The notes beneath the pieces were generated by a model, which did not search any database, was not told the DNA's origin, and was given only the letters and a program-made list of their open reading frames with translations. Source: a virus (taxonomy: Duplodnaviria; Heunggongvirae; Uroviricota; Caudoviricetes). From it: a DNA stretch of 64,000 nt. This document shows positions 1 through 64,000 of the stretch, piece after piece; positions within the stretch are counted from its first letter, which is position 1, and the number at the start of each line of letters is the position of its first letter. The stretch spans positions 128,001 to 192,000 of IMG/VR virus record IMGVR_UViG_3300029288_000055, one strand, 5' to 3'. The translations under genes and the position numbers were made by a program.

Positions 1-305
1 CTATCAATATAACTTTCTTTATATGATATTATAATTGATTGCTTTATACTTTCATCAATAATATATTTAAAATTTTTAATAAAATCAATATTACTTATCT
101 CATCTATATTTGATTCAATTTGAACATTAATCGGTATTTTATTTGATATTTTAGTAATTGGTGCTGTACTACCAAATATTCTTAATCTATCTCTTTCATT
201 CATATTTTTATTATTTTTACGTTTTTCAATAAAAGTATATTGCTGATGCCTAAGTTCAATTCTTTTTTTAATTGTATTTTTTGTATAAATACTCTGTCTC
301 TTCAT
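1..305 (-). CDS. hypothetical protein, partial (runs off the left edge), last visible gene of the glycosyltransferase operon
   Basis: Read by hand: ATG at 305 overlaps the TGA of the upstream GT (ATGA coupling); open frame MKRQSIYTKNTIKKRIELRH... to the window edge. An alternative ATG lies at 203. Confidence 0.6.
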   Translation of the reverse strand, partial: MKRQSIYTKNTIKKRIELRHQQYTFIEKRKNNKNMNERDRLRIFGSTAPITKISNKIPINVQIESNIDEISNIDFIKNFKYIIDESIKQSIIISYKESYID

Positions 306-1024
306 ACTTTATAATTTGTTGTATTATAATTAATTTTACCATTAGTTTTTGGACGGTTACTAAAATAAATCGGATATTTCTTTTCTTGAAGTTTTAAATT
401 TAATTCTGGAAAATTATCAATATGTACAACTCTAATATTTTCAATTTTTTTAATTTCATAACCACGTTTTTTCATTTCATTATTTAAATTAAAATCCCAA
501 AATTGTGATTCGTCAACAATCCACGAATTTATCTCTTCAACAACTTTTCTTCTTTGCATATTAACACAAGTTACAATATTTGAATCACCAAACACTATAC
601 TTTCAAATTCAATTTTATTTGTAGTCTGCAACACATTATATACTCCATTTCTTTTAAGCATTAACTGACCAATCTTAGGAAATGTATCCATTATATGCAC
701 CATATTTGCTAAGAAATGCGGTGTAATTGGTGGACAATCATTATCCCATTGCATTGTATATTCACAATCTTCATCAAGATTATTATAACCTACTTTCGTG
801 CCACCAAAATCTCCAGTATTTTCAGTAAGATAAATTGGTTTGATCTTATAATAACCTTCTTTTTCGAGTGATTTAAGCCATTGACTTGTACCATCAGTTG
901 ATGCTTGATCGATTACAATCATCTTATAATCATTATAACCAGCCAAACGATCAATTTCACGAATAGTAAGTGATGTATATTCCAAACGATTAAACGCTCT
1001 TATTATAATATTTACTCTTGCCAT
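302..1024 (-). CDS. glycosyltransferase family 2 (GT-A fold)
   Basis: VNIIIRAFNR N-terminal strand, VIDQASTDGT, DxD motif WDNDC. Confidence 0.85.
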   Translation of the reverse strand: MARVNIIIRAFNRLEYTSLTIREIDRLAGYNDYKMIVIDQASTDGTSQWLKSLEKEGYYKIKPIYLTENTGDFGGTKVGYNNLDEDCEYTMQWDNDCPPITPHFLANMVHIMDTFPKIGQLMLKRNGVYNVLQTTNKIEFESIVFGDSNIVTCVNMQRRKVVEEINSWIVDESQFWDFNLNNEMKKRGYEIKKIENIRVVHIDNFPELNLKLQEKKYPIYFSNRPKTNGKINYNTTNYKV

Positions 1025-1662
1025 TAGAAATTATGTTTAGCTCTGATCGCATTTATAGCGTCAATTTCACTGTTATTGTTTGAGGTAATACCAGAATCAA
1101 GGTAGTATGCATAAAATTCATTATTAAACACTGCAACACCTTCTCTGCCACTTTTAAGCATTGTCAAATACATATCCCAATCTTGTAACCTTTTAAGATT
1201 TTCGTCAAAACCACAGAATAATTCTCTACGTATTAATGACATAGTAGAAATATAATTACCATATTTTAAATTATTTCCATTAAAGGGTATTGTTGGTATC
1301 ATAAAATTATTTTTTAATGGATGATTGATGGCATTAATTACAATGCCAATATACCCACTATATGCATATGCCTTGTTTGGATTTTTATTTAAAGCATCTA
1401 ATAATTTTTCAAAATGATTTTTTGGTAAAATAATATCATTGTCACAAAAAAATATAAATGGTTGGGTTGATTTTTTAAACCCATCATTTCTCTTTTTAGG
1501 TGCACCACCTAAATCATCATTAATAATAATTTCTTTGGGTTGATTTGCATCAATTAACGGAAGTACGTAATTTTCAAAAAAATCTTTTCTTACTTTATCC
1601 TTACTGGTTGGAATTATTACCGATATTGGTAATCCTTCATCATATTCAATAACATTAATCAT
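1024..1662 (-). CDS. glycosyltransferase family 2
   Basis: ISVIIPT, KRNDGF, FIFFCDNDIIL (DxD), GFDENLKRLQDWDMYL. Confidence 0.9.
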   Translation of the reverse strand: MINVIEYDEGLPISVIIPTSKDKVRKDFFENYVLPLIDANQPKEIIINDDLGGAPKKRNDGFKKSTQPFIFFCDNDIILPKNHFEKLLDALNKNPNKAYAYSGYIGIVINAINHPLKNNFMIPTIPFNGNNLKYGNYISTMSLIRRELFCGFDENLKRLQDWDMYLTMLKSGREGVAVFNNEFYAYYLDSGITSNNNSEIDAINAIRAKHNF

Positions 1663-2203
1663 TTTTCCATTGTTTATTTCTAATTATTCTTGATATGGTT
1701 AATTCAGATACATTATATTTTATTGCAAGTTGTTTATATACTTCAGTTTTTAATTGATCATTAAAATTAAATGTACGAATCTCATGAACCTGATTTTTTG
1801 TTAATTTAGCATTTATATTGTTTTCACCAATCATATTTAATCCATTCGAATGACCTTCAACTTTTTTAGCAATATTATATAATTTATCTTTATATATTTT
1901 AAAATACTTATCTAAATATTGTTGTTCAATTTCATGTAAATTATTTTTGTTAAAAATTTGAATAATTATTGAAAATATAAAATTCTTAGACCCATATTTA
2001 TTCCATGCACGCTGTAAGTGTATGTTGTCATGTTTATTTTTATTTAATAAATGTATATGATGACTCCATCGATTTTTATAATTAAAAGCACTTCCAATAT
2101 AAAAACATCCATTTATTATATTTAAAATACGATAAATTGAACGTGGTGCTGCTTCAATGTAAGAAGGAAAATCATTATTTATTCTAAGCACATTACTTAT
2201 CAT
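1655..2203 (-). CDS. GIY-YIG homing endonuclease with C-terminal HTH
   Basis: SIYRILNIINGCFYIGSA...RWSHH...HLQRAWNKYG...EQQYLD...YNI; C-terminal GENNINAKLT...LAIKYNVSELTISRI. Confidence 0.85.
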   Translation of the reverse strand: MISNVLRINNDFPSYIEAAPRSIYRILNIINGCFYIGSAFNYKNRWSHHIHLLNKNKHDNIHLQRAWNKYGSKNFIFSIIIQIFNKNNLHEIEQQYLDKYFKIYKDKLYNIAKKVEGHSNGLNMIGENNINAKLTKNQVHEIRTFNFNDQLKTEVYKQLAIKYNVSELTISRIIRNKQWKND

Positions 2204-2886
2204 GCTTGATATATTATTGGCAATTCGTCTTTATATTTTTCTACGAATTGAAGTCTATTATTTTCCCATTGCTGGTTTGTCATTCCTACTGACTGGTGTA
2301 AAATTCTTATGTCTGTTGTAACACCAATATTACATCCAGCCAAATAATTGGGTACACAAAATGCAAGATCATAAAAATGAAAGCCTTTAAATTCTTCGTC
2401 CCACGGATGTACAATATTATTACAATCAACTGCCATAAATACACCATCGACCAAAACAACAGGTTTTGTATAACCTTTAATTGGTACTGCATATTCACTT
2501 ACCCAAACATTTGCTCCGTCTGTATGTTCAACAACACCACACATTTTTGTTCTATCTGCCCACCATTGACCACTTTCATGAAGAAATGTTGTACCAGCAA
2601 CACCAATAATGTCAAAGTTAGTGCTATTAAATTTACTGAGAAGTAATTTTCCCCAAGTACGAGTTCTGATTGTAATATCATTATGACAAAACACGAAAAT
2701 TGAATCAGGGTCATTATATTCTTTAATGGCTCTGTTATATACTTCACTAAGGCTAAACTGATTGAAGTTGGTATAGCACACTGTCTGATGTTTAACACCT
2801 ATTGTGTCATTAATATGCTTAATAAATTTTTGATTTTCTTCCTCTGACAAATGTGAGGAAAAAACTACGACAATATTATTTTTCAT
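2200..2886 (-). CDS. glycosyltransferase-like protein (GT2-related, StrF/Glyco_tranf_2_5 type)
   Basis: SLSEVYNRAI, VFCHNDI, IIGVAG, VLVDGVFMAV, WDEEFKGFHFYDLAFC. Start moved to the ATG at 2886, which overlaps the upstream stop. Confidence 0.8.
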   Translation of the reverse strand: MKNNIVVVFSSHLSEEENQKFIKHINDTIGVKHQTVCYTNFNQFSLSEVYNRAIKEYNDPDSIFVFCHNDITIRTRTWGKLLLSKFNSTNFDIIGVAGTTFLHESGQWWADRTKMCGVVEHTDGANVWVSEYAVPIKGYTKPVVLVDGVFMAVDCNNIVHPWDEEFKGFHFYDLAFCVPNYLAGCNIGVTTDIRILHQSVGMTNQQWENNRLQFVEKYKDELPIIYQA

Positions 2887-3475
2887 TTTTAATTGATTTT
2901 TTACTAAATTCAATAAATTTATTCATTTGTAACTCATTATGTTTACTTAAAACATATTGTGTTTTTTCAAGATCATATATAATTTTCTTAATATATGGTG
3001 GATATGTATAATATGGTTTCATTTCTTCTAACATTATTGAATTTCTATCACCATATCCGAAATTACGTACTTTTGCTATTTTTTCGAATTCATTTCCGAA
3101 AATCCAACTATAAATATATCCATATCTTTCCTCTAAATTTATTTTAACAAACACATATATATTTGAATAATTTTTATCTTGATATTCAATAAGATGTTCG
3201 GCTTTTGATTCTTCGCTGCTTTTTACATCAACACCATGTTTAAAGTCAAATCCTTCATCACCATCAATTAATAAACGATGATCAAATACTTCATTAAGCT
3301 GAATTTGATATATTATTTCACCTAATACGCCAACTATTTCATAATTTGGACTTAATTGTTTACAAGATGCAAAACTTTTCTTTTGTTCATGACGTTGTTT
3401 TGCAATAAATTTAGCAAATTCTAAATAAGGTGATATATTAATTTTTAAAAAATCAGGAACTTCAAATTTTTCCAT
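2876..3475 (-). CDS. hypothetical protein, possible PD-(D/E)XK nuclease fold
   Basis: GVLGE...DGDEGFDF...VDVKSS pattern. ATG at 3475 lies downstream of a host-type promoter. Confidence 0.5.
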   Translation of the reverse strand: MEKFEVPDFLKINISPYLEFAKFIAKQRHEQKKSFASCKQLSPNYEIVGVLGEIIYQIQLNEVFDHRLLIDGDEGFDFKHGVDVKSSEESKAEHLIEYQDKNYSNIYVFVKINLEERYGYIYSWIFGNEFEKIAKVRNFGYGDRNSIMLEEMKPYYTYPPYIKKIIYDLEKTQYVLSKHNELQMNKFIEFSKKSIKNEK

Positions 3476-3496
3476 GCATGCAATTATTAATAACCG

Positions 3497-3527
3497 CAAA
3501 CATAATCATTTTTATTTAAATTGTCAA
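3497..3527 (-). promoter_or_regulatory. Bacteroidota sigma-A type promoter
   Basis: Minus strand TTG-N20-TATGTTTG (TAnnTTTG -7 box). Confidence 0.6.
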
Positions 3528-3537
3528 GATATTTTAT

Positions 3538-3819
3538 TTAAACATTAGTAAATATTCCATTTATCAACCAACCATGATAATCACACTTAACTCCAGCATT
3601 AGTTATTGAATTGCAAATAATTGACGGATGTAATGTAAATGTCTCAGGATTGTACATATGCGGACCCGTTGAAGTCTTCTCGCATTTCGGACAGCAAATA
3701 ATTAAACCATGAGATATTAATTTACCATCTTTATTATTTCTGATATAAACAATGCATTCTCCCCCAACCAATTCATCTGGATATGCATCTTGCTTTATAA
3801 CTGCCTTTATTTCACTCAT
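3538..3819 (-). CDS. small Cys/His metal-binding protein (DUF6527-like)
   Basis: CCPKC...TLHPSII...CDYHGWLINGIF. Confidence 0.55.
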   Translation of the reverse strand: MSEIKAVIKQDAYPDELVGGECIVYIRNNKDGKLISHGLIICCPKCEKTSTGPHMYNPETFTLHPSIICNSITNAGVKCDYHGWLINGIFTNV

Positions 3820-3821
3820 AT

Positions 3822-4136
3822 TTATTGATTTTTAAAAGCGGTTAATATTGCCTCATAATCTCCTTTAACTTTAGATAATGGAAATGGTATTCTTATAAGA
3901 GTGCCATCAGGTATATCAAATTCACTTGCAAAATTACCATTAGCATATAAAATAAAAAAATCATAAAATGAATTTCCATAATATTTTTGACTAAGTTTAT
4001 CCATTCTACTAAAATCCGAATTCCAATATTCATACTTATCACTTGGATTCATAGGTAAATTAACAAATGGCATAGCACTAATTGTACCGTCACCATTCTT
4101 TAAAATTGCATATCTATCATAATCAATATTTGGCAT
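3822..4136 (-). CDS. baseplate wedge protein (gp53/LysM-like)
   Basis: RMDKLSQKYYGNSFYDFFILYAN...IPDGTLIRIP pattern; follows a large baseplate gene. Confidence 0.75.
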   Translation of the reverse strand: MPNIDYDRYAILKNGDGTISAMPFVNLPMNPSDKYEYWNSDFSRMDKLSQKYYGNSFYDFFILYANGNFASEFDIPDGTLIRIPFPLSKVKGDYEAILTAFKNQ

Positions 4137-4142
4137 AATTTA

Positions 4143-7100
4143 TTAATGTAAAAGTAATCCATTATTTATAATTGCAGCAATAATTGCCTTCACCTGTCTT
4201 TCATCATATGATTTATTTAATCTTTGTTGTTCAGCAGTTAATATTTCTTTAATGTATGATTCTTGTAAATCAGCTTGTTTTGAAGGTAATTTATACATAC
4301 CAGCATTTGAAAATGAAGAATTTGCATAATAATTGAATGTAACTGCATTCTGCAATGCATCAATAGGTCCTTTCAATGATTGACCACCAATTATTTTTAT
4401 TTGCAATGTAACTTTAGCCATCATTGGTTGCATACCAAAACCTTCTGGATTCATATCCCAAGTTGTATCAGAATAATCAATTGTATAATTTTCAATTATT
4501 ATTTTTGTATAAAAGAAATCACCTACTCTTAAAACACATATTGGTTGACGACCAAAAACAGAATTTTTTGCAGTAATATTGTTAACACCAGTCGCATTAT
4601 CTACACTGTTCCATGATTTTGCAGCACCCTGTCGTTGACACTGATGCAAGAAAGTAAGTCGTTTATGAAAATCTTCTGGTGTTTGACTATGAAATACTGG
4701 ATAAAAATAATTACCACTAACTGAATCAAAACCATGAAGAATTCCAGTATCAGAAATGCCATTTGCAGTTGTTGCACCCCTTTCATTTAACACGCAAGAT
4801 TGACTATTTTTTATTTTTTGAAGTTGAACTTTTGCTGCTTCAATTTCTGCTTGTAATTTAATTATATTTTGTTCATCAGTTGGTGATAATTCAGCTTTCT
4901 TTGGTGGTTGTGCCTTATCATTTTTTCTAATTTCAATAAAAGCATGTCTTTCCTGTTTAGTTTCTTTTGCTGGAATTCTTGCAATTGTAGCATTAGTATC
5001 AGTTGCTTCAACATCACCAGTACTTTCACCAAGAACTAAATCCCAAATAACTTCAATACCATTAGCTACCGAACTTCCAAACATTGTTGCTAATTTTTTC
5101 TTTATTAAATTTTGTACAGCTACTGCTCTTCTTTCACCTAATTTTTTATTATAATTGCTACCAGCAACCACATCAGTTTCAATTGTTGGAGTAAATAATT
5201 TTGATGCTGCACCATGTATATAAACACTATAATATGGTCTATTATTTTCATCATTAAATATATTAAAAAGTGCATTATTTAATATATTTATACCAAATTG
5301 ATCAGTAAGTCCTGTTGCAGTATATTGTGAAGGAGTATTTGTATCTAATGCATATTTTTGTGCACCATCAATAAAGCCAAGATCAATAATACCTGTTTTA
5401 AAATATGCACCAGCATTTAAACCCCAACTTGTAATATCTGAAGAAGGTAAACCATCGATAATTTCGTATGTATATTTTTTATAAAGATCATCAATAATTG
5501 TATTAAGATTATCATTTACTGCTGGTACATCATTTGGAAACACAACATCAATATCTACTGGTTGAATATTATTTGGCTCTGCAGGATTAGTTTTTCCTTT
5601 AATTATTTCAATATCATTTGTTAATTTTGCTATTTTAAATTCATAGTTTTCAATTGATACAAATTTATCTATAAATGGCTGACCACCAAATGCAAAAAAT
5701 TCTGCAATTTCTTTTTGCTTACCAGTTGTATTTGCAAAATTTTTAAGTTGTTGTGGATAATCTATAAGTAATGTAAAACTAAGAGTTGCACCCCTTTCAG
5801 AATTCATATAATTATACATTGGTTCATTTCTACCAATAATCGATGTTGGTTCAAATTTAGCTACACCAGTTTCTTGTATTTCAAGATTATATGGCGGAAA
5901 CCACATAATTCGCCCATTGAACGGACCGACCTCACATGCTGGTATTGGAGAACCATATTCATCATCAATAATACCATATGTACTTTTACTGAGAACTCTA
6001 ACTGCAAGGTTTTCAATTGAAAACATTAAATTTTTTGGGTCTGGTTTTCCATCCTTATCTAATGTGGGATGAATACGGGGTAATACACTCTTATATAGTA
6101 CAGAATCTTTATTACCACCATAAACCTGATTACCATTAAATCTAATTGCTTTTGTAAATTTGCCATATTGATCTAATACACTATGCTGACGAATACCTTT
6201 ACGTCCAGCAAAATCAGGAAGTGCAGTTGAAGGTGCTCTCCATAATGCTGACCCATTAAAACCTACAAGTTTATCACCATCAGTAAATGCTTTTCTTGTA
6301 ATATCGCCAATCTTACCTTCAGTTGCATTTATTAAATTTCTTGTATACTCCAATAAACCAGTTCTAATTTTAAAACCAGCTTTTAAATTCTGTGACTGAA
6401 GATTATTTAAAACTTCAGGTTCTGAAACTCCACGTAATTGGGTTAATTTATCTTCAGTTTCTGGTGTAGTACCATCTCTACCCCAAACAACTTTATTTAA
6501 TTGATTGTCATTACTAAATTCAGTATTATTATCAATCCAACTATTTATGGATTGATCATCTGAAAATCCTAATAAATCACCAGTTTTTTCCGTACTTTTT
6601 GCTAATGTATTTCCAAAATTATTATTAATAAAATCAGCATCTGGTGCATATTCTTGAGTATTTGTTGAAGTACTATCATATGCTACAACCATCTGATTAT
6701 CCGATTCTACTGCTGCAGAACCTGAAGGATGATTAGTCAAATAAGGATATTCTTTTGCACTATTAAAATTAAAATATGTTTTATTACTAACAATATTACT
6801 TCTTGGTTGAATTGGACTTCGTGCAATAACGCTATATTGTGTTAATGTAGTGTCATTTTGTTTATAAATGTTCTGATTAATTGCACTATATAAAAATGTT
6901 AACTGTCCAGTACCTGTATTTTTAATAAAATCAGCATTTGTTGGATTTTTAGTAAATGGATAATCTCTATTTGGATAATTATAAATTAAATTATCAATAA
7001 AATTCTGAAAACTTGTTTGTTTTTTTACTGTTATACTGAAATTAATATTATTAGTAAAGAGTTTAGTATCTTTTGAACCATCAAATAAATTAGCTAATTT

Positions 7101-7496
7101 TATCGTAGGAAATGTTTGCTGTGCAAGATGTGAGGCTGAATTCATAGCAAATTGTTTGCCTAACATTACAAGACCAATTTCACTAAGTGGTGTACTATTT
7201 CCAGCAAGACTTGCAATTCTGCCAATTGCACTGTTTTTTAAATCAAAACCTTTAAACGGAGCAAGTGCAGAACCGATACTGCTAATAGCATTAACTACCT
7301 TTTGTATACTATTCGGATTAAGCGGATATTCAACATCAGGAGTATATAAATTTCTTGATTGTAGTATGTTTCTTAAATTATTAGAATCAACCAATAATCT
7401 TGAATTACCACCACTATCATTAACATTAATATTATTATTTGAAGTTGCTCCCGCAAATACAGTTTGTGGTTGTCTTCTGCTATTATTATCTGCCAT
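4143..7496 (-). CDS. large baseplate/tail structural protein with OmpA-like peptidoglycan-binding domain
   Basis: 1117 aa with late promoter motif. Tube-initiator-like segments IIGRNEPMYNYMNSER and FGRQPICVLRVGDFF; OmpA-like IHGAAS...YNKKLGERRAVAVQNLI. Confidence 0.65.
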   Translation of the reverse strand: MADNNSRRQPQTVFAGATSNNNINVNDSGGNSRLLVDSNNLRNILQSRNLYTPDVEYPLNPNSIQKVVNAISSIGSALAPFKGFDLKNSAIGRIASLAGNSTPLSEIGLVMLGKQFAMNSASHLAQQTFPTIKLANLFDGSKDTKLFTNNINFSITVKKQTSFQNFIDNLIYNYPNRDYPFTKNPTNADFIKNTGTGQLTFLYSAINQNIYKQNDTTLTQYSVIARSPIQPRSNIVSNKTYFNFNSAKEYPYLTNHPSGSAAVESDNQMVVAYDSTSTNTQEYAPDADFINNNFGNTLAKSTEKTGDLLGFSDDQSINSWIDNNTEFSNDNQLNKVVWGRDGTTPETEDKLTQLRGVSEPEVLNNLQSQNLKAGFKIRTGLLEYTRNLINATEGKIGDITRKAFTDGDKLVGFNGSALWRAPSTALPDFAGRKGIRQHSVLDQYGKFTKAIRFNGNQVYGGNKDSVLYKSVLPRIHPTLDKDGKPDPKNLMFSIENLAVRVLSKSTYGIIDDEYGSPIPACEVGPFNGRIMWFPPYNLEIQETGVAKFEPTSIIGRNEPMYNYMNSERGATLSFTLLIDYPQQLKNFANTTGKQKEIAEFFAFGGQPFIDKFVSIENYEFKIAKLTNDIEIIKGKTNPAEPNNIQPVDIDVVFPNDVPAVNDNLNTIIDDLYKKYTYEIIDGLPSSDITSWGLNAGAYFKTGIIDLGFIDGAQKYALDTNTPSQYTATGLTDQFGINILNNALFNIFNDENNRPYYSVYIHGAASKLFTPTIETDVVAGSNYNKKLGERRAVAVQNLIKKKLATMFGSSVANGIEVIWDLVLGESTGDVEATDTNATIARIPAKETKQERHAFIEIRKNDKAQPPKKAELSPTDEQNIIKLQAEIEAAKVQLQKIKNSQSCVLNERGATTANGISDTGILHGFDSVSGNYFYPVFHSQTPEDFHKRLTFLHQCQRQGAAKSWNSVDNATGVNNITAKNSVFGRQPICVLRVGDFFYTKIIIENYTIDYSDTTWDMNPEGFGMQPMMAKVTLQIKIIGGQSLKGPIDALQNAVTFNYYANSSFSNAGMYKLPSKQADLQESYIKEILTAEQQRLNKSYDERQVKAIIAAIINNGLLLH

Positions 7497-7560
7497 TAAT
7501 ACTTTTTTAAATAAATACTTGCAATATAAATTTAAAAAAGAATGAATTTGTTATGACAAA

Positions 7561-8127
7561 CTAAAAAGGTATATCAACGTAATTATCTTTATCAGCTTCA
7601 AAATAAATTTTAATATTCAGATTTTTTTGTTTTAAACGCTCCCACTCAATGTATATAAATTTGGCATTTGATTCATTTTCACCAAATTCTTCACGATGTA
7701 TTCTATAATATTCAAACAGATCAACTGTTTTTATTATTGCAATACTATATAACTTAAGGTCTATTGAATTGTCAAAATACGCTTGTAAAGTAAATTCAGG
7801 ATAAAGATATCCATGTTCAATTGCATAAAGTCTTTTTTCTAACTCGGTAGTATTACCCGATTCTCTTTCAGTTCTTATAGTAAACGTATTACATTTATAT
7901 ACAAATTGTACTCTTGATGCAATACCTTGCAATCCGTGTTCATCTTCTCGAAAATAATCAATGCCTGACTTTACGTCAAGCATTTTTTTTAATTCATCTT
8001 TTTCTGATTCAACTTCAATAATATTACCAGCTATTAATCTTGGAATAACAGTATATTCAATACTTCTAATTGCTCTGACACTATCTGTAATTTCTTTTTC
8101 TACCTTTTCTTGTAAATCCTTATACAT
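7561..8127 (-). CDS. hypothetical protein, putative PD-(D/E)XK nuclease paired with the methyltransferase
   Basis: LDVKSGIDY...IASRVQ...TFTIR...SG.TTELEK; start overlaps the MTase stop by 8 bp. Confidence 0.45.
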   Translation of the reverse strand: MYKDLQEKVEKEITDSVRAIRSIEYTVIPRLIAGNIIEVESEKDELKKMLDVKSGIDYFREDEHGLQGIASRVQFVYKCNTFTIRTERESGNTTELEKRLYAIEHGYLYPEFTLQAYFDNSIDLKLYSIAIIKTVDLFEYYRIHREEFGENESNAKFIYIEWERLKQKNLNIKIYFEADKDNYVDIPF

Positions 8128-9679
8128 TATCCTCTTCAGCTAATTTTTCAGTTTTTGTTTTTCTCTCAACTAATATACATCCTCTACTAATAGCAATATC
8201 AAGATTTTCTTGATCGTTGTCACAACCTTTACCAATTCTTCCTAACGTATTGGCTGCAATTATAAAACTACCTGTGCATGTGAATGGGTCAACTACAAGA
8301 TTATTAAGTTTTGATGTGTGTCTGATCAATCTCATTGATAAATCATCGGACTTCTGCCATTCATGTAATCTGTTACCAATACGACCATCAGGTGCATTAT
8401 CTTCCTGTACAGAAAACATTTCACTTGTAATAGATATATCAAGTTCGGGAGAATTGTCACTATATAAGTGCCATATCATTTGATAATTAAGATTATATTT
8501 CATTTTGGGTGTAACACCAAGAGTATTTTTATATGTCCAGATTAAAGGATTATCAACCTTAAATTTGGTCTGTTTTAATAATACATTTAAAAATGCTTGA
8601 ATTTCTTCTGGATATGAACCACTAAATACAAGCATCCTGCCAGATTGTTTGGTTTTCTGAATTGCCAGTGTAAGCCATTTTTCTGTAAACTCACCAATGT
8701 TTGAAATGTCTGTTGAATATGGGGGGTCAGTAAAAAGTAAATCAATTGAGTCATCTTCAAAACTGTTAAGAAAATCGTTGGCATCCATTAAACTTACTTC
8801 AGGTGCGTCAACCATTATTTTTTTGGCTTGTTCAATATAAATTTCTTTTTTCTTTTCAAGTTGTTTAGTTTTTTTATTCTTTTTTATTTCTCTGAGAGTT
8901 TCATTAAGTATTTTTTTACCTGCTCTTAATTCATCTACTGTTTTATCATTGGTTTCATTTTTTATTATTTCAATTGCTTTTTTAGCTTTTTCCAAAGTTT
9001 TTTTATCAGTATTTTTATCAACTAATAAAGATGCTTGACTAATTTTAAGCGAACCAATTTTTGTAGCATTTATTATAATTTCTTCACCACTATCATCAAT
9101 TTTTTTAATATCACTAATTAAGGTATATGAAATACCAGCTTTTTTGGCAAGTTCATCACGGGAATCTCTTGTTACTGTTTTAATATCACCTTTAATTTCC
9201 CCTTCTTCTTCATTAGGTGAAAAAATGGTAACCAATTTGGTACGGTCCGCAGATATTTGCGGACCTCTATCAGGTATTTGAGTCTTTATTTCCTTTTGTT
9301 TTTCTGTAAACCTTTTTTGTTCAATATCTTTAAGAATATTAGCTAAGTGTCCTCTTTCATAAGAATTAATATTTCTTCTACCAAATTGATTAAGAATTAT
9401 CCATTCCTTGGCATATTCAATATTTTCAAATTCTTTTTGAATTGTATTAAATGAAATATTATGTTTGGTACATATTTCATATCTGTTATGTCCATCTACA
9501 ATTGTTTTATTCCAAAGTATAATTGAATCTCTACAACCATCATCAATTATACTTTGTTCAAGAAGTTGATATTCTTCTGAAGATAAAGGATAAATTAATT
9601 TTTTTAATTCAAGATTTATTTCGATTATTGCCATATCAATTGAATTTTCGTTTTCTATTGGATTTACATTTTCACTCAT
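8120..9679 (-). CDS. ParB-like N-terminal domain fused to beta-class amino (N6A/N4C) DNA methyltransferase
   Basis: LEQSIIDDGCRDSII...IVDGHNRY...NQFGRRN (ParB/Srx); HTH RDELAKKAGIS; DLLFTDPPY (motif IV); HEWQKS; VVDPFTCTGS (motif I). Confidence 0.85.
   Translation of the reverse strand: MSENVNPIENENSIDMAIIEINLELKKLIYPLSSEEYQLLEQSIIDDGCRDSIILWNKTIVDGHNRYEICTKHNISFNTIQKEFENIEYAKEWIILNQFGRRNINSYERGHLANILKDIEQKRFTEKQKEIKTQIPDRGPQISADRTKLVTIFSPNEEEGEIKGDIKTVTRDSRDELAKKAGISYTLISDIKKIDDSGEEIIINATKIGSLKISQASLLVDKNTDKKTLEKAKKAIEIIKNETNDKTVDELRAGKKILNETLREIKKNKKTKQLEKKKEIYIEQAKKIMVDAPEVSLMDANDFLNSFEDDSIDLLFTDPPYSTDISNIGEFTEKWLTLAIQKTKQSGRMLVFSGSYPEEIQAFLNVLLKQTKFKVDNPLIWTYKNTLGVTPKMKYNLNYQMIWHLYSDNSPELDISITSEMFSVQEDNAPDGRIGNRLHEWQKSDDLSMRLIRHTSKLNNLVVDPFTCTGSFIIAANTLGRIGKGCDNDQENLDIAISRGCILVERKTKTEKLAEEDNV
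9244..9265. repeat. near-perfect GC-rich palindrome GGTCCGCAGATATTTGCGGACC inside the MTase gene; copy of 10688-10709
   Basis: 21 of 22 bases identical to the core of the 44-bp palindrome at 10677-10720. Confidence 0.85.
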
Positions 9680-9726
9680 GTTAATTGAATTTTAATATTT
9701 TTTTAATTAAAATTTTATTTGAGTGG

Positions 9727-9757
9727 CAAAAATATACATAATAAAATTAATATCCAA
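9727..9757 (-). promoter_or_regulatory. Bacteroidota sigma-A type promoter for the ParB-MTase operon
   Basis: Minus strand TTG-N20-TATTTTTG. Confidence 0.6.
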
Positions 9758-9784
9758 TTATTTTTAATTTTTTATTAAAAGTCC

Positions 9785-9815
9785 TTTGAAATCAAGATAT
9801 TAATTATTATCTTTG
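9785..9815 (+). promoter_or_regulatory. Bacteroidota sigma-A type promoter (rightward)
   Basis: TTTG-N19-TATCTTTG. Confidence 0.6.
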
Positions 9816-9819
9816 AATT

Positions 9820-9987
9820 ATGATTCAAAATTTGAAAAAATTTGGAAATTCTTATCCTGTGTTACAAATTTTGATTAAATTCGCAGAAGTTAAACACAAA
9901 TGTTGTAATCTTTGTTATCGATTTGCAAAATTGATGAAGAGTTTGAGTGATATTGATTCTCTGTCCGCCTGTGGACAGTCCGCTTGA
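9820..9987 (+). CDS. possible 55-aa near-leaderless small ORF
   Basis: MIQNLKKFGNSYPVLQILIKFAEVKHKCCNLCYRFAKLMKSLSDIDSLSACGQSA, directly after the promoter; may be non-coding. Confidence 0.25.
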   Translation: MIQNLKKFGNSYPVLQILIKFAEVKHKCCNLCYRFAKLMKSLSDIDSLSACGQSA

Positions 9988-10006
9988 GTTTTAACGAAAA
10001 ACTCGT

Positions 10007-10037
10007 CAAAATTACAAAAAATAAATGACATTTCCAA
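10007..10037 (-). promoter_or_regulatory. Bacteroidota sigma-A type promoter (leftward), followed by two hairpins
   Basis: Minus strand TTG-N20-TAATTTTG; hairpins at 9986-10004 and 9961-9978. Confidence 0.5.
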
Positions 10038-10086
10038 GAGTTTTTAAGTAAATTAGTATTTATTTTAAAAATAATTTAATTATTAA

Positions 10087-10674
10087 ATGAAATTAAATAC
10101 AAATAAATTTGCTAAATTATGTAATGTAAGTACTGGTACTATTAGATATTGGGCGAGAAAGAATAAATTAAATTTTGAATATACTAAAGGAGGTCAAAGA
10201 AGATTTGATGAATCTGAAGTTATAAATTTTTTAAATAAAAGTAAAAGAAATACTATTTTTGTAATTGAAGATTTAAAACTGTATAATACATCAACTCCTG
10301 AATATCATAAAGCATGGAGAAATAATAAAAATAAATGCAGAGCATATTCAAGAAATCGTAATCATAAAAATCTTGAATTATCTGCAATTAAGTGGATGCG
10401 AAATTTTTTATATAGAACAGAAAAACAAGGTTTTAATAAAACTAAATTAAATACTATTACTGAATTTGGATATACACCAAAACAATTAATTAATAGAATT
10501 GAATATCAATTTAAAAATGGTATGTCATGGAATAACCGTAAAGAATGGCATATAGATCATAAAAAACCAATTTCTAAATTTACTAAAGAAACTTCTCCAA
10601 GAATTATTAATATGCTTTGTAATTTACAACCCATATGGGCAACTGAAAATTTATCTAAAAATAATAAATTTTAA
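10087..10674 (+). CDS. HNH homing endonuclease with N-terminal MerR-type HTH
   Basis: FAKLCNVSTGTIRYW...TKGGQRRF; GMSWNNRKEWHIDHKKP...NLQPIWATENLSKNNK. Confidence 0.85.
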   Translation: MKLNTNKFAKLCNVSTGTIRYWARKNKLNFEYTKGGQRRFDESEVINFLNKSKRNTIFVIEDLKLYNTSTPEYHKAWRNNKNKCRAYSRNRNHKNLELSAIKWMRNFLYRTEKQGFNKTKLNTITEFGYTPKQLINRIEYQFKNGMSWNNRKEWHIDHKKPISKFTKETSPRIINMLCNLQPIWATENLSKNNKF

Positions 10675-10676
10675 TT

Positions 10677-10720
10677 AACATAATAAAGGTCCGCAAATAT
10701 TTGCGGACCTTTATTATGTT
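10677..10720. terminator. 44-bp perfect palindrome between convergent HNH and tape measure genes (bidirectional terminator or protein-binding site)
   Basis: AACATAATAAAGGTCCGCAAAT|ATTTGCGGACCTTTATTATGTT. Confidence 0.75.
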
Positions 10721-13242
10721 TGATTAACGCTTTGAGTACGTAGTTCTTCCTGATGTATTACAGCAAGTTTATTATTAAATACTTTCTGCATAAATTTTTG
10801 ACCATCAATATTTAAAGTAATATCATTTGCAAGTTGTATATTCTTATCAGCAAATTGAACTTTCAATGGAGTTTTCAATAATGCAGCTAATTGAGCAAAT
10901 ACATTTCCACCATTTGTATTCATATTTGAAATAGCATTAACTGCATTTTCAACAGCAAGAAAGTCATCTTTACTTCCATGCATAACTGTATTAATTTCTT
11001 GAAATGCTGTACCAACTTTTTCAAGTTCAGGAGCATGCTTACTAATTTTATTTAAAGTTGCACTAAATGCAATTAAACCTAAACTGCCAACAGTAAACAT
11101 TGCCATACCTGCTGCCATTGATGCAATACCACCACCCAACATTAACATATCTTTACCAGAACCTTTAGCAGCAGTAGCTAATTTAGCAAGTCCCATACCC
11201 ATTAATCCAATACCTGCAGCAGCAGCACCAATACCCACACCAACTAATGCAACTGCACCACCAAATGCAAGTAATCCAACTGATGCTACTGTTGATGCAC
11301 CACCAAATACCATTATAGCAGCAGCAGCAGCAGCACCACCAATAACAAACCAACCAAGGGATTTAACAACACTTGATAAAGTTTTTGCTTGTTCAGGAGT
11401 TAATTTACTCATTGCATTTGCCAATAATGAAATGCCTGTAGCTGCAGCACCTATACCAGCACCTACACCTAATGCAGCAGCACCAAGTCCAGCACCTATA
11501 CCAGCACCAGCTTTTCCAAGACCTGTCATTTTAGCACCTTGACCTTCCAATAATCTTTTACCAGCAAGACCACTCATACCTTTTGTACCTGTTCTTGCTG
11601 CAATAGTTTCAGTTTCTCTTGCTGCAGTTTTACCAAATCCACCACCTAAACCACCGCCCATTGCACGATCTACTCTACCCTTTATGAAATTTTCAGCAGC
11701 ACGATTAAGTCCCATTGAAATACCTTTCCATATACCAGCAGCAGTAAGAAGAATTCCAGCAGCACCTGCCATTCCACCCCAGCCTTTCATAGCAAGGTCT
11801 GCAAGTGGTTTAAGTGTAATATTTAATACTTTATTAATTGTATTTAATAAAGGTAATAATGATGCTTTTAATATTTCTATTGTTGCTTTAAATGTTTGAT
11901 CAAATGTCATTGCTTGTTCTGCACGATCTTTAAGAGTTTTTTGTTCTTGTTCAAATGATTTTGCTTGTGTTATAGTTAAACTACTAATATCTTTCATACT
12001 ACCAGCAAGTTCAACCTGAAATTTACCTGATTTTGCATTAAAAATAGCAGCACCTTGTACAAGTTCTTTTTCACGATCACTTAAACCAGTACCTGCTAAT
12101 TCTTTATTCATTTTATCAAGATCAGCACGTCTTTGTGTTATTTTAATCATTTCTTCATTTGAAATACCTAAAGATTTTGCAACACTTTCAAGTCTTTGAC
12201 GATCTGCAGGACTAATAAACTTTTCAAATACACCTTCACTATTTTTCTTAAATGTAACTAAACCTCTGGTCATTTCAGAAATTTTTGTAGTAAGTTTTTC
12301 AGGTTCATTACGAGCCAAATACATCCATTCAAATGGGTCAGTTTTTGCAAATTCTCCACCCATTACTTGCAAATTTGCAGCAAGATCAATTGCTTTTTCC
12401 AATCCTTTTGCAGCATCGGCTGCACTAAGTGCATCTTGCATACTAACTTGCATTTTTTCGGCATCCATTGCCATTTTAGCCATACCTTTAACACCAGCAG
12501 TAAAACTATATGTATTTAATTTCTTGAAATTATCGGATATATTTTTTAATACTTTGGTTGTATTAACACCCATTCTTTCACTGGTATCAACAACACCCTG
12601 AACATAATCCATGCTTCTTTTAGCATCAAGACCCATAAATTCAAATTGTGCTCCAAGTTTTGTTGCTTGTTCAACACCCAAACCAGTACCTTTACCAATT
12701 AAGATAATATCTTCAACCATACTTGCAGTCATTGCACGTGCCCTGCCAGTTTCATCAGCAAAACCTTGTTGAATTAATTGTATATCAGAAAGAGTTCCAC
12801 CAAGTCTTGCAGCAAATTTTGCTGAATCTTCAAAAGAAGTTCGCATTGCTGTAGCCTTTGCGCCAGACATTCCAAGACTAAGAATAGTACTTTTAATTGT
12901 TTTATCTTGTTCTTGTAAATATTTCCAACCTTCTTTTATTGCATTACCTACGCCTTTTGCAAGTCCAACAATTGCTTCTCTACTTTTTCTTTCCTTATCT
13001 AATTGGTCATTAATTTTTTTCTGATTTGCAATTTCTTTTTCTTGTTCAGTAACCAGTTCTTTTAAATAATTTTTTTGTTCATTACTTAATTTAGCCGAAT
13101 TGGATAATAATTCATTGATAATCTTTTGTCTTTCAGAAATAAGAGACTGATTTTGACTTCTTTGACTATCTAAACCATTAAGTTCCTTTACTAATTCAAG
13201 TGTTGATTTGTATTCTTCAACTGTTTTATTTTTTATTGCCAT
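10714..13242 (-). CDS. tail tape measure protein
   Basis: 842 aa, helical, Ala/Gly-rich with hydrophobic C-terminal segments; downstream of the tail chaperone; late motif at 13260. Confidence 0.8.
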   Translation of the reverse strand: MAIKNKTVEEYKSTLELVKELNGLDSQRSQNQSLISERQKIINELLSNSAKLSNEQKNYLKELVTEQEKEIANQKKINDQLDKERKSREAIVGLAKGVGNAIKEGWKYLQEQDKTIKSTILSLGMSGAKATAMRTSFEDSAKFAARLGGTLSDIQLIQQGFADETGRARAMTASMVEDIILIGKGTGLGVEQATKLGAQFEFMGLDAKRSMDYVQGVVDTSERMGVNTTKVLKNISDNFKKLNTYSFTAGVKGMAKMAMDAEKMQVSMQDALSAADAAKGLEKAIDLAANLQVMGGEFAKTDPFEWMYLARNEPEKLTTKISEMTRGLVTFKKNSEGVFEKFISPADRQRLESVAKSLGISNEEMIKITQRRADLDKMNKELAGTGLSDREKELVQGAAIFNAKSGKFQVELAGSMKDISSLTITQAKSFEQEQKTLKDRAEQAMTFDQTFKATIEILKASLLPLLNTINKVLNITLKPLADLAMKGWGGMAGAAGILLTAAGIWKGISMGLNRAAENFIKGRVDRAMGGGLGGGFGKTAARETETIAARTGTKGMSGLAGKRLLEGQGAKMTGLGKAGAGIGAGLGAAALGVGAGIGAAATGISLLANAMSKLTPEQAKTLSSVVKSLGWFVIGGAAAAAAIMVFGGASTVASVGLLAFGGAVALVGVGIGAAAAGIGLMGMGLAKLATAAKGSGKDMLMLGGGIASMAAGMAMFTVGSLGLIAFSATLNKISKHAPELEKVGTAFQEINTVMHGSKDDFLAVENAVNAISNMNTNGGNVFAQLAALLKTPLKVQFADKNIQLANDITLNIDGQKFMQKVFNNKLAVIHQEELRTQSVNQT

Positions 13243-13259
13243 GAAATGTTAATATAGAT

Positions 13260-13267
13260 ATAAATAC
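13260..13267 (-). promoter_or_regulatory. late promoter motif GTATTTAT (example copy, tape measure gene)
   Basis: One of about 25 copies upstream of structural genes, always on the coding strand. Confidence 0.7.
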
Positions 13268-13285
13268 AAAAGACCGAGTTTTTTA

Positions 13286-13462
13286 TTATCTCGATCTTCT
13301 ATTATTTTTTCTTTGTGCTTCTTCTTGCAATTTTTCAATTTCTTCATTTTCTTTTTCCAGTAAATGCAAAAAATGTCGTCTACGATATACTGGAAGATTT
13401 TCGATATAATCTGCCTGAAACTTAGCGTGTTTGGTCAATATATATATCTCTTCATTAACCAT
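13286..13462 (-). CDS. gp51-like / frameshift extension of the tail assembly chaperone (58 aa, not in the ORF track)
   Basis: MVNEEIYILTKHAKFQADYIENLPVYRRRHFLHLLEKENEEIEKLQEEAQRKNNRRSR; the frame stays open back to the T9 run at 13493-13501. Confidence 0.75.
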   Translation of the reverse strand: MVNEEIYILTKHAKFQADYIENLPVYRRRHFLHLLEKENEEIEKLQEEAQRKNNRRSR

Positions 13463-13479
13463 TTTTTTATATTCACCCG

Positions 13480-14406
13480 CTAAGTGCTTGGGAAAAAAAA
13501 ATCTATGCCCACAGATAAATTAGCTCTAAATTTATATCCATCTTTAGCCATAAATTCATATGCCATATCAACATCAGGACTTACAGTCAATATTTTTTTA
13601 CGAATAGTATATGCATCCAATGCTGGCATTGCATCAACAAATTTATCAATATATGATCTATCAGTTTTATCATCAATAGAAATAATATGTGATTTTAATT
13701 TCATTGTACTATATTCACTAAATTCTTGACCATATGCTTCTTTAATTGCTTCTGCTTTTCTTTGAAGTATATTATCTTCACCAGAAGTAAGTAATCTGAT
13801 TGTAATTTTTTTCTTACGCATTGGTAATTCAACACTAAAATGACCAAATTCATCTGGTTCTTCAGCAACTTCTTTATATTGAAGTTTTAATAAATCTATT
13901 TTAGTTGTAAAAGGAATACCAGTCCTTGGGTCAGATACTTGTACTGTATAATCTGCACCATAACTTGAAGTACGTAAAAACAAGATGATTGCATTTCTAT
14001 CACCTTCAAGAAGGTCTTCAACAACAATACCTTGTGTTTTAATTTTTCGTTTTAGTAACATATTAATTACATTTCCACTATCAATTAATGAGGGTGTTGT
14101 TAACAGGTCTTCATCTCTTGAAGTCATGTATTCAACATTAACTTCTGATATACCATGTGAATAGAATTTACCTTTTGATGGAAATTTAACAATTTCATAA
14201 GATGTCATCAGATCAGGGTCTGTTTCTTTAGACATTGTTTTTTCAAATTCCTGTTGATTGAAATTTGTTCTTGGTGTCTGAGTTGGGATAGATGTACCAA
14301 CGGCAGGTTTGTTTTCATTAACAATACCATGTTGTTTTTTGTATTTTTCTAATGATGCAGCAATACTTTCTTTTGAAGGTGTATTCTTTTCTAATTCGTT
14401 TTCCAT
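13480..14406 (-). CDS. baseplate hub / tail assembly chaperone (T4 gp26-like)
   Basis: YEIVKFPSKGKFY...MTSRDEDLL...DLLEGDRNAIILFLRTSSYG...DFFFP. Confidence 0.75.
   Translation of the reverse strand: MENELEKNTPSKESIAASLEKYKKQHGIVNENKPAVGTSIPTQTPRTNFNQQEFEKTMSKETDPDLMTSYEIVKFPSKGKFYSHGISEVNVEYMTSRDEDLLTTPSLIDSGNVINMLLKRKIKTQGIVVEDLLEGDRNAIILFLRTSSYGADYTVQVSDPRTGIPFTTKIDLLKLQYKEVAEEPDEFGHFSVELPMRKKKITIRLLTSGEDNILQRKAEAIKEAYGQEFSEYSTMKLKSHIISIDDKTDRSYIDKFVDAMPALDAYTIRKKILTVSPDVDMAYEFMAKDGYKFRANLSVGIDFFFPST
13490..13501 (-). other. putative programmed -1 ribosomal frameshift site (T TTT TTT TTC)
   Basis: GAT TTT TTT TTC CCA AGC ACT TAG; the -1 frame reads TTT TTT TTT CCC AAG CAC TTA GCG... into 13286-13462. 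Confidence 0.65.
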
Positions 14407-14579
14407 AAAATTATAAATTTTTATACTTTATTATTGTTTTCGATAAATACTGCAAAAAAAATTTTTGAATTAATTCAAGATTTTTAAATAAAAACCGTAT
14501 TTGCATATGTAGTTAATAATTATTTAAATAAATAATGTTATATAAAGCAATACATTAAGTTAAAAATGAGTAGAGACAA

Positions 14580-14870
14580 ATGGAAGTAAAAATTTTAGTA
14601 ATATATGTCGGTATAGCAGGTGTCAGAAGTGAAGATATTGACAGTTATGTGCGAAAAGTAACTGAAAGGATTATGCCAACAACTTTTGAAGGTGAAATTA
14701 TTATTCTTCCAACACAAATGTTAGAAGCACCCGATACAAGAATAGAATGTATTAATCCTGTTTATATTACAGATACTGAATTAATTATCAAACATACTGA
14801 ATTAATAAAAAAATTACAAGAAGAGTTACAAATTCAACTTAAATTATTAAAAGAAAAAAACAATGAGTAA
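14580..14870 (+). CDS. hypothetical protein
   Basis: 96-aa ORF, first gene of the HAD-GT-GT-sigma operon, overlaps the next start. Confidence 0.7.
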   Translation: MEVKILVIYVGIAGVRSEDIDSYVRKVTERIMPTTFEGEIIILPTQMLEAPDTRIECINPVYITDTELIIKHTELIKKLQEELQIQLKLLKEKNNE

Positions 14871-15603
14871 AAAATTAATGATAGGAATTGATGTTGATGA
14901 AGTCCTAAGAGCAAAATGGTTTCAATTTGATAAACATTACATAGAAGAATTTGGTGAAGAAGGAACACCTAAAGGAAATCCATATGTATATGATTATTTC
15001 AATGCATATAAATTTGAAGACACTGTTGAAGTTGAAAAAGAATTAAAAGAACCTGAAGATATACCACAAGATATTAATCCACTGGATTATCAAGTGGATA
15101 AAAAACTTGGTGAACCACCCGCAGATATCTTTTTATTTAAAGCACCTGTTAAAACTAAATTAACCTCAAAAGAAGTTTATAATCGTTTTGTTAATCAGGA
15201 TTTTCTTTTTGAAATATTTGCTGCTGCACCAATGATGTACAGAAATATGGATGTATATGTAAATAAATTTCTTGAACAGTATCAGAATTTTACAAATTTT
15301 ACTGTAATATCTATTGAAAATAAATTTACAATACCACCAACACTTTTTTTCCTAAGTAAAATATCAATGAGATTCAAAAATTATCATTTTGTTGACAAAG
15401 CAATTGATGTATGGAATCATGTGGATGTATTAATAACAACCAATCCTGAAATTCTTAAAGGGGGTGCTCCTTGGGGCAAAAAATTAATTAAAATAACAAG
15501 ACCTTATAATGAAAACATAAAAGTAGGGTCAATTGAAGTAAAACAAGTTGCCGATTTAATTGACAACAAAAAATTCGAAAAAATAATTAAATATAAAAAA
15601 TAA
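14863..15603 (+). CDS. HAD-superfamily 5'(3')-deoxyribonucleotidase-like protein
   Basis: IGIDVDEVL (motif I); DVLITTNP...IKITRPYNE (motif IV lacks DD). Confidence 0.65.
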   Translation: MSKKLMIGIDVDEVLRAKWFQFDKHYIEEFGEEGTPKGNPYVYDYFNAYKFEDTVEVEKELKEPEDIPQDINPLDYQVDKKLGEPPADIFLFKAPVKTKLTSKEVYNRFVNQDFLFEIFAAAPMMYRNMDVYVNKFLEQYQNFTNFTVISIENKFTIPPTLFFLSKISMRFKNYHFVDKAIDVWNHVDVLITTNPEILKGGAPWGKKLIKITRPYNENIKVGSIEVKQVADLIDNKKFEKIIKYKK

Positions 15604-15608
15604 GTAAA

Positions 15609-16829
15609 ATGAGTGAAGAATTATTAGTTAACGAAGCACAAAAAGCTGAATTAGAAAAAATAGAAAAGATTAAAGTATCTTTAGCTAAGATTACAAACAA
15701 AAAATCAAAATTTTTGTTTTGTGTACCAGAATCACAAACTCCTACTGCATCAGTATATGAAATTTATTTTCATGCTACTGTTGTAAAAAATATGGGATAT
15801 GAAGTAATTGTTCTTGTAGAAAAAGGTGACTATGTTGTACCTACATGGATTGAAAAAGAACTTACCAATCATAAACACATATCAATGGCAGACCCAAAAC
15901 TTACTGTCGGTCCTGAAGACGTAATGGTTATTCCTGACATTTATTCAAACGTTATGGAACAAACCAAAAACTTACCTTGTGTAAGAATTGGCTTATTACA
16001 ATCGGCTGATTATATGACCAGTGCATTAATACCGGGTACTGATTGGACTGCTTTTAATATTCATGATGTCATCACTACATCACAAACACTTAAAGAATGG
16101 CTTGAAACTTTCTATGGTAAGGGCAAATATAATATTAAGACATATAATATTGGTATACCTGATTATTTTGAAAAAACTGATTTTCCTCAAAAGCCAATAA
16201 TTTCTATTATGGGAAGAAATGCAAATGAGATCAGTAAACTTGTAAAATTGTTTTTTGCTAAATATCCTCAATATTCTTGGGTAACTTTTGACCCTATGTT
16301 AACAAAAAGCAAACCACCACAAGCAATGCGTAGAGTTGATTTTGCAAAAAGACTTCAAGGTAATTTTGCAGCAGTATGGATTGACAGAATTTCATCATTT
16401 GGTACTTTTCCACTTGAATGTATGAAAGCTGGTGTTATTCCAATTTGCTTAAAACCAGATATTATGCCAGAATACATGCTTGAAAGAGATGAAAATGGTG
16501 TTGCAACAAAAGTTGTTGAAGGTGCTGGAGTATGGACAGAAAATTTCTATGATATTCCAGTATTAATTGGTGAAGTACTTGTTAAATTTCTTGATGATGC
16601 AATTACTCCTGAATTATATGAAACAATGAGTAATGTTGCAAATAAATACAGTCAGGAAGCAAGTGAAAAGAGATTGGTTGAAATTTACACCGATGTTCTT
16701 AACCAGAGAGTTGCACTTCTAAGCGCAGCAATCAATCCTCCACAGCCAGTAGTGCCAACAATACCATATGAAACACCAACACAGACTGTTGATATATTAT
16801 TACCACCAGTAACTGAAGAACAAAACTAA
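15609..16829 (+). CDS. glycosyltransferase, GT-B/GT4-like
   Basis: DVMVIPDIY, VITTSQTLKEWL, SSFGTFPLECMKAG (ExFG..P.EA-like). Confidence 0.7.
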   Translation: MSEELLVNEAQKAELEKIEKIKVSLAKITNKKSKFLFCVPESQTPTASVYEIYFHATVVKNMGYEVIVLVEKGDYVVPTWIEKELTNHKHISMADPKLTVGPEDVMVIPDIYSNVMEQTKNLPCVRIGLLQSADYMTSALIPGTDWTAFNIHDVITTSQTLKEWLETFYGKGKYNIKTYNIGIPDYFEKTDFPQKPIISIMGRNANEISKLVKLFFAKYPQYSWVTFDPMLTKSKPPQAMRRVDFAKRLQGNFAAVWIDRISSFGTFPLECMKAGVIPICLKPDIMPEYMLERDENGVATKVVEGAGVWTENFYDIPVLIGEVLVKFLDDAITPELYETMSNVANKYSQEASEKRLVEIYTDVLNQRVALLSAAINPPQPVVPTIPYETPTQTVDILLPPVTEEQN

Positions 16830-16852
16830 TTTTAAAATAAAAAATTTATACA

Positions 16853-17653
16853 ATGAATATAACAGTAATAATTCCAGTACATGAATTTAACATGAAAGTT
16901 TCAGACTTGTTAGACAAGGCAATCGATTCAGTACTTAAACAAGAAAAAATTGAAGAAAAACCACAGGTTATTGTGGTATATGGTGATGCAGCATCGTCTG
17001 ACATGTTGGACTATGAACACAAATTTAAAGATAATCCAAATATAACATTTAGATTTAATACTGGTAAAACAGATTATCAATCACAAGTTAATTTTGGGGT
17101 TAGTTTAATAACTACCGATTATTTCTCGGTACTTGAATTTGATGATGAATACGGCTTGACATATTTTAAAAATGCTGAGATATACACCAAAGCATATCCT
17201 GAAATTGATGTGTTTCTCACCATGATGATCGAAGTCAATGAAAAGAATGAAGGTATTAAGATTACAAATGAAACCGTTTGGGCACAACAGTTTGTTGGTG
17301 AGAATGGTGAAATGGGTTATCTGAATTCAAAATCACTTCAGCAATACACTGACTTTAAATTAAGTGGTGCAGTAATAAAGAAATCAGAATTTTTGAACCT
17401 TGGTGGATATAAATCAAACATTAAGTTAACCTTTATGTATGAGTTCTTACTTAGAGCATTAAATAATGCAAGTAAGATATTCTCAATACCAAAAATTGGT
17501 TACAAACATCTTGCAACCAGAGAAGGTAGTTTGTTTGATACTTATTTAAAAACAATGCCAATTAATGAAAGAAAATTTTGGTTTGAAACAGCAAATAAAG
17601 AAGCAAACATAATGAATGACAGATCAATTGATATGTCAAGACTTCAAAAATAA
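16853..17653 (+). CDS. glycosyltransferase family 2
   Basis: ITVIIPVHEF, AIDSVLKQ, DYFSVLEFDDEY, LGGYK...YEFLLR. Confidence 0.8.
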   Translation: MNITVIIPVHEFNMKVSDLLDKAIDSVLKQEKIEEKPQVIVVYGDAASSDMLDYEHKFKDNPNITFRFNTGKTDYQSQVNFGVSLITTDYFSVLEFDDEYGLTYFKNAEIYTKAYPEIDVFLTMMIEVNEKNEGIKITNETVWAQQFVGENGEMGYLNSKSLQQYTDFKLSGAVIKKSEFLNLGGYKSNIKLTFMYEFLLRALNNASKIFSIPKIGYKHLATREGSLFDTYLKTMPINERKFWFETANKEANIMNDRSIDMSRLQK

Positions 17654-17678
17654 TCTGATTTTATTAACTTATAAGTAA

Positions 17679-18446
17679 ATGAAGAAGAAAATCGATGAAG
17701 AGATTAGTGCGCCATATTTTGCAGAAAGGGAAGAACAAGCAGTTATAGATTATATCAATGCTACTACGGCAGAAGAAAAAAATAAAATTTATAATGAAAT
17801 TTTATTAGTGCCGTTTCGTAAAATGATAGAATCAATATTAAGAAAATATCCAATACATATTGGTAATTATGATATTGTTGAGGTTGAATCAAATGCTCGA
17901 AGTCACCTGATTGAACACATGATTAAATTTGACCCTGACAGAATTACTAAGTCTGGTAATAAAACCAAAGCATATAGTTATTGTCAGACAATAATTCGAA
18001 ATTATTACAAAGATCATAGCAAAAAAAGCTATATTGAAAAGAAAACTAATCTGTCTTTTGACGATCATATTGATGAAATTAATGAAAATATTGAATATTC
18101 ATATGAACTTGAAATGGAAACTCATCATCAATTTGAACAGTTAATCAATACAGTGGTTGCTAAAATAGAAGAAAAAATTAATCCACCAAACGATGTGTTA
18201 ATGAAGAGAAATGAGGTTATTGTTGGTGATGCAATAGTAAATGTGTTGAAAAACTGGCATGTATTATTCATGGAAGACACACCAGAAGGTAAATATAATA
18301 AAAGAGTAACAAACAAATTTGCAAAAAATAAAATTTTATTATTTTTAAAAGAACAAACTGGTTTATCAACAAAAGAAATACGTATTGGAATAAAACCATT
18401 TAAAGAAATTTATTTTATTGAAAAAATGGACTATCTCGATGATTAA
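17679..18446 (+). CDS. late-transcription sigma factor (T4 gp55-like)
   Basis: YFAEREEQAVIDY...FRKMIESIL...HLIEHMIKFDPDR...KAYSYCQTIIRNY (sigma region 2-like). Confidence 0.7.
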   Translation: MKKKIDEEISAPYFAEREEQAVIDYINATTAEEKNKIYNEILLVPFRKMIESILRKYPIHIGNYDIVEVESNARSHLIEHMIKFDPDRITKSGNKTKAYSYCQTIIRNYYKDHSKKSYIEKKTNLSFDDHIDEINENIEYSYELEMETHHQFEQLINTVVAKIEEKINPPNDVLMKRNEVIVGDAIVNVLKNWHVLFMEDTPEGKYNKRVTNKFAKNKILLFLKEQTGLSTKEIRIGIKPFKEIYFIEKMDYLDD

Positions 18447-18538
18447 AGTATATTAAAACAAAATTGATATGGAATTATAAATATTTTAATTATAAATCCC
18501 AAATAACCTGTATTTATATGTACTAAAACTATAAAGCC

Positions 18539-18955
18539 ATGCCAAGACCAATCAGACGCAGATTACAATTTGATGAAGATAGCGTGAATAAACTACTTCA
18601 AGAAATATATGATGAAAGTCATAACATAAAAGCTAAAATTACCAGACTTTTTACTAAATGGGAATTAAAAGTAAAAGAAGGCGGAGAAATTGCTGCAATC
18701 GGTGATCAAATAGTTAAACTTATTGCTGCTGAAGCTAAGAACCAAGATCAAAAGATTATGTTATTGAAATACTTAAAAGAAGTTGTTTTCGATAATTATG
18801 TAAAAGCTGGAAATAGTCCAAATAATACTGCCAATAGTTCAAAATCTTCTGAAGAATCTGGTGATATATCAGCAGAAAGAAGACTTGAATTATTAAATAT
18901 GGTTCAAGAACATTTTGTAAAGAAAGAAGCTGAAAAGCAAAAAGAAAATGAATAA
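18539..18955 (+). CDS. helical late protein, possible terminase small subunit
   Basis: 138 aa, two long amphipathic helices, late motif at 18510; function is only inferred. Confidence 0.35.
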   Translation: MPRPIRRRLQFDEDSVNKLLQEIYDESHNIKAKITRLFTKWELKVKEGGEIAAIGDQIVKLIAAEAKNQDQKIMLLKYLKEVVFDNYVKAGNSPNNTANSSKSSEESGDISAERRLELLNMVQEHFVKKEAEKQKENE

Positions 18956-18957
18956 GA

Positions 18958-20274
18958 ATGAGCTTAAGTGACGACAAAAGAAATATTTTTACGACCATTG
19001 GTTCATATACTTCGGTAATAGAAGCAACAAAAATGCCTAATACTACTGATCTATTTCCTTCAATTAATAATAAAAAAGATATTGTACCGTTTTTACTCGA
19101 CATACTAAAAACAGTTGCTGGCACTGATGCCTTACAAGGATTAACGGGTGAGTTATTTACTAATTTTATTGATAAAATTGAACCACAATTGAAAGTAGCA
19201 TTAAAAAATCAAGTAGCACAATATAATGCAAGCCAAAATCTTCCTAATTATTTTCTCAGTACTGGAACTGGTGTTAGAGTTAAAGCAAAAGATATTGATA
19301 TTAGTGGCAAACTTAAAACTAATCCACAATCTGTAGGTGGAGAATTATTATATGATAATTCAGCACCTAATTTTGATAGTAGTGCATATAATGCAATTGT
19401 AAATGGAAATGCAACATTTGGTAATTTAAATATGAAATATCTGGCATCAACTGATGAATTGGTTTTTAATCAAAATGGTGGTGTTTCAACAATCGGTGGT
19501 TGGGCAAATGATTATATTGACGGTCTTAAAATTATTAATAAAAAAGAATTCATAAGCAATGTTATGAATAAAATGTATGGCACAATTACTAAAAGTCAGG
19601 GCAAAACAGTTAATGATGCTTATCAAGAATTAGTTGTTGATCAACTTATATTACAATTAGTTAATGATGATGATAGTTTTGAAATTTCGGCTGAAGATAA
19701 CGCTGCCTTACTTAGACGTGCTGAAGAAATAATAAATGGTACTGTAAATTATGATATGGGTTGTGGAGTAATGAGTGCAAATTTACCTTTAAGTGGATTA
19801 ACCAATTTAATTAATAATATATCAGGTACAACTGGTCAAGCGACTGACCCAAATTATGTCGGAAATCAAATAAACAATACAATTGATCAAAGCGTACAAA
19901 ATAAAGAAGTTGCTGATGCTAATAAACAAACCGTTAAAGACGGATTTTTTCAAAGATTAATTAATTTAATTACTCAGACATTAGCACAAGCATTAAGTGC
20001 AACACCACAAATACGTGCATTACTTGCAATTATAAGTGCATTTCAAAATCAAGGTATTACTAAAATTGGTAATGCAAAAGATGATCTTGTAAAATTCAAA
20101 ACACTTTTAAAATGTATTGTTAATATGGCAATGCGATTAATAAATGAATTTATATTTAATTTAATTAAAAAGTTTTTGGTAATACTTTTAAAACCATTGA
20201 TATTAAAAATAATAAAAGAAAAAATAACGCAATATAGTGCGATCATCAAAAGTTTAATACCTTTAAAAATATAA
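18958..20274 (+). CDS. putative virion (baseplate/tail) structural protein
   Basis: 438 aa in the late operon with the gp5-like gene. Confidence 0.5.
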   Translation: MSLSDDKRNIFTTIGSYTSVIEATKMPNTTDLFPSINNKKDIVPFLLDILKTVAGTDALQGLTGELFTNFIDKIEPQLKVALKNQVAQYNASQNLPNYFLSTGTGVRVKAKDIDISGKLKTNPQSVGGELLYDNSAPNFDSSAYNAIVNGNATFGNLNMKYLASTDELVFNQNGGVSTIGGWANDYIDGLKIINKKEFISNVMNKMYGTITKSQGKTVNDAYQELVVDQLILQLVNDDDSFEISAEDNAALLRRAEEIINGTVNYDMGCGVMSANLPLSGLTNLINNISGTTGQATDPNYVGNQINNTIDQSVQNKEVADANKQTVKDGFFQRLINLITQTLAQALSATPQIRALLAIISAFQNQGITKIGNAKDDLVKFKTLLKCIVNMAMRLINEFIFNLIKKFLVILLKPLILKIIKEKITQYSAIIKSLIPLKI

Positions 20275-20278
20275 TTAT

Positions 20279-20686
20279 ATGGCAATTGATTTTACTAATT
20301 CTAATGCAATTATTGGCGCATTTAACAAAATATTAAATCTATCAAGTATTGGCGGTCCACCTACCGTGCCAACACCTTTAATTCTTATTGGTGTAAAATC
20401 ACGTTCAGGATTGTCACCAACTAAAATTGCTTCACGTATTATTGCAAGAAAAAGTGAAGCAGGATTGCCAGTTGGTGTCTTACCATCTGGTGGTATTTCC
20501 CCAGATGAAATAATGGAAAGAATTAGAATTGAAGAAATCATCAAAGCATTTCAACAAGATGCTGTGATTACTGTGGCAATCCCACCCGGGATTACGCTGA
20601 CGGCTGCTGGTATATCACCTACAGGACCGGTTACAGTATTTGGTTCAACAATAAGATTTGTAAGTGGTTATGGAGTTATACAATAA
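20279..20686 (+). CDS. putative baseplate/spike-associated protein
   Basis: 135 aa, Pro/Gly-rich C-terminus VTVAIPPGIT...GPVTVFG. Confidence 0.5.
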   Translation: MAIDFTNSNAIIGAFNKILNLSSIGGPPTVPTPLILIGVKSRSGLSPTKIASRIIARKSEAGLPVGVLPSGGISPDEIMERIRIEEIIKAFQQDAVITVAIPPGITLTAAGISPTGPVTVFGSTIRFVSGYGVIQ

Positions 20687-20892
20687 TGGAAGATTTAAGC
20701 AAATATACACCAATTGAATTAAATAAATTATTTAATGATATCAAATTAAAACATGATACATTAAAACAAGAGATTATTGATCATACTTTTGAAGCTGATG
20801 AACTTGAAAAAACGATTAATAATAAATTATTACTTTTAGATGAAGCAGAAAAAATTTATATTGCATTAATTGAAGAAATAAGCAAAAGATAA
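20686..20892 (+). CDS. small coiled-coil hypothetical protein
   Basis: 68 aa, translationally coupled on both sides. Confidence 0.65.
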   Translation: MEDLSKYTPIELNKLFNDIKLKHDTLKQEIIDHTFEADELEKTINNKLLLLDEAEKIYIALIEEISKR

Positions 20893-21779
20893 TGTCATTT
20901 GATAAACCTATAGTACAAACAAGTAATCCTTTTAAAAAGGTAGGCACTTACCAAGTCACCAGAACGATTTATTATGGCGAAGTAATATCTATTACCGATA
21001 ATACTGATGGTGGCAGAATTCAAGTTAAAATACCTGATTTGGATAATAAAACTGCAAATACTGATTTGCCATATTGTTATCCTATGTTGCCAAAATTCTT
21101 TCATTTACTTCCACAAGTAGGTGAAATGGTTAGAGTTTTTATTGAAGACATAAAATATCCTGAAAGAAGTAGATATTGGATGGGCAGCATTATATCACAG
21201 CCACAAAAAATTGGTTTTGATACAATTTACACGGCATTATCAACAACAAATATGGGATTAACAATACCAGAACCAGCACCTTCAACATTACCAGATGCAA
21301 AAGGAGTGTTTCCATTATCTACAGATGTTGCAATAATTGGTAAAGTTAATACTGATGTTATCTTACGTACCAATGAAGTGCATATAAGAGCAGGTAAACA
21401 TGAAAATGGTAATGTATTAAAATTAAACACTAAAAATCCAGCATCAGTTAATCTTGTTTTTGAACAACAGAAGGGAAATGCTAATTTTTATAGTAATACA
21501 GTTGTGTTTAGCGACAAGATTGCTCTTATATCACATACTGGAAAACCACAATTTAAAGCAGCAGAATTAACAGCAGACGATAGAACAAGAATATTTACTG
21601 AAGGACATCCAATTGCCAGAGGCGATGTATTAATTGAAGCACTAAACATATTGAGAAATGCAATTATTAATCACATTCATGGTTATTCAAATCTACCTGC
21701 AGACAAAAATGCACTTATAAAAGATTTAGAAAATATTAATTTCGATAATATTTTACAAAAAAACATTGTGATTAATTAA
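20892..21779 (+). CDS. baseplate central spike / hub (gp5/VgrG OB-fold)
   Basis: GEVISITDNTDGGRIQVKIPDLD...LLPQVGEMVRV...RYWMG; C-terminal NHIHGY metal-tip motif. Confidence 0.8.
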   Translation: MSFDKPIVQTSNPFKKVGTYQVTRTIYYGEVISITDNTDGGRIQVKIPDLDNKTANTDLPYCYPMLPKFFHLLPQVGEMVRVFIEDIKYPERSRYWMGSIISQPQKIGFDTIYTALSTTNMGLTIPEPAPSTLPDAKGVFPLSTDVAIIGKVNTDVILRTNEVHIRAGKHENGNVLKLNTKNPASVNLVFEQQKGNANFYSNTVVFSDKIALISHTGKPQFKAAELTADDRTRIFTEGHPIARGDVLIEALNILRNAIINHIHGYSNLPADKNALIKDLENINFDNILQKNIVIN

Positions 21780-21795
21780 TTTTTAAGTACTTTTG
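21766..21795 (+). promoter_or_regulatory. Bacteroidota sigma-A type promoter
   Basis: TTG-N19-TACTTTTG immediately before ATG 21802. Confidence 0.6.
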
Positions 21796-21801
21796 CTTTT
21801 T

Positions 21802-22584
21802 ATGGAAAAAATACCCAATGAATTATTTACAGCATTTAATGATGTGACGTTTTATGACGAACCACATAAATATTTTATTAATAATAAAGAACTAATTTCA
21901 GTAACTACATTAATTCACAAATATCAAGAAGAATTCGATGAAAAATTCTGGTCAGAATTTAAAGGAGCACAACACAAGATCAGTCCAGTTGAAATAGTCA
22001 GGGCATGGAAATTTATAAACAGAAAAGGCACAATCAGAGGTTCTGCAATACATGATTATGCTGAAAATTTGTTTCAAAATAAAAAATATGAATATCCTAA
22101 ACAATTAATATTAAACGAATTTGGCTTTGACCCTGTTCAACATACTTATGATATTTGTAAAAAGCATGTTGATAATTTCTATAATACAGTTCAGGGTGTA
22201 TTAATACCAATTAAAACGGAAATGGTTGTATATGATTGTGAAACATTAATTGGTGGGATGCTTGATATATTATTTTGGAATAAAAAATCACAACAATTTG
22301 AAATTTGGGACTGGAAAACTAACAAAAATTTTACAAAAACTGAACCTAAAAGACATTTGCTTAATGATTTGTTTATGCTGGAAGATTGTGACTTAGAATT
22401 ATATTCATTACAATTGGAAATGTATAAGCAGATTATTGAAAAGAATGTACCAATCAAACTTGGTCAATCACATATTGTTTGGTTTTCACATAATAATGAA
22501 AAATTTGAAGTGATGAAGACTCTGGATAGAGAATATTACGTTAAACTTATCCTCAATAACAGACTTCTTGAATTAGCTGCATGA
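21802..22584 (+). CDS. PD-(D/E)XK exonuclease (Cas4-like/RecB family)
   Basis: HKY...SVTTLI...RGSAIHDYAE...TE...GMLD...IWDWKTN...YSLQLEMY. Confidence 0.8.
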   Translation: MEKIPNELFTAFNDVTFYDEPHKYFINNKELISVTTLIHKYQEEFDEKFWSEFKGAQHKISPVEIVRAWKFINRKGTIRGSAIHDYAENLFQNKKYEYPKQLILNEFGFDPVQHTYDICKKHVDNFYNTVQGVLIPIKTEMVVYDCETLIGGMLDILFWNKKSQQFEIWDWKTNKNFTKTEPKRHLLNDLFMLEDCDLELYSLQLEMYKQIIEKNVPIKLGQSHIVWFSHNNEKFEVMKTLDREYYVKLILNNRLLELAA

Positions 22585-22673
22585 AATTTTCTGAAAAATT
22601 CATGCAAGTATAAAAGATAAAATAATAGCTGTTATGATATAAGGACCTCATATAACGTATAAAATATTATATG

Positions 22674-22722
22674 TTATATCCAGCCAAAACTCATTAAAAA
22701 AGATAGTTTTGGCTGGATATAA
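22674..22722. repeat. 18-bp perfect inverted repeat with 13-nt loop
   Basis: TTATATCCAGCCAAAACT...AGTTTTGGCTGGATATAA. Confidence 0.85.
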
Positions 22723-22727
22723 ATAAT

Positions 22728-22754
22728 AAAAAAAGCCACAACTAAGTGGCTTTT
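22728..22754. terminator. bidirectional intrinsic terminator
   Basis: AAAAGCCAC-AACTAA-GTGGCTTTT between convergent genes. Confidence 0.75.
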
Positions 22755-22773
22755 GAATTTCTTTTTGTAACTC

Positions 22774-23262
22774 TTACATATTAAGAATACATCTCCAAGG
22801 CTGTATCGTAAGTTGAATTGTTGTTAAACCATCTTCTTCATAACTGTTTTCACCAAAATCAATTGCTGTAACCATACATTGTTCTAAAGTCCATTTTTCA
22901 ACTTCAACACCAGTTGGGTCAACTGCTTTTAATAGAATATTTTTCTTGTAACCTGCTGCGTAACCCATACGACCAGTCAAAGATTCTGCATGTAAACGAA
23001 CCCACTCCATTAATTGTTGTGATGTAGATGGTCCTATTGGGTCAAGGAATGTCAATTGCATTTCTTCCCAATTATATCTACCAGCAACATAGTTCTGTTC
23101 GTTCATGAACTGAATTTGTACTGAGTTAATTTTCATTGAAGGTCTTTTGAACTTTTGAATTTTCCAGACTTCAATGCCCAATTCATCTGCAAATTCTGCA
23201 AAGAATCTATTAATTCTCTTGGGTTCATATTGAAACGGGATTCCCCTTATCATTTCTGCCAT
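22774..23262 (-). CDS. tail tube protein (T4 gp19-like)
   Basis: EPKRINRF...RPS...YVAGRYNW...DPIGPS...MEW...DPTGVEVEKWTL...IDFG. Confidence 0.9.
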   Translation of the reverse strand: MAEMIRGIPFQYEPKRINRFFAEFADELGIEVWKIQKFKRPSMKINSVQIQFMNEQNYVAGRYNWEEMQLTFLDPIGPSTSQQLMEWVRLHAESLTGRMGYAAGYKKNILLKAVDPTGVEVEKWTLEQCMVTAIDFGENSYEEDGLTTIQLTIQPWRCILNM

Positions 23263-23342
23263 ATTTCTGCATATTTAAATTATAATACTTATTTTTCTAA
23301 TAAATACTATAATGTTTGAAAACAATTCACAAAAAATAATTC

Positions 23343-23945
23343 TTATCTTGGCATTTGACCAGTTCTATGAAAATGTCTTAACTCTGCATTACTTAAACTT
23401 GCTAAAGTTTTCGCTTTTGGTGGTTCAGGAGCTAATGCTTTTAATTCATTTAAAATTTGGTCATTCACCATATCAGCAACTATTTGTGCACCTTCTTCAA
23501 TTTGTTTTTCAGTAAGAAAATATTCAATAGCTGGGGTTTCAAGTTCTTTTTTCAATTCTTCTGCAGCATCAATACTTAACTGTTCACCACTTATTTCTGT
23601 CTGAAGTACTTTTTCTATTTCAGTTTGTGCATCAACATTATGATATTGTTCAAGAACTTCAGCAATTTTTTCACCTTCAATATGAGGTTCAATTTTTATT
23701 TCTTCTTCCACAACCTCACTGGTAAACTCTGGAAATTCTTCAACAAATTCTTTTACTTCATTATTAAGCTCAGAAGTAGATTCTGGTTCTGAAGTTGCAA
23801 GTGTTTCTTCTACGGGTTTTACTGGTTTTTCTGCAGTAAGATTTAAATCTGCAATTATTGGTTCAGATGTTACTGATTTTTCTTCTACGGGTTTCTCAAC
23901 TTGTATTGGTTTAGAATATACCCTTTTAGTTTTTTTATTACTCAT
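23343..23945 (-). CDS. acidic low-complexity late protein
   Basis: Glu-rich 200 aa with its own late motif at 23976. Confidence 0.65.
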   Translation of the reverse strand: MSNKKTKRVYSKPIQVEKPVEEKSVTSEPIIADLNLTAEKPVKPVEETLATSEPESTSELNNEVKEFVEEFPEFTSEVVEEEIKIEPHIEGEKIAEVLEQYHNVDAQTEIEKVLQTEISGEQLSIDAAEELKKELETPAIEYFLTEKQIEEGAQIVADMVNDQILNELKALAPEPPKAKTLASLSNAELRHFHRTGQMPR

Positions 23946-23991
23946 TTTTATAAAAAATTATAATATTATTTTATCATAAATACTCAAACAT

Positions 23992-24021
23992 AAAAAAAAA
24001 GACCCACAATGTTGTAGGTCT
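23992..24021 (-). terminator. intrinsic terminator after the sheath gene
   Basis: Minus strand AGACCTACA-ACAT-TGTGGGTCT followed by a T run. Confidence 0.7.
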
Positions 24022-24043
24022 CTTTATTTAAAGTTATTATTTA

Positions 24044-26845
24044 TTATGCTCCAACGTCAGCGAATGATGCACCAGAAGGTGTAATTGTAAATGTAATTCC
24101 AATGAATTCAACAGCACGTGTTGGTTTCAAGAATAATTCACCATATAATTCATTTCTGTCGTTAGTTTCAGTTGTGTTATTGCTATTATCCATCTTGATT
24201 CTATAATCATTCAAACCTCTTTCTCTCTTAATTGTATCAAGTACTGGAGTAGCTTTTGTTATAAATTGGTCAATTGTTGTTTGATCATCTTGTTCGAATA
24301 CAAGTCTGATTGCAATATTTGCAATAAGAACTTTGATTTGAAGTAATAATCTACGAACATTAATTCTATCAAGAGCACTTTCTTTAACTTGTAATGTCTT
24401 CTGTCCAAAGATTGCTGTGCCAGCATCTGCAAAATCAGCCATTGGGTTAATTCTACCTTTATATAATACATCACGAGCATCCTGTGATAATTTAAATTTT
24501 GATTTTCTTGCATCAGTTACACCCCTTTGTAAACCAGCAGGTGCAAACCAAGGGAATTTTGTATTATCAGTAAATGCCATTGCTTTAACTACTTCACCTG
24601 TAGGTGGAATATAAACATTGACATTATTCTGAGTATCCCTGATTTGAATCCAAGGGAAGTATGTGCATGAATAACTACTATCAATGCCAGTATTATCAAG
24701 TAAATCAACAACATCTGTTGCAAATTGAACATCTTGTTTTTGTTGACCAACAACTGGTGAAGTTCCAATATCAGGAGCATCAATTACATATAATGTATCT
24801 GTTCTTTGTTGTTCAACCATTTCAATTGTATCTTGAACCATAATTGTGTTATTTGACCAATCAATACCCGGAGTTGAAAATAAGTTAATCGTAACTTCTT
24901 CAGGATTTGAAAATGTGTCAATTGCTGTTTCCCATGCTTGAAAGTCATTTATTGCAGTTGCATTAGGTGCAACACCGTCATAAATACCGCCCTGACGATA
25001 TAAGTCGCCATATGAACGATAACCTCTGTTAACATCCCAACCATCAAAACCGCCAGCAGGAACAAGAGTGAATTTTCTTGAATTTATATCAAAATAAGGA
25101 TTTGTATTATCTACAACATCATTAGCTGTCTGGAATTTACCAGCACCAACTTCGAATGTACCAAGATTAATAGTTCCTTCAGTATAACCAGTACCAGTTG
25201 CACCAGAATCCATATGGAAACCTTTAGTTTTTACAAAGCCACCACTTAAGCTACTTTGACCATTAAAATTAAAGAAGTTTTGATTAATACCAGTACCTAT
25301 AACGTTTGCTGTATTATAACCATTTTCTGATATTCCCAAATATACTTTTCTAAATTTATCTGTTTGTGTATAACCTGTTTTGTAAATAATTATTGGTGTT
25401 TTACCAACAGTAGTACCATCGCTTGTTGCAGATAAAGCATAATTATTAAATTCGTAGCCTTCAAAACCAGCAGGGAATAAATCAGGAGCAATATTGTCTG
25501 CAAGTTCAAGCATAACATAATTACTTTGAATATCATACTCACCATCAGCAGTACCAATACGCTGTGCTATATAGTTTGTTAAACCTTGAATTAATGAACA
25601 TCTCGTATATGATTCCAATACAATTGGATTTGCATCAGTATCATTAAAATCACGAATAACAATATCAAATTCAAGAGAAATTGGATTAATGTTTTGAATA
25701 CTAATTTTAACTTCTTGGTTTGCTGCATTACCATCAGAAATACTAATGAATTTGAACAATCTGTCAATTTCACTACCTTTTAATTGTGATACAACCCAAG
25801 GAGTTTCAGGTGTCTGGAATTGAGTCTTATAGTTTTTATAAAAATTAGACCTTAATTTAATTACAACATCATTTATGCCATAACCATATGGTGCAATACC
25901 AGAAATACCATAACTTGTTAATCCTGTTGGATATGTAGCACCTGCAGAATCCAAATATTTAATTAAATCAGGATATACCGCTTCTGTCCATATCTTTGTG
26001 TTTTTATCTTTTGGCAAAGAACCAATTACATTTGGTAAGAAACTACTTGCATCTGGATTTAATGTTGCAGTATATGTTGTACCGCCAGACACTAATATAG
26101 TAAATTGACCAAATAAATCACCACTATCAAGATTAGTACTATTTGCAGGTATTGAAAGTATACTTGTTTGGAATGCAGTAGTTGCTGGCAGATTTACATG
26201 ATCAGTAACATCGCCTCTACTTCTAATTACAGCAAGTACCATCTTTTCATATGCAGTATATGAAGTACCTGAGAATAATGTTCTGGTAAAATAAGTAGTC
26301 CCACTACCAATACTACCATTAAATGTGGTTACTGTCCAAGTATATGAGTATCCGCTAAAAGCAGTACTACTATATTTATGTAAACCTAAGAATGTAGTAC
26401 CAGTTTGACCACTTACACTTATCATAACACCTAAATATTGGAAGTTAGTAAATGTAGAGTTACCAGTTGTTACGCTTTCAATACCTACAGTTACGGGGTC
26501 AACACCTGCATTTAATGTAAGTGTCCATCCTGTACCAGCATCATATCCAGATAATCCCAATACTCTTGTTACATACAATTGATTAGTTTCATCCAAATAA
26601 GCATTTGCCACATATGGTAATTGATATTTAAGACCTTTATTTCCAAGTGGAAATCTTTCAGTGCTTTGTACGCCGAACCTTGTTGAAAATTGAGTTTTAT
26701 CTTGAATGAAAACAGGTTCAAATGCAGGTCCTTTTAGCGTTTCACCTACTAAGCCTAATGTGGTGATACCTACGTTACGTGTCACAAATGTGAGATCACG
26801 TTCTTTAAATTTTACTCCCGGAGAGGTAAATACAAAATCTGCCAT
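24044..26845 (-). CDS. contractile tail sheath protein (T4 gp18-like)
   Basis: FTSPGVKFKERDL...GETLKGPAFEP; C-terminal PWFAPAGLQRG, FGQKTLQ, ALDRINVRRLL, PTRAVEFI. Confidence 0.95.
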   Translation of the reverse strand: MADFVFTSPGVKFKERDLTFVTRNVGITTLGLVGETLKGPAFEPVFIQDKTQFSTRFGVQSTERFPLGNKGLKYQLPYVANAYLDETNQLYVTRVLGLSGYDAGTGWTLTLNAGVDPVTVGIESVTTGNSTFTNFQYLGVMISVSGQTGTTFLGLHKYSSTAFSGYSYTWTVTTFNGSIGSGTTYFTRTLFSGTSYTAYEKMVLAVIRSRGDVTDHVNLPATTAFQTSILSIPANSTNLDSGDLFGQFTILVSGGTTYTATLNPDASSFLPNVIGSLPKDKNTKIWTEAVYPDLIKYLDSAGATYPTGLTSYGISGIAPYGYGINDVVIKLRSNFYKNYKTQFQTPETPWVVSQLKGSEIDRLFKFISISDGNAANQEVKISIQNINPISLEFDIVIRDFNDTDANPIVLESYTRCSLIQGLTNYIAQRIGTADGEYDIQSNYVMLELADNIAPDLFPAGFEGYEFNNYALSATSDGTTVGKTPIIIYKTGYTQTDKFRKVYLGISENGYNTANVIGTGINQNFFNFNGQSSLSGGFVKTKGFHMDSGATGTGYTEGTINLGTFEVGAGKFQTANDVVDNTNPYFDINSRKFTLVPAGGFDGWDVNRGYRSYGDLYRQGGIYDGVAPNATAINDFQAWETAIDTFSNPEEVTINLFSTPGIDWSNNTIMVQDTIEMVEQQRTDTLYVIDAPDIGTSPVVGQQKQDVQFATDVVDLLDNTGIDSSYSCTYFPWIQIRDTQNNVNVYIPPTGEVVKAMAFTDNTKFPWFAPAGLQRGVTDARKSKFKLSQDARDVLYKGRINPMADFADAGTAIFGQKTLQVKESALDRINVRRLLLQIKVLIANIAIRLVFEQDDQTTIDQFITKATPVLDTIKRERGLNDYRIKMDNSNNTTETNDRNELYGELFLKPTRAVEFIGITFTITPSGASFADVGA

Positions 26846-26907
26846 GTTTATTAATTATTAATGTTTTTATTATTATTTTCTAATATAAGCTCTGTGTTAC
26901 TTTTCAA

Positions 26908-26915
26908 ATAAATAC
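26908..26915 (-). promoter_or_regulatory. late promoter motif GTATTTAT (sheath)
   Basis: ATAAATAC on the + strand upstream of the minus-strand sheath gene. Confidence 0.7.
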
Positions 26916-27052
26916 TAAAAAAATATGCAAAAGGTATTTAAGATTGATTATTATCACACTGTTGTTCTTGCTCATAAAATCAAATCTTTAAGTTTTTTAT
27001 CTTTTTTGGATTAGATTTTCAAATTTTTCTTTTTTTTTAGGTTAAATTTTCT

Positions 27053-27096
27053 AAAATTTCTCGAAAAAAAAATTCATTTTTTTTTCGAGAAATTTT
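27053..27096. repeat. 20-bp perfect inverted repeat in the divergent late-promoter region
   Basis: AAAATTTCTCG(A)9-TTCA-(T)9CGAGAAATTTT. Confidence 0.8.
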
Positions 27097-27147
27097 TACT
27101 ACATATAAGAAATTCTTTACTTTAGTATTTATTTGAAACATTATTGT

Positions 27148-29211
27148 ATGAATAAATCACAACGTATTTTTTTAAACAACAATGCTGCAATTGCAGATAG
27201 TCATATAACTGTTAAACTTGATCAGGATGTTGATACACTTGAATTTCTTTCTATGAGTCTTAGCACTAAAGATGTATATCAAGATTTTAATGCAGATTAT
27301 GGAGTTTTAATAGGAAGAGTTCTTGCCAATGGTGGTATTGGCATACCAAATGCTAAAATAAGTATTTTTATTCCATTAACAGATGAAGATGCTAATAACA
27401 GTGAAATTAGTAGCATTTATCCATATATAAATCCAACCGACAAAAATAACGAAGGCAAGAGATATAATTTATTGCCACGTGTTTCTCAAGTTAATTCATT
27501 TGGCATTTCATCTCCTAAACAACCCTTTGGCTCATTTCCTATTAAACCCGAACTTGTAACTAATCTTGAATTTCTCAATGTTTATAAAAAATATTATAAA
27601 TATACTGCACTAACTAATGGTTCTGGTGATTATATGATTTTTGGAGTACCAATAGGAACACAAACAGTTCATTTAAGTGTCGATATAACTGATATTGGTA
27701 AATTTAGTATGACACCTGCTTCTATGGTAACAAATTTAGGGTATTCACCAAATTTATTTACTGATAACGGTTCTAAAATAAAACTAAGTACCGATTTGAA
27801 TGACTTACCAAATATTGAAACACAAGAAATTAGTGTAGATATTGTACCTTTTTGGGGAGATACTGAAAATTTTACTATTGGCATTACTCGTCAAGATTTT
27901 AGAATTCGTTCAGTATTAAATAATACTTTTGTTTTATTTGGCAGTTCATTTACTGATGGTGATAATTCAATGTGGGGTGAAGAATCGCATTCTGCGGTAC
28001 GTGTAGGTGAATTATTTCGTGCCAGAAATGATGCAAATACTACAGTTGGTATGTATTCTAAAAGAAATGGTAGAATTACTGAAAAAATTTATTACTATCC
28101 CCCAACAGTTACAGACGCACAAATTAATTCAGGCAGTGTTGACCCAACAACCCAAATGTTAGTATTAGACCCTTCTGAATATTCAACATATAAAAGAGAC
28201 GGTGATTTTGTATTTATTGTTAGTTGTAATCGTGCTAAAATAATTACAGATGATTTTGGAAACGAAGTATCAGTGCCATTTGATTCAATTAACGGTATTT
28301 TTACTGAATTTAGAGGATTTGTTACACTTGAATATACTAACGATGCAATTCCAATGAATTTTACTGGAAGTATTGGTGCAGATTCAAAACTCGTACCATT
28401 AAGATATAAATTAAAATTTCCACAATATGCTGCACGTAATGCAAGTTTCGCTAAAGCGGAAAATACTAACACTAATAATTGGAGAAAAATAAGTTTTAAA
28501 TTTATTGGTGGAAAATTATATAGCTTTGCAAAATTTCATGGATTAACATATAATGAAGATTATCCAGATGCTGATCAATTTTTTCAAGATCATAGTGATA
28601 ATAATGGATTTTTTAGAAAAACCACACCTAATCTACCAACAAACGACCCTTTCTGGAACGTAGGTATAATAGTAAACGGTAATTATGGTAATTATATCAA
28701 TTCAAATCAACAATTTCCATCTAATGCTACAAATGGTAGTATGGGGGGAGTTTTTGGAGCAAACTGGATGAATTTAAGTATATATTTTCCACAAATCGGA
28801 TTTCAATCTGAAGGTTCTTGGAGAAGTTTACGAGTTTATTCAGCAGATAACTTTGCAAGACAAACAGAAGATAACACAGATAATAGTTTCTTTTTCTTTG
28901 ATAACACACAAAAAATTGCAGCAAGTGAATTTAATACAAAATGGTTTGCCCGTTCAGACTTAAATTGGACAGATATTATTGAAATACCTAAACAAGATAT
29001 ATTGGCAATGAATAATGTTACAAAAAAAGGATTTACCGAATTAGACCCAGCAACGCCACTTGGTAATACATATCGTAATAAAACAAAAATACCAACTGGA
29101 TGGGCAGCAGCATGTCCAATTACCGCAGGGGTTGGTTCGAACACATATTTTTACAAGGGTATTAATAAGGCTAATTGTATTGAATTTGTTGTTTCTTTAG
29201 GACTTGTATAA
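27148..29211 (+). CDS. putative baseplate/tail structural protein
   Basis: Late motif at 27125; beta-sandwich-like GRVLANGGIGIPNAKISIFIP...TNGSGDYMIFGVPIG; ATG at 27148. Confidence 0.6.
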   Translation: MNKSQRIFLNNNAAIADSHITVKLDQDVDTLEFLSMSLSTKDVYQDFNADYGVLIGRVLANGGIGIPNAKISIFIPLTDEDANNSEISSIYPYINPTDKNNEGKRYNLLPRVSQVNSFGISSPKQPFGSFPIKPELVTNLEFLNVYKKYYKYTALTNGSGDYMIFGVPIGTQTVHLSVDITDIGKFSMTPASMVTNLGYSPNLFTDNGSKIKLSTDLNDLPNIETQEISVDIVPFWGDTENFTIGITRQDFRIRSVLNNTFVLFGSSFTDGDNSMWGEESHSAVRVGELFRARNDANTTVGMYSKRNGRITEKIYYYPPTVTDAQINSGSVDPTTQMLVLDPSEYSTYKRDGDFVFIVSCNRAKIITDDFGNEVSVPFDSINGIFTEFRGFVTLEYTNDAIPMNFTGSIGADSKLVPLRYKLKFPQYAARNASFAKAENTNTNNWRKISFKFIGGKLYSFAKFHGLTYNEDYPDADQFFQDHSDNNGFFRKTTPNLPTNDPFWNVGIIVNGNYGNYINSNQQFPSNATNGSMGGVFGANWMNLSIYFPQIGFQSEGSWRSLRVYSADNFARQTEDNTDNSFFFFDNTQKIAASEFNTKWFARSDLNWTDIIEIPKQDILAMNNVTKKGFTELDPATPLGNTYRNKTKIPTGWAAACPITAGVGSNTYFYKGINKANCIEFVVSLGLV

Positions 29212-29217
29212 AATAAA

Positions 29218-29241
29218 AAAATCCCTCAATTGAGGGATTTT
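29218..29241. terminator. bidirectional terminator
   Basis: AAAATCCCTCAATTGAGGGATTTT between convergent genes. Confidence 0.75.
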
Positions 29242-29251
29242 GTTCTTGGAA

Positions 29252-29719
29252 TTATTTTTGCTTTGTCAGCGTATATATTCCATGTATTGGAAATAAATTA
29301 TTTGATGAAGGTGCGCTTTCAAATTTTAACTTAAGTATCGTACCATTAAATGTTTCAGCATTTTCAATTACGAAATTATATACTGGTGTACCTTCAGTAA
29401 GTGTATTTTTCAATGTTATTATGTTATTGGACAAAGTATAAGGGTACTCTCTATTATCAGATTTACATGCATCCTTAACTATCACAGTAGTTTTTGTCAT
29501 ACTGTTAAGACTAAGAGTTGTCAAATAGTATAAATCCAATGCGATATCACAACCAGTCATTGTTTTACCATTAAACTCAAGAGAAGTAAAATTCCAATTA
29601 CCAACTAAATCATTGGTAGTAATAGCATTTGGAATAGGAGTGTCATTTGATTTTTCACAACTGGTACTCATGAGTATCAGTGAAAACATTAAAGCTAAAA
29701 CATAAGTAAATTTTTTCAT
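29252..29719 (-). CDS. Bacteroidota-type lipoprotein (lipocalin-like)
   Basis: Signal MKKFTYVLALMFSLILMSTS-C followed by EKSND; LVGNW lipocalin-like motif. Confidence 0.8.
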   Translation of the reverse strand: MKKFTYVLALMFSLILMSTSCEKSNDTPIPNAITTNDLVGNWNFTSLEFNGKTMTGCDIALDLYYLTTLSLNSMTKTTVIVKDACKSDNREYPYTLSNNIITLKNTLTEGTPVYNFVIENAETFNGTILKLKFESAPSSNNLFPIHGIYTLTKQK

Positions 29720-29751
29720 AATTTTAAAATTTTTATTGGTTAAACATAATA

Positions 29752-29784
29752 CTTATACGTATTCTTATTTAAAAAGGTTACAAA
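29752..29784 (-). promoter_or_regulatory. ECF-like promoter TTTGTAACC-N16-CGTATAAG
   Basis: Near-identical bipartite motif also at 59084-59115. Confidence 0.6.
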
Positions 29785-29829
29785 TTTCATAAAAAATTTT
29801 CAAGGTATTTATAGTAAAGAATTAATAGC

Positions 29830-31011
29830 GTGGAAATATTACTTAACAGCTTAAAGAATGTCAATTCAGTCAATGTTGATAACTATGAAAAGATTGAACT
29901 ATCACGTAAAGTATCATTAATTAACGAATACGATATCGGAAACATTCTGAGTGCCACTGAATTATTTGACACTGAAAGAGAAGCAAATGAAAACTATAGA
30001 ATTTATGGTAAAATTGAATATATGTCATTATTAAATGGTTTAAGAAATAATTATAAAATATTCTCCGATTTTTTCAGTCCACAATATAGTGGTAATAGTA
30101 AAAATGTTCTCAATTCATTTGATTTTTATCTTGTTAAACCAGCAATCAGTGGATACACACAAATTGTTAGTGGTGGTAGTACTATATTATGGACAAGATA
30201 TTTTCAAGTTATTGCAACACCAAATGACTTTGAAATATTTCCTGTAGGTTTTTCAAATAATGTTTATGGTGAACAAGCATATGCATTTAATTTCAATAAA
30301 GATTTTGATGTTTCATCATATGTTGATCAATTTGGATTTCCTCTAACTGAATTATTTTTATATGCACAATATAAACCAACATCAAACGGTAATAATAGTT
30401 CTGAAATATTATCAGGTACTGTATGGTCATCAGTGGGAGTACCAAGTAAGTTTGCTTTTGCGCCAATAGCATTTAATACTGGTGATACTATACAATCATT
30501 TTTTGGTGCTAAAATTGGTGATTTAATCGAATATTCAAAATCAGAATTTCTTCAATTAGAATTATCACCACAAACATTTTATATTCAAACCTCTTATAAA
30601 GATAATTTAAATGTTATACGTACATTATTGTGGAAATATAATCCTTTTATTCCATTTCATTTAAGATATTTTGCAAGCGAATTAAATCTTGTGAATACTG
30701 GAAATACATCATATGATCAAACTATTGCAATTCCATATTATGCAACAAAATTAGATAATTTTGGAAATTATGTATGGAGAGATATTTTGTCACAAGGATA
30801 TATAGACCCTACAAGCAATTTAGGCGTTGATTATCCTTTTGTGAATAAAAGAAGATATTTATTTTCAAATATAATATTAGATATAACACCAGATTTGAAT
30901 GACCCAAATACTTTGGCTGCATTCCAAGAAGTATGGTTCAGTAGATTTGCAACTAAATTAACAGTAACTCCGACCAGTGACATTAATAATATTGGAAAGC
31001 CATGTCTATAA
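29830..31011 (+). CDS. putative virion structural protein
   Basis: GTG start, late motif at 29805, five [ST]Gx[ST] motifs. Confidence 0.6.
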   Translation: MEILLNSLKNVNSVNVDNYEKIELSRKVSLINEYDIGNILSATELFDTEREANENYRIYGKIEYMSLLNGLRNNYKIFSDFFSPQYSGNSKNVLNSFDFYLVKPAISGYTQIVSGGSTILWTRYFQVIATPNDFEIFPVGFSNNVYGEQAYAFNFNKDFDVSSYVDQFGFPLTELFLYAQYKPTSNGNNSSEILSGTVWSSVGVPSKFAFAPIAFNTGDTIQSFFGAKIGDLIEYSKSEFLQLELSPQTFYIQTSYKDNLNVIRTLLWKYNPFIPFHLRYFASELNLVNTGNTSYDQTIAIPYYATKLDNFGNYVWRDILSQGYIDPTSNLGVDYPFVNKRRYLFSNIILDITPDLNDPNTLAAFQEVWFSRFATKLTVTPTSDINNIGKPCL

Positions 31012-31826
31012 TAAGAGAAAAAATAAAATTTAATAGTAGTGGTTCGAGTCTCAACATTTCTTTAGGTTCAAACAGTAATTTTATTGAATATCAACAAGAT
31101 ATTGATAGATTAACACAATTTACTGGTCTTGATTTGGTAAATCCTGTTATTGATGGAGAAGAAAGAAGATTCAAATTAAATCCAACTCCAAATGCTGTAA
31201 TAACACTAAAATTTCAATTTTATGCTTCATTTATGTCTGCATATGATACATCTGGTTATGGATTTATTGCTGCTGGCTTTACATATGATGAAATACATTT
31301 ATTTAGTGCCAATTTGCTTAATAGTTTTTTTATTTTGGATTTCTATGATACTTTTGATATTAATAATCAGACAAAAATATTTACCACATATTTAACTAAA
31401 TTAACTATACCGCCAACTTCATATTTACCCGAATATACAATTGGTGCAAGTACTAATAATCAATTATATCGCTGGTATGTTCCATTATCATATTTTACTG
31501 GCTCAACAATGATAGGATATGTTAAATTTAGTTTTTTTAATGCTAAAACAGGCAAAGTAACATTATTTTTTAATGAAGATAATGACATTGCTGGAATTCA
31601 GGAAACACCAATGAAAATATTCTTCAAAACACAATTGGATATAACCAACATGACATGGAAATTCATAACCACATCATATCCAATAATAAAAGCGAAAGAA
31701 GTTATAAATAACACATTGTATATCAATAAGGTTAATAATACTATTGTTAATAAAGATAATTTACAACAAAATCCTCCAAGTGGTACTACTTATGATTATA
31801 AGACAAATACTTATCTCATAATATAA
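31002..31826 (+). CDS. putative virion structural protein
   Basis: Coupled to the upstream late gene. Confidence 0.55.
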   Translation: MSIIREKIKFNSSGSSLNISLGSNSNFIEYQQDIDRLTQFTGLDLVNPVIDGEERRFKLNPTPNAVITLKFQFYASFMSAYDTSGYGFIAAGFTYDEIHLFSANLLNSFFILDFYDTFDINNQTKIFTTYLTKLTIPPTSYLPEYTIGASTNNQLYRWYVPLSYFTGSTMIGYVKFSFFNAKTGKVTLFFNEDNDIAGIQETPMKIFFKTQLDITNMTWKFITTSYPIIKAKEVINNTLYINKVNNTIVNKDNLQQNPPSGTTYDYKTNTYLII

Positions 31827-32575
31827 CCAATTTTTGTTTTTCTAAGAGTTTTTACAATTTCAAATTCTTTTTCATCTTGAATAAAACCAAGAATTTTAAG
31901 AGCATATTTTGATACGAAGAATCTATCACCATCAATATTTTCAATAGGATTAGCTTCAGCAAAACCTTCAAATAATAATGGTAATGGATTGCCCTTAATA
32001 AAAAGATATTCTTGACGTGACGCAAAATTTTTAAGTACCTGTTCATCGTATTGATTAACATCTACTCTATATTTTGTGAATAATGCTACTTCATAAATCA
32101 TATCAACATTTGTTGGTTCTGGCATCTTAAAACGTAAATAAATCACTTCACCATTATCCAATATCGGTACATCCATATATCTGAACTTACGTGGCTGTGG
32201 CACACGGTATTTTGTACCAAGTCTTGTGCCAGCTTGTTTATCAATACGTCTAACTGTTATATAAGGTGTTGGCACGTTTTTATCATTGTCCATGAATTTC
32301 CAAGTCTTACTAAATTCACCCCAACGATCATTGTCAAGATAAAATGTAGGAACTGATCTACCTTCAATGACTGCTTTCATACCAGCATCATTAACATAAT
32401 CAAAAAGTGCCTGATCTAAATCTTCAAGTAATATTGTTCTTGGTAAATATTTAGTTTTAATATCAGTTAATCTCATAAGTTCTTCAATTCTATCCATACC
32501 ATACTTAAGAAATTCAGTGCCTACTTTTGGTGGATTAATATTAATATCGAGTTTTACTTTTTTTGGAAGTGACAT
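31811..32575 (-). CDS. tail terminator/completion protein (gp15-like)
   Basis: LEDLDQALFDYV...PYITVRR...MPEPTNVDMIYEV; late motif at 32589. Confidence 0.6.
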   Translation of the reverse strand: MSLPKKVKLDININPPKVGTEFLKYGMDRIEELMRLTDIKTKYLPRTILLEDLDQALFDYVNDAGMKAVIEGRSVPTFYLDNDRWGEFSKTWKFMDNDKNVPTPYITVRRIDKQAGTRLGTKYRVPQPRKFRYMDVPILDNGEVIYLRFKMPEPTNVDMIYEVALFTKYRVDVNQYDEQVLKNFASRQEYLFIKGNPLPLLFEGFAEANPIENIDGDRFFVSKYALKILGFIQDEKEFEIVKTLRKTKIGYIMR

Positions 32576-32598
32576 ATAAACTTTTTATATAAATACTC

Positions 32599-32629
32599 TT
32601 GTCTTTTAATAATTAATTCATTACATTTG
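32599..32629 (+). promoter_or_regulatory. Bacteroidota sigma-A type promoter for the nucleotide-metabolism operon
   Basis: TTG-N20-TACATTTG. Confidence 0.65.
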
Positions 32630-32647
32630 CCTACTTAAAATAGTTAT

Positions 32648-33004
32648 ATGTTAGTAGAACACAAAGAATTTCAAGAAAAAGATGGCAGTTTAGGATATAT
32701 AGAATCAGTGTTTAAATCGGACAATGTGCTAAAATCCACATATTTTCCAAATAATCAGAGGCTTTACATTGCATTTAGTCGTGGTGACACATACTCATAC
32801 GGTAGTATCACATTAGAAATGTATAAAGAATTTGAAGAAACCGAATCTCAAGGCAAATGGTTCTTCAAACGAATTAATAAAAATCCAAAACATCCTTACC
32901 GTAAAGAATTTACTCTTTATCCCAGAGAAGTAAAAGAACTCAAAGAGATTGTGGAGAATTATCGAAAAATAATTAATGAAAATAAAGAAGAAGACAATGA
33001 ATAG
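32648..33004 (+). CDS. KTSC domain protein
   Basis: SDNVLKSTY...LYIAFSRGDTYSY...YKEFEETESQGKWFFKRI. Confidence 0.75.
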   Translation: MLVEHKEFQEKDGSLGYIESVFKSDNVLKSTYFPNNQRLYIAFSRGDTYSYGSITLEMYKEFEETESQGKWFFKRINKNPKHPYRKEFTLYPREVKELKEIVENYRKIINENKEEDNE

Positions 33005-33383
33005 TCCTGAAGAATATGAAAACATAATTGCATTGCTTGAAAAAGCATTGGAATTTTACGCTAATAAAGAAAATTATAAAAATCGTCCATTTGGTATTGA
33101 ATTAATTTCTTCAATTGAAATGGATGAAGGAAGTCAGGCACAATTTGCATTAGAACAATCAAAAATATTAATTGAAGCAAATCGAAAAATGCAAGAGGAT
33201 TACGATAAACTTATGGCTGCTGCAGATCAGCTTCAAGCAACTGATGATATGGCAGACCCCCAAAAATTAATGGAAATATTTAAAGTATTTGGTGATAATG
33301 TAGAAAGTGGTATTCAATATACTGAAGAAGAACAAAAACATTTGGATAAAATGAAAGAAAATTTAAAAAACAGTAAATTATGA
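32997..33383 (+). CDS. hypothetical protein
   Basis: ATG overlapping the upstream stop; operon context. Confidence 0.65.
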   Translation: MNSPEEYENIIALLEKALEFYANKENYKNRPFGIELISSIEMDEGSQAQFALEQSKILIEANRKMQEDYDKLMAAADQLQATDDMADPQKLMEIFKVFGDNVESGIQYTEEEQKHLDKMKENLKNSKL

Positions 33384-33757
33384 AGATAACAACGTTTAAT
33401 GAATATCAAAAAGAAGCAAATTTTCTCAAAATATCCTTAGATAAATTTATGGAAAAACACCCAGATACGCCACCAGATGTAAAATTGTTATTGGCTGTTG
33501 CATATGATGGATTAGGTATGGGCGAAGCAGGTGAAACACAAGGCAAAATAAAAAAAATTATCAGAGATGCTGGTGGTGACATTACTGTAACAGATATTCA
33601 GGCAATAAAAAAAGAACTTGGTGATCAACTTTGGTATATTTCTTCAATGTGCGACACTCTTGGATTGAAAATGGAAGATGTTGCATCAGGAAATATTGAA
33701 AAATTACAAGGTAGACGTGACAGAGGTACATTACATGGAAGCGGTGACGATAGATAA
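33380..33757 (+). CDS. MazG-like nucleoside triphosphate pyrophosphohydrolase
   Basis: FNEYQ...[20 protein letters not shown]...KELGDQLWY...[21 protein letters not shown]. Confidence 0.85.
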
Positions 33758-33758
33758 T

Positions 33759-34196
33759 ATGAAAATAAATATTATAAATAAATCAAAAAATCCATTGCCT
33801 TCTTATGCAACCGAAGGGTCAGCAGGTGTAGATTTACGTGCTAATATAGAAGAACCAATATTTTTAGCAGCGTTTGAAAGAAAAATGATATCCACAGGTA
33901 TTTTTATCGAATTACCAGTAGGATATGAGGCACAAGTTAGACCACGTTCTGGTCTGGCAGTAAAACATGGTATTACAATCATAAATACACCCGGGACAGT
34001 TGATAGCGATTATCGTGGTGAGATAATTATATGTTTAATCAATTTAAGTCAGGATGTTTTTATGGTGAGCAAAGGAGAAAGAATAGGTCAAATGATTATA
34101 TCGAAACATGAAGTTGCTGAATGGAATCAGATTGACAAATTTGAAACCAGCACTGTAAGAGGCACAGGTGGTTTTGGACATACTGGAAAAGAATAA
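33759..34196 (+). CDS. dut: trimeric dUTPase
   Basis: [40 protein letters not shown]. Confidence 0.95.
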
Positions 34197-34222
34197 AAAT
34201 TATTTTATATTAAATTAAGATT

Positions 34223-34414
34223 ATGAAGGGTACAACTGGAATCAAGAACAGAAGGGCAAGTGCTAAAAAAATACTCGAAGCACAACTCTTAAGGGGCACA
34301 AAACCTGAAAAAATTAATGGCAAAACAACTATTAAAATGATACCACTTACAACAAGTGATATCACCCGAATCAATCATGAGATTGAAACAATAAATAATC
34401 CAAAAAAGAAATAA
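34223..34414 (+). CDS. small basic hypothetical protein
   Basis: 63 aa in operon. Confidence 0.6.
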   Translation: MKGTTGIKNRRASAKKILEAQLLRGTKPEKINGKTTIKMIPLTTSDITRINHEIETINNPKKK

Positions 34415-34425
34415 CTGAAATAATC

Positions 34426-34605
34426 ATGGAAAGAAAATTTAAAAAAATAAAATTACAAGTATTGGACGATGAAGATAAAATAATCGGAACAGTAAGTATA
34501 AGTTTGGAAACAATTAAGCATTTAAAAAAAACTTATAATATTGACGCATTAAATTTAATGACAAATGCATTAATTGATGAGATTGAAAAAATAGTAACAA
34601 AATGA
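34426..34605 (+). CDS. hypothetical protein (59 aa, not in the ORF track)
   Basis: MERKFKKIKLQVLDDEDKIIG...EKIVTK; stop overlaps the thyA ATG (ATGA). Confidence 0.65.
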   Translation: MERKFKKIKLQVLDDEDKIIGTVSISLETIKHLKKTYNIDALNLMTNALIDEIEKIVTK

Positions 34606-35684
34606 AACAGTATTTAAATTTACTCCAGAACATTATTAATAATGGTGTTGAAAAGGAAAGTGGCAGAGCCAACATGCCTAATACAATTGGTATATCTCAT
34701 GGTGTAATTAAAATGAATTTACAAGACGGTTATCCGCTTCTCACAACAAAGAAAATGTTCTGGAAAGGTATTATACATGAATTACTCTGGATTCTCAGGG
34801 GAGATACAAACATTAAATATCTTGTAGATAATGGAGTAAATATTTGGAATGGTGATGCTTATCGTTGGTATTTAGCAACCTGTAATGGAATGGGTGCAGC
34901 GAAACCAGACCCAATTGATGGGCTGATAAGAGTATTACCAATTCCATACGGAACAATAGAGTCTTTTGTTGATGCAATAAAAAATGATACAACCACAGCA
35001 ACTAATGAAAGATTATTTGAATTATATGGATATAAACTTGGTGACTTAGGTAAAGTTTATGGCTATCAATGGAGAAATCAAAATGGTGTTGATCAGGTTA
35101 AAGATTGTCTTGAAGGTCTGCAAAAGAATCCATACAGTCGTTATCACATAATTGATGCATGGAATAAAGCAGATTTTAAAGATATGGCACTTCCACCATG
35201 CCATCTTATGTACCAATTTATTGTAAGACCACTTTCGCTTGATGAAAGAAGTAAATTATGGGCAAAAAAATACGTCATAGATGGTATTATGACCAAACCA
35301 ATAGTTAGTTTAGATGAAGATGGTATTCCAAAATTCTATCTCGACCTCAATATGTATCAGCGTAGCTGTGATACATTACTTGGTGTACCTTTCAATATTG
35401 CCAGTATGTCATTGCTTTTAAAAATATTCGCACGTGCATGTAATATGCTTGAAGGTATTGCTACTTGGATTGGTGGTGACACACATTTATATGTTAATCA
35501 TATTGATATTGCAAAAGAACAAATATCAAGAGAACCATATGTATTGCCACAATTATTCATTAAAAAAGAATTAAAAACTTTAGATGATATTATAAGTTTA
35601 ACAATTGAAGATTTTGAATTAGTTGATTATAAATCGCATCCAAAAATTGAAGCTGAACTATTTACTGGTTATAAGAAATTATAA
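34602..35684 (+). CDS. thyA: thymidylate synthase
   Basis: PLLTTKK, ELLW, IWNG, LGKVYGYQWR, MALPPCH, YQRSCD.LLGVPFNIAS (dUMP-specifying Asn), DTHLY. Confidence 0.95.
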   Translation: MKQYLNLLQNIINNGVEKESGRANMPNTIGISHGVIKMNLQDGYPLLTTKKMFWKGIIHELLWILRGDTNIKYLVDNGVNIWNGDAYRWYLATCNGMGAAKPDPIDGLIRVLPIPYGTIESFVDAIKNDTTTATNERLFELYGYKLGDLGKVYGYQWRNQNGVDQVKDCLEGLQKNPYSRYHIIDAWNKADFKDMALPPCHLMYQFIVRPLSLDERSKLWAKKYVIDGIMTKPIVSLDEDGIPKFYLDLNMYQRSCDTLLGVPFNIASMSLLLKIFARACNMLEGIATWIGGDTHLYVNHIDIAKEQISREPYVLPQLFIKKELKTLDDIISLTIEDFELVDYKSHPKIEAELFTGYKKL

Positions 35685-35686
35685 TT

Positions 35687-35989
35687 ATGGGTGATATAAA
35701 ATTCAAGAATATTGGGAAATTTCAGTTTTCACTGGATATTCCAATTGATTCCGATTTAGCACTGGCAATTGAACTTGCCATTGAAAAACGGGACAAAACT
35801 CTTGATGAATTAGTTAAATTAATAAAAGAAGGTTTGCTTAAAGAAGATAAAGAAAAGGTAGTAGTCAGAATAGATACTATTTTGGAGCAGAATGAAAGCA
35901 TCAAATTAATGGAAGATGCTATGGTGGCAGTAAGAGCATATAAACTTGATCAAAAAAATAATGAAGAAGATAAAAAACAGTACAAATGA
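35687..35989 (+). CDS. hypothetical protein
   Basis: 100 aa in operon. Confidence 0.6.
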   Translation: MGDIKFKNIGKFQFSLDIPIDSDLALAIELAIEKRDKTLDELVKLIKEGLLKEDKEKVVVRIDTILEQNESIKLMEDAMVAVRAYKLDQKNNEEDKKQYK

Positions 35990-36258
35990 AAGAACAACCC
36001 GAAGACATTAAACTTGATTTGATGAATGCAATTGTATATATTACAGAAAAACGTGATGATGCTCTTGAACATTTTAATGAATTAATGAAAACGAATAACT
36101 ATACGCATGATTGTATGATGCATGATGCTCTTGAACCCGTTTTAAGAATTAATTTACAACTTAAAACACTTGAAGATTGTATGGTAATGCTTAAAGTTAT
36201 GAGTTCTGAAAATAAATCACTTAAAAGAATTAATGAAAACAGAAAGAAAAATGAATAG
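35986..36258 (+). CDS. hypothetical protein
   Basis: 90 aa, ATGA-coupled. Confidence 0.6.
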   Translation: MKEQPEDIKLDLMNAIVYITEKRDDALEHFNELMKTNNYTHDCMMHDALEPVLRINLQLKTLEDCMVMLKVMSSENKSLKRINENRKKNE

Positions 36259-36331
36259 TGATTTTAAAACAGATGGGTATTGTCCTGTTTGTTTACATAT
36301 ATGTGAAAAAGAAACTAAAATAATTGGATGA
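36251..36331 (+). CDS. 26-aa Cys-rich mini-protein
   Basis: MNSDFKTDGYCPVCLHICEKETKIIG; overlaps the upstream stop and the downstream ATG. Confidence 0.45.
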   Translation: MNSDFKTDGYCPVCLHICEKETKIIG

Positions 36332-36573
36332 TCGCACTATACATATTGCTTATACTATTAGCATTAATAATTCTTTTTCTTTCTATGGCGATATATTACT
36401 TTTTAAAAAAAGGTGCATTTATCTCTGACAAAGAAAAAGAATTTATTTTATTTGTTATTGATATATTCGAGCAATATGGTGATGATCTGGGAATCCAATC
36501 AAAAGAACAACACAAAAAACTGATTGATGAACTTGAAAAAATAAAAAAGAAACATTTTAATATAAAGAAATAA
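36328..36573 (+). CDS. small membrane-anchored protein
   Basis: N-terminal hydrophobic helix IALYILLILLALIILFLSMAIYYFL. Confidence 0.7.
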   Translation: MIALYILLILLALIILFLSMAIYYFLKKGAFISDKEKEFILFVIDIFEQYGDDLGIQSKEQHKKLIDELEKIKKKHFNIKK

Positions 36574-36866
36574 TGAGCAAACTAAATAAAATTATTGAAT
36601 TTTATCCTGAAATCAAATGGTTATCTGCAGATGGTTTTAATGATGCAATTATTGGAGTTTCTGGTGATAAAATTGTGTACAGCAGGACTAAATGTATAAA
36701 AATACTGATGGATAGGGATGGGATGGCATATGAAGTAGCGTCTGAATTTTTTGATTTTAATGTGGAAGGTACTTATATAGGAAAGAAAACACCAATATGG
36801 GTGGATGATGAGCTATTCAACGATAGCATTCTATCAGATAATAGAACATTTGATGATATGGAATAA
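36573..36866 (+). CDS. conserved phage hypothetical protein
   Basis: ADGFNDAIIG...VYSRTKCI...EFFDFNVEGTYIG.KTPIW pattern recognised from phage proteins. Confidence 0.7.
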   Translation: MSKLNKIIEFYPEIKWLSADGFNDAIIGVSGDKIVYSRTKCIKILMDRDGMAYEVASEFFDFNVEGTYIGKKTPIWVDDELFNDSILSDNRTFDDME

Positions 36867-36869
36867 TAA

Positions 36870-36891
36870 AGGGGGTCGATTACGACCCCTT
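36870..36891. terminator. intrinsic terminator between convergent genes
   Basis: GGGGTCG-ATTA-CGACCCC flanked by A/T tracts. Confidence 0.7.
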
Positions 36892-36938
36892 ATTTTATCA
36901 TAACAAACATAAATTATTTATGTTTTTATTTCTCAGAA

Positions 36939-37088
36939 TTAGTCCTGTTGATCTACAGGGTTCGGAGTTACTGGTATAACGTTTATTGCAAGTAATGCGA
37001 TTGCTGCTGCAATTGCAGGACCATCTGCAAGACCTGTTTCATTGATTGCGTTTCTAAGCCAGAGTCTGTAAGTTGTTTGATTTAACAT
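36939..37088 (-). CDS. 49-aa late protein (not in the ORF track)
   Basis: MLNQTTYRLWLRNAINETGLADGPAIAAAIALLAINVIPVTPNPVDQQD; own late motif at 37122. Confidence 0.7.
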   Translation of the reverse strand: MLNQTTYRLWLRNAINETGLADGPAIAAAIALLAINVIPVTPNPVDQQD

Positions 37089-37170
37089 AGCCGTATTTTT
37101 TAAGTTAATATTATTTTTAATATAAATACTGAAAAATAATGAGAATACTTATAATTCAGCATAAATTTAT

Positions 37171-37722
37171 TTAAGTACCTTTTGTTTCACTTAAGAATGG
37201 CACAACGTCTTCCTTAACTGGTGTACCAGTTATACGTTTCCAATAAGGTTTAAATCCACCAATAGTTTTTTTGGTTTCATCTGTTACATTATTGGCACTA
37301 TCAATTTCATAATATCTGCTTTTTTCGCCACTCATATTATATTCAACAATATCACCACGATTAATTTCTAATTTTTTTTCTTCAAGTTCTTTAAGATATA
37401 CACCAAAACTAATATGACCAGTATCATCACGAGCAATACCCCCGGGGTTTGTACCATAATTTTCCTGTTTACCATCTTCAACATTTACCATTACTGATAT
37501 TCGAATTGGTGTTAAATATTTTTTATCTTTTGCTTTTGTTTGACCATAAAGTGCATGTGATTTAGTTTCAATAACATTAACTCTATGTATAATTACTTCT
37601 TGTGCATTATCAGTTTGCAAAAAATTTCTACCATACATAACATCAAGATCAAAGGATTCTTGGGTCATAAACATTCCATATCTTTGATTTTCAAGATCAA
37701 TTATTTGCTTTTTTTTCTTCAT
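37171..37722 (-). CDS. neck/head completion protein (gp14-like)
   Basis: ALYGQ...FGVYLKELEEKKLEINRGDIV...YYEI; downstream of the gp13-like gene. Confidence 0.6.
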   Translation of the reverse strand: MKKKKQIIDLENQRYGMFMTQESFDLDVMYGRNFLQTDNAQEVIIHRVNVIETKSHALYGQTKAKDKKYLTPIRISVMVNVEDGKQENYGTNPGGIARDDTGHISFGVYLKELEEKKLEINRGDIVEYNMSGEKSRYYEIDSANNVTDETKKTIGGFKPYWKRITGTPVKEDVVPFLSETKGT

Positions 37723-38123
37723 TAATCTAATTCTACTTTAAAATTATTAATATTTTTATGAGAAAAATATTTCTGTAGCATATTTTTAATATTATTTATA
37801 ACGTTTTCAGGAATATAATCGTCCCAAAAAGTTATTATGTCATTATCAAGCCAAATTCTACCCCAAAATTTTGTTTTCTTTTTTATTTTATAAAATATTT
37901 CTTCATCTTGAGGAAATTTTATATTAAAAGTATTGATTATTGCATCACCATGTGTACCATTTTTGGGTGATACTAATAAATTATCTTCATAAACAGAAAA
38001 TGCATATGTATTAATTGAAGAGTCTCTAAAAGAATAAAAGTCATTATCAACAGTAATTCCTTCAACATTTTCATTTAAAAATTCAATTTCTTCATTAATA
38101 ATATTTAATAATTTATTGTTCAT
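37722..38123 (-). CDS. hypothetical protein with N-terminal KLLNIINEE..LNE leader (putative head cargo)
   Basis: ATG at 38123; MNNKLLNIINEEIEFLNENV. Confidence 0.6.
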   Translation of the reverse strand: MNNKLLNIINEEIEFLNENVEGITVDNDFYSFRDSSINTYAFSVYEDNLLVSPKNGTHGDAIINTFNIKFPQDEEIFYKIKKKTKFWGRIWLDNDIITFWDDYIPENVINNIKNMLQKYFSHKNINNFKVELD

Positions 38124-38124
38124 A

Positions 38125-39243
38125 TTAAATTGAAATAATTGGGAACATAGGTGGCTGATATCCACGTTCTTTATTTACGTTTTCAGCAATTTTAGCACGA
38201 ATTTCAGTCATGTTTTCTTGACTGAAATAAGTTAATTGATCTAATAATATTTTTAAAGTATCTTCCTTTAGTTTAGTACCTTCATCAAGTAAATGTCGAT
38301 AATCCATAGTTAATTGTTTTTCAGCCACACCGAGTTCACCACTATAAAATCCTCTCATTCCACCAATAACTATTTTTACCTGTGCAACAAGTAAGTCTCT
38401 TATTTGTTGACGTGCAACGTCATTAAGTCTATCCCATTGCAATACTTTTGTTGGAGCATCTGATGGCAATTTAACTATATCATTATTGTCTTCTAAACAT
38501 TTATCTCTACCAGTATTAGTAGTATCATAATACCAATACCATACTTTTCTTCCTGCATAATGAATTCCCCAAGTACTTGTGATTTCAAAACGACTTCCGG
38601 GTACGGGATACAAGTGTAAAACTTTTTCACCAGAAGCTAAACCCGTAATTCTATATGTTAATATTGATTGTAATACTCTTTGTTTCATCCTTCTGTCTTG
38701 TGCAGACAAAAGAGTTGAAAAAGTTGGCTGAACATACATAGCTGGACGACCAAGATAAGACCAACCAACCATCCCGGGTGACCAAGCATTGAGTGCAAAT
38801 GGGTCAACTAAAGCACCATCAATTTCAGGTGGTGTTTCCCACAATACTTCATTAACTTCTCTACCAGCAGGAATTATATAATGTTGTGTGTTTGCTTCAG
38901 TAATAATAAAATCACGTTTAAGCTCCCATCCTGCAGCAGCAGGTGCATTTGTGCCTAATCCCACTTGCCTTGAATAAGCATATGTAAATGATTCCATATA
39001 ACTATTCGATTTAGTAGTAAAAGCACTGAGAAAATCGCTACTTTCAAGATTTAAACCTTCCAATCCAATCCATTGTTGTTGAATTAACCAGCTATTTACT
39101 GCTGCAGAATAGTCTTCAATTGCAATTTCAAGAAATGAATCTAATTGTTCATCCTTTAATTCGAATGGTCTCTGCGGAAATCCCAATAAATGTTTTACTC
39201 GCAGATATAATTTATTTTTTTCAACTGTTGTAATTAACGCCAT
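38125..39243 (-). CDS. neck protein (T4 gp13-like)
   Basis: LRVKHLLGFPQRPFELKDEQLD...AIEDY; IRDLLVAQVK.VIG..RG. Confidence 0.75.
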   Translation of the reverse strand: MALITTVEKNKLYLRVKHLLGFPQRPFELKDEQLDSFLEIAIEDYSAAVNSWLIQQQWIGLEGLNLESSDFLSAFTTKSNSYMESFTYAYSRQVGLGTNAPAAAGWELKRDFIITEANTQHYIIPAGREVNEVLWETPPEIDGALVDPFALNAWSPGMVGWSYLGRPAMYVQPTFSTLLSAQDRRMKQRVLQSILTYRITGLASGEKVLHLYPVPGSRFEITSTWGIHYAGRKVWYWYYDTTNTGRDKCLEDNNDIVKLPSDAPTKVLQWDRLNDVARQQIRDLLVAQVKIVIGGMRGFYSGELGVAEKQLTMDYRHLLDEGTKLKEDTLKILLDQLTYFSQENMTEIRAKIAENVNKERGYQPPMFPIISI

Positions 39244-39258
39244 AATGATATATATTTG
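39228..39258 (+). promoter_or_regulatory. Bacteroidota sigma-A type promoter for the helicase operon
   Basis: TTG-N20-TATATTTG. Confidence 0.5.
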
Positions 39259-39293
39259 TATTCGTTTAACATAAATACTTTAATTGAACTATT

Positions 39294-39758
39294 ATGCATA
39301 CAATTGACTATGAAATTAATTTAAATGAACACGGCAGACCTTGTATTGGTTTACCACCAAGTTATAAAGACAAACCAGAAGATAAATTTTTTGCCATCGA
39401 AATAGCAAGATATGTGTTGCAGGGTGTATATGAGCGCAGAAGTGCAGAATTTGATAAACAAGCAGCAGAAACAATTGATATAACAATTCGTTTGCTTGGA
39501 CAGGTTGGTGATCAAATGGCAGAACTATTATGGAATACGATGAAAGCATATGGTGATACTGAAATCATGATGGGCAGAACATATTACGTGGCAGTTGACA
39601 CTATTGAAGAAAGAGACAGTTTGGCAACCACAGGCATTCTTGAAGGAGAAAGATTATATTTACGTGAAGAAGGTCTAAAAGTCCTTGTCAAAAATGAAAA
39701 TAAAATATTTGAATTAAAAGATGGTAATACTAACGAAAATTGGATTGAAGTATTATGA
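39294..39758 (+). CDS. hypothetical protein
   Basis: 154 aa, first gene of operon. Confidence 0.65.
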   Translation: MHTIDYEINLNEHGRPCIGLPPSYKDKPEDKFFAIEIARYVLQGVYERRSAEFDKQAAETIDITIRLLGQVGDQMAELLWNTMKAYGDTEIMMGRTYYVAVDTIEERDSLATTGILEGERLYLREEGLKVLVKNENKIFELKDGNTNENWIEVL

Positions 39759-39961
39759 ATTGTATTGGTTGCGGTGAATGTTGTAAAAAACATTGGCTTT
39801 TACGATTAACAAATGATTATGAAAAATCATTATTTCAAGGGTTAATAGTTTTTGGTGATTTTATCTGGACTGATCAATGTCTTTATTTAAAAGATAAGAA
39901 ATGTACAATTCAAAACAATAAACCATATAAATGCAAAGAATATTTTTGTGAAAAATATTAA
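39755..39961 (+). CDS. YkgJ-like Cys-cluster (Zn/Fe-S) protein
   Basis: CIGCGECC...CLYL...CTI...KPYKCKEYFC. Confidence 0.75.
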   Translation: MNCIGCGECCKKHWLLRLTNDYEKSLFQGLIVFGDFIWTDQCLYLKDKKCTIQNNKPYKCKEYFCEKY

Positions 39962-39978
39962 AAATAGGAGAAAATAAA

Positions 39979-40233
39979 ATGATACACAACATTAAAGTTA
40001 CAATTGAAGTTGATCTTACAGGTCTTTCTCAAAAAGAATATATTGAAGTTCAAACAAAACTTATAAAAAATATTATTGATACTGATGCAGAAAAACTTTC
40101 TTTTGATGAATTGGATGAAATATTACATATAAAAAAGAGAGAATATGTTTCAAAAAGTATTCAATATCCAGAAATGAGACTGGATGATAATGAATTTACA
40201 ATTAAAACAACTCATTTTGAAATAGTGGGATAA
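39979..40233 (+). CDS. hypothetical protein
   Basis: 84 aa in operon. Confidence 0.6.
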   Translation: MIHNIKVTIEVDLTGLSQKEYIEVQTKLIKNIIDTDAEKLSFDELDEILHIKKREYVSKSIQYPEMRLDDNEFTIKTTHFEIVG

Positions 40234-40235
40234 TT

Positions 40236-41720
40236 ATGAATCATAAACCAACTGCAGAACAGGAAAGAATTTTTTTATTTACAAAAAAACGTCCTGAGAA
40301 TATATTAATTAAGGCTTACGCAGGTACAGGCAAGACCACAACAATTGTTGAAGCAGTCAAATTGTTGCCTAAAGATAAAAGCATAATGTTTTTAGCATTT
40401 AATAAACATATTCAAGAAGAATTAAAAACAAAATTACCTGAATATGTCAGATGTTATACAACTTATGGTTTGGGTAATTCTGCAATTAAAAGAAAATATG
40501 GCGAAAGTATTCAATTTGATGAATTTAAAGCCGATAAAATCATTCAAAAAAAGGCAAAATCATGGGAATTGGAAGATGAATTTAAAGATGAAGAAGAAAT
40601 ATCTTTTTATCTTAATTTAATCAAAAAACTTTGTAATTTATGCAGATTAACATTAACCACTAAGCCAGAATATATTCCATATATTGCCGACAGGTATGAT
40701 ATTAACCTTAACAAACCCAAAGATATAAAGAGAGTACTTAAAGTATTAGATGAAATGAGTACTGACAGAAAAACTCTCGACTATACTGATATGATTTATC
40801 TCCCTGCAATTGATAATAGTATTTGGTTTTTTCCACAAGACTATGTATTTGTAGATGAAGTGCAGGATTTAAACCGTTGCCAGATAAGAATTGTCGAAAA
40901 AGTACTAAAAAAAGATAAATTAAGTGGTAAAACTACTGGTAGGTTAATTAGTGTAGGTGATTTCTTTCAGGGCATATATGGATTCAACGCTGCTGATGAA
41001 AAATCTTTCGAATGGTTTGAAAAATTCCCAAATACTAAAATTTTACCGCTTTCTGTATCTTTCAGATGTTCACAAAATGTCATAAAAGAGGCACAAAAGA
41101 TTGTACCTGATATCAAAGCACTACCTGATGCCCCAGATGGTCTTGTAAGAGATGGCAATGTGGTTAGTGAAGCACAAAGTGGTGATTTTATTCTTTGCAG
41201 AACAACCATGCCACTGGTAAAACTATTTTTTGAGTTCTTAACCCAAAAAAGAAAGGCAATAATCAAAGGAAGTGACATTGGATTACAATTAATTGAATTA
41301 ATTGGTCAAATTAATACTCTTGAAAAATTAGTTACATTTTGGAATGCTGAATTAACTAAATTTAAAAAAGATTTAAAAGCTGATGGTATATTAAATCCAT
41401 ATGAACATAGCGGATATAGCGCACTTGAAGATAAAGTAAGAACATTATTATTTTTGGCACAACTTGCAACTAATATTACTGATTTAAAAGCCAGTATTAA
41501 AACCATATTTACTGATGAAATTCAAGGTATTGTTCTCAGCACAGTGCATAAAATTAAAGGATTAGAAGCAAACAGAGTATTTATAATACGTTCTGACTTA
41601 TTACCAATGCGTAATGTTAAAGGTTGGCAATATATTCAGGAAAAAAATTTGGAATATGTTGCGGTGACTCGTGCAAAATTAGAATTAATTTATGATAGAA
41701 CTTGGACAGATGAAGAATAA
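40236..41720 (+). CDS. superfamily 1 (UvrD/Rep-like) DNA helicase
   Basis: AYAGTGKTT, LAFNK, FVDEVQD, VGDFFQGIYGF, SFRC, LSTVHKIKGLE, YVAVTRAK. Confidence 0.92.
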   Translation: MNHKPTAEQERIFLFTKKRPENILIKAYAGTGKTTTIVEAVKLLPKDKSIMFLAFNKHIQEELKTKLPEYVRCYTTYGLGNSAIKRKYGESIQFDEFKADKIIQKKAKSWELEDEFKDEEEISFYLNLIKKLCNLCRLTLTTKPEYIPYIADRYDINLNKPKDIKRVLKVLDEMSTDRKTLDYTDMIYLPAIDNSIWFFPQDYVFVDEVQDLNRCQIRIVEKVLKKDKLSGKTTGRLISVGDFFQGIYGFNAADEKSFEWFEKFPNTKILPLSVSFRCSQNVIKEAQKIVPDIKALPDAPDGLVRDGNVVSEAQSGDFILCRTTMPLVKLFFEFLTQKRKAIIKGSDIGLQLIELIGQINTLEKLVTFWNAELTKFKKDLKADGILNPYEHSGYSALEDKVRTLLFLAQLATNITDLKASIKTIFTDEIQGIVLSTVHKIKGLEANRVFIIRSDLLPMRNVKGWQYIQEKNLEYVAVTRAKLELIYDRTWTDEE

Positions 41721-41943
41721 AAAAACGATTGAACAATTCGAAAAAGAGTTAGAAGACTTAAAAGCATCCCATAGAAGTCAGTGGGACACATACGGCAGCG
41801 AACTTTGTGCTGGCGATATGATCAGACAGGAAGAAAAAATTGAAAAAGAAATAGCAAAGTTAAAAGAAATTCAAGAAACTGAATTAAAATTTGCAGTCTT
41901 TGATGCACTGAATCCAAATAAAATGGAAGATTCTGATAAATAA
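41710..41943 (+). CDS. hypothetical protein
   Basis: Coupled to the helicase stop. Confidence 0.6.
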   Translation: MKNKKTIEQFEKELEDLKASHRSQWDTYGSELCAGDMIRQEEKIEKEIAKLKEIQETELKFAVFDALNPNKMEDSDK

Positions 41944-41945
41944 TT

Positions 41946-42308
41946 ATGAAAGTAATAATTGCTGGTGGTAGAGATTTTGATGACTACGAAAAACTTCGTA
42001 CTTACTGTGATCATATTTTAGAAGATCAAACAGATATTGAAATCGTTAGCGGTACTGCTAAAAGTGCTGATCATTTGGGTGAAAGATATGCAATTGAAAA
42101 GGGTTATAAAACAACCAGATTTCCTGCTGACTGGAGTAAAGGAAAATCAGCAGGTTATATTAGAAATGAAGAAATGGCAAAATATGGTGATGCTTTAATT
42201 GCCTTTTGGAATGGCAAAAGTAAAGGCACTGGACACATGATTGATTTGGCAGAAAAATATAAATTAAAAATAAGAATATATAATTATGGAATGGATAATA
42301 AAAATTGA
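41946..42308 (+). CDS. SLOG/YspA-family (DUF2493) protein
   Basis: VIIAGGRDF...IVSGTAKSAD...FPADW...AGYIRNEEMA...AFWNGKSKGT. Confidence 0.85.
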   Translation: MKVIIAGGRDFDDYEKLRTYCDHILEDQTDIEIVSGTAKSADHLGERYAIEKGYKTTRFPADWSKGKSAGYIRNEEMAKYGDALIAFWNGKSKGTGHMIDLAEKYKLKIRIYNYGMDNKN

Positions 42309-42597
42309 ACGAAAAAAAGATCGAAGAATTTTAATTGTATTTGATGCAATGCACGAAACAATTAAATTCATTGGTCAATTTAAACCAAGTGCAAAAGACA
42401 TGGTAAATTTTGACATTAAAGCTGGCTTTGTTTGGATAGACATTTCTGAAGATTCACATATAATGAAAATTGACTTAGAAACACTTAAAGAATATATTGC
42501 AAAAGTATATGATAAGATGGAAGAAAGACTTAAAATTCAAGAAGACCTTTCAAAAGTTTTTGGCGTTTTTAAATCTATTGAAATAAAAGAAGATTAA
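42286..42597 (+). CDS. hypothetical protein
   Basis: 103 aa, last gene before the terminator. Confidence 0.6.
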   Translation: MEWIIKIERKKDRRILIVFDAMHETIKFIGQFKPSAKDMVNFDIKAGFVWIDISEDSHIMKIDLETLKEYIAKVYDKMEERLKIQEDLSKVFGVFKSIEIKED

Positions 42598-42602
42598 TAA
42601 AT

Positions 42603-42632
42603 AAAAAAGGTGATCTATCGATCACCTTTTTT
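42603..42632. terminator. bidirectional terminator after the major capsid gene
   Basis: AAAAAAGGTGATC-TATC-GATCACCTTTTTT. Confidence 0.8.
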
Positions 42633-42646
42633 TATTTATCTATTGA

Positions 42647-44323
42647 TTACTGTAAGTCACCAATTCCGAAAGTCTGAAGACCATCGCAGAAGATTCTTCC
42701 ATAGTATCTGTTTAATACCATTTTCTTTGCATAACGAGTCATGATACCACGAATAGGTGTGAAATCAAATGGGTTATACATTACAGGTGTTAACTGCATA
42801 GGTACGTAAGGAGCGTAAATGTAACCTGTTTCCAAGATACTTGTTCCTTTATGTCCAACTAATACTGTGTTAGCTGGTGCGTATGGGTCACGATATACCT
42901 GATATCTTCCACTAAGAGTACCGATTTTTTCAATACCCATGTTATACTTATCCTGTTCAGGAGCAGCATTACTTACGTGGAAATATTCAAGGTCATCGAA
43001 TACTGCACTTACTTCAGGTGATACAACAATCCAAGAAGCTCCACCACGAAGGGTTGACTTATGAATTTGTGCTGAAATCTGGTTGATCTTTGTAATCAAT
43101 GTTTGATTCCAGTCTTTCTGTACACCATAATATGTAACAGTTCCTTTACGAAGACCATTATAGTCCCATCTTGCAGTCCAAGCAGCACCACGTCTTAAAT
43201 CACGAAGGATTTCACGGTCAATTTCAGCAGCCATTTGTTCTGAAAGAAGAGCAGTTAACTCAGCTTCAGCGTCAATGTTGTGGAATGCACTAACGTCCTG
43301 TGCCAATTCAGGTGTCCACATAGCACGCATTTTACGTGTTTCTACAGATACTGTTACTTGGTCAAGTACGAAAGTTACTTCAGCCATTCTTGAATCTTCT
43401 TCAAGATCACTGTATACTCTGTAAGTTGCAGTGAAAGTGATACCAGAAGCTACGGTTGAAGCACTAAGTGCTTGATATCCGTTTGTTCCAGCGTATTGTA
43501 CGTCAGCAATAAGAACGATTTGACCAAGTTTGTTAACAATAGCCTGTCCGTATTTCTGAACTTTTACGTTAAAAGGAATTGCCTGACCAGCAGTGATACT
43601 ACCATCAGTTGCATAAGGAGCAGGAGCAACTAAGTTTACACTTGCAGTTACTCTTAAACCAGCAAGAAATGATTCAGTGTCCATCGGAACACCAGCAGGA
43701 CCAATCAATTTACCTTCATTTGTGATACTGAAACCACTCAATGTTAATGTAACATATTTATCAACACCAACTGTCCAAGAAGAAGCTACTGTTGCGCCTG
43801 TTACGACTGTTAATTCACCTTTTGAACGATCAAATAATGAAGTACCTTCTTCTGCGTATTCGGTTGCATAGAAAGCATCATACAATGAACGACTTTCAAA
43901 TTGTGTTTTTGCACTAAGTGCAAGAGTTGCAGCATTTCCATATGCACCATCTGGTGATGTATGTTGTAGACCTTGTGGTGCTACTCTAACGCTTGCTTTT
44001 GGATTGATGTAGTACAATTTACCAATCGGTAAGTTAAGTGCCTGTACAGACACGATGTCATTTGCTAACAATTTAGCAAACACTCTACGAATTACAGGGA
44101 ATGCAACGGTTTCAAATTGTCCGCTTGATGTAGAATCTGATGATTCGTTAATCATATGTGACAACTGGTTTTCGAATAACTGTGCGCAGTTTTCTTTCAC
44201 GTTACCTTCAAGACCTTCCAAAAGTCCGATCTTTTCCCAACGGTTTGTTGTTATTTCTCTTTGTTCACGGAGTTGTTTTAAACCAATATTACCAACTTCC
44301 GCACTTTCCATTAAAAATCCCAT
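42647..44323 (-). CDS. major capsid protein (T4 gp23-like)
   Basis: RRVFAKLLANDIVSVQ, RKMRAMWTPELAQD, DAEAELTALLSEQMAAEIDREIL, YAPYVP, PIRGIMTRYA. Confidence 0.97.
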   Translation of the reverse strand: MGFLMESAEVGNIGLKQLREQREITTNRWEKIGLLEGLEGNVKENCAQLFENQLSHMINESSDSTSSGQFETVAFPVIRRVFAKLLANDIVSVQALNLPIGKLYYINPKASVRVAPQGLQHTSPDGAYGNAATLALSAKTQFESRSLYDAFYATEYAEEGTSLFDRSKGELTVVTGATVASSWTVGVDKYVTLTLSGFSITNEGKLIGPAGVPMDTESFLAGLRVTASVNLVAPAPYATDGSITAGQAIPFNVKVQKYGQAIVNKLGQIVLIADVQYAGTNGYQALSASTVASGITFTATYRVYSDLEEDSRMAEVTFVLDQVTVSVETRKMRAMWTPELAQDVSAFHNIDAEAELTALLSEQMAAEIDREILRDLRRGAAWTARWDYNGLRKGTVTYYGVQKDWNQTLITKINQISAQIHKSTLRGGASWIVVSPEVSAVFDDLEYFHVSNAAPEQDKYNMGIEKIGTLSGRYQVYRDPYAPANTVLVGHKGTSILETGYIYAPYVPMQLTPVMYNPFDFTPIRGIMTRYAKKMVLNRYYGRIFCDGLQTFGIGDLQ

Positions 44324-44343
44324 TTTATAAATGTTTTAAATTT

Positions 44344-45975
44344 TTACTTTATTATTTTTTTGCCTCTGTTTTCTATGGTTTCAATAAGTTTTCTCATTCT
44401 CTGAATGTGTTTATCGTCTGCATAGGCTGTTTTTTCAACTACTTCATCGAGTTTTTGTTTTGAAGACGGCTGTATAGAAGCAGATACTTTATTTTCAATA
44501 CTTTCTGTAAGAGTTTTCTTACCTACCTTCATTTCTGAAATAAGGTTCTTATAAACTTTTACCGATGAAGCGATACTATCAACTTTTTTAAATTCATTGA
44601 TAATTTTAATTTTATCCTCTTGTGTCAACGCCAGTTCTTCATTTACCAATAGGTTATTTACATGAGCCAAATTGGTATTGAAAACTGCCATTTCTTTCAA
44701 CTGTCCACGATATTTGTCCAGTGCGGATTTGTAACTTTCAACTAAAACTGTAACAGTTTCTTTATATTTCTTAGTTTCGTTTAATTTTTTAGTCAATTTC
44801 TTGTTTTCTTCAATTAAACTACTAATCTTTTTCTGTGATTCTTCCATGCCTCCACGCATAGCGGGACGCATTTTGCTAACTGCACTTTGTTTGTATTCTA
44901 CACCCGGTAAAGCAGCAGTTACTTTCTTTTGATTTCCAAGTGTACGTGTTTGACTTTCTTCAACTGATGGTTCACTTGCACCCAATACTGCATTAATGTC
45001 TTCTTCTGAAATTTCCATTGTTTCTCCAAGTTCATCAATCATAGGTTGAGTAGGTCCGCCAGCATTTACCTTGTTAGCACCTTGACCACCATTATTTTTT
45101 TGTTCTTCCATGCCTTTTTCGTCAATTAATTTGTTATCATATGCACCTTGATGCATTTGATCTAATGGGAAATTTCCTTGATGCATTTCACTAACGCCAG
45201 CACCTTTAATTATACTATCGAGTTTGTTTCTCATTTCAACAAGTTCATTATATGGAATACCACTTTCTTTTGCACCTTGATCTTGACCAGCACTTGCATT
45301 AACGCCATCAAGTTCTTCAGCCATATTTCCCATATTTGCAATTTCTTCTTCGATTTGCTCCATTGTAAGGAGTTCATCCATTGGTTGTGCACCATCTAAA
45401 GATTTATCCACACCAATTTGATCAAATTCTGATAAATTATAATTTTCAGAAACATCTTTTTTTGCATTTGCAATTGGTTTTCCTGAAGTTGGACCTTTAA
45501 GTTTTTCGTTAAAAATTTTTCCCTTTTCAGCTTCGCCTTTACCTTGATTTGGTGTATCGCCTTCAACATCTCCCATGAAATCTTTATCACGTTCTTCGTC
45601 AATTTTAGTAGCTTTTTTAGCCTTTTCATCAAATGGGTCACCCTTACCAACAGTATCAGTAATTTTTACATCTTCTGCTACTTTTGCAACAGCTTTTGGC
45701 TTTTCTGCAAAAGGTTTTCCGCTACCAGCAGTTTCTTTAACAACCTTTGGGGTCTCTTTCAAATTTTTCATATCAGATTCTTTATTTGTTTCAGCACTAT
45801 CTATATTAGATTCTTTTGCTGATTTATTTTTATTTAATTCTTCTTTCAATATATTGTTGAATTCCTTTGGGAATTCATCAGCCAATCTTTTTTTAGCATT
45901 AGCATCCGCAGCCTGTTGAATATCTTTATAGTCAGCCAAGGCTTCTTTTACTATCGATTTTTTTTCGTCTTTCAT
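44344..45975 (-). CDS. prohead core scaffolding protein (gp22-like)
   Basis: Acidic/coiled-coil protein between protease and capsid genes, many [LIVM]xE sites. Confidence 0.75.
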   Translation of the reverse strand: MKDEKKSIVKEALADYKDIQQAADANAKKRLADEFPKEFNNILKEELNKNKSAKESNIDSAETNKESDMKNLKETPKVVKETAGSGKPFAEKPKAVAKVAEDVKITDTVGKGDPFDEKAKKATKIDEERDKDFMGDVEGDTPNQGKGEAEKGKIFNEKLKGPTSGKPIANAKKDVSENYNLSEFDQIGVDKSLDGAQPMDELLTMEQIEEEIANMGNMAEELDGVNASAGQDQGAKESGIPYNELVEMRNKLDSIIKGAGVSEMHQGNFPLDQMHQGAYDNKLIDEKGMEEQKNNGGQGANKVNAGGPTQPMIDELGETMEISEEDINAVLGASEPSVEESQTRTLGNQKKVTAALPGVEYKQSAVSKMRPAMRGGMEESQKKISSLIEENKKLTKKLNETKKYKETVTVLVESYKSALDKYRGQLKEMAVFNTNLAHVNNLLVNEELALTQEDKIKIINEFKKVDSIASSVKVYKNLISEMKVGKKTLTESIENKVSASIQPSSKQKLDEVVEKTAYADDKHIQRMRKLIETIENRGKKIIK

Positions 45976-46011
45976 ACTATTTTGTATCGTATCTAATACT
46001 ATAATTTTTAT

Positions 46012-46019
46012 ATAAATAC
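46012..46019 (-). promoter_or_regulatory. late promoter motif GTATTTAT (scaffold-capsid operon)
   Basis: ATAAATAC on the + strand upstream of the scaffold start. Confidence 0.7.
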
Positions 46020-46116
46020 ATTATTTTTATGAAAAAGCATACTTTTTAATTAAAACATCTTTAATTTTCTTGCTTTTCAAAAAAATAATGTTTATATTCT
46101 GCACTTATAAATTCCA

Positions 46117-46818
46117 TTATAATAAGAACTTATTAACAGCAGTTAATATTTTATTATCTTCTTCCTTAAGATAAATGCCATTCTTTAATACATAATTTTC
46201 ACCAAATCCTTTACTACCTTTATGTTCTGGAAATAAAAATGCACCCGGAGTACTTGGTGTTGCAACTAAGTCAAAACCAATTAATTCAAAATCATTTTGA
46301 ACAAGATTTTCACCATTTATTTCTTTAAGTGTACCAACTCCACGAGAAGATATTCCTAATTTTATTTTGTTTTGTAAATACAATACAATCTTATCACCAA
46401 CTACGGAAACAACACCATAACGAATGTAACCCGGTGATACAATAATTTTTAATTGTCCATATAAAACATTTTCTTGTTCACCTTCACCCCACCACATTTT
46501 TGTTATCATATGTGAGATATTCTGGAGTGAAATAATACTACTATCAGGGTGGTCTGCTTCTGAAACAGCACTATTGGTACTAACCAAATCCTGATAGATA
46601 TTAACTTGTGGTACTAAAACATCTTTGGGGTAAATACGTCCATTTTTATTTTTTACTCCCCACTTCTGTAATATACAGTTAATTAAAACAGGTTCATTTG
46701 GTTTAAGTTCAAAGTTTTCATTGAGAATATCTTTGTTGATCTCTGAATTAATATAACCAGCATCTGTTTCTATTAGAATTCCAAATCCAGTTTCACCTTT
46801 TTGCAGTATTTTGCTCAT
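46117..46818 (-). CDS. prohead protease (T4 gp21-like)
   Basis: KNKNGRIYP, SEADHP, ISHMI, LGISSRGVG, FDLVATPSTPGA. Confidence 0.93.
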   Translation of the reverse strand: MSKILQKGETGFGILIETDAGYINSEINKDILNENFELKPNEPVLINCILQKWGVKNKNGRIYPKDVLVPQVNIYQDLVSTNSAVSEADHPDSSIISLQNISHMITKMWWGEGEQENVLYGQLKIIVSPGYIRYGVVSVVGDKIVLYLQNKIKLGISSRGVGTLKEINGENLVQNDFELIGFDLVATPSTPGAFLFPEHKGSKGFGENYVLKNGIYLKEEDNKILTAVNKFLL

Positions 46819-46843
46819 GTTAAATTTCTTTATATATAAATAG

Positions 46844-47005
46844 TTATGTAAAGTATTTTAGCTCAACAACTACTTTAGGTTTTTCTTCTTGTACAGCAAT
46901 TTCTCGGATAATTTCAATATCTTCAATGAATATGCGTGTTTCTAATTCTTTTAATATAGTGCCAAGCTGTAAGTTAACTTCTTTGAGCTTATCCAATTTT
47001 GTCAT
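46844..47005 (-). CDS. hypothetical protein (53 aa, not in the ORF track)
   Basis: MTKLDKLKEVNLQLGTILKELETRIFIEDIEIIREIAVQEEKPKVVVELKYFT. Confidence 0.55.
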   Translation of the reverse strand: MTKLDKLKEVNLQLGTILKELETRIFIEDIEIIREIAVQEEKPKVVVELKYFT

Positions 47006-47015
47006 AATAAATATG

Positions 47016-47444
47016 TTAATCCTTCGATGTTAATTTTTCAATTTTTCCCTGAATCTCAATAAGTTTTTGCATAATCTTTTCTGATTCTGATTTACTAAGT
47101 TTGTCGGTTAAATCTAATAAAGTAGAAACACCGTTCAATACATGTAAGGTTTCTTTTTCTGATTCCATCCATTGACGGGTTCTTTCTTCTTCACGTTTTA
47201 ACATTTCCACTCTTATTTTTTCCAATGTATCAGTATGATCTTTTCTAATCAAATCAATTTTAGCTACATGTTGTTGTAATTGCATTGCTTTCATTTCTGC
47301 AGTCTTTTTTTTCAGCAACCATGTCATTCTTAAAAATATTAAGATTGAAATAATACTCATACCAATAATAAGTAAAGCGATAATTAAATGTTGATGAGCA
47401 AGCGATGCTGGTTCAGATTGTAATAATATTTCAAGAAGTATCAT
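47016..47444 (-). CDS. single-TM coiled-coil late protein (holin/spanin-like candidate)
   Basis: Hydrophobic helix LIIALLIIGMSIISILIFL then coiled coil; late motif variant at 47460. Confidence 0.45.
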   Translation of the reverse strand: MILLEILLQSEPASLAHQHLIIALLIIGMSIISILIFLRMTWLLKKKTAEMKAMQLQQHVAKIDLIRKDHTDTLEKIRVEMLKREEERTRQWMESEKETLHVLNGVSTLLDLTDKLSKSESEKIMQKLIEIQGKIEKLTSKD

Positions 47445-47515
47445 ATTTTTCTTTTTATAATAAATAGTCAGAAGAACTCGTTTGGTACTTTAATTTATAT
47501 GTTTTTTATTAGCAC

Positions 47516-47523
47516 GTATTTAT
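47516..47523 (+). promoter_or_regulatory. late promoter motif GTATTTAT (tail lysozyme hub)
   Basis: GTATTTAT 16 nt upstream of ATG 47540. Confidence 0.7.
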
Positions 47524-47539
47524 AGATAAAATTAAAAGA

Positions 47540-50500
47540 ATGGCAACAGTAAACACTGGAAACATAATCCTACTCGACCCTAATACGGTGAATACCAATC
47601 CTAACATTACAAATGGAGTTCCACAATATCAAGACATGTTCATTTTTGCAGAACTAAGAGCAATACGTAAAGGAAGAACTGTGTTAGAAACAATGAGCGA
47701 AAGAGGTACTGGTGCTAACGTTATGATAACAGGATTAGAAGATATTAAAGAAGTAAATTTTCTTGGTATAAATCAAAATTCTAAAAGTCCTGATTATCGA
47801 AAATTTACCACAAGATATTATGATGGTAGCAATGACAACAATATTCAATATGAAGGTTTTGGTATGAGTAATATTAAGGTAACTATTAATTCATCATTCA
47901 TTCCGCAGGTAAGTATTCAGTTTATTGACGTAAGAGGTTTAGCGTTTTTTAATCGTGAAAATTCTCCATATAGAATACTGTTTGATTTTCCACCACCAAT
48001 TTTTTATCTTAAGATTAAAGGTTATTATGGTAAGGCATTAGAATATAAATTACACCTTGTTAAATACACTTCTAATTTTAAGTCAGAAAACGGTAATTAT
48101 GTAATTGATGCACAATTTGTTGCAGTTACATATGCTCCTTTGACTGATGTTTTATTCAGGTATATTGTTAATTTTCCATTAATACCTCTATCAAATGGTG
48201 CAATATCATTAAGTGCAAATCCAAACGTTCCGCCTAAAAACACATATGAATTAATTTTAAAGCTAAAAAATTTATATGATAATGTTCAAAAGGAGCTTAA
48301 ATCGCTTTCTGAAACACAAAAATATGACTCTACATTAAATCTATTAACAAATAATACTTCGGTTGTGTCAATGATTGCTGATTATAAACATAAATTAAGA
48401 GATAGTGCAGGTAATGCATATTTAGTATCAGTAGATACATCAGTGCCATATTCACAAACTGCTTCAAATGCAATGCCATTATATCCTTTTGTAATTAATA
48501 ACAATAGCCAACCAACATTGGTTGACGAAAAAAATATTGTTACAATAACAAGTTTTTCTGATTACGATAATATAATTAAATCACTTGGCATACCAGCCAC
48601 TCAAACAAATACAACAAAAAGATTATATATTGTATGTGTTTCTGGTAAAATATCTACAATACCATATACTGGTGTTGAAGATATTACAACAAAAGTTGGT
48701 TTAGCTATGGATACATATAAAGCAGAATTAATAAATGCATATAAAGATGCTGGTAATTCAAATACGAATATTAGTATACCTTCAGTATATTTTAGTAATC
48801 CATATGATGTAACAATATTTAGAGATAATAAACCTTCAACAATATATACTGGTCTTGATATTACTAACTTTTATACGAAATTATATAAAGACAGAGTAGC
48901 ATTAAATCAAACAAAAGCTACACTTAGCAATACAATTAACGGGATTATTAACAATATGATAATGAAAAATCTTGGCATGATGCCAACGATCTATAACATA
49001 TTCAATATAATTTTAAATGATGTTGACACATTTTTTCAAACATTAAGAGATACTTCAATTAGTTCAGAACAACATCACAATCAAGCTGATTACAATAAAA
49101 TCATATTAAGTAAATCACCAGATCAATTTGCTGACATAAATCCACAAACAAATACAACTAAATTATTTTCATTTCCATTAGTAATTGATACTCAAAATAT
49201 CTGTGGTGGACAAAGACAAGTAAAGGTTTCACCAGTAAAAATCAGCCAATTATTGCCACAACCATTTCCTGAACTTACATTGGTAGAAAGTTTTGTTGAA
49301 ACATTTAATAAGCAGAGAAATTTTAGTCAGCTTATGAATGCAAAAAATGAATTAAATGATGATGGTACATATAAATGGATACCTGTTTCACCGCTTGATT
49401 CAAAACTCGGAAGTCCTACTACTCAAACTGCTTATTCGGGTCCGTATTTTGGAGTAGATACCATTGATGGTGGCGGTAGCGTAATGCCAGTTAACGTAAG
49501 TAACGAAAAGAGATTAGCTCAAGTAATAAAAATAATGTTGGATAGATTCTATATTATATCACAAAGTTCATATCCTACAAGTTTTTATGATACTGACAAA
49601 AAGGTTAGTAAAGCATATGTTGAATTCTTTGCAAAATCAGAAGCAGCCAATTTAGCAAACTCTATTACTGAAACAAAATATTCAAACAATATAAAAGATA
49701 ATGCTAATAAATTTAGTAATATTGATAATTTTTACGCATATTTAAGTAACCCAAAGAATAATATTCTTGATCATTATATATTTACACAAGCTGAAAGAAC
49801 CTCATTTCCATTAGCTGGCGACATACCAGCAGATAATGATGCTTATGTAGATAAAACTAATTCAAATTATATGGGTAGTATTGTAAAAAATGAAAAAATT
49901 GATATACAAACATTTACAAAGGACAATACAAAACCCGTTAATGCATTTCAAAATGATGTAATGAGAGGTTTATTTGGAAACATATTTAAAGGTAGAACTG
50001 CTGAAGATTTTTACAATTTTACGAACGAAAATTTATTGTATATTATAGATAAGTTCAGTAAAGATCACGAAGAAGATAGTGATAAAGTTATTCTTGATAA
50101 TAATAATACTAATATTAAAACAAGATTTTTGGATTCAAATGCATACGGAATAGTTCCAGATTTTCCAACCACAAAAGTACAAATTGGTGAAAATCAAGTT
50201 AATAAAATAGATGTAATTCCAAAATTATTAGCAAGTGGCAACACTTATTTTTATAATAAAAATATTGGTGGTTTTAATAAAAGTACGGCACAAAACCTAA
50301 AAAGTTTTGATAAGATCATCAATCCTTGGATAGATCAATTATCAAAACATGATGATGCTATAAAAAAAACAATATTTAGCGGTAATAACCCACTTTATAA
50401 TCAAAAATTAAGTGCATTACTATTTTTATCAAATTATGGTTATACGTTAGGACCATTCAACCAATATCCACATAAATTAAATCAATTAATTTTCAATATT

Positions 50501-52936
50501 GCAGGAGTTATAGAAACACCAACATACCTGCCAGCATATATCGGTGCAATATTAACTGCAATAGATGGCATTGACCCAACATTTACCGTACAAAAAATAG
50601 AAGATTTTTTTACTACTGGTGAAGGACAGGTTCTGGATAGTTTTGGTCTATTTATATTTGCTGATATTCATGATATTGATAAATATTTATCTGCAAAAGA
50701 TAAACAAGTTTATAAAGAACAGTTTGATCTGTTTATGAGTAGTGGTCAATATAATACAATCTTAACTGGTGTTCAAAATATGTATAAAGACGTAACTGGT
50801 AAAACTGTTACTTTAAATAATAGTGTTAATGAAATAATAGCACAAAAGAAAAAATTATATGACTTTTATCTAAATCCAAAATCAACAGAAAGTGGTTCGG
50901 GATTTAGATATTATGAAATTCTTACACCATTAATTACCAGAACTAATATAATAAATTATAGTGACATAACGTTTAGCACTGGCACAACCAAAACAGGATA
51001 TATATCACTTCAAACTTTAAATGCAGATACTACACATCCAAAAATAAAAATGGTTAACGACTCATTTTTCCAAACATTCTTTTCTGAATTATCTTCTAAG
51101 ATAAGTACAAAACAATCTGATTTGAAAAAAGAAGAAATTGCAAACAACAAATTAAAAGGTGATGAAGACATTATAACACAAACATATTATTCGTTCAAAA
51201 ATATTAATGACAAGTGGCTTACAAACCCCGAAAATGCAAATGTTAGGGGTTATCCATCAAATGAGGTTGGTAAAAGTTTAATTGATTCATTTGCTTTTGT
51301 TGACAGGGCAATGAATCCAATTGGCGATACAATAATAAACGCTGAAATACTATTACAAATGCTTGATGACCCAAATATTTCAGTTTTCAGTGTGATATCA
51401 CAAATATTGTCACTTAATGGCTTTGAATTTTTTCCATTACAAAACTTCATGTCTTATACTCAAGATAGTTGGACTGAATCATTTATGATCAGCACTGATG
51501 TAAATACAACACCACGAGCAACATTTGTCTGTATGCTTATTGGCGGTACTTCAAGTTATCCTACAGGAGTAGCAAATGGTTTTGTTGATGATGGTATTAC
51601 TGATTTAAGTACTCAAGCAACTGTTGACTTTAAAACAAAACCACCAATTGACTCTGTGACAAAACAGTTAAATCCAAATATATCAATAAATTCTGAAGAT
51701 GGTAAACAGGTTTCAAGAAATAATAAATTTCCTTGGGGACAAGTTAGAGCATTTAGAGTAAAATTTGGCGAACAGAATCAGTCAATGTTTCTTGATATGA
51801 AAATTGATAGTAAAGAATATCCAGAAACAAATGAATCAATTCAAATTTTGGCAAGGTTAGCTGGTGATAATAAAATACAAGCACCTGTACCTAAAGGTCA
51901 GAATTTATTTAACTTATATGAAAATAGAGCATATAAAGCAACTATCATGGGTATGGGAAATGCTATGATTCAACCAACGCAATATTTTCAATTGGAAAAT
52001 GTACCGCTTTTTAGTGGAGCATATATTATATTAGGTGTTGAACATATAATTGAACCAAATAAAATGAACACAAATTTTTATGGTACAAAAATACTTAGAT
52101 ATCCAGTTCCAAGAGTATTAAATCCTGCAGCAATTATGGGATTTGATGGTGGCGATTCCGATGAAACAAGTCTTAGTGATAAGTCTGCTGGCGAACTTAC
52201 AAAAGGAGTTCAGGCAATAACAATGTCACAACCAAGAATAGATAAACTAAATTCTGTTTTTGGTATAGATGTTTCTAAGTGGCAAGAAAATTTCAATTGG
52301 ACTAATGCAGTTAAAAGCACCAATCCTGATTTTCCAAACCCTCAATTTGCACTAATAAAAGCAAGTCAAGGAGAATCTAAAGATAGATTTGTAATGATGA
52401 ATGCTAATGGTGCAAAAACCGCTGGATTAAAAATTGGATATTATCACTATGCAAAACAATATATTGGTGCAAATATTGAAGCAAATATTATTGCTGATGC
52501 AAAAACACAAGCAAATTTCTTTGTAAGCACTGTCCAAAGTTTACCACATGCACCAGATTTTCCGCTTATATTGGATATGGAAGATGAAACTGATGCTAAT
52601 GGTAATATAATTCGTGGTTGGTCGGTAGATAAAAAGGTTAACGATAAATGGATTAATACATTTGTTGCTGAATTAAAAAATAAAGGATATAATACAATTC
52701 TTTATGGTGGTAAACCATTTTATACTGAAAAAACAAGCAATAATTTTGGTTCACAACCATTATGGCATGCACAATATCCAGAAAAACCCGAACAAACCAA
52801 CCCGACAATTGCAACAGGATGGAAAGACTGGACTATATGGCAATTTAGTTCTAAAGGTAAGATTAATGGAAATAAAGGTGATGTTGATATAAGTGTAATG
52901 AGAAAAAATTTCTTTGATTCGCCTAATACAGCTTAA
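47540..52936 (+). CDS. large tail hub protein with C-terminal GH25 muramidase
   Basis: 1798 aa; hub-like MGNAMIQPTQYFQLENVPLFSGAYII; GH25 FGIDVSKWQ, IKASQG, GYYHYA, LILDME, LWHAQY, WTIWQFSSKG, GDVD. Confidence 0.85.
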   Translation: MATVNTGNIILLDPNTVNTNPNITNGVPQYQDMFIFAELRAIRKGRTVLETMSERGTGANVMITGLEDIKEVNFLGINQNSKSPDYRKFTTRYYDGSNDNNIQYEGFGMSNIKVTINSSFIPQVSIQFIDVRGLAFFNRENSPYRILFDFPPPIFYLKIKGYYGKALEYKLHLVKYTSNFKSENGNYVIDAQFVAVTYAPLTDVLFRYIVNFPLIPLSNGAISLSANPNVPPKNTYELILKLKNLYDNVQKELKSLSETQKYDSTLNLLTNNTSVVSMIADYKHKLRDSAGNAYLVSVDTSVPYSQTASNAMPLYPFVINNNSQPTLVDEKNIVTITSFSDYDNIIKSLGIPATQTNTTKRLYIVCVSGKISTIPYTGVEDITTKVGLAMDTYKAELINAYKDAGNSNTNISIPSVYFSNPYDVTIFRDNKPSTIYTGLDITNFYTKLYKDRVALNQTKATLSNTINGIINNMIMKNLGMMPTIYNIFNIILNDVDTFFQTLRDTSISSEQHHNQADYNKIILSKSPDQFADINPQTNTTKLFSFPLVIDTQNICGGQRQVKVSPVKISQLLPQPFPELTLVESFVETFNKQRNFSQLMNAKNELNDDGTYKWIPVSPLDSKLGSPTTQTAYSGPYFGVDTIDGGGSVMPVNVSNEKRLAQVIKIMLDRFYIISQSSYPTSFYDTDKKVSKAYVEFFAKSEAANLANSITETKYSNNIKDNANKFSNIDNFYAYLSNPKNNILDHYIFTQAERTSFPLAGDIPADNDAYVDKTNSNYMGSIVKNEKIDIQTFTKDNTKPVNAFQNDVMRGLFGNIFKGRTAEDFYNFTNENLLYIIDKFSKDHEEDSDKVILDNNNTNIKTRFLDSNAYGIVPDFPTTKVQIGENQVNKIDVIPKLLASGNTYFYNKNIGGFNKSTAQNLKSFDKIINPWIDQLSKHDDAIKKTIFSGNNPLYNQKLSALLFLSNYGYTLGPFNQYPHKLNQLIFNIAGVIETPTYLPAYIGAILTAIDGIDPTFTVQKIEDFFTTGEGQVLDSFGLFIFADIHDIDKYLSAKDKQVYKEQFDLFMSSGQYNTILTGVQNMYKDVTGKTVTLNNSVNEIIAQKKKLYDFYLNPKSTESGSGFRYYEILTPLITRTNIINYSDITFSTGTTKTGYISLQTLNADTTHPKIKMVNDSFFQTFFSELSSKISTKQSDLKKEEIANNKLKGDEDIITQTYYSFKNINDKWLTNPENANVRGYPSNEVGKSLIDSFAFVDRAMNPIGDTIINAEILLQMLDDPNISVFSVISQILSLNGFEFFPLQNFMSYTQDSWTESFMISTDVNTTPRATFVCMLIGGTSSYPTGVANGFVDDGITDLSTQATVDFKTKPPIDSVTKQLNPNISINSEDGKQVSRNNKFPWGQVRAFRVKFGEQNQSMFLDMKIDSKEYPETNESIQILARLAGDNKIQAPVPKGQNLFNLYENRAYKATIMGMGNAMIQPTQYFQLENVPLFSGAYIILGVEHIIEPNKMNTNFYGTKILRYPVPRVLNPAAIMGFDGGDSDETSLSDKSAGELTKGVQAITMSQPRIDKLNSVFGIDVSKWQENFNWTNAVKSTNPDFPNPQFALIKASQGESKDRFVMMNANGAKTAGLKIGYYHYAKQYIGANIEANIIADAKTQANFFVSTVQSLPHAPDFPLILDMEDETDANGNIIRGWSVDKKVNDKWINTFVAELKNKGYNTILYGGKPFYTEKTSNNFGSQPLWHAQYPEKPEQTNPTIATGWKDWTIWQFSSKGKINGNKGDVDISVMRKNFFDSPNTA

Positions 52937-53722
52937 TTATAATAATTCTTTTTTTAGTTCATATAAACCAATAATATCATTATCTACTGTTTGCGGATTG
53001 AATTTCATTTCCTTTAATTTTTTAATGGCACTTGCAATTCTTTCTTTTGCAATAGCATCATTTTCATTTACATTTTCCAAGATATTTAAATTATCAATTT
53101 TATATGTTTCAAGAAGGTTAGCTTTTTCATTATCATCAGATTTTATTAATTTCTGAAGTAATGTTCTATCATCTTCAGTTAATGATTCATATTTAGTATT
53201 GAATTTATCAACGGCAATTTCAATAACATCCTCATTTACAAGATCAGAAACCTCAATACTTTCAGTAAGACTTTGCTTATTGTTTTTAACATGTTCTAAA
53301 ACAAGTGTAAATGATTCGTGAATATTATCTACATCTATTTTATCATAATTACTCAAAGATTCTTTAATTAAATTACCTATAGCAATATATAATTGAACCC
53401 TATTATCGTCAACCTGAACATCTTCTGTAAGAAATGGTTTTAATTTTTGGTGTTCTTTTTCAATTTCTTTAAGCGTCCAAACTTCAAATAATTTAATATT
53501 ATTATCAATATAACGTGTTGCAACCAAATCATTATCAATATGTTTATTTTCGATATTATTAAATACCTTGAATTCTAATTGTAAAATTGGTGAATTTTTT
53601 ACGACAGCAAAAAAATCGTTTGTTAATTCTTTTGATTCCTCAATTAAAGTGTTACTAAAGTAAGCGTCTTTTAATTTTTTAGAAACCACTAAATTAACAA
53701 TTCCTATATTAATGCTTTTCAT
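52937..53722 (-). CDS. putative prohead core protein
   Basis: Downstream of portal, late motif, multiple L/I-x-E sites. Confidence 0.55.
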   Translation of the reverse strand: MKSINIGIVNLVVSKKLKDAYFSNTLIEESKELTNDFFAVVKNSPILQLEFKVFNNIENKHIDNDLVATRYIDNNIKLFEVWTLKEIEKEHQKLKPFLTEDVQVDDNRVQLYIAIGNLIKESLSNYDKIDVDNIHESFTLVLEHVKNNKQSLTESIEVSDLVNEDVIEIAVDKFNTKYESLTEDDRTLLQKLIKSDDNEKANLLETYKIDNLNILENVNENDAIAKERIASAIKKLKEMKFNPQTVDNDIIGLYELKKELL

Positions 53723-53777
53723 ATGATCTAATTTGATTTATTATAAATACTGTAATTAACTATAAATGTATATTTTA

Positions 53778-55790
53778 TTATTCAATTAATTCAATGTTCT
53801 CAATTGATTCAAAATCAATCTCATCTGATTCATTAATTTTTTTAGGAACATTAATACTTTCATTATTCTTTAATAAAAGATCAATTTCGTTAATCATATT
53901 GAGAGCATTTTTATTTAAAGTTGCATTAATCACATCGTTTTCTTTAATTATCTCTTTATTTCTATTTTCTTTTTTTTGCACAGGTTCTGAAGTTGAACCG
54001 AATACTAATCTTTCAACTTGCAAATCATATTCTTCATCAGTCATTCTTGATTCAGCTAATGGTGGCATAGCACTGCCAGTAGCAGGAGCACCGCCACCAA
54101 CAGCAGGAGGCATTCCGCCTCCACCAACAGGAGCAGGTGGAGCACCAGTTCCACCTTCAGGTGGCAAACCAGTAGCAGGAGCACCGCCAGCAGGTGGCAT
54201 ACCACCGCCTTCAGTTCCACCGCTTGCTGGAACACCCAGCATTGCAGCTTCAGGTTCACCGAACCTTTTATCAATATCAGTAAATAAACCAGATTTCTTA
54301 ATTGTAACAGGAGAGTCCATAAGTTCTTGCATAACAACTTTTTCCATTTTCTGTTGTTTCAAATCATTTACAATTTCACGATCACTCATGTTGAATAACA
54401 AACGTTTTGCACCAGTATGTGACATTGCAGCAATACCAGCTTCCGCACGTGTTAATTCAGTATAAGTTTGTGCCTTTTCACGCATTAATTCAGCTTTCTG
54501 TAATTCTTGCTGTGTTGATGGATTTGTTAAGGTAAGTGTAAAATTACTAAGGTCTTCACCACTATAACCCAATAAATACAAATGTATCATTGCCATTTTA
54601 TTGAGTTCTTGAATCATTGCTTGTTGAATACGATTTATTTTTTTTGAAAAACGAATATCATATTGTGCCATGTTTTTACCAGCACCAGCAGCATCCTGAA
54701 AACTTAAGAAAGGTTTAGGAATACCCAAACCAACAAATAAGTTATCACGAAGGTATTCAATGTCCTGAATAGCATCCAAGTTTGTAGCACCCGGGAGAGT
54801 ATCAATACCTGTTTGGGTATTTGCATTTCTTACTGGAAGAAAATAGTCTTCATCATTACCAAGTATATTAAAACGATAGTCAATTTGTCCGTCATTTGGA
54901 GCAACTGATGCAGTTTTTTTGAACTTGGTAGCTACTTTATAGATATATTCTTCAATATCATCTTCATCAATATTACCAACGTCAATTTTGAATACTTTTT
55001 TTTCACCAGCACGAATAATACGATAAGTTAACATAGCATCTTCAGCCATAACAAGCTGTCTGAAAACCCTACGTACTTTATTAAGTACTGATGAGCCATA
55101 AGGCAAATATTTATCATCACCAAGAAGTCTGAAGTGAGCAATTTCAAATACATTGAATTCATCACCAGTCATTCTTTCTTTGAATTTAACAAGTGGTTTA
55201 CCACCTTGGATTCTTTCAAATCTTTCTATTTCATAGTTAACCAATTGTTTTACATGAGTAATACCTTTTTTTCTTTCGCCATATAATAATACAAAATTAT
55301 CACCATATTTAACAATATTTCTTACCCAAAAAGGTAAGTTAACATTAACATTAACAGTATCATAAAAAAATTCTTCCAATAACATTTTAATTCTTTCTTT
55401 ATTGGAGTATATGTTAAGCATCTTACCATTTAAACCAATAGTGGTAGACTCTTCCATGAATAAATCCAATGCACTGCTGATGATTGGATAATATTCCATA
55501 CCTTCATAATCAATATACGCTGGAAGTCTGGCTGCTTCATACTGAAGTGCCTTTTGAAAACCTCTATCTGTAGTACGAAAAAATTTATTTTGAAGTTCTC
55601 TTTTTTGTTGTAGTTCTAAACCTTTTCTATGTATTTCTTCAGGAGATGTGCCCTTAATAATAATTTTTGTTTCTTTTGCAGGTGTACTTGCAGACACCGT
55701 TGGTTGCGCTGTTTGTACATCAAAACCACCAAGATTCAAAAATGAACTAAGTTCCTGATATATAGTTTTACTTTTTTTTTCTTCACCCAT
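53778..55790 (-). CDS. portal protein (T4 gp20-like)
   Basis: ISSALD, KYGDNF, AHFRL, QLVMAEDAMLTYRIIRA..KKVFKIDVGN, EDYFLPVR, IDTLPG, DIRFSK.INRIQ. Confidence 0.95.
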   Translation of the reverse strand: MGEEKKSKTIYQELSSFLNLGGFDVQTAQPTVSASTPAKETKIIIKGTSPEEIHRKGLELQQKRELQNKFFRTTDRGFQKALQYEAARLPAYIDYEGMEYYPIISSALDLFMEESTTIGLNGKMLNIYSNKERIKMLLEEFFYDTVNVNVNLPFWVRNIVKYGDNFVLLYGERKKGITHVKQLVNYEIERFERIQGGKPLVKFKERMTGDEFNVFEIAHFRLLGDDKYLPYGSSVLNKVRRVFRQLVMAEDAMLTYRIIRAGEKKVFKIDVGNIDEDDIEEYIYKVATKFKKTASVAPNDGQIDYRFNILGNDEDYFLPVRNANTQTGIDTLPGATNLDAIQDIEYLRDNLFVGLGIPKPFLSFQDAAGAGKNMAQYDIRFSKKINRIQQAMIQELNKMAMIHLYLLGYSGEDLSNFTLTLTNPSTQQELQKAELMREKAQTYTELTRAEAGIAAMSHTGAKRLLFNMSDREIVNDLKQQKMEKVVMQELMDSPVTIKKSGLFTDIDKRFGEPEAAMLGVPASGGTEGGGMPPAGGAPATGLPPEGGTGAPPAPVGGGGMPPAVGGGAPATGSAMPPLAESRMTDEEYDLQVERLVFGSTSEPVQKKENRNKEIIKENDVINATLNKNALNMINEIDLLLKNNESINVPKKINESDEIDFESIENIELIE

Positions 55791-55861
55791 TTTTATAATT
55801 TTTTATACTTTTTTATAAATACTATGATTTCCGTGAAAAGTCATGTGAATATAAATACATA

Positions 55862-57940
55862 TTAATTTTTCTTTTTCTCTTTTATACCATTAAATAACCA
55901 AGCATTAACGCCATATGGATTTAATGGTGATGTACTATTAGGCGAAATCATAGGTTTATGGGTTTTAGTATTACCAGTGGCTATTCTTTTTCCAATTTCA
56001 TTCATTTCATTATTAGTGATAATAGCATTAAGCATTTTCTCTGTAATTCCTTTGCTTTGTTTATAACGTGCCATATCAAAATTCAATACATATAAGCCTA
56101 TAGACAATCCCATAATTGAATCATCATGAAATGAACGTTTATGATCTGCAACACGATTTCCAGCAACAGTTACAAATGTTTTTAATTCATTTAACAATCT
56201 GATAGAGTGAATAATAACATCTTCTAAATGAATTGCTCTTTGCATTTCAAGAACTACTGAGGCACGATTTCCACCGATAAAGAAACCGGGTATTAAGTCT
56301 ACGTTTACAATCGTACCATCAGCCATTGTCTTTTGACCTTTTTTAATATATCCCTGTAATCTATCCCTTGAAGGTTTATGAGTTACTTCAGCATAATGAA
56401 CATTATCATAACCATATTCAAGCATTTTTTCAACTGTTTGTACGCCATAACCACCAGTAATATCGACAACACAATAAGCATTATTATATCTTTTACCATA
56501 TTGATATGCAATTTCTGCAAGCATTTGTGGTGTTACTTTACCATAATATTCAGCAACCTGTTCAACTTTATGTCTTTTTAATTTATATTTTTTTGTTTTT
56601 CCGTTTTTAGTAATTATCTTTTCTTCAATAACTTCTTTTGTTTTTAACATATTCATAGTAGAGTTATCTTCTCCATGTCCCGGTGATGCATCAAGTGCCA
56701 TTATATATGTTTCTCCTACAATTGGGTCTTCCCAAATCCATACATTTTTATCAAGATATTCTTGACGAATTGGTGGCAATACTTCTTCATCCTGAATACG
56801 TTTTAAATATTCTTCTGAAATAAAGTTATCACCAGAACCAAGGAAAGAACAAAGTAATTCTTGTGCAATCTTACGCATATCACCTTCTGCTTCTTTAACT
56901 TGATCTTCAAACCACGGAGAACTTGCTTCCCAACCTTCATCCATCATTTGAATTCTTTTTCTGTTGTCCCAATTTTCATCAAGTAATTTTATTTCATTTT
57001 CTTTGCCTTTATTTTTTAACCAACACAAATCTTTATTATATCTTGGGTCATTATACCACCATAATTCTACTGCAACAAAGTTATTTTCTTTATTTCTTGC
57101 GCCATTAAATGTTTTATAGAATACAGCATCAAGACCTGAAGGAGTACTAACCATAATTGCAGCACCACCAGTTTGCAGTGTTGGTTTTGCAGATGTCCAA
57201 AATTTATCACCTTTTTCTGTCCATGCAGTTTCATCCCAGAAAATAAGAGTTGGCGTATATCCACGAAGACCTTTTGAAGAGAATGCACCTAATTTAGAAT
57301 TATTATCATAAATTTTTAATTTCTGAGTATCTTTTAAGTTTTTATCAAATGTTTCTCTACCAGTTTTTGGTCTAAGCCATTTTGGACAACCATCAATAAA
57401 ATCTACTACATCATTCATTAATTCATCACGAGCAACTTCAAGTTTATCAGCAACAATAGCAACTTGTCTATTTGCATTGAACATGACATACCAAGCGATA
57501 TACGCACAAGTGGTTGTTGATACACCTGCCTGACGATATTTGTTAGCAATAACAAATCTATTCTCTAAATATGTTTTAATTAATTCTTTTTGAAAATCAA
57601 ATAATTTAAAAGGTACAATTTCACCAGCAATACCTTGCGTCTGGTCAAAAATTGTTAAATATGTTTCAATAAAATATATTGGATTCATACCGCAACGAAT
57701 AACTTCATCTTCTTGTTCTTGTTTGGTTAATTCGCTGACCTTTTTTACACCATTATGCTTTGTAACAATGATAGCCTCAATTTTACCGCCTTTTTTTCTA
57801 AGTTCTTTAGCTAATTTTCTAATTGCTTCTTTTTCCTTTTCTCTTTGAGTATCAAGAGGAATTAACGGTACGTGATCGGGAAATATATCTTCATTGTTTT
57901 TTTCAGGAATATTATCAGGGTTTATATCTTTAGCACTCAT
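55862..57940 (-). CDS. terminase large subunit (T4 gp17-like)
   Basis: FKLFDFQ, KYRQAGVST (Walker A variant), IFWDETAW (Walker B), VSTPSG, IAQELLCSFLGSG, MALDAS, HDDSIM. Confidence 0.95.
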   Translation of the reverse strand: MSAKDINPDNIPEKNNEDIFPDHVPLIPLDTQREKEKEAIRKLAKELRKKGGKIEAIIVTKHNGVKKVSELTKQEQEDEVIRCGMNPIYFIETYLTIFDQTQGIAGEIVPFKLFDFQKELIKTYLENRFVIANKYRQAGVSTTTCAYIAWYVMFNANRQVAIVADKLEVARDELMNDVVDFIDGCPKWLRPKTGRETFDKNLKDTQKLKIYDNNSKLGAFSSKGLRGYTPTLIFWDETAWTEKGDKFWTSAKPTLQTGGAAIMVSTPSGLDAVFYKTFNGARNKENNFVAVELWWYNDPRYNKDLCWLKNKGKENEIKLLDENWDNRKRIQMMDEGWEASSPWFEDQVKEAEGDMRKIAQELLCSFLGSGDNFISEEYLKRIQDEEVLPPIRQEYLDKNVWIWEDPIVGETYIMALDASPGHGEDNSTMNMLKTKEVIEEKIITKNGKTKKYKLKRHKVEQVAEYYGKVTPQMLAEIAYQYGKRYNNAYCVVDITGGYGVQTVEKMLEYGYDNVHYAEVTHKPSRDRLQGYIKKGQKTMADGTIVNVDLIPGFFIGGNRASVVLEMQRAIHLEDVIIHSIRLLNELKTFVTVAGNRVADHKRSFHDDSIMGLSIGLYVLNFDMARYKQSKGITEKMLNAIITNNEMNEIGKRIATGNTKTHKPMISPNSTSPLNPYGVNAWLFNGIKEKKKN

Positions 57941-57954
57941 TATAAATTTTTATA

Positions 57955-57962
57955 ATAAATAC
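57955..57962 (-). promoter_or_regulatory. late promoter motif GTATTTAT (terminase)
   Basis: ATAAATAC on the + strand 14 nt from the terminase ATG. Confidence 0.7.
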
Positions 57963-57964
57963 TC

Positions 57965-58112
57965 TCACCACATAAAACCGCAAAGCTCGGCAATAATCTT
58001 GTACTGTCGAGCTTCGAATTTCCTTCTTCCTAATATGGTAAGATGAACTCTTTTAAACCGAAAACACATGCATACATTTTCTTTTCTGTTTTACCACATG
58101 GGCATTCAGATG
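57965..58112 (-). ncRNA. candidate structured late ncRNA upstream of the terminase
   Basis: Own late motif at 58115-58122, no ORF longer than 15 codons, hairpins at 58016-58050 and 57981-58016. Confidence 0.45.
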
Positions 58113-58123
58113 ATATAAATACT

Positions 58124-58609
58124 TTAAAATCTTATAGAAGACGTTTCTACAAATTCATTATTTTTTAATATGATTTTTCTTGCATTAAGCAAATCTTTAA
58201 CTTTTGCTAATGACATGCCATAATGAAATACTAATAATGGTACGTCATCTTCTTGTCCGTTAAACATGTTGTCATAGTCACTGGAAGGATTGCTATTTTC
58301 ATCTTTCTTTTCAATTTCATATGCAAGAGCATGTATAGTGTGATAGCCATGCATATATGGTCTGTCAACAGCTTCATGTAAACAAAAAAGATCAAATGAA
58401 CTTGTCTTTAAATTAAAAATAGCATTTATAAAAGATTCAGTTGGTGGCATTGCATTATCACATGCTGGTGTAATATCCCAACACCAACCATCCACATCAA
58501 TATTAGTTTCGTCAAGCGAAAAAATAAATTCAAATAACCCTTCATCCTTCGAATTGTAGCCAATCTTTAGCACATAAATCAATTTTAATTTATTATCTTC
58601 GTATTCCAT
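58124..58609 (-). CDS. hypothetical late protein
   Basis: 161 aa, late motif at 58622. Confidence 0.7.
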   Translation of the reverse strand: MEYEDNKLKLIYVLKIGYNSKDEGLFEFIFSLDETNIDVDGWCWDITPACDNAMPPTESFINAIFNLKTSSFDLFCLHEAVDRPYMHGYHTIHALAYEIEKKDENSNPSSDYDNMFNGQEDDVPLLVFHYGMSLAKVKDLLNARKIILKNNEFVETSSIRF

Positions 58610-58636
58610 AATGATTTTTTTATAAATACACCCCAG

Positions 58637-58661
58637 AAAAAAAAGCCATATTAAGTGGCTT
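58637..58661 (-). terminator. intrinsic terminator
   Basis: Minus strand AAGCCAC-TTAAT-ATGGCTT followed by a T tract. Confidence 0.65.
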
Positions 58662-59076
58662 ATATTTTATCAAGATCGAGTCCCATAATTTTTTTTATTT
58701 CACTCAAAAGAATTGTTTGAGTTAGTTTATATGCCCTGAGAGAATTTTTTTCTTTTTTCTTAAAAATAAAATAGCCGATTTGAAATAAAATAGCAATACA
58801 AATGAAAAGATAAAAAAGTAATTGTGTCTTCATATATAATGCAGCAATAAATAAAAATGCATAACTTTCTCTCAAGCAAAGTCCTTTCCATGAAGATAAC
58901 ACAGTTATCACATCATCCAAATATGTTTTTAATAGTCTTCTGTATTCAAGCCAGTCACAATCAGAATTATCTTCTTTCGTGCCTTGCACATTAAGAAAAA
59001 TTTCTTTTTCTTTTTTCTTTGAACCGCCAATATATGTTCTGCGATATTTACTTTCAGTTATTTCAATTTCAATCAT
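58660..59076 (-). CDS. membrane protein (two TM helices)
   Basis: YAFLFIAALYM...LLFYLFICIAILFQIGYFIF. Confidence 0.7.
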   Translation of the reverse strand: MIEIEITESKYRRTYIGGSKKKEKEIFLNVQGTKEDNSDCDWLEYRRLLKTYLDDVITVLSSWKGLCLRESYAFLFIAALYMKTQLLFYLFICIAILFQIGYFIFKKKEKNSLRAYKLTQTILLSEIKKIMGLDLDKI

Positions 59077-59083
59077 AATAATG

Positions 59084-59115
59084 CTTATACGGAAATAAAT
59101 TATAAAGGTTACAAA
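59084..59115 (-). promoter_or_regulatory. ECF-like promoter TTTGTAACC-N15-CGTATAAG
   Basis: Same bipartite motif as 29752-29784. Confidence 0.6.
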
Positions 59116-59137
59116 AAAACCCGAATTTCTTCGGGTT
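59113..59137 (-). terminator. intrinsic terminator
   Basis: AACCCGAA-N4-TTCGGGTT plus T tract on the minus strand. Confidence 0.75.
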
Positions 59138-59162
59138 CTTATTTATTTAATTTGTTGGTTTA

Positions 59163-61814
59163 TTATATGCCAGATAATCCTGTGCTGCCACCACCTTGTG
59201 GAGTTCTTATACCAGTATCCTGATATTGTTTCGAACCGTAGATTAATTTTCCTGCTTTATCAACTCTCAAAGTACCACCACCACCATCAACATATTGTTG
59301 AAGAAGAGCATATTTTTCTTGTGGTGTTGCTCTTTTTGCTGCAGTGCCAATAGCACTCATATGTGGATTAATTAAAATATTTTTGAATGCAGATTGAAAT
59401 AATGTATCAACACCCACTTGATCATTTGGGTCTAATTTTGCTAATTTTTCTGCAACACTAAATCCCAATATTTCATTTAATTTACTCTTTTTTTTTAAGG
59501 CAACAGCTTCAAATAACTTAAATTGGTTATCAATTACTGCATCAAGTTTCTTTAATGTTTCAGACTTCTTACTTTCATTTAAACTTGGTTTTCTTATTCC
59601 AGCATGTTCTTCAAGACGAGTACGAATGTATTTTCTCAATTTCTGTTCTGATTCATTCATTTGTACATTTTCGTCTTCAATACCTTTTTTGAAACGTTTT
59701 GCTAATGCTTTACGTGCTGGTGTACATGTTGGCTTAGTCATAGGAGTACAATAACCTTTATGTTCTGGGTCTACTGCCTTTTGAATCCACTTTTCATCTT
59801 CTTTAAGAGGTTTTGCTTCAGCCATATAAGCATTCACACCTTCAGCAATTAATTTAATCAATCTTTTCTTTGCTTCATTCATTGCAATACTAACAGTTTT
59901 ATCAGGCTGAATTGTAATATCAACGCCTGTTGTTGGAGCACCATCAGGTTTAACAACACCACCACCTAATGACTGTGAATCTTGTGCAAAAGTAAATTCT
60001 GGCTTTGTTTCTGGAGTTACATCATCAGTATCATTATCTGGTTCAACATCAGTTACAGGAGTTTCTTCACCAGCTTCAATATCTACATCAGGTGTTTCAA
60101 TTTCAGGTTCTTCTGTTTCGGGTTCATCATCTTCTTTTAACATGCCCGGTTGTACTTGAACCTGATCAACAGGAGTAACACCTTCAGCTTTATATTTGCT
60201 TAAGTTTGCTGCGCCTGAACCTCTAAGTTGATTAGACAATGTTTGAATTATACTATTTACATTAATTGGTTCTTGACCTGCTTTAGCAGCACCTGCATTT
60301 GCAGCAGCAATCTGTTTACCCAAATCTGCAGCAAGTGTTTCAAGTTTACCTAACGCTGAATTTCTTTGTTTTGTGCCTGTTTTAACATCTTGTGCTTGAC
60401 TACCTGCCTGATATGCTTGTTTAGCAGCTTGAACACCTTGTCCAACTTTTTCTGCACCAGCTTTATAAAGACTTGATGCACCACCAGCAATACCTTTAGC
60501 AGCACCAGCAATACCTTTGCCAATACCACCAAGAGCTGCTTTACCTAAACCAACTAAACCGCCACCCCATGCTTCTTTAAGTTGTGCTTTCAAATCTTCT
60601 TCAGGTGCTTCATTCATTGAATCTACTTGTGGCTGCATTTTTTCAGCATAATCATCACGACCATAATCAGTTTTCAATTTATCAAGAACTTCTGGAGATA
60701 ATTTAATAACTAAACTAATAGTTTTTTCATCACCATCATTCATACCTTCTTCGCTTGCGCCAACATAACCATTTACAACGTTTGCTTGTTCTTCACTTCC
60801 ACTTTCCATAAATGCTTCTGAAGTATCGTATCCACGTGATTTAGCATATTTACCAAAACCACCACATTCTGCACAATCTTCTTCTTCAATACCAGCTTCT
60901 GGTTCTGCTTTTGGTTCATCTTGAGGTACACTTTGAGCTAAATCTTCAACTTCATCATCACCAAGAACTTTAAGAATACCGTCAGCAATACCTTTTCTGT
61001 CTTCAATATCCATATTTTTTAATTTAGGTCTATATGCAGCAATAACTGATTTTAAATTACCAGTAACCTGACTATCTTCCATATCAGTTTTTCTAACTTT
61101 TTCACCTAATTTACCAATCAATTTATCAACATCATTTGTGGGTTCTTCTGTAGTACCAGTTTCATCACCAGCAGGTTTTTCAACATCATCAGTAGGTGGA
61201 ACTTCATCATCACCAGCAGGTGGAACTTCTGTATCCGTTTCAGGAGCAGGTGTTTCATCACCAGCAATTACACCAGTATCTTCTGCATCAGGAGAAGGTT
61301 CTACTGGTTCTGAAGAAACTACATCAGGAGAAGAAGGTTCTAAAGGAGCACCGGGTGTTTCAGGACTTGTTGCTGCACTTGTTGCTGCATCCAAATCACC
61401 TAATTTACTTTCTGCATTATCAAGTTCTGTTTTAGCTACATCTTCATTAAGCATTTTTTTCTTCTTACTGCCGTTTATATCTGGTTTATTTGTAATACCT
61501 TCATTAATTGTTTGAAATATCATATTTCTTTGTTTATCAGCTTCTGATAATTTAGAATACTGAAAATCGGTAATATTAGATAAGCCACCAATATATGCAA
61601 AATCTGCAACATTTGGGTCTTGTTTAATTCCAGCTTTCTTAATATAATAGTTGTGCTGTTCTTTAACAATTCCATAAGCAATACCATCGGCTGCTCTTTT
61701 ATAGTCAATCAAAGTACCCAAATTACGGGTATTATCCTTTAATATGGGTTTTTTAACTTCAGCCAATTCTTGAATTCTTTGAAGAAATGCTTCTTTTGTT
61801 ACATGTCTTTTCAT
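59163..61814 (-). CDS. large acidic internal head/core protein
   Basis: 883 aa, acidic and Ala/Gly low-complexity segments, many LNE/MNE/LKE sites, late motif at 61860. Confidence 0.6.
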   Translation of the reverse strand: MKRHVTKEAFLQRIQELAEVKKPILKDNTRNLGTLIDYKRAADGIAYGIVKEQHNYYIKKAGIKQDPNVADFAYIGGLSNITDFQYSKLSEADKQRNMIFQTINEGITNKPDINGSKKKKMLNEDVAKTELDNAESKLGDLDAATSAATSPETPGAPLEPSSPDVVSSEPVEPSPDAEDTGVIAGDETPAPETDTEVPPAGDDEVPPTDDVEKPAGDETGTTEEPTNDVDKLIGKLGEKVRKTDMEDSQVTGNLKSVIAAYRPKLKNMDIEDRKGIADGILKVLGDDEVEDLAQSVPQDEPKAEPEAGIEEEDCAECGGFGKYAKSRGYDTSEAFMESGSEEQANVVNGYVGASEEGMNDGDEKTISLVIKLSPEVLDKLKTDYGRDDYAEKMQPQVDSMNEAPEEDLKAQLKEAWGGGLVGLGKAALGGIGKGIAGAAKGIAGGASSLYKAGAEKVGQGVQAAKQAYQAGSQAQDVKTGTKQRNSALGKLETLAADLGKQIAAANAGAAKAGQEPINVNSIIQTLSNQLRGSGAANLSKYKAEGVTPVDQVQVQPGMLKEDDEPETEEPEIETPDVDIEAGEETPVTDVEPDNDTDDVTPETKPEFTFAQDSQSLGGGVVKPDGAPTTGVDITIQPDKTVSIAMNEAKKRLIKLIAEGVNAYMAEAKPLKEDEKWIQKAVDPEHKGYCTPMTKPTCTPARKALAKRFKKGIEDENVQMNESEQKLRKYIRTRLEEHAGIRKPSLNESKKSETLKKLDAVIDNQFKLFEAVALKKKSKLNEILGFSVAEKLAKLDPNDQVGVDTLFQSAFKNILINPHMSAIGTAAKRATPQEKYALLQQYVDGGGGTLRVDKAGKLIYGSKQYQDTGIRTPQGGGSTGLSGI

Positions 61815-61891
61815 GTGAATATTTTTAAAATGTGTATTATTTAACTTTATATTTTTTTTATAAATACTTAATTAAGAGCAAAAAAATGCAA

Positions 61892-62143
61892 TTAGAGTAT
61901 TATTTCATGCTTTTCGTTCATTATTTTATTATTAATAAGCATTTCAATTACTTTAGGGGTTAACAAGTTTTTCCTTTTGTAATTCTCAATAATAGCAAGA
62001 TTAGTTTTCTCACGTGAAACATTCTCATTTAAATATTTCACATTTTTGTGCAAATCTTCCAATATGTCATAAAAAATCTTCTCAGATTTTTTTCTTTCAA
62101 CATATTCAAGCAACTGCGCTTCGGTTAAGATATATCTGTTCAT
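61892..62143 (-). CDS. hypothetical protein (putative head cargo)
   Basis: YILTEAQL leader, YLNE. Confidence 0.6.
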   Translation of the reverse strand: MNRYILTEAQLLEYVERKKSEKIFYDILEDLHKNVKYLNENVSREKTNLAIIENYKRKNLLTPKVIEMLINNKIMNEKHEIIL

Positions 62144-62952
62144 GACAAAAATTCATTTAAACTTAGTTCCTTGGTTAAATATTTGTTTTTGAATTCGACC
62201 ATTTTTTCAAGATAACCAGTATTTCTCAATACTTTAAATACAAGATTTTCTGTTGAAAACTCACCACCAGTATCAAGTCCAGATTGTCTATATTTTTTTA
62301 TTTTATTTTTTAATTGTTCATGTTTCTTCAAAAAATCATTTTGATTCTTATTAGTTTCCAGATCATCAATCGCATTCATAATGTCTGCAGACTTTAACTG
62401 AACATCAGCACTATCAATATTTACAATTTTTTTGGTTGGTTTTCTAATCCAATCATTTTTAACTAAAGAATATGTACCTGATGAATGGTGTGGTTCATTC
62501 GCATCTTGAAAATACATTTCAACATCATGTCCTTTTACTTGTATTGGAAGATGATCTGCCCAAAGTTGCTTTTTCAACTTAAAAAAATCACCAACAAATT
62601 CTTTATTATCAGAAATTTGATTAAAATCCAATATAATATGAACATCCAAATCAGATTCATCGTTATAATTATAATTAGCCATACTACCAGTCAACATAAC
62701 ATCATTAAATTTCAAATTTTCAACATCACTGAATTCAATAAATCTCTTAGCGTTTTTAAGTAAAACTGCCCTAACATCTGGTTTTATTGTTTCATCATTT
62801 TCCCAAATAAGTGGACTTAATGTATCATTAAATTTTATTGATGATACATCGACAGTATCTGGTTCTACAACTTCTTTTAGTATATCTGAAATATTGTTTC
62901 TTGACCAATATCTGCTTGACCAAAACCTTGGTTTCTTTTCGTTTTCAATCAT
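62140..62952 (-). CDS. Pol-beta superfamily nucleotidyltransferase
   Basis: DVMLTGSMANYNYNDESDLDVHIILD (hGS...DxD), third acidic residue in HDVEMY. Confidence 0.8.
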   Translation of the reverse strand: MIENEKKPRFWSSRYWSRNNISDILKEVVEPDTVDVSSIKFNDTLSPLIWENDETIKPDVRAVLLKNAKRFIEFSDVENLKFNDVMLTGSMANYNYNDESDLDVHIILDFNQISDNKEFVGDFFKLKKQLWADHLPIQVKGHDVEMYFQDANEPHHSSGTYSLVKNDWIRKPTKKIVNIDSADVQLKSADIMNAIDDLETNKNQNDFLKKHEQLKNKIKKYRQSGLDTGGEFSTENLVFKVLRNTGYLEKMVEFKNKYLTKELSLNEFLS

Positions 62953-62953
62953 A

Positions 62954-63229
62954 TTAATATTTATCTAACATTTCACTTATTTGTTTAACAGCAGCAGTAA
63001 ATTTTGGCTTTCTTTCTACCATTAACCTATATAATGTATCAATTACATCATATTCTTGATCATCAAACAACTGATCAATAGTTGCCTTTAATTTTTCAAC
63101 TTTTATTGCATACATATTAGGGTCTTTCTCATAATTGCTCATATCATAACCTTCTGTTAATTTAAACTTAGGGTCTAATTTTGATATCATTTCAAACAAT
63201 CGCTTTTTATTATCTTTAAAATTTACCAT
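62954..63229 (-). CDS. hypothetical protein (putative head cargo)
   Basis: KKRLFEMISKL...LTEG...ISE; late motif at 63295. Confidence 0.6.
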   Translation of the reverse strand: MVNFKDNKKRLFEMISKLDPKFKLTEGYDMSNYEKDPNMYAIKVEKLKATIDQLFDDQEYDVIDTLYRLMVERKPKFTAAVKQISEMLDKY

Positions 63230-63352
63230 GCCTAATATCTTTTATTGTTTTGTTGTAGGTGTGCCAATTTTTTACCATCTCAACAACATTTTCTATAAAT
63301 ACAAAACTATTAATTAAAATGCGATAGTATTTATGATAAATTCTTGTACGAA

Positions 63353-64000
63353 ATGAATTTAGAATGTTTAAATGGTATAATTACCGACAATCTTGCTATA
63401 CACATAGACTTAACTCAATTGAAGTCATGGAACTTAAACAGTGGCTTTACATCAATTAGTTTAACTAAATGGGCAGGTGCTGTTTCTGAGAACATTAACC
63501 TTATGGACTTTGGATTAACTGAGTTCGATAATGGAAGAACCAATCTTATGTGGAGTGGGATAACTCTCACACCTGCGGATACATTGTTTCATATGTATAG
63601 AGTGGGATACAATCAAATTATAAATCCAAGTACTGGCAATACAAGTGGTTATACTGCAACAACTGTGCACACTGGATATGCAATAACTGGCGCATCTGCC
63701 ACAACTGGCAATTATTTTATACTTAATGGTGGATATTTACAAGGATTTTTCAAAGCAGAAGGATATGGCTTTGAATTATTACCCAAAAGATATGGCACTG
63801 GTATTACTATTGAAACTCTCGTATATCTTTATCCTGACTCTCAGGGCATATTTTATATGATGGGTGCACGTTCAGAAGATAAATATAATCCGTATTTCAG
63901 TGGTGAAACAATAACTGGTTTAACAACAATTAATACTGGTTTAACTCCATCAATAAGACAAACATTTACTGGTGTTACCACAAGTTATGATAATTATTTA
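63353..64000 (+). CDS. virion structural protein, partial (runs off the right edge)
   Basis: Translated by hand, open to the window end (MNLECLNGIITDNL...); late motif at 63327; ten [ST]Gx[ST] motifs in 216 aa. Confidence 0.75.
   Translation, partial: MNLECLNGIITDNLAIHIDLTQLKSWNLNSGFTSISLTKWAGAVSENINLMDFGLTEFDNGRTNLMWSGITLTPADTLFHMYRVGYNQIINPSTGNTSGYTATTVHTGYAITGASATTGNYFILNGGYLQGFFKAEGYGFELLPKRYGTGITIETLVYLYPDSQGIFYMMGARSEDKYNPYFSGETITGLTTINTGLTPSIRQTFTGVTTSYDNYL

Follow-up and report, generated by a model that had tools for sequence, protein, structure and literature searches.

The late proteins of an uncultured jumbo myovirus are enriched about fourfold in a short threonine-ending tetrapeptide, and the same genome carries an array of glycosyltransferase (GT) genes split between a conserved core (an operonic trio and one GT-A) and a variable island. 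We tentatively propose O-glycosylation of the virion as a plausible reading of these observations, with [ST]-G-x-T as the candidate acceptor. The window, i.e. the whole stretch of 64,000 nucleotides analyzed here, originates from a 362,763-bp contig (C1), the near-complete genome of this phage, which was binned into a small MAG; genomes of the lineage measure 325-365 kb. Comparisons involved the complete relatives G001, G003 and G004 (three or four depending on the count) and, as outgroups, T4, Mel-JY01, Flavobacterium phage immuto and RM378, together with the other contigs of the bin.

A tetrapeptide motif in late proteins

Late transcription units were defined by GTATTTAT, a k-mer enriched 12.7-fold in upstream regions and found ahead of the fibre genes and of those for sheath, portal and terminase. 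When all 8000 'ab.c' patterns were scanned without bias, TG.T and SG.T came out on top, behind only the zinc-finger word CP.C. The more specific form of the motif is [ST]-G-x-T, narrower than the [ST]Gx[ST] of the initial annotation: TG.T and SG.T reached 5.6- and 7.4-fold over expectation, ratios inflated because the protein set was picked on the motif itself, against 1.2-2.6-fold for [ST]G.S and 0.9-1.9-fold for permuted forms. Genome-wide, [ST]G.T was observed 216 times for 62.9 expected (3.4-fold), and 30-aa block shuffles of the whole genome left 67 +/- 7. The motif occurs 6-53 times in each of the other reading frames vs 216 in frame, and its Ser is encoded by both Ser codon families; the enrichment is at the protein level. 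The suggestion that [ST]Gx[ST] is enriched beyond composition held, including for local composition (15- and 30-aa block shuffles), as did its concentration in virion-type proteins, with 188 [ST]G.T in late-unit genes (45 expected, 4.18-fold) vs 28 in non-late genes (17.9 expected, 1.56-fold), the latter displaying no avoidance of the motif.

At least six groups of motif-carrying proteins are mutually unrelated by BLAST, and hhalign detected no relationship between the sheath insert and the family of the 63344 product (probability 0.3%). The motif lies mostly at β-strand/turn junctions in late outward-facing proteins, with a hydrophobic flank at -1 and often also at +2. Thr is strongly favoured over Ser at +3 and one sheath column alternates between T and V, both of which fit β-strand propensity. 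The main proteins considered in the window are:

24044..26845, minus strand: tail sheath (933 aa; phrog_23)
63344..64000, plus strand: 5' part of a late protein, possibly ConA/LamG-like (704 aa in full, to window position 65458)
29830..31011, plus strand: late protein without assigned function (393 aa; late motif 25 nt upstream)
31002..31826, plus strand: protein without assigned function (274 aa)
42647..44323, minus strand: major capsid protein (phrog_138)

The sheath, previously credited with about 13 [ST]Gx[ST] in variable inserted domains, contains exactly 13 (2.6 expected), nine of them [ST]GxT and 12 within residues 105-552, and its enrichment persists under 15- and 30-aa block shuffles. 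Alignment with T4 gp18 covers only sheath residues 8-63 and 624-931, and the inserted region bearing the 12 motifs stands where gp18 has its surface-exposed domains I and II. Among 55 sheath homologs, which harbor 4-14 motifs each, motif positions within the exposed insert shift from one homolog to another, and motifs are gained by point change in an otherwise conserved context, e.g. at residues 105, 253 and 490. Motif density in the window peaks in the 63344 product, which has the late motif 17 nt upstream and carries 10 [ST]Gx[ST] in its first 219 aa and 15 in 704 aa, against 1.65 expected, an excess that survives block shuffles; the 10 N-terminal motifs are those reported earlier for a protein starting at 63353. 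Four motif sites are invariant in 18 homologs of this family, and the confident parts of the predicted structure place the motifs at strand/loop junctions.

The five motifs formerly counted in the 29830..31011 product were also found (0.49 expected) and withstand block shuffles. Counts of three were likewise correct for the 31002..31826 product (0.49 expected) and the capsid (0.93 expected), but enrichment is marginal in the former (block-shuffle p 0.02) and the capsid has no significant excess (p 0.06; block shuffle p about 0.11). In the large fibre cluster, the excess survives 15- and 30-aa block shuffles; many of these motifs belong to repeat units, either YadA-head-like N-[ST]-[ST]-G-x-T-N-x-A-x-G or LGGxLTGxTxID, where they could be structural. 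The low counts outside the virion set were reproduced, with none in ThyA, the 44344-45975 protein (scaffold of the initial annotation) and the GT-B, one in the terminase and three in the helicase, including its Walker A (TGKT).

C1, G001, G003 and G004 display [ST]G.T ratios of 2.1-3.7 with 4-14 enriched proteins each. In T4, Mel-JY01, immuto, RM378 and the remaining contigs of the bin, ratios are 1.0-1.9 and not one protein is individually enriched; outgroup sheaths contain 0-2 motifs. From these genomes, the motif appears to be lineage-specific. GTs and motif alike persist in all complete relatives and, because no relative is devoid of GTs, the two amount to a single phylogenetic contrast. 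Immuto combines a large sugar island (at least 10 kb) with a weak TG.T excess (2.1-fold) and no enriched protein; an island therefore does not imply the motif. The immuto fibres, homologous to those of C1, show a mild TG.T excess.

Core glycosyltransferases and a variable sugar island

The genes of the window relevant to the proposed glycosylation are:

1..305, minus strand: 5' part of a further GT-A/GT2 gene of the variable island (349 aa; C1:127256-128305)
302..1024, minus strand: GT-A (GT2) of the variable island (240 aa; PF00535 E 5.6e-10)
1024..1662, minus strand: GT-A (GT2) of the variable island (212 aa; PF00535 E 1.4e-10, and PF10111)
1655..2203, minus strand: GIY-YIG homing endonuclease inserted between GT genes (PF01541 E 1.1e-7)
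2200..2913, minus strand: core GT-A (Glyco_tranf_2_5) at the island edge (PF13712 91.9 bits)
2876..3499, minus strand: 207-aa genome-specific protein in the same late unit as the island (family and ortholog searches negative)
4143..7496, minus strand: 1117-aa protein without assigned function, heading the late unit into the glycan island
7511..7518, minus strand: late-promoter-like motif GTATTTAT (k-mer enrichment, site list)
14863..15603, plus strand: putative HAD-like protein, first of the core trio (nucleophile Asp not conserved)
15609..16829, plus strand: core GT-B, GT4-like (406 aa; fold-based assignment)
16853..17653, plus strand: core GT-A (GT2; 266 aa; PF00535 27.9 bits vs 23.3 cut-off)
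17679..18446, plus strand: sigma-like protein, last gene of the trio operon (TIGR02937 E 0.009, weak)

All five GTs named in the initial annotation are supported, four GT-A by Pfam and the GT-B by its fold, but the total exceeds five, with a GT2 running off the window start (PF00535 38.6 bits, also PF10111 and PF02709) and one or two GT-A-like genes upstream; the overall number of further GTs just ahead of the window is put at three or more. The 302..1024 product, which has no TM segment, has an ortholog in G003 only, and that of 1024..1662 has none among the three complete relatives. The core GT-A at 2200..2913, previously delimited as 2200-2886, has orthologs at 65-75% identity in each of G001, G003 and G004, and the 4143..7496 protein is conserved beside it in G003. 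The 2876..3499 product matched no Pfam, NCBIfam or PHROG family and no ortholog in the relatives.

The variable island spans ~12 kb and its content differs in every relative. In C1 it comprises four or more GT-A, ADP-L,D-heptose genes, a PseC/PseH-like pair and a methyltransferase, the ADP-heptose and Pse-like amino-sugar genes lying just upstream of the window. For sugar supply, the genome encodes an HldD equivalog above cut-off, HldE-like kinase and adenylyltransferase, and enzymes resembling PseC and PseH. Relatives do not share the heptose genes, and no GT9-type heptosyltransferase (PF01075) is present. None of the 24 glyco-cluster proteins has a TM segment, and the GT machinery is predicted to be soluble; a flippase, a polymerase, a ligase and an initiating phosphoglycosyl transferase are all absent from the island. 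The late motif at 7511..7518 precedes the 4143..7496 gene by 22 nt, and a minus-strand scan from this motif to the window start found no terminator-like site; with a late promoter ahead and no terminator predicted, the island probably belongs to a late unit.

The HAD-like/GT-B/GT2 trio and the sigma-like gene are intact in 59 of 59 loci, and their operon lacks the late motif. The claim that two GTs share an operon with the late sigma factor stood as regards the operon, but the sigma identity is weakly indicated by TIGR02937, and a PDB profile search was negative. The 14863..15603 protein has no match in Pfam, NCBIfam or PHROG, and motif I varies among four orthologs (DVD, EID, DIN, VVD). These databases also gave no match for the 15609..16829 product, of which a moderately confident AF2 model (pLDDT 69, pTM 0.71) supports assignment to GT-B: Foldseek retrieved 8xsh/8xsg at the top, then GT4-type enzymes (E 1e-10). 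Its EX7E-type motif reads SSFG...E, and it has 766 metagenomic relatives (412 clusters at 50% identity) and none among 50,697 GenBank phages. The adjacent GT-A has 65-67% identical orthologs in all relatives.

Alternative explanations

The motif may instead be a structural idiom, [ST]-G forming an ST-turn or β-bulge and Thr opening the next strand, in β-rich outer domains and fibre repeats that expanded and were shuffled in the lineage, while the GTs serve another target. We consider this a serious possibility, though a doubtful one. The hydrophobic flanks, the clear repeat units holding many motifs, the predominance of Thr over Ser at +3, the invariant sites and strand/loop positions in the 63344 family and the mild excess in the immuto fibres all agree with it. 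However, T4, Mel-JY01 and RM378 have no excess in their virion proteins, homologous sheaths included, the motif is present in unrelated folds, and the instances newly gained inside conserved sheath contexts are therefore not needed for folding. A role for the motif in some other modification or interaction (phosphorylation, decoration-protein docking or chaperone recognition, for instance) is very improbable: its restriction to late proteins independently of fold would suit such a role, but no matching enzyme or partner was identified in searches not aimed systematically at kinases.

Two further possibilities leave the motif unrelated to the GTs. Remodelling of the host envelope (LPS, capsule or cell wall) through lipid-linked intermediates at the cytoplasmic face, which could serve superinfection exclusion or keep progeny off debris, is unlikely: the predicted sugars, heptose and a Pse-like amino sugar, are typical LPS and capsule constituents, the enzymes have GtrB-, TuaG- and PgaC-like neighbours in PHROG and NCBIfam, and a fixed locus with variable sugar genes recalls O-antigen loci, yet the island lacks the membrane steps and TM segments listed above, late-unit expression comes late for envelope remodelling, and the motif is left without explanation. 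Glycosylation of phage DNA to evade restriction, as in T-even phages, RB69 and TET/GT systems, seems quite unlikely. Phage GT-A and GT-B often glycosylate DNA, with repertoires that vary among relatives (PMC13326640), the trio is expressed apart from late genes beside a nucleotidase-like HAD protein, and an N6/N4 DNA methyltransferase is encoded nearby. The island nevertheless belongs, as far as predicted, to a late unit, T4 AGT and BGT are missing among the listed fold matches of the GT-B, and the only ThyA homolog of the bin is canonical:

34602..35684, plus strand: canonical thymidylate synthase (phrog_160)

By the criteria of PMC13326640, this enzyme (ALPPCH and QRSCD...PFNIAS) bears the canonical L143, C146, D169 and N177 signature, which argues against a ThyA-derived hydroxylated pyrimidine. 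Neither a further ThyA homologue nor a TET/JBP enzyme nor a C5-methyltransferase is present in the bin, in line with the earlier remark that ThyA keeps its dUMP-specifying Asn and that no hydroxymethyl-base acceptor for DNA glycosylation is visible in the window.

Known systems and the proposed glycosylation

Freeman et al. reportedly described in 2023 (Cell Host Microbe) virion glycosylation in the mycobacteriophages Che8, Corndog and Myrna. In these small siphoviruses of Actinobacteria, capsid and tail-tube subunits are said to bear the glycans at their C-termini. Glycosylation of mycobacteriophage capsid and tail-tube proteins by phage-encoded GTs is cited in PMC12619734. Under the reading proposed here, soluble phage GTs would likewise act on structural proteins in the cytoplasm, with surface shielding as the proposed role. 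The present phage differs by its candidate acceptor, a dispersed tetrapeptide on sheath, fibres and other late proteins of a 363-kb myovirus, and by its conserved GT trio and 12-kb variable sugar island. In a β-helical adhesin, TibC adds heptose in the cytoplasm to Ser within NSGG and NTSA turns (PMC4358343). The Aah/AIDA-I and TibC/TibA systems, with their cytoplasmic Ser O-glycosylation at β-helix turns, thus resemble what is proposed here, and our genome has ADP-heptose genes and, in its motif-bearing fibres, YadA-like repeats. Unlike these autotransporter heptosyltransferases, the enzymes here include no GT9, the heptose genes are unconserved and Thr is required at +3.

Chlorovirus capsid glycans and mimivirus fibrils are produced by virus-encoded glycosylation machineries. 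These giant viruses likewise possess their own nucleotide-sugar pathways (with amino-sugar aminotransferase and acetyltransferase) and GTs for the virion surface, with non-canonical sites, but they infect eukaryotes, their glycans are N-linked or fibril glycans and their enzymes are unrelated in sequence to those described here. T4 glycosylates its DNA with alpha- and beta-GT, and Pyle et al. reportedly found TET-dependent 5hmC glycans on phage DNA. In RB69 and DLP3, DNA carries arabinosyl-5hoC (PMC13326640). Such phages resemble ours by their GT-A/GT-B and NDP-sugar genes, in repertoires varying between relatives, but need a hydroxylated base, from a ThyA variant or TET plus C5-methyltransferase, for which no source was found here. 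The 'Moraphages', for which PMC12619734 gives four core glycosyltransferase orthogroups, are also uncultured aquatic jumbo phages without phage RNA polymerase and with several core GTs whose target is unassigned; their genomes reach 307 kbp, vs 325-365 kb here, and that paper reports no acceptor motif.

Returning to virion O-glycosylation, we infer that the GTs act on proteins, with the motif as their acceptor and with separate roles for core and island. [ST]-G-x-T would signal cytoplasmic O-glycosylation by the phage's soluble GTs on the outer sheath domains, the large fibre cluster and several further late proteins, the products of 63344 and 29830 among them. The conserved GT-B and GT-A, beside their degenerate HAD-like partner, together with the Glyco_tranf_2_5 GT-A, would place the first sugars, and the hypervariable late-unit island would then build a strain-specific glycan. 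Given the motif excess in late proteins, the soluble GTs and the island, the particle of this phage is plausibly sugar-coated.

A jumbo phage genome and its candidate late units

The window belongs to C1, a contig of 362,763 bp and 30.5% GC in a 1.27-Mb bin (G000) whose 37 other contigs mostly have 33-41% GC. C1 encodes a T4-type major capsid protein, a portal, a terminase, a sheath and a T4-like baseplate protein. No near DNA match was found among 50,697 GenBank phages; many relatives occur in IMG/VR, with sheath identities of 60-77%, and four of them are 325-365 kb long, two of these four carrying direct terminal repeats. Given the GC contrast with the bin, the virion gene set and the 325-365-kb relatives, C1 is the near-complete genome of a jumbo myovirus, binned together with a small bacterial genome. 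Contigs of non-phage origin make up about 0.9 Mb of the bin (about 36% GC), and the phage host need not be the bacterium of this bin.

A k-mer analysis of C1 revealed the word GTATTTAT, 12.7-fold enriched and found in 60 regions upstream of genes. The word stands 17-70 nt ahead of the genes for the sheath, the portal, the terminase, a fibre, the late proteins 29830 and 63344 (named after their start positions) and many others; about 60 genes in the whole of C1 are preceded by it, nearly all of virion type. On this sequence evidence, GTATTTAT is a probable late promoter. Three copies in the window are listed below.

Examples of the probable late promoter word GTATTTAT
7511-7518
26908-26915
63327-63334

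We defined a late unit as a GTATTTAT-preceded gene together with its tightly packed co-directional followers. Other genes are preceded by a second set of upstream words, TTGTAACC and CGTATAAG/T, possibly an early or middle promoter. One late protein of the window, of 1798 aa (47540-52936), ends in an endolysin-like domain (phrog_291, residues 1573-1789) and is probably a tail lysin or a tape-measure fusion.

The [ST]-G-x-T word in virion proteins

The initial annotation had proposed [ST]Gx[ST] as an acceptor word recurring in virion proteins, and its motif counts were all exact on recount. The excess is real, although the specific word is narrower, namely [ST]-G-x-T: in the enriched proteins, TG.T and SG.T exceeded expectation 5.6- and 7.4-fold, as against 1.2-2.6-fold for [ST]G.S, 0.9-1.9-fold for permuted forms and about 1-fold when Gly was replaced by Ala, Asn or Asp. 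When all 8000 'ab.c' patterns were scanned, TG.T and SG.T ranked highest, within the fibre cluster as well as outside it, except for the zinc-finger word CP.C. Genome-wide, C1 holds 216 [ST]G.T against 62.9 expected, and 30-aa block shuffles gave 67 +/- 7 and never more than 89, which rules out a locally ST/G-rich composition as the source of the excess. A DNA-level word linked to recombination or restriction is also ruled out, the pattern being nearly always in the reading frame of the coding strand (216 in-frame occurrences vs 6-53 in each other frame); selection therefore acts on the protein. The word is concentrated in late units, with 188 motifs vs 45 expected (4.18-fold, 4.0 per 1000 aa), while all other C1 genes contain 28 vs 17.9 (1.56-fold, 0.44 per 1000 aa), which is the background level of the control genomes.

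Proteins of the window named in the motif analysis
24044-26845, minus strand: sheath
29830 (start): late protein 29830
42647-44323, minus strand: capsid
63344 (start): late protein 63344

The predicted enrichment over shuffled controls was borne out for the sheath, 63344, 29830 and ten large proteins (C1:39-114 kb), all of which pass 15- and 30-aa block shuffles; the excess claimed for the capsid fails them (p ~0.11). BLAST leaves the enriched proteins in at least six unconnected groups, and hhalign finds no relationship between the sheath insert and the 63344 family, so that a hidden domain common to the groups is ruled out. Compared with T4 gp18, only residues 8-63 and 624-931 of the sheath align, the second block pairing with gp18 residues 343-654, which we take to be gp18 inner domains. 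Twelve of the 13 sheath motifs lie in residues 105-552, an insert that replaces the exposed gp18 domains. Across 55 sheath homologs, each with 4-14 motifs, positions turn over among about 55 alignment columns, with gains inside otherwise conserved contexts; the 63344 family has four invariant sites and several that are nearly invariant. The AlphaFold2 (AF2) model of 63344 is too poor to show how exposed the motifs are (pLDDT 50.7, and below 50 for the N-terminal 250 residues that hold most motifs) and is usable for five motif sites only, which sit at strand/loop junctions.

The genome-wide ratios are 3.44 for C1 and 3.7, 3.08 and 2.14 in related genomes, with 4-14 individually enriched proteins, as against 1.35 in T4, 1.0 in Mel-JY01, 1.73 in immuto, 1.92 in RM378 (four outgroup phages) and 1.5 in the other contigs of the bin, none of which has an individually enriched protein. 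No motif excess was found in the fibres, sheath or baseplate of T4, and the outgroup sheaths carry 0-2 motifs. For T4, Mel-JY01 and RM378 this rules out a feature common to phage fibres and sheaths in general, and the excess in immuto is weak: TG.T reaches just 2.1-fold there despite a sugar island of at least 10 kb. This island of Flavobacterium phage immuto_3-5A (MW353176.1, 49128-59944) encodes several glycosyltransferases (GTs), two aminotransferases, an epimerase and, by its own annotation, a 'pilin glycosylation protein'; its DegT shares 54% identity with that of C1. This cultured relative of relatives might serve as an experimental model for glycans made by phages. In Microcystis phage Mel-JY01 (PP395634.1), which is also cultured, is rich in GT.G and encodes two GT2 genes, SG.S is extremely frequent in two proteins, with 68 occurrences vs 11.6 at 635-3052 and 11 vs 0.8 at 9444-9986; its SG.S and GT.G appear to be words of another kind, Ser/Gly-rich or collagen-like.

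Conserved glycosyltransferases and a variable island

Proteins were placed in the GT-A clan (PF00535, PF13712, PF10111) when their profile match exceeded the curated cut-off. The glycosyltransferases and their neighbors are listed below; the HAD-like, GT-B and GT2 genes are referred to as the trio.

Glycosylation genes in the window and in the adjoining upstream island
Upstream, island: further GT-A (PF02709/PF10111)
Upstream, island: weak Glyco_tranf_2_5
Upstream, island: DegT aminotransferase, best match PseC
Upstream, island: GNAT, best match PseH
Upstream, island: methyltransferase
Upstream, island: pfkB kinase, best match HldE domain I, below cut-off
Upstream, island: nucleotidyltransferase, best match HldE domain II, below cut-off
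Upstream, island: ADP-glyceromanno-heptose 6-epimerase, HldD equivalog (324.5 bits vs 274.6 cut-off)
C1:119966-121102, inside island: HNH endonuclease
302-1024: GT-A (PF00535, 39.9 bits)
1024-1662: GT-A (PF00535, 41.8 bits)
2200-2913, minus strand: core GT-A, Glyco_tranf_2_5 (PF13712, 91.9 bits, cut-off 27)
14863-15603: HAD-like protein (trio)
15609-16829: GT-B by predicted fold (trio)
16853-17653: GT-A of type GT2 (trio; PF00535, 27.9 bits, cut-off 23.3)
17679-18446: sigma-like gene

The protein encoded at 15609-16829 had no match in Pfam, NCBIfam, PHROG or PDB sequence profiles. Its AF2 model (pLDDT 69, pTM 0.71, 22 homologs) is an alternating beta/alpha two-domain structure, with 419 Foldseek matches at E <= 0.001 led by 8xsh/8xsg, an Actinobacillus minor glucosyltransferase (E 1.5e-10, TM 0.57-0.68), followed by BshA, MshA, PglA, GtfA, SdgB and Gtf3; an Atlas feature search, taken as a lead, also points to GT-B. 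The model thus predicts a GT-B fold, GT4-like. At the EX7E-type C-terminal motif the protein reads SSFGTFPLE, the first Glu being replaced and the second kept and nearly invariant. The five GTs reported earlier therefore stand, four as GT-A by Pfam and one as GT-B by fold, but are only part of the set, more being encoded upstream. In the HAD-like protein the nucleophile Asp is not conserved, the motif reading DVD, EID, DIN or VVD across orthologs. A PDB profile search gave no match for this protein or the sigma-like one.

According to BLAST against three complete relatives, the core GT-A, the HAD-like protein, the GT-B and the GT2 are conserved at 57-75% identity, and the sigma-like gene is likewise kept. 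The order HAD-like/GT-B/GT2/sigma-like is intact in all 59 IMG/VR loci whose upstream sequence is long enough, none of which provides a natural knock-out of the trio. The GT-B family has 766 metagenomic matches, comprises 412 clusters at 50% identity and has no member in 50,697 GenBank phage records; across hundreds of metagenomic relatives it is more conserved (70-91% identity) than the sheath (60-77%). One relative bears the label 'Candidatus Dojkabacteria bacterium', probably because a phage contig was mis-binned. The trio and the core GT-A are absent from the outgroup phages, and the lineage-level co-occurrence of motif and GTs amounts to a single contrast.

The co-directional gene run extends past the window start, which a further GT2 straddles, to C1:117,705, and the roughly 12 kb from there to the core GT-A differ in content in each genome compared. 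This glycan island (C1:117705-130203, window -10295 to 2203) occupies a fixed locus in four related 325-365-kb phages, a fixed place with changing contents that resembles an O-antigen locus. It has at least four GT-A genes in C1; the island of relative G004 encodes a Galactosyl_T-like protein, an RmlD-like reductase fused to a C-methyltransferase and another methyltransferase, and that of relative G003 a double GT2, a Polysacc_synt_2 dehydratase and others. Two homing endonucleases lie inside the C1 island, the HNH enzyme and a GIY-YIG enzyme (window 1655-2203); the HNH gene and a 95-aa ORF separate the HldE-kinase-like gene precisely from the HldE-adenylyltransferase-like one, as though a bifunctional hldE had been split. 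The island lies wholly within a late unit, behind the word at 7511-7518, after which no terminator-like site occurs on that strand; the trio operon has no late motif upstream.

Candidate targets of the glycosyltransferases

Virion O-glycosylation at [ST]-G-x-T is, tentatively, the single most likely reading of these data. That the GTs act instead on phage DNA is improbable: ThyA is canonical, the sole homolog of the bin reading ALPPCH and QRSCD...PFNIAS (L143, C146, D169, N177), residues by which thymidylate synthases are told apart from hydroxymethylases, from dCMP-specific enzymes and from 5hoC synthases (PMC13326640). Tet_JBP (PF12851) and C5-methyltransferase (PF00145) are absent from the bin, which thus has no known enzyme for 5hm-pyrimidine or 5hoC (ThyA variant, or TET plus C5-methyltransferase), leaving room for another acceptor chemistry outside the known routes. 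The nearby methyltransferase is of the N6/N4 type; the 519-aa DNA methyltransferase of this type in the window (PF01555, 8120-9679) adjoins a MerR/HTH protein (10087-10674). Remodeling of the host envelope is unlikely too, if slightly less so than DNA glycosylation: a hydropathy scan of the 24 proteins of both glyco clusters found no membrane segment and hence no flippase, polymerase or initiating transferase, functions that host enzymes could supply.

A structural role for the motif, with the GTs acting elsewhere, is a weightier alternative, possible if on the whole doubtful. Many fibre motifs lie in repeat units (N-[ST]-[ST]-G-x-T-N-x-A-x-G, LGGxLTGxTxID, KPQWLSGxTL..FQ[ST]GHTH) and may be structural there, and both the Thr favored at +3 and the hydrophobic flanks are as expected of a turn-to-strand junction. 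Overall, the observation of the initial annotation is confirmed and sharpened, and its glycosylation interpretation is partly supported.

The fuller form of virion O-glycosylation, which we regard as possible though speculative, is that an uncultured jumbo phage lineage carries O-glycans at dispersed [ST]-G-x-T sites on its sheath, fibres and other outer proteins. The universally conserved GT-B/GT-A pair, with its dead HAD-like partner, would prime the motif sites; an O-antigen-like hypervariable island, exchanged between relatives, would build the strain-specific glycans of 'phage serotypes', that of C1 supplying heptose and a Pse-like amino sugar. A mechanistic analogue is TibC, which heptosylates Ser in NSGG and NTSA turns of TibA (PMC4358343). 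C1 differs in having no GT9 enzyme (no PF01075 heptosyltransferase in the whole bin), although its HldD equivalog points to a supply of the ADP-heptose donor, as for the BAHT enzymes (Aah/TibC).

The one experimental system of phage virion glycosylation that we found is that of mycobacteriophages, with glycans on C-terminal tails (as cited in PMC12619734). C1 shares phage-encoded GTs with the Che8-type system, in which glycans decorate the C-termini of capsid and tail-tube subunits; the capsid motif count of C1 is not significant. Aquatic jumbo 'moraphages' have four core GT orthogroups with no assigned target (PMC12619734), and no literature that we found describes an acceptor motif dispersed over sheath or fibres. 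If virion glycosylation is correct, phage glycobiology would become predictable from sequence through a short acceptor word that can be counted on sheath and fibres, and a conserved priming module with a swappable island would suggest phage surface serotypes under diversifying selection, as in bacteria, with bearing on adsorption, environmental stability and recognition by immune systems. If the motif is structural, it would still mark exposed virion domains in a lineage-specific way and could aid the annotation of the many orphan late proteins.
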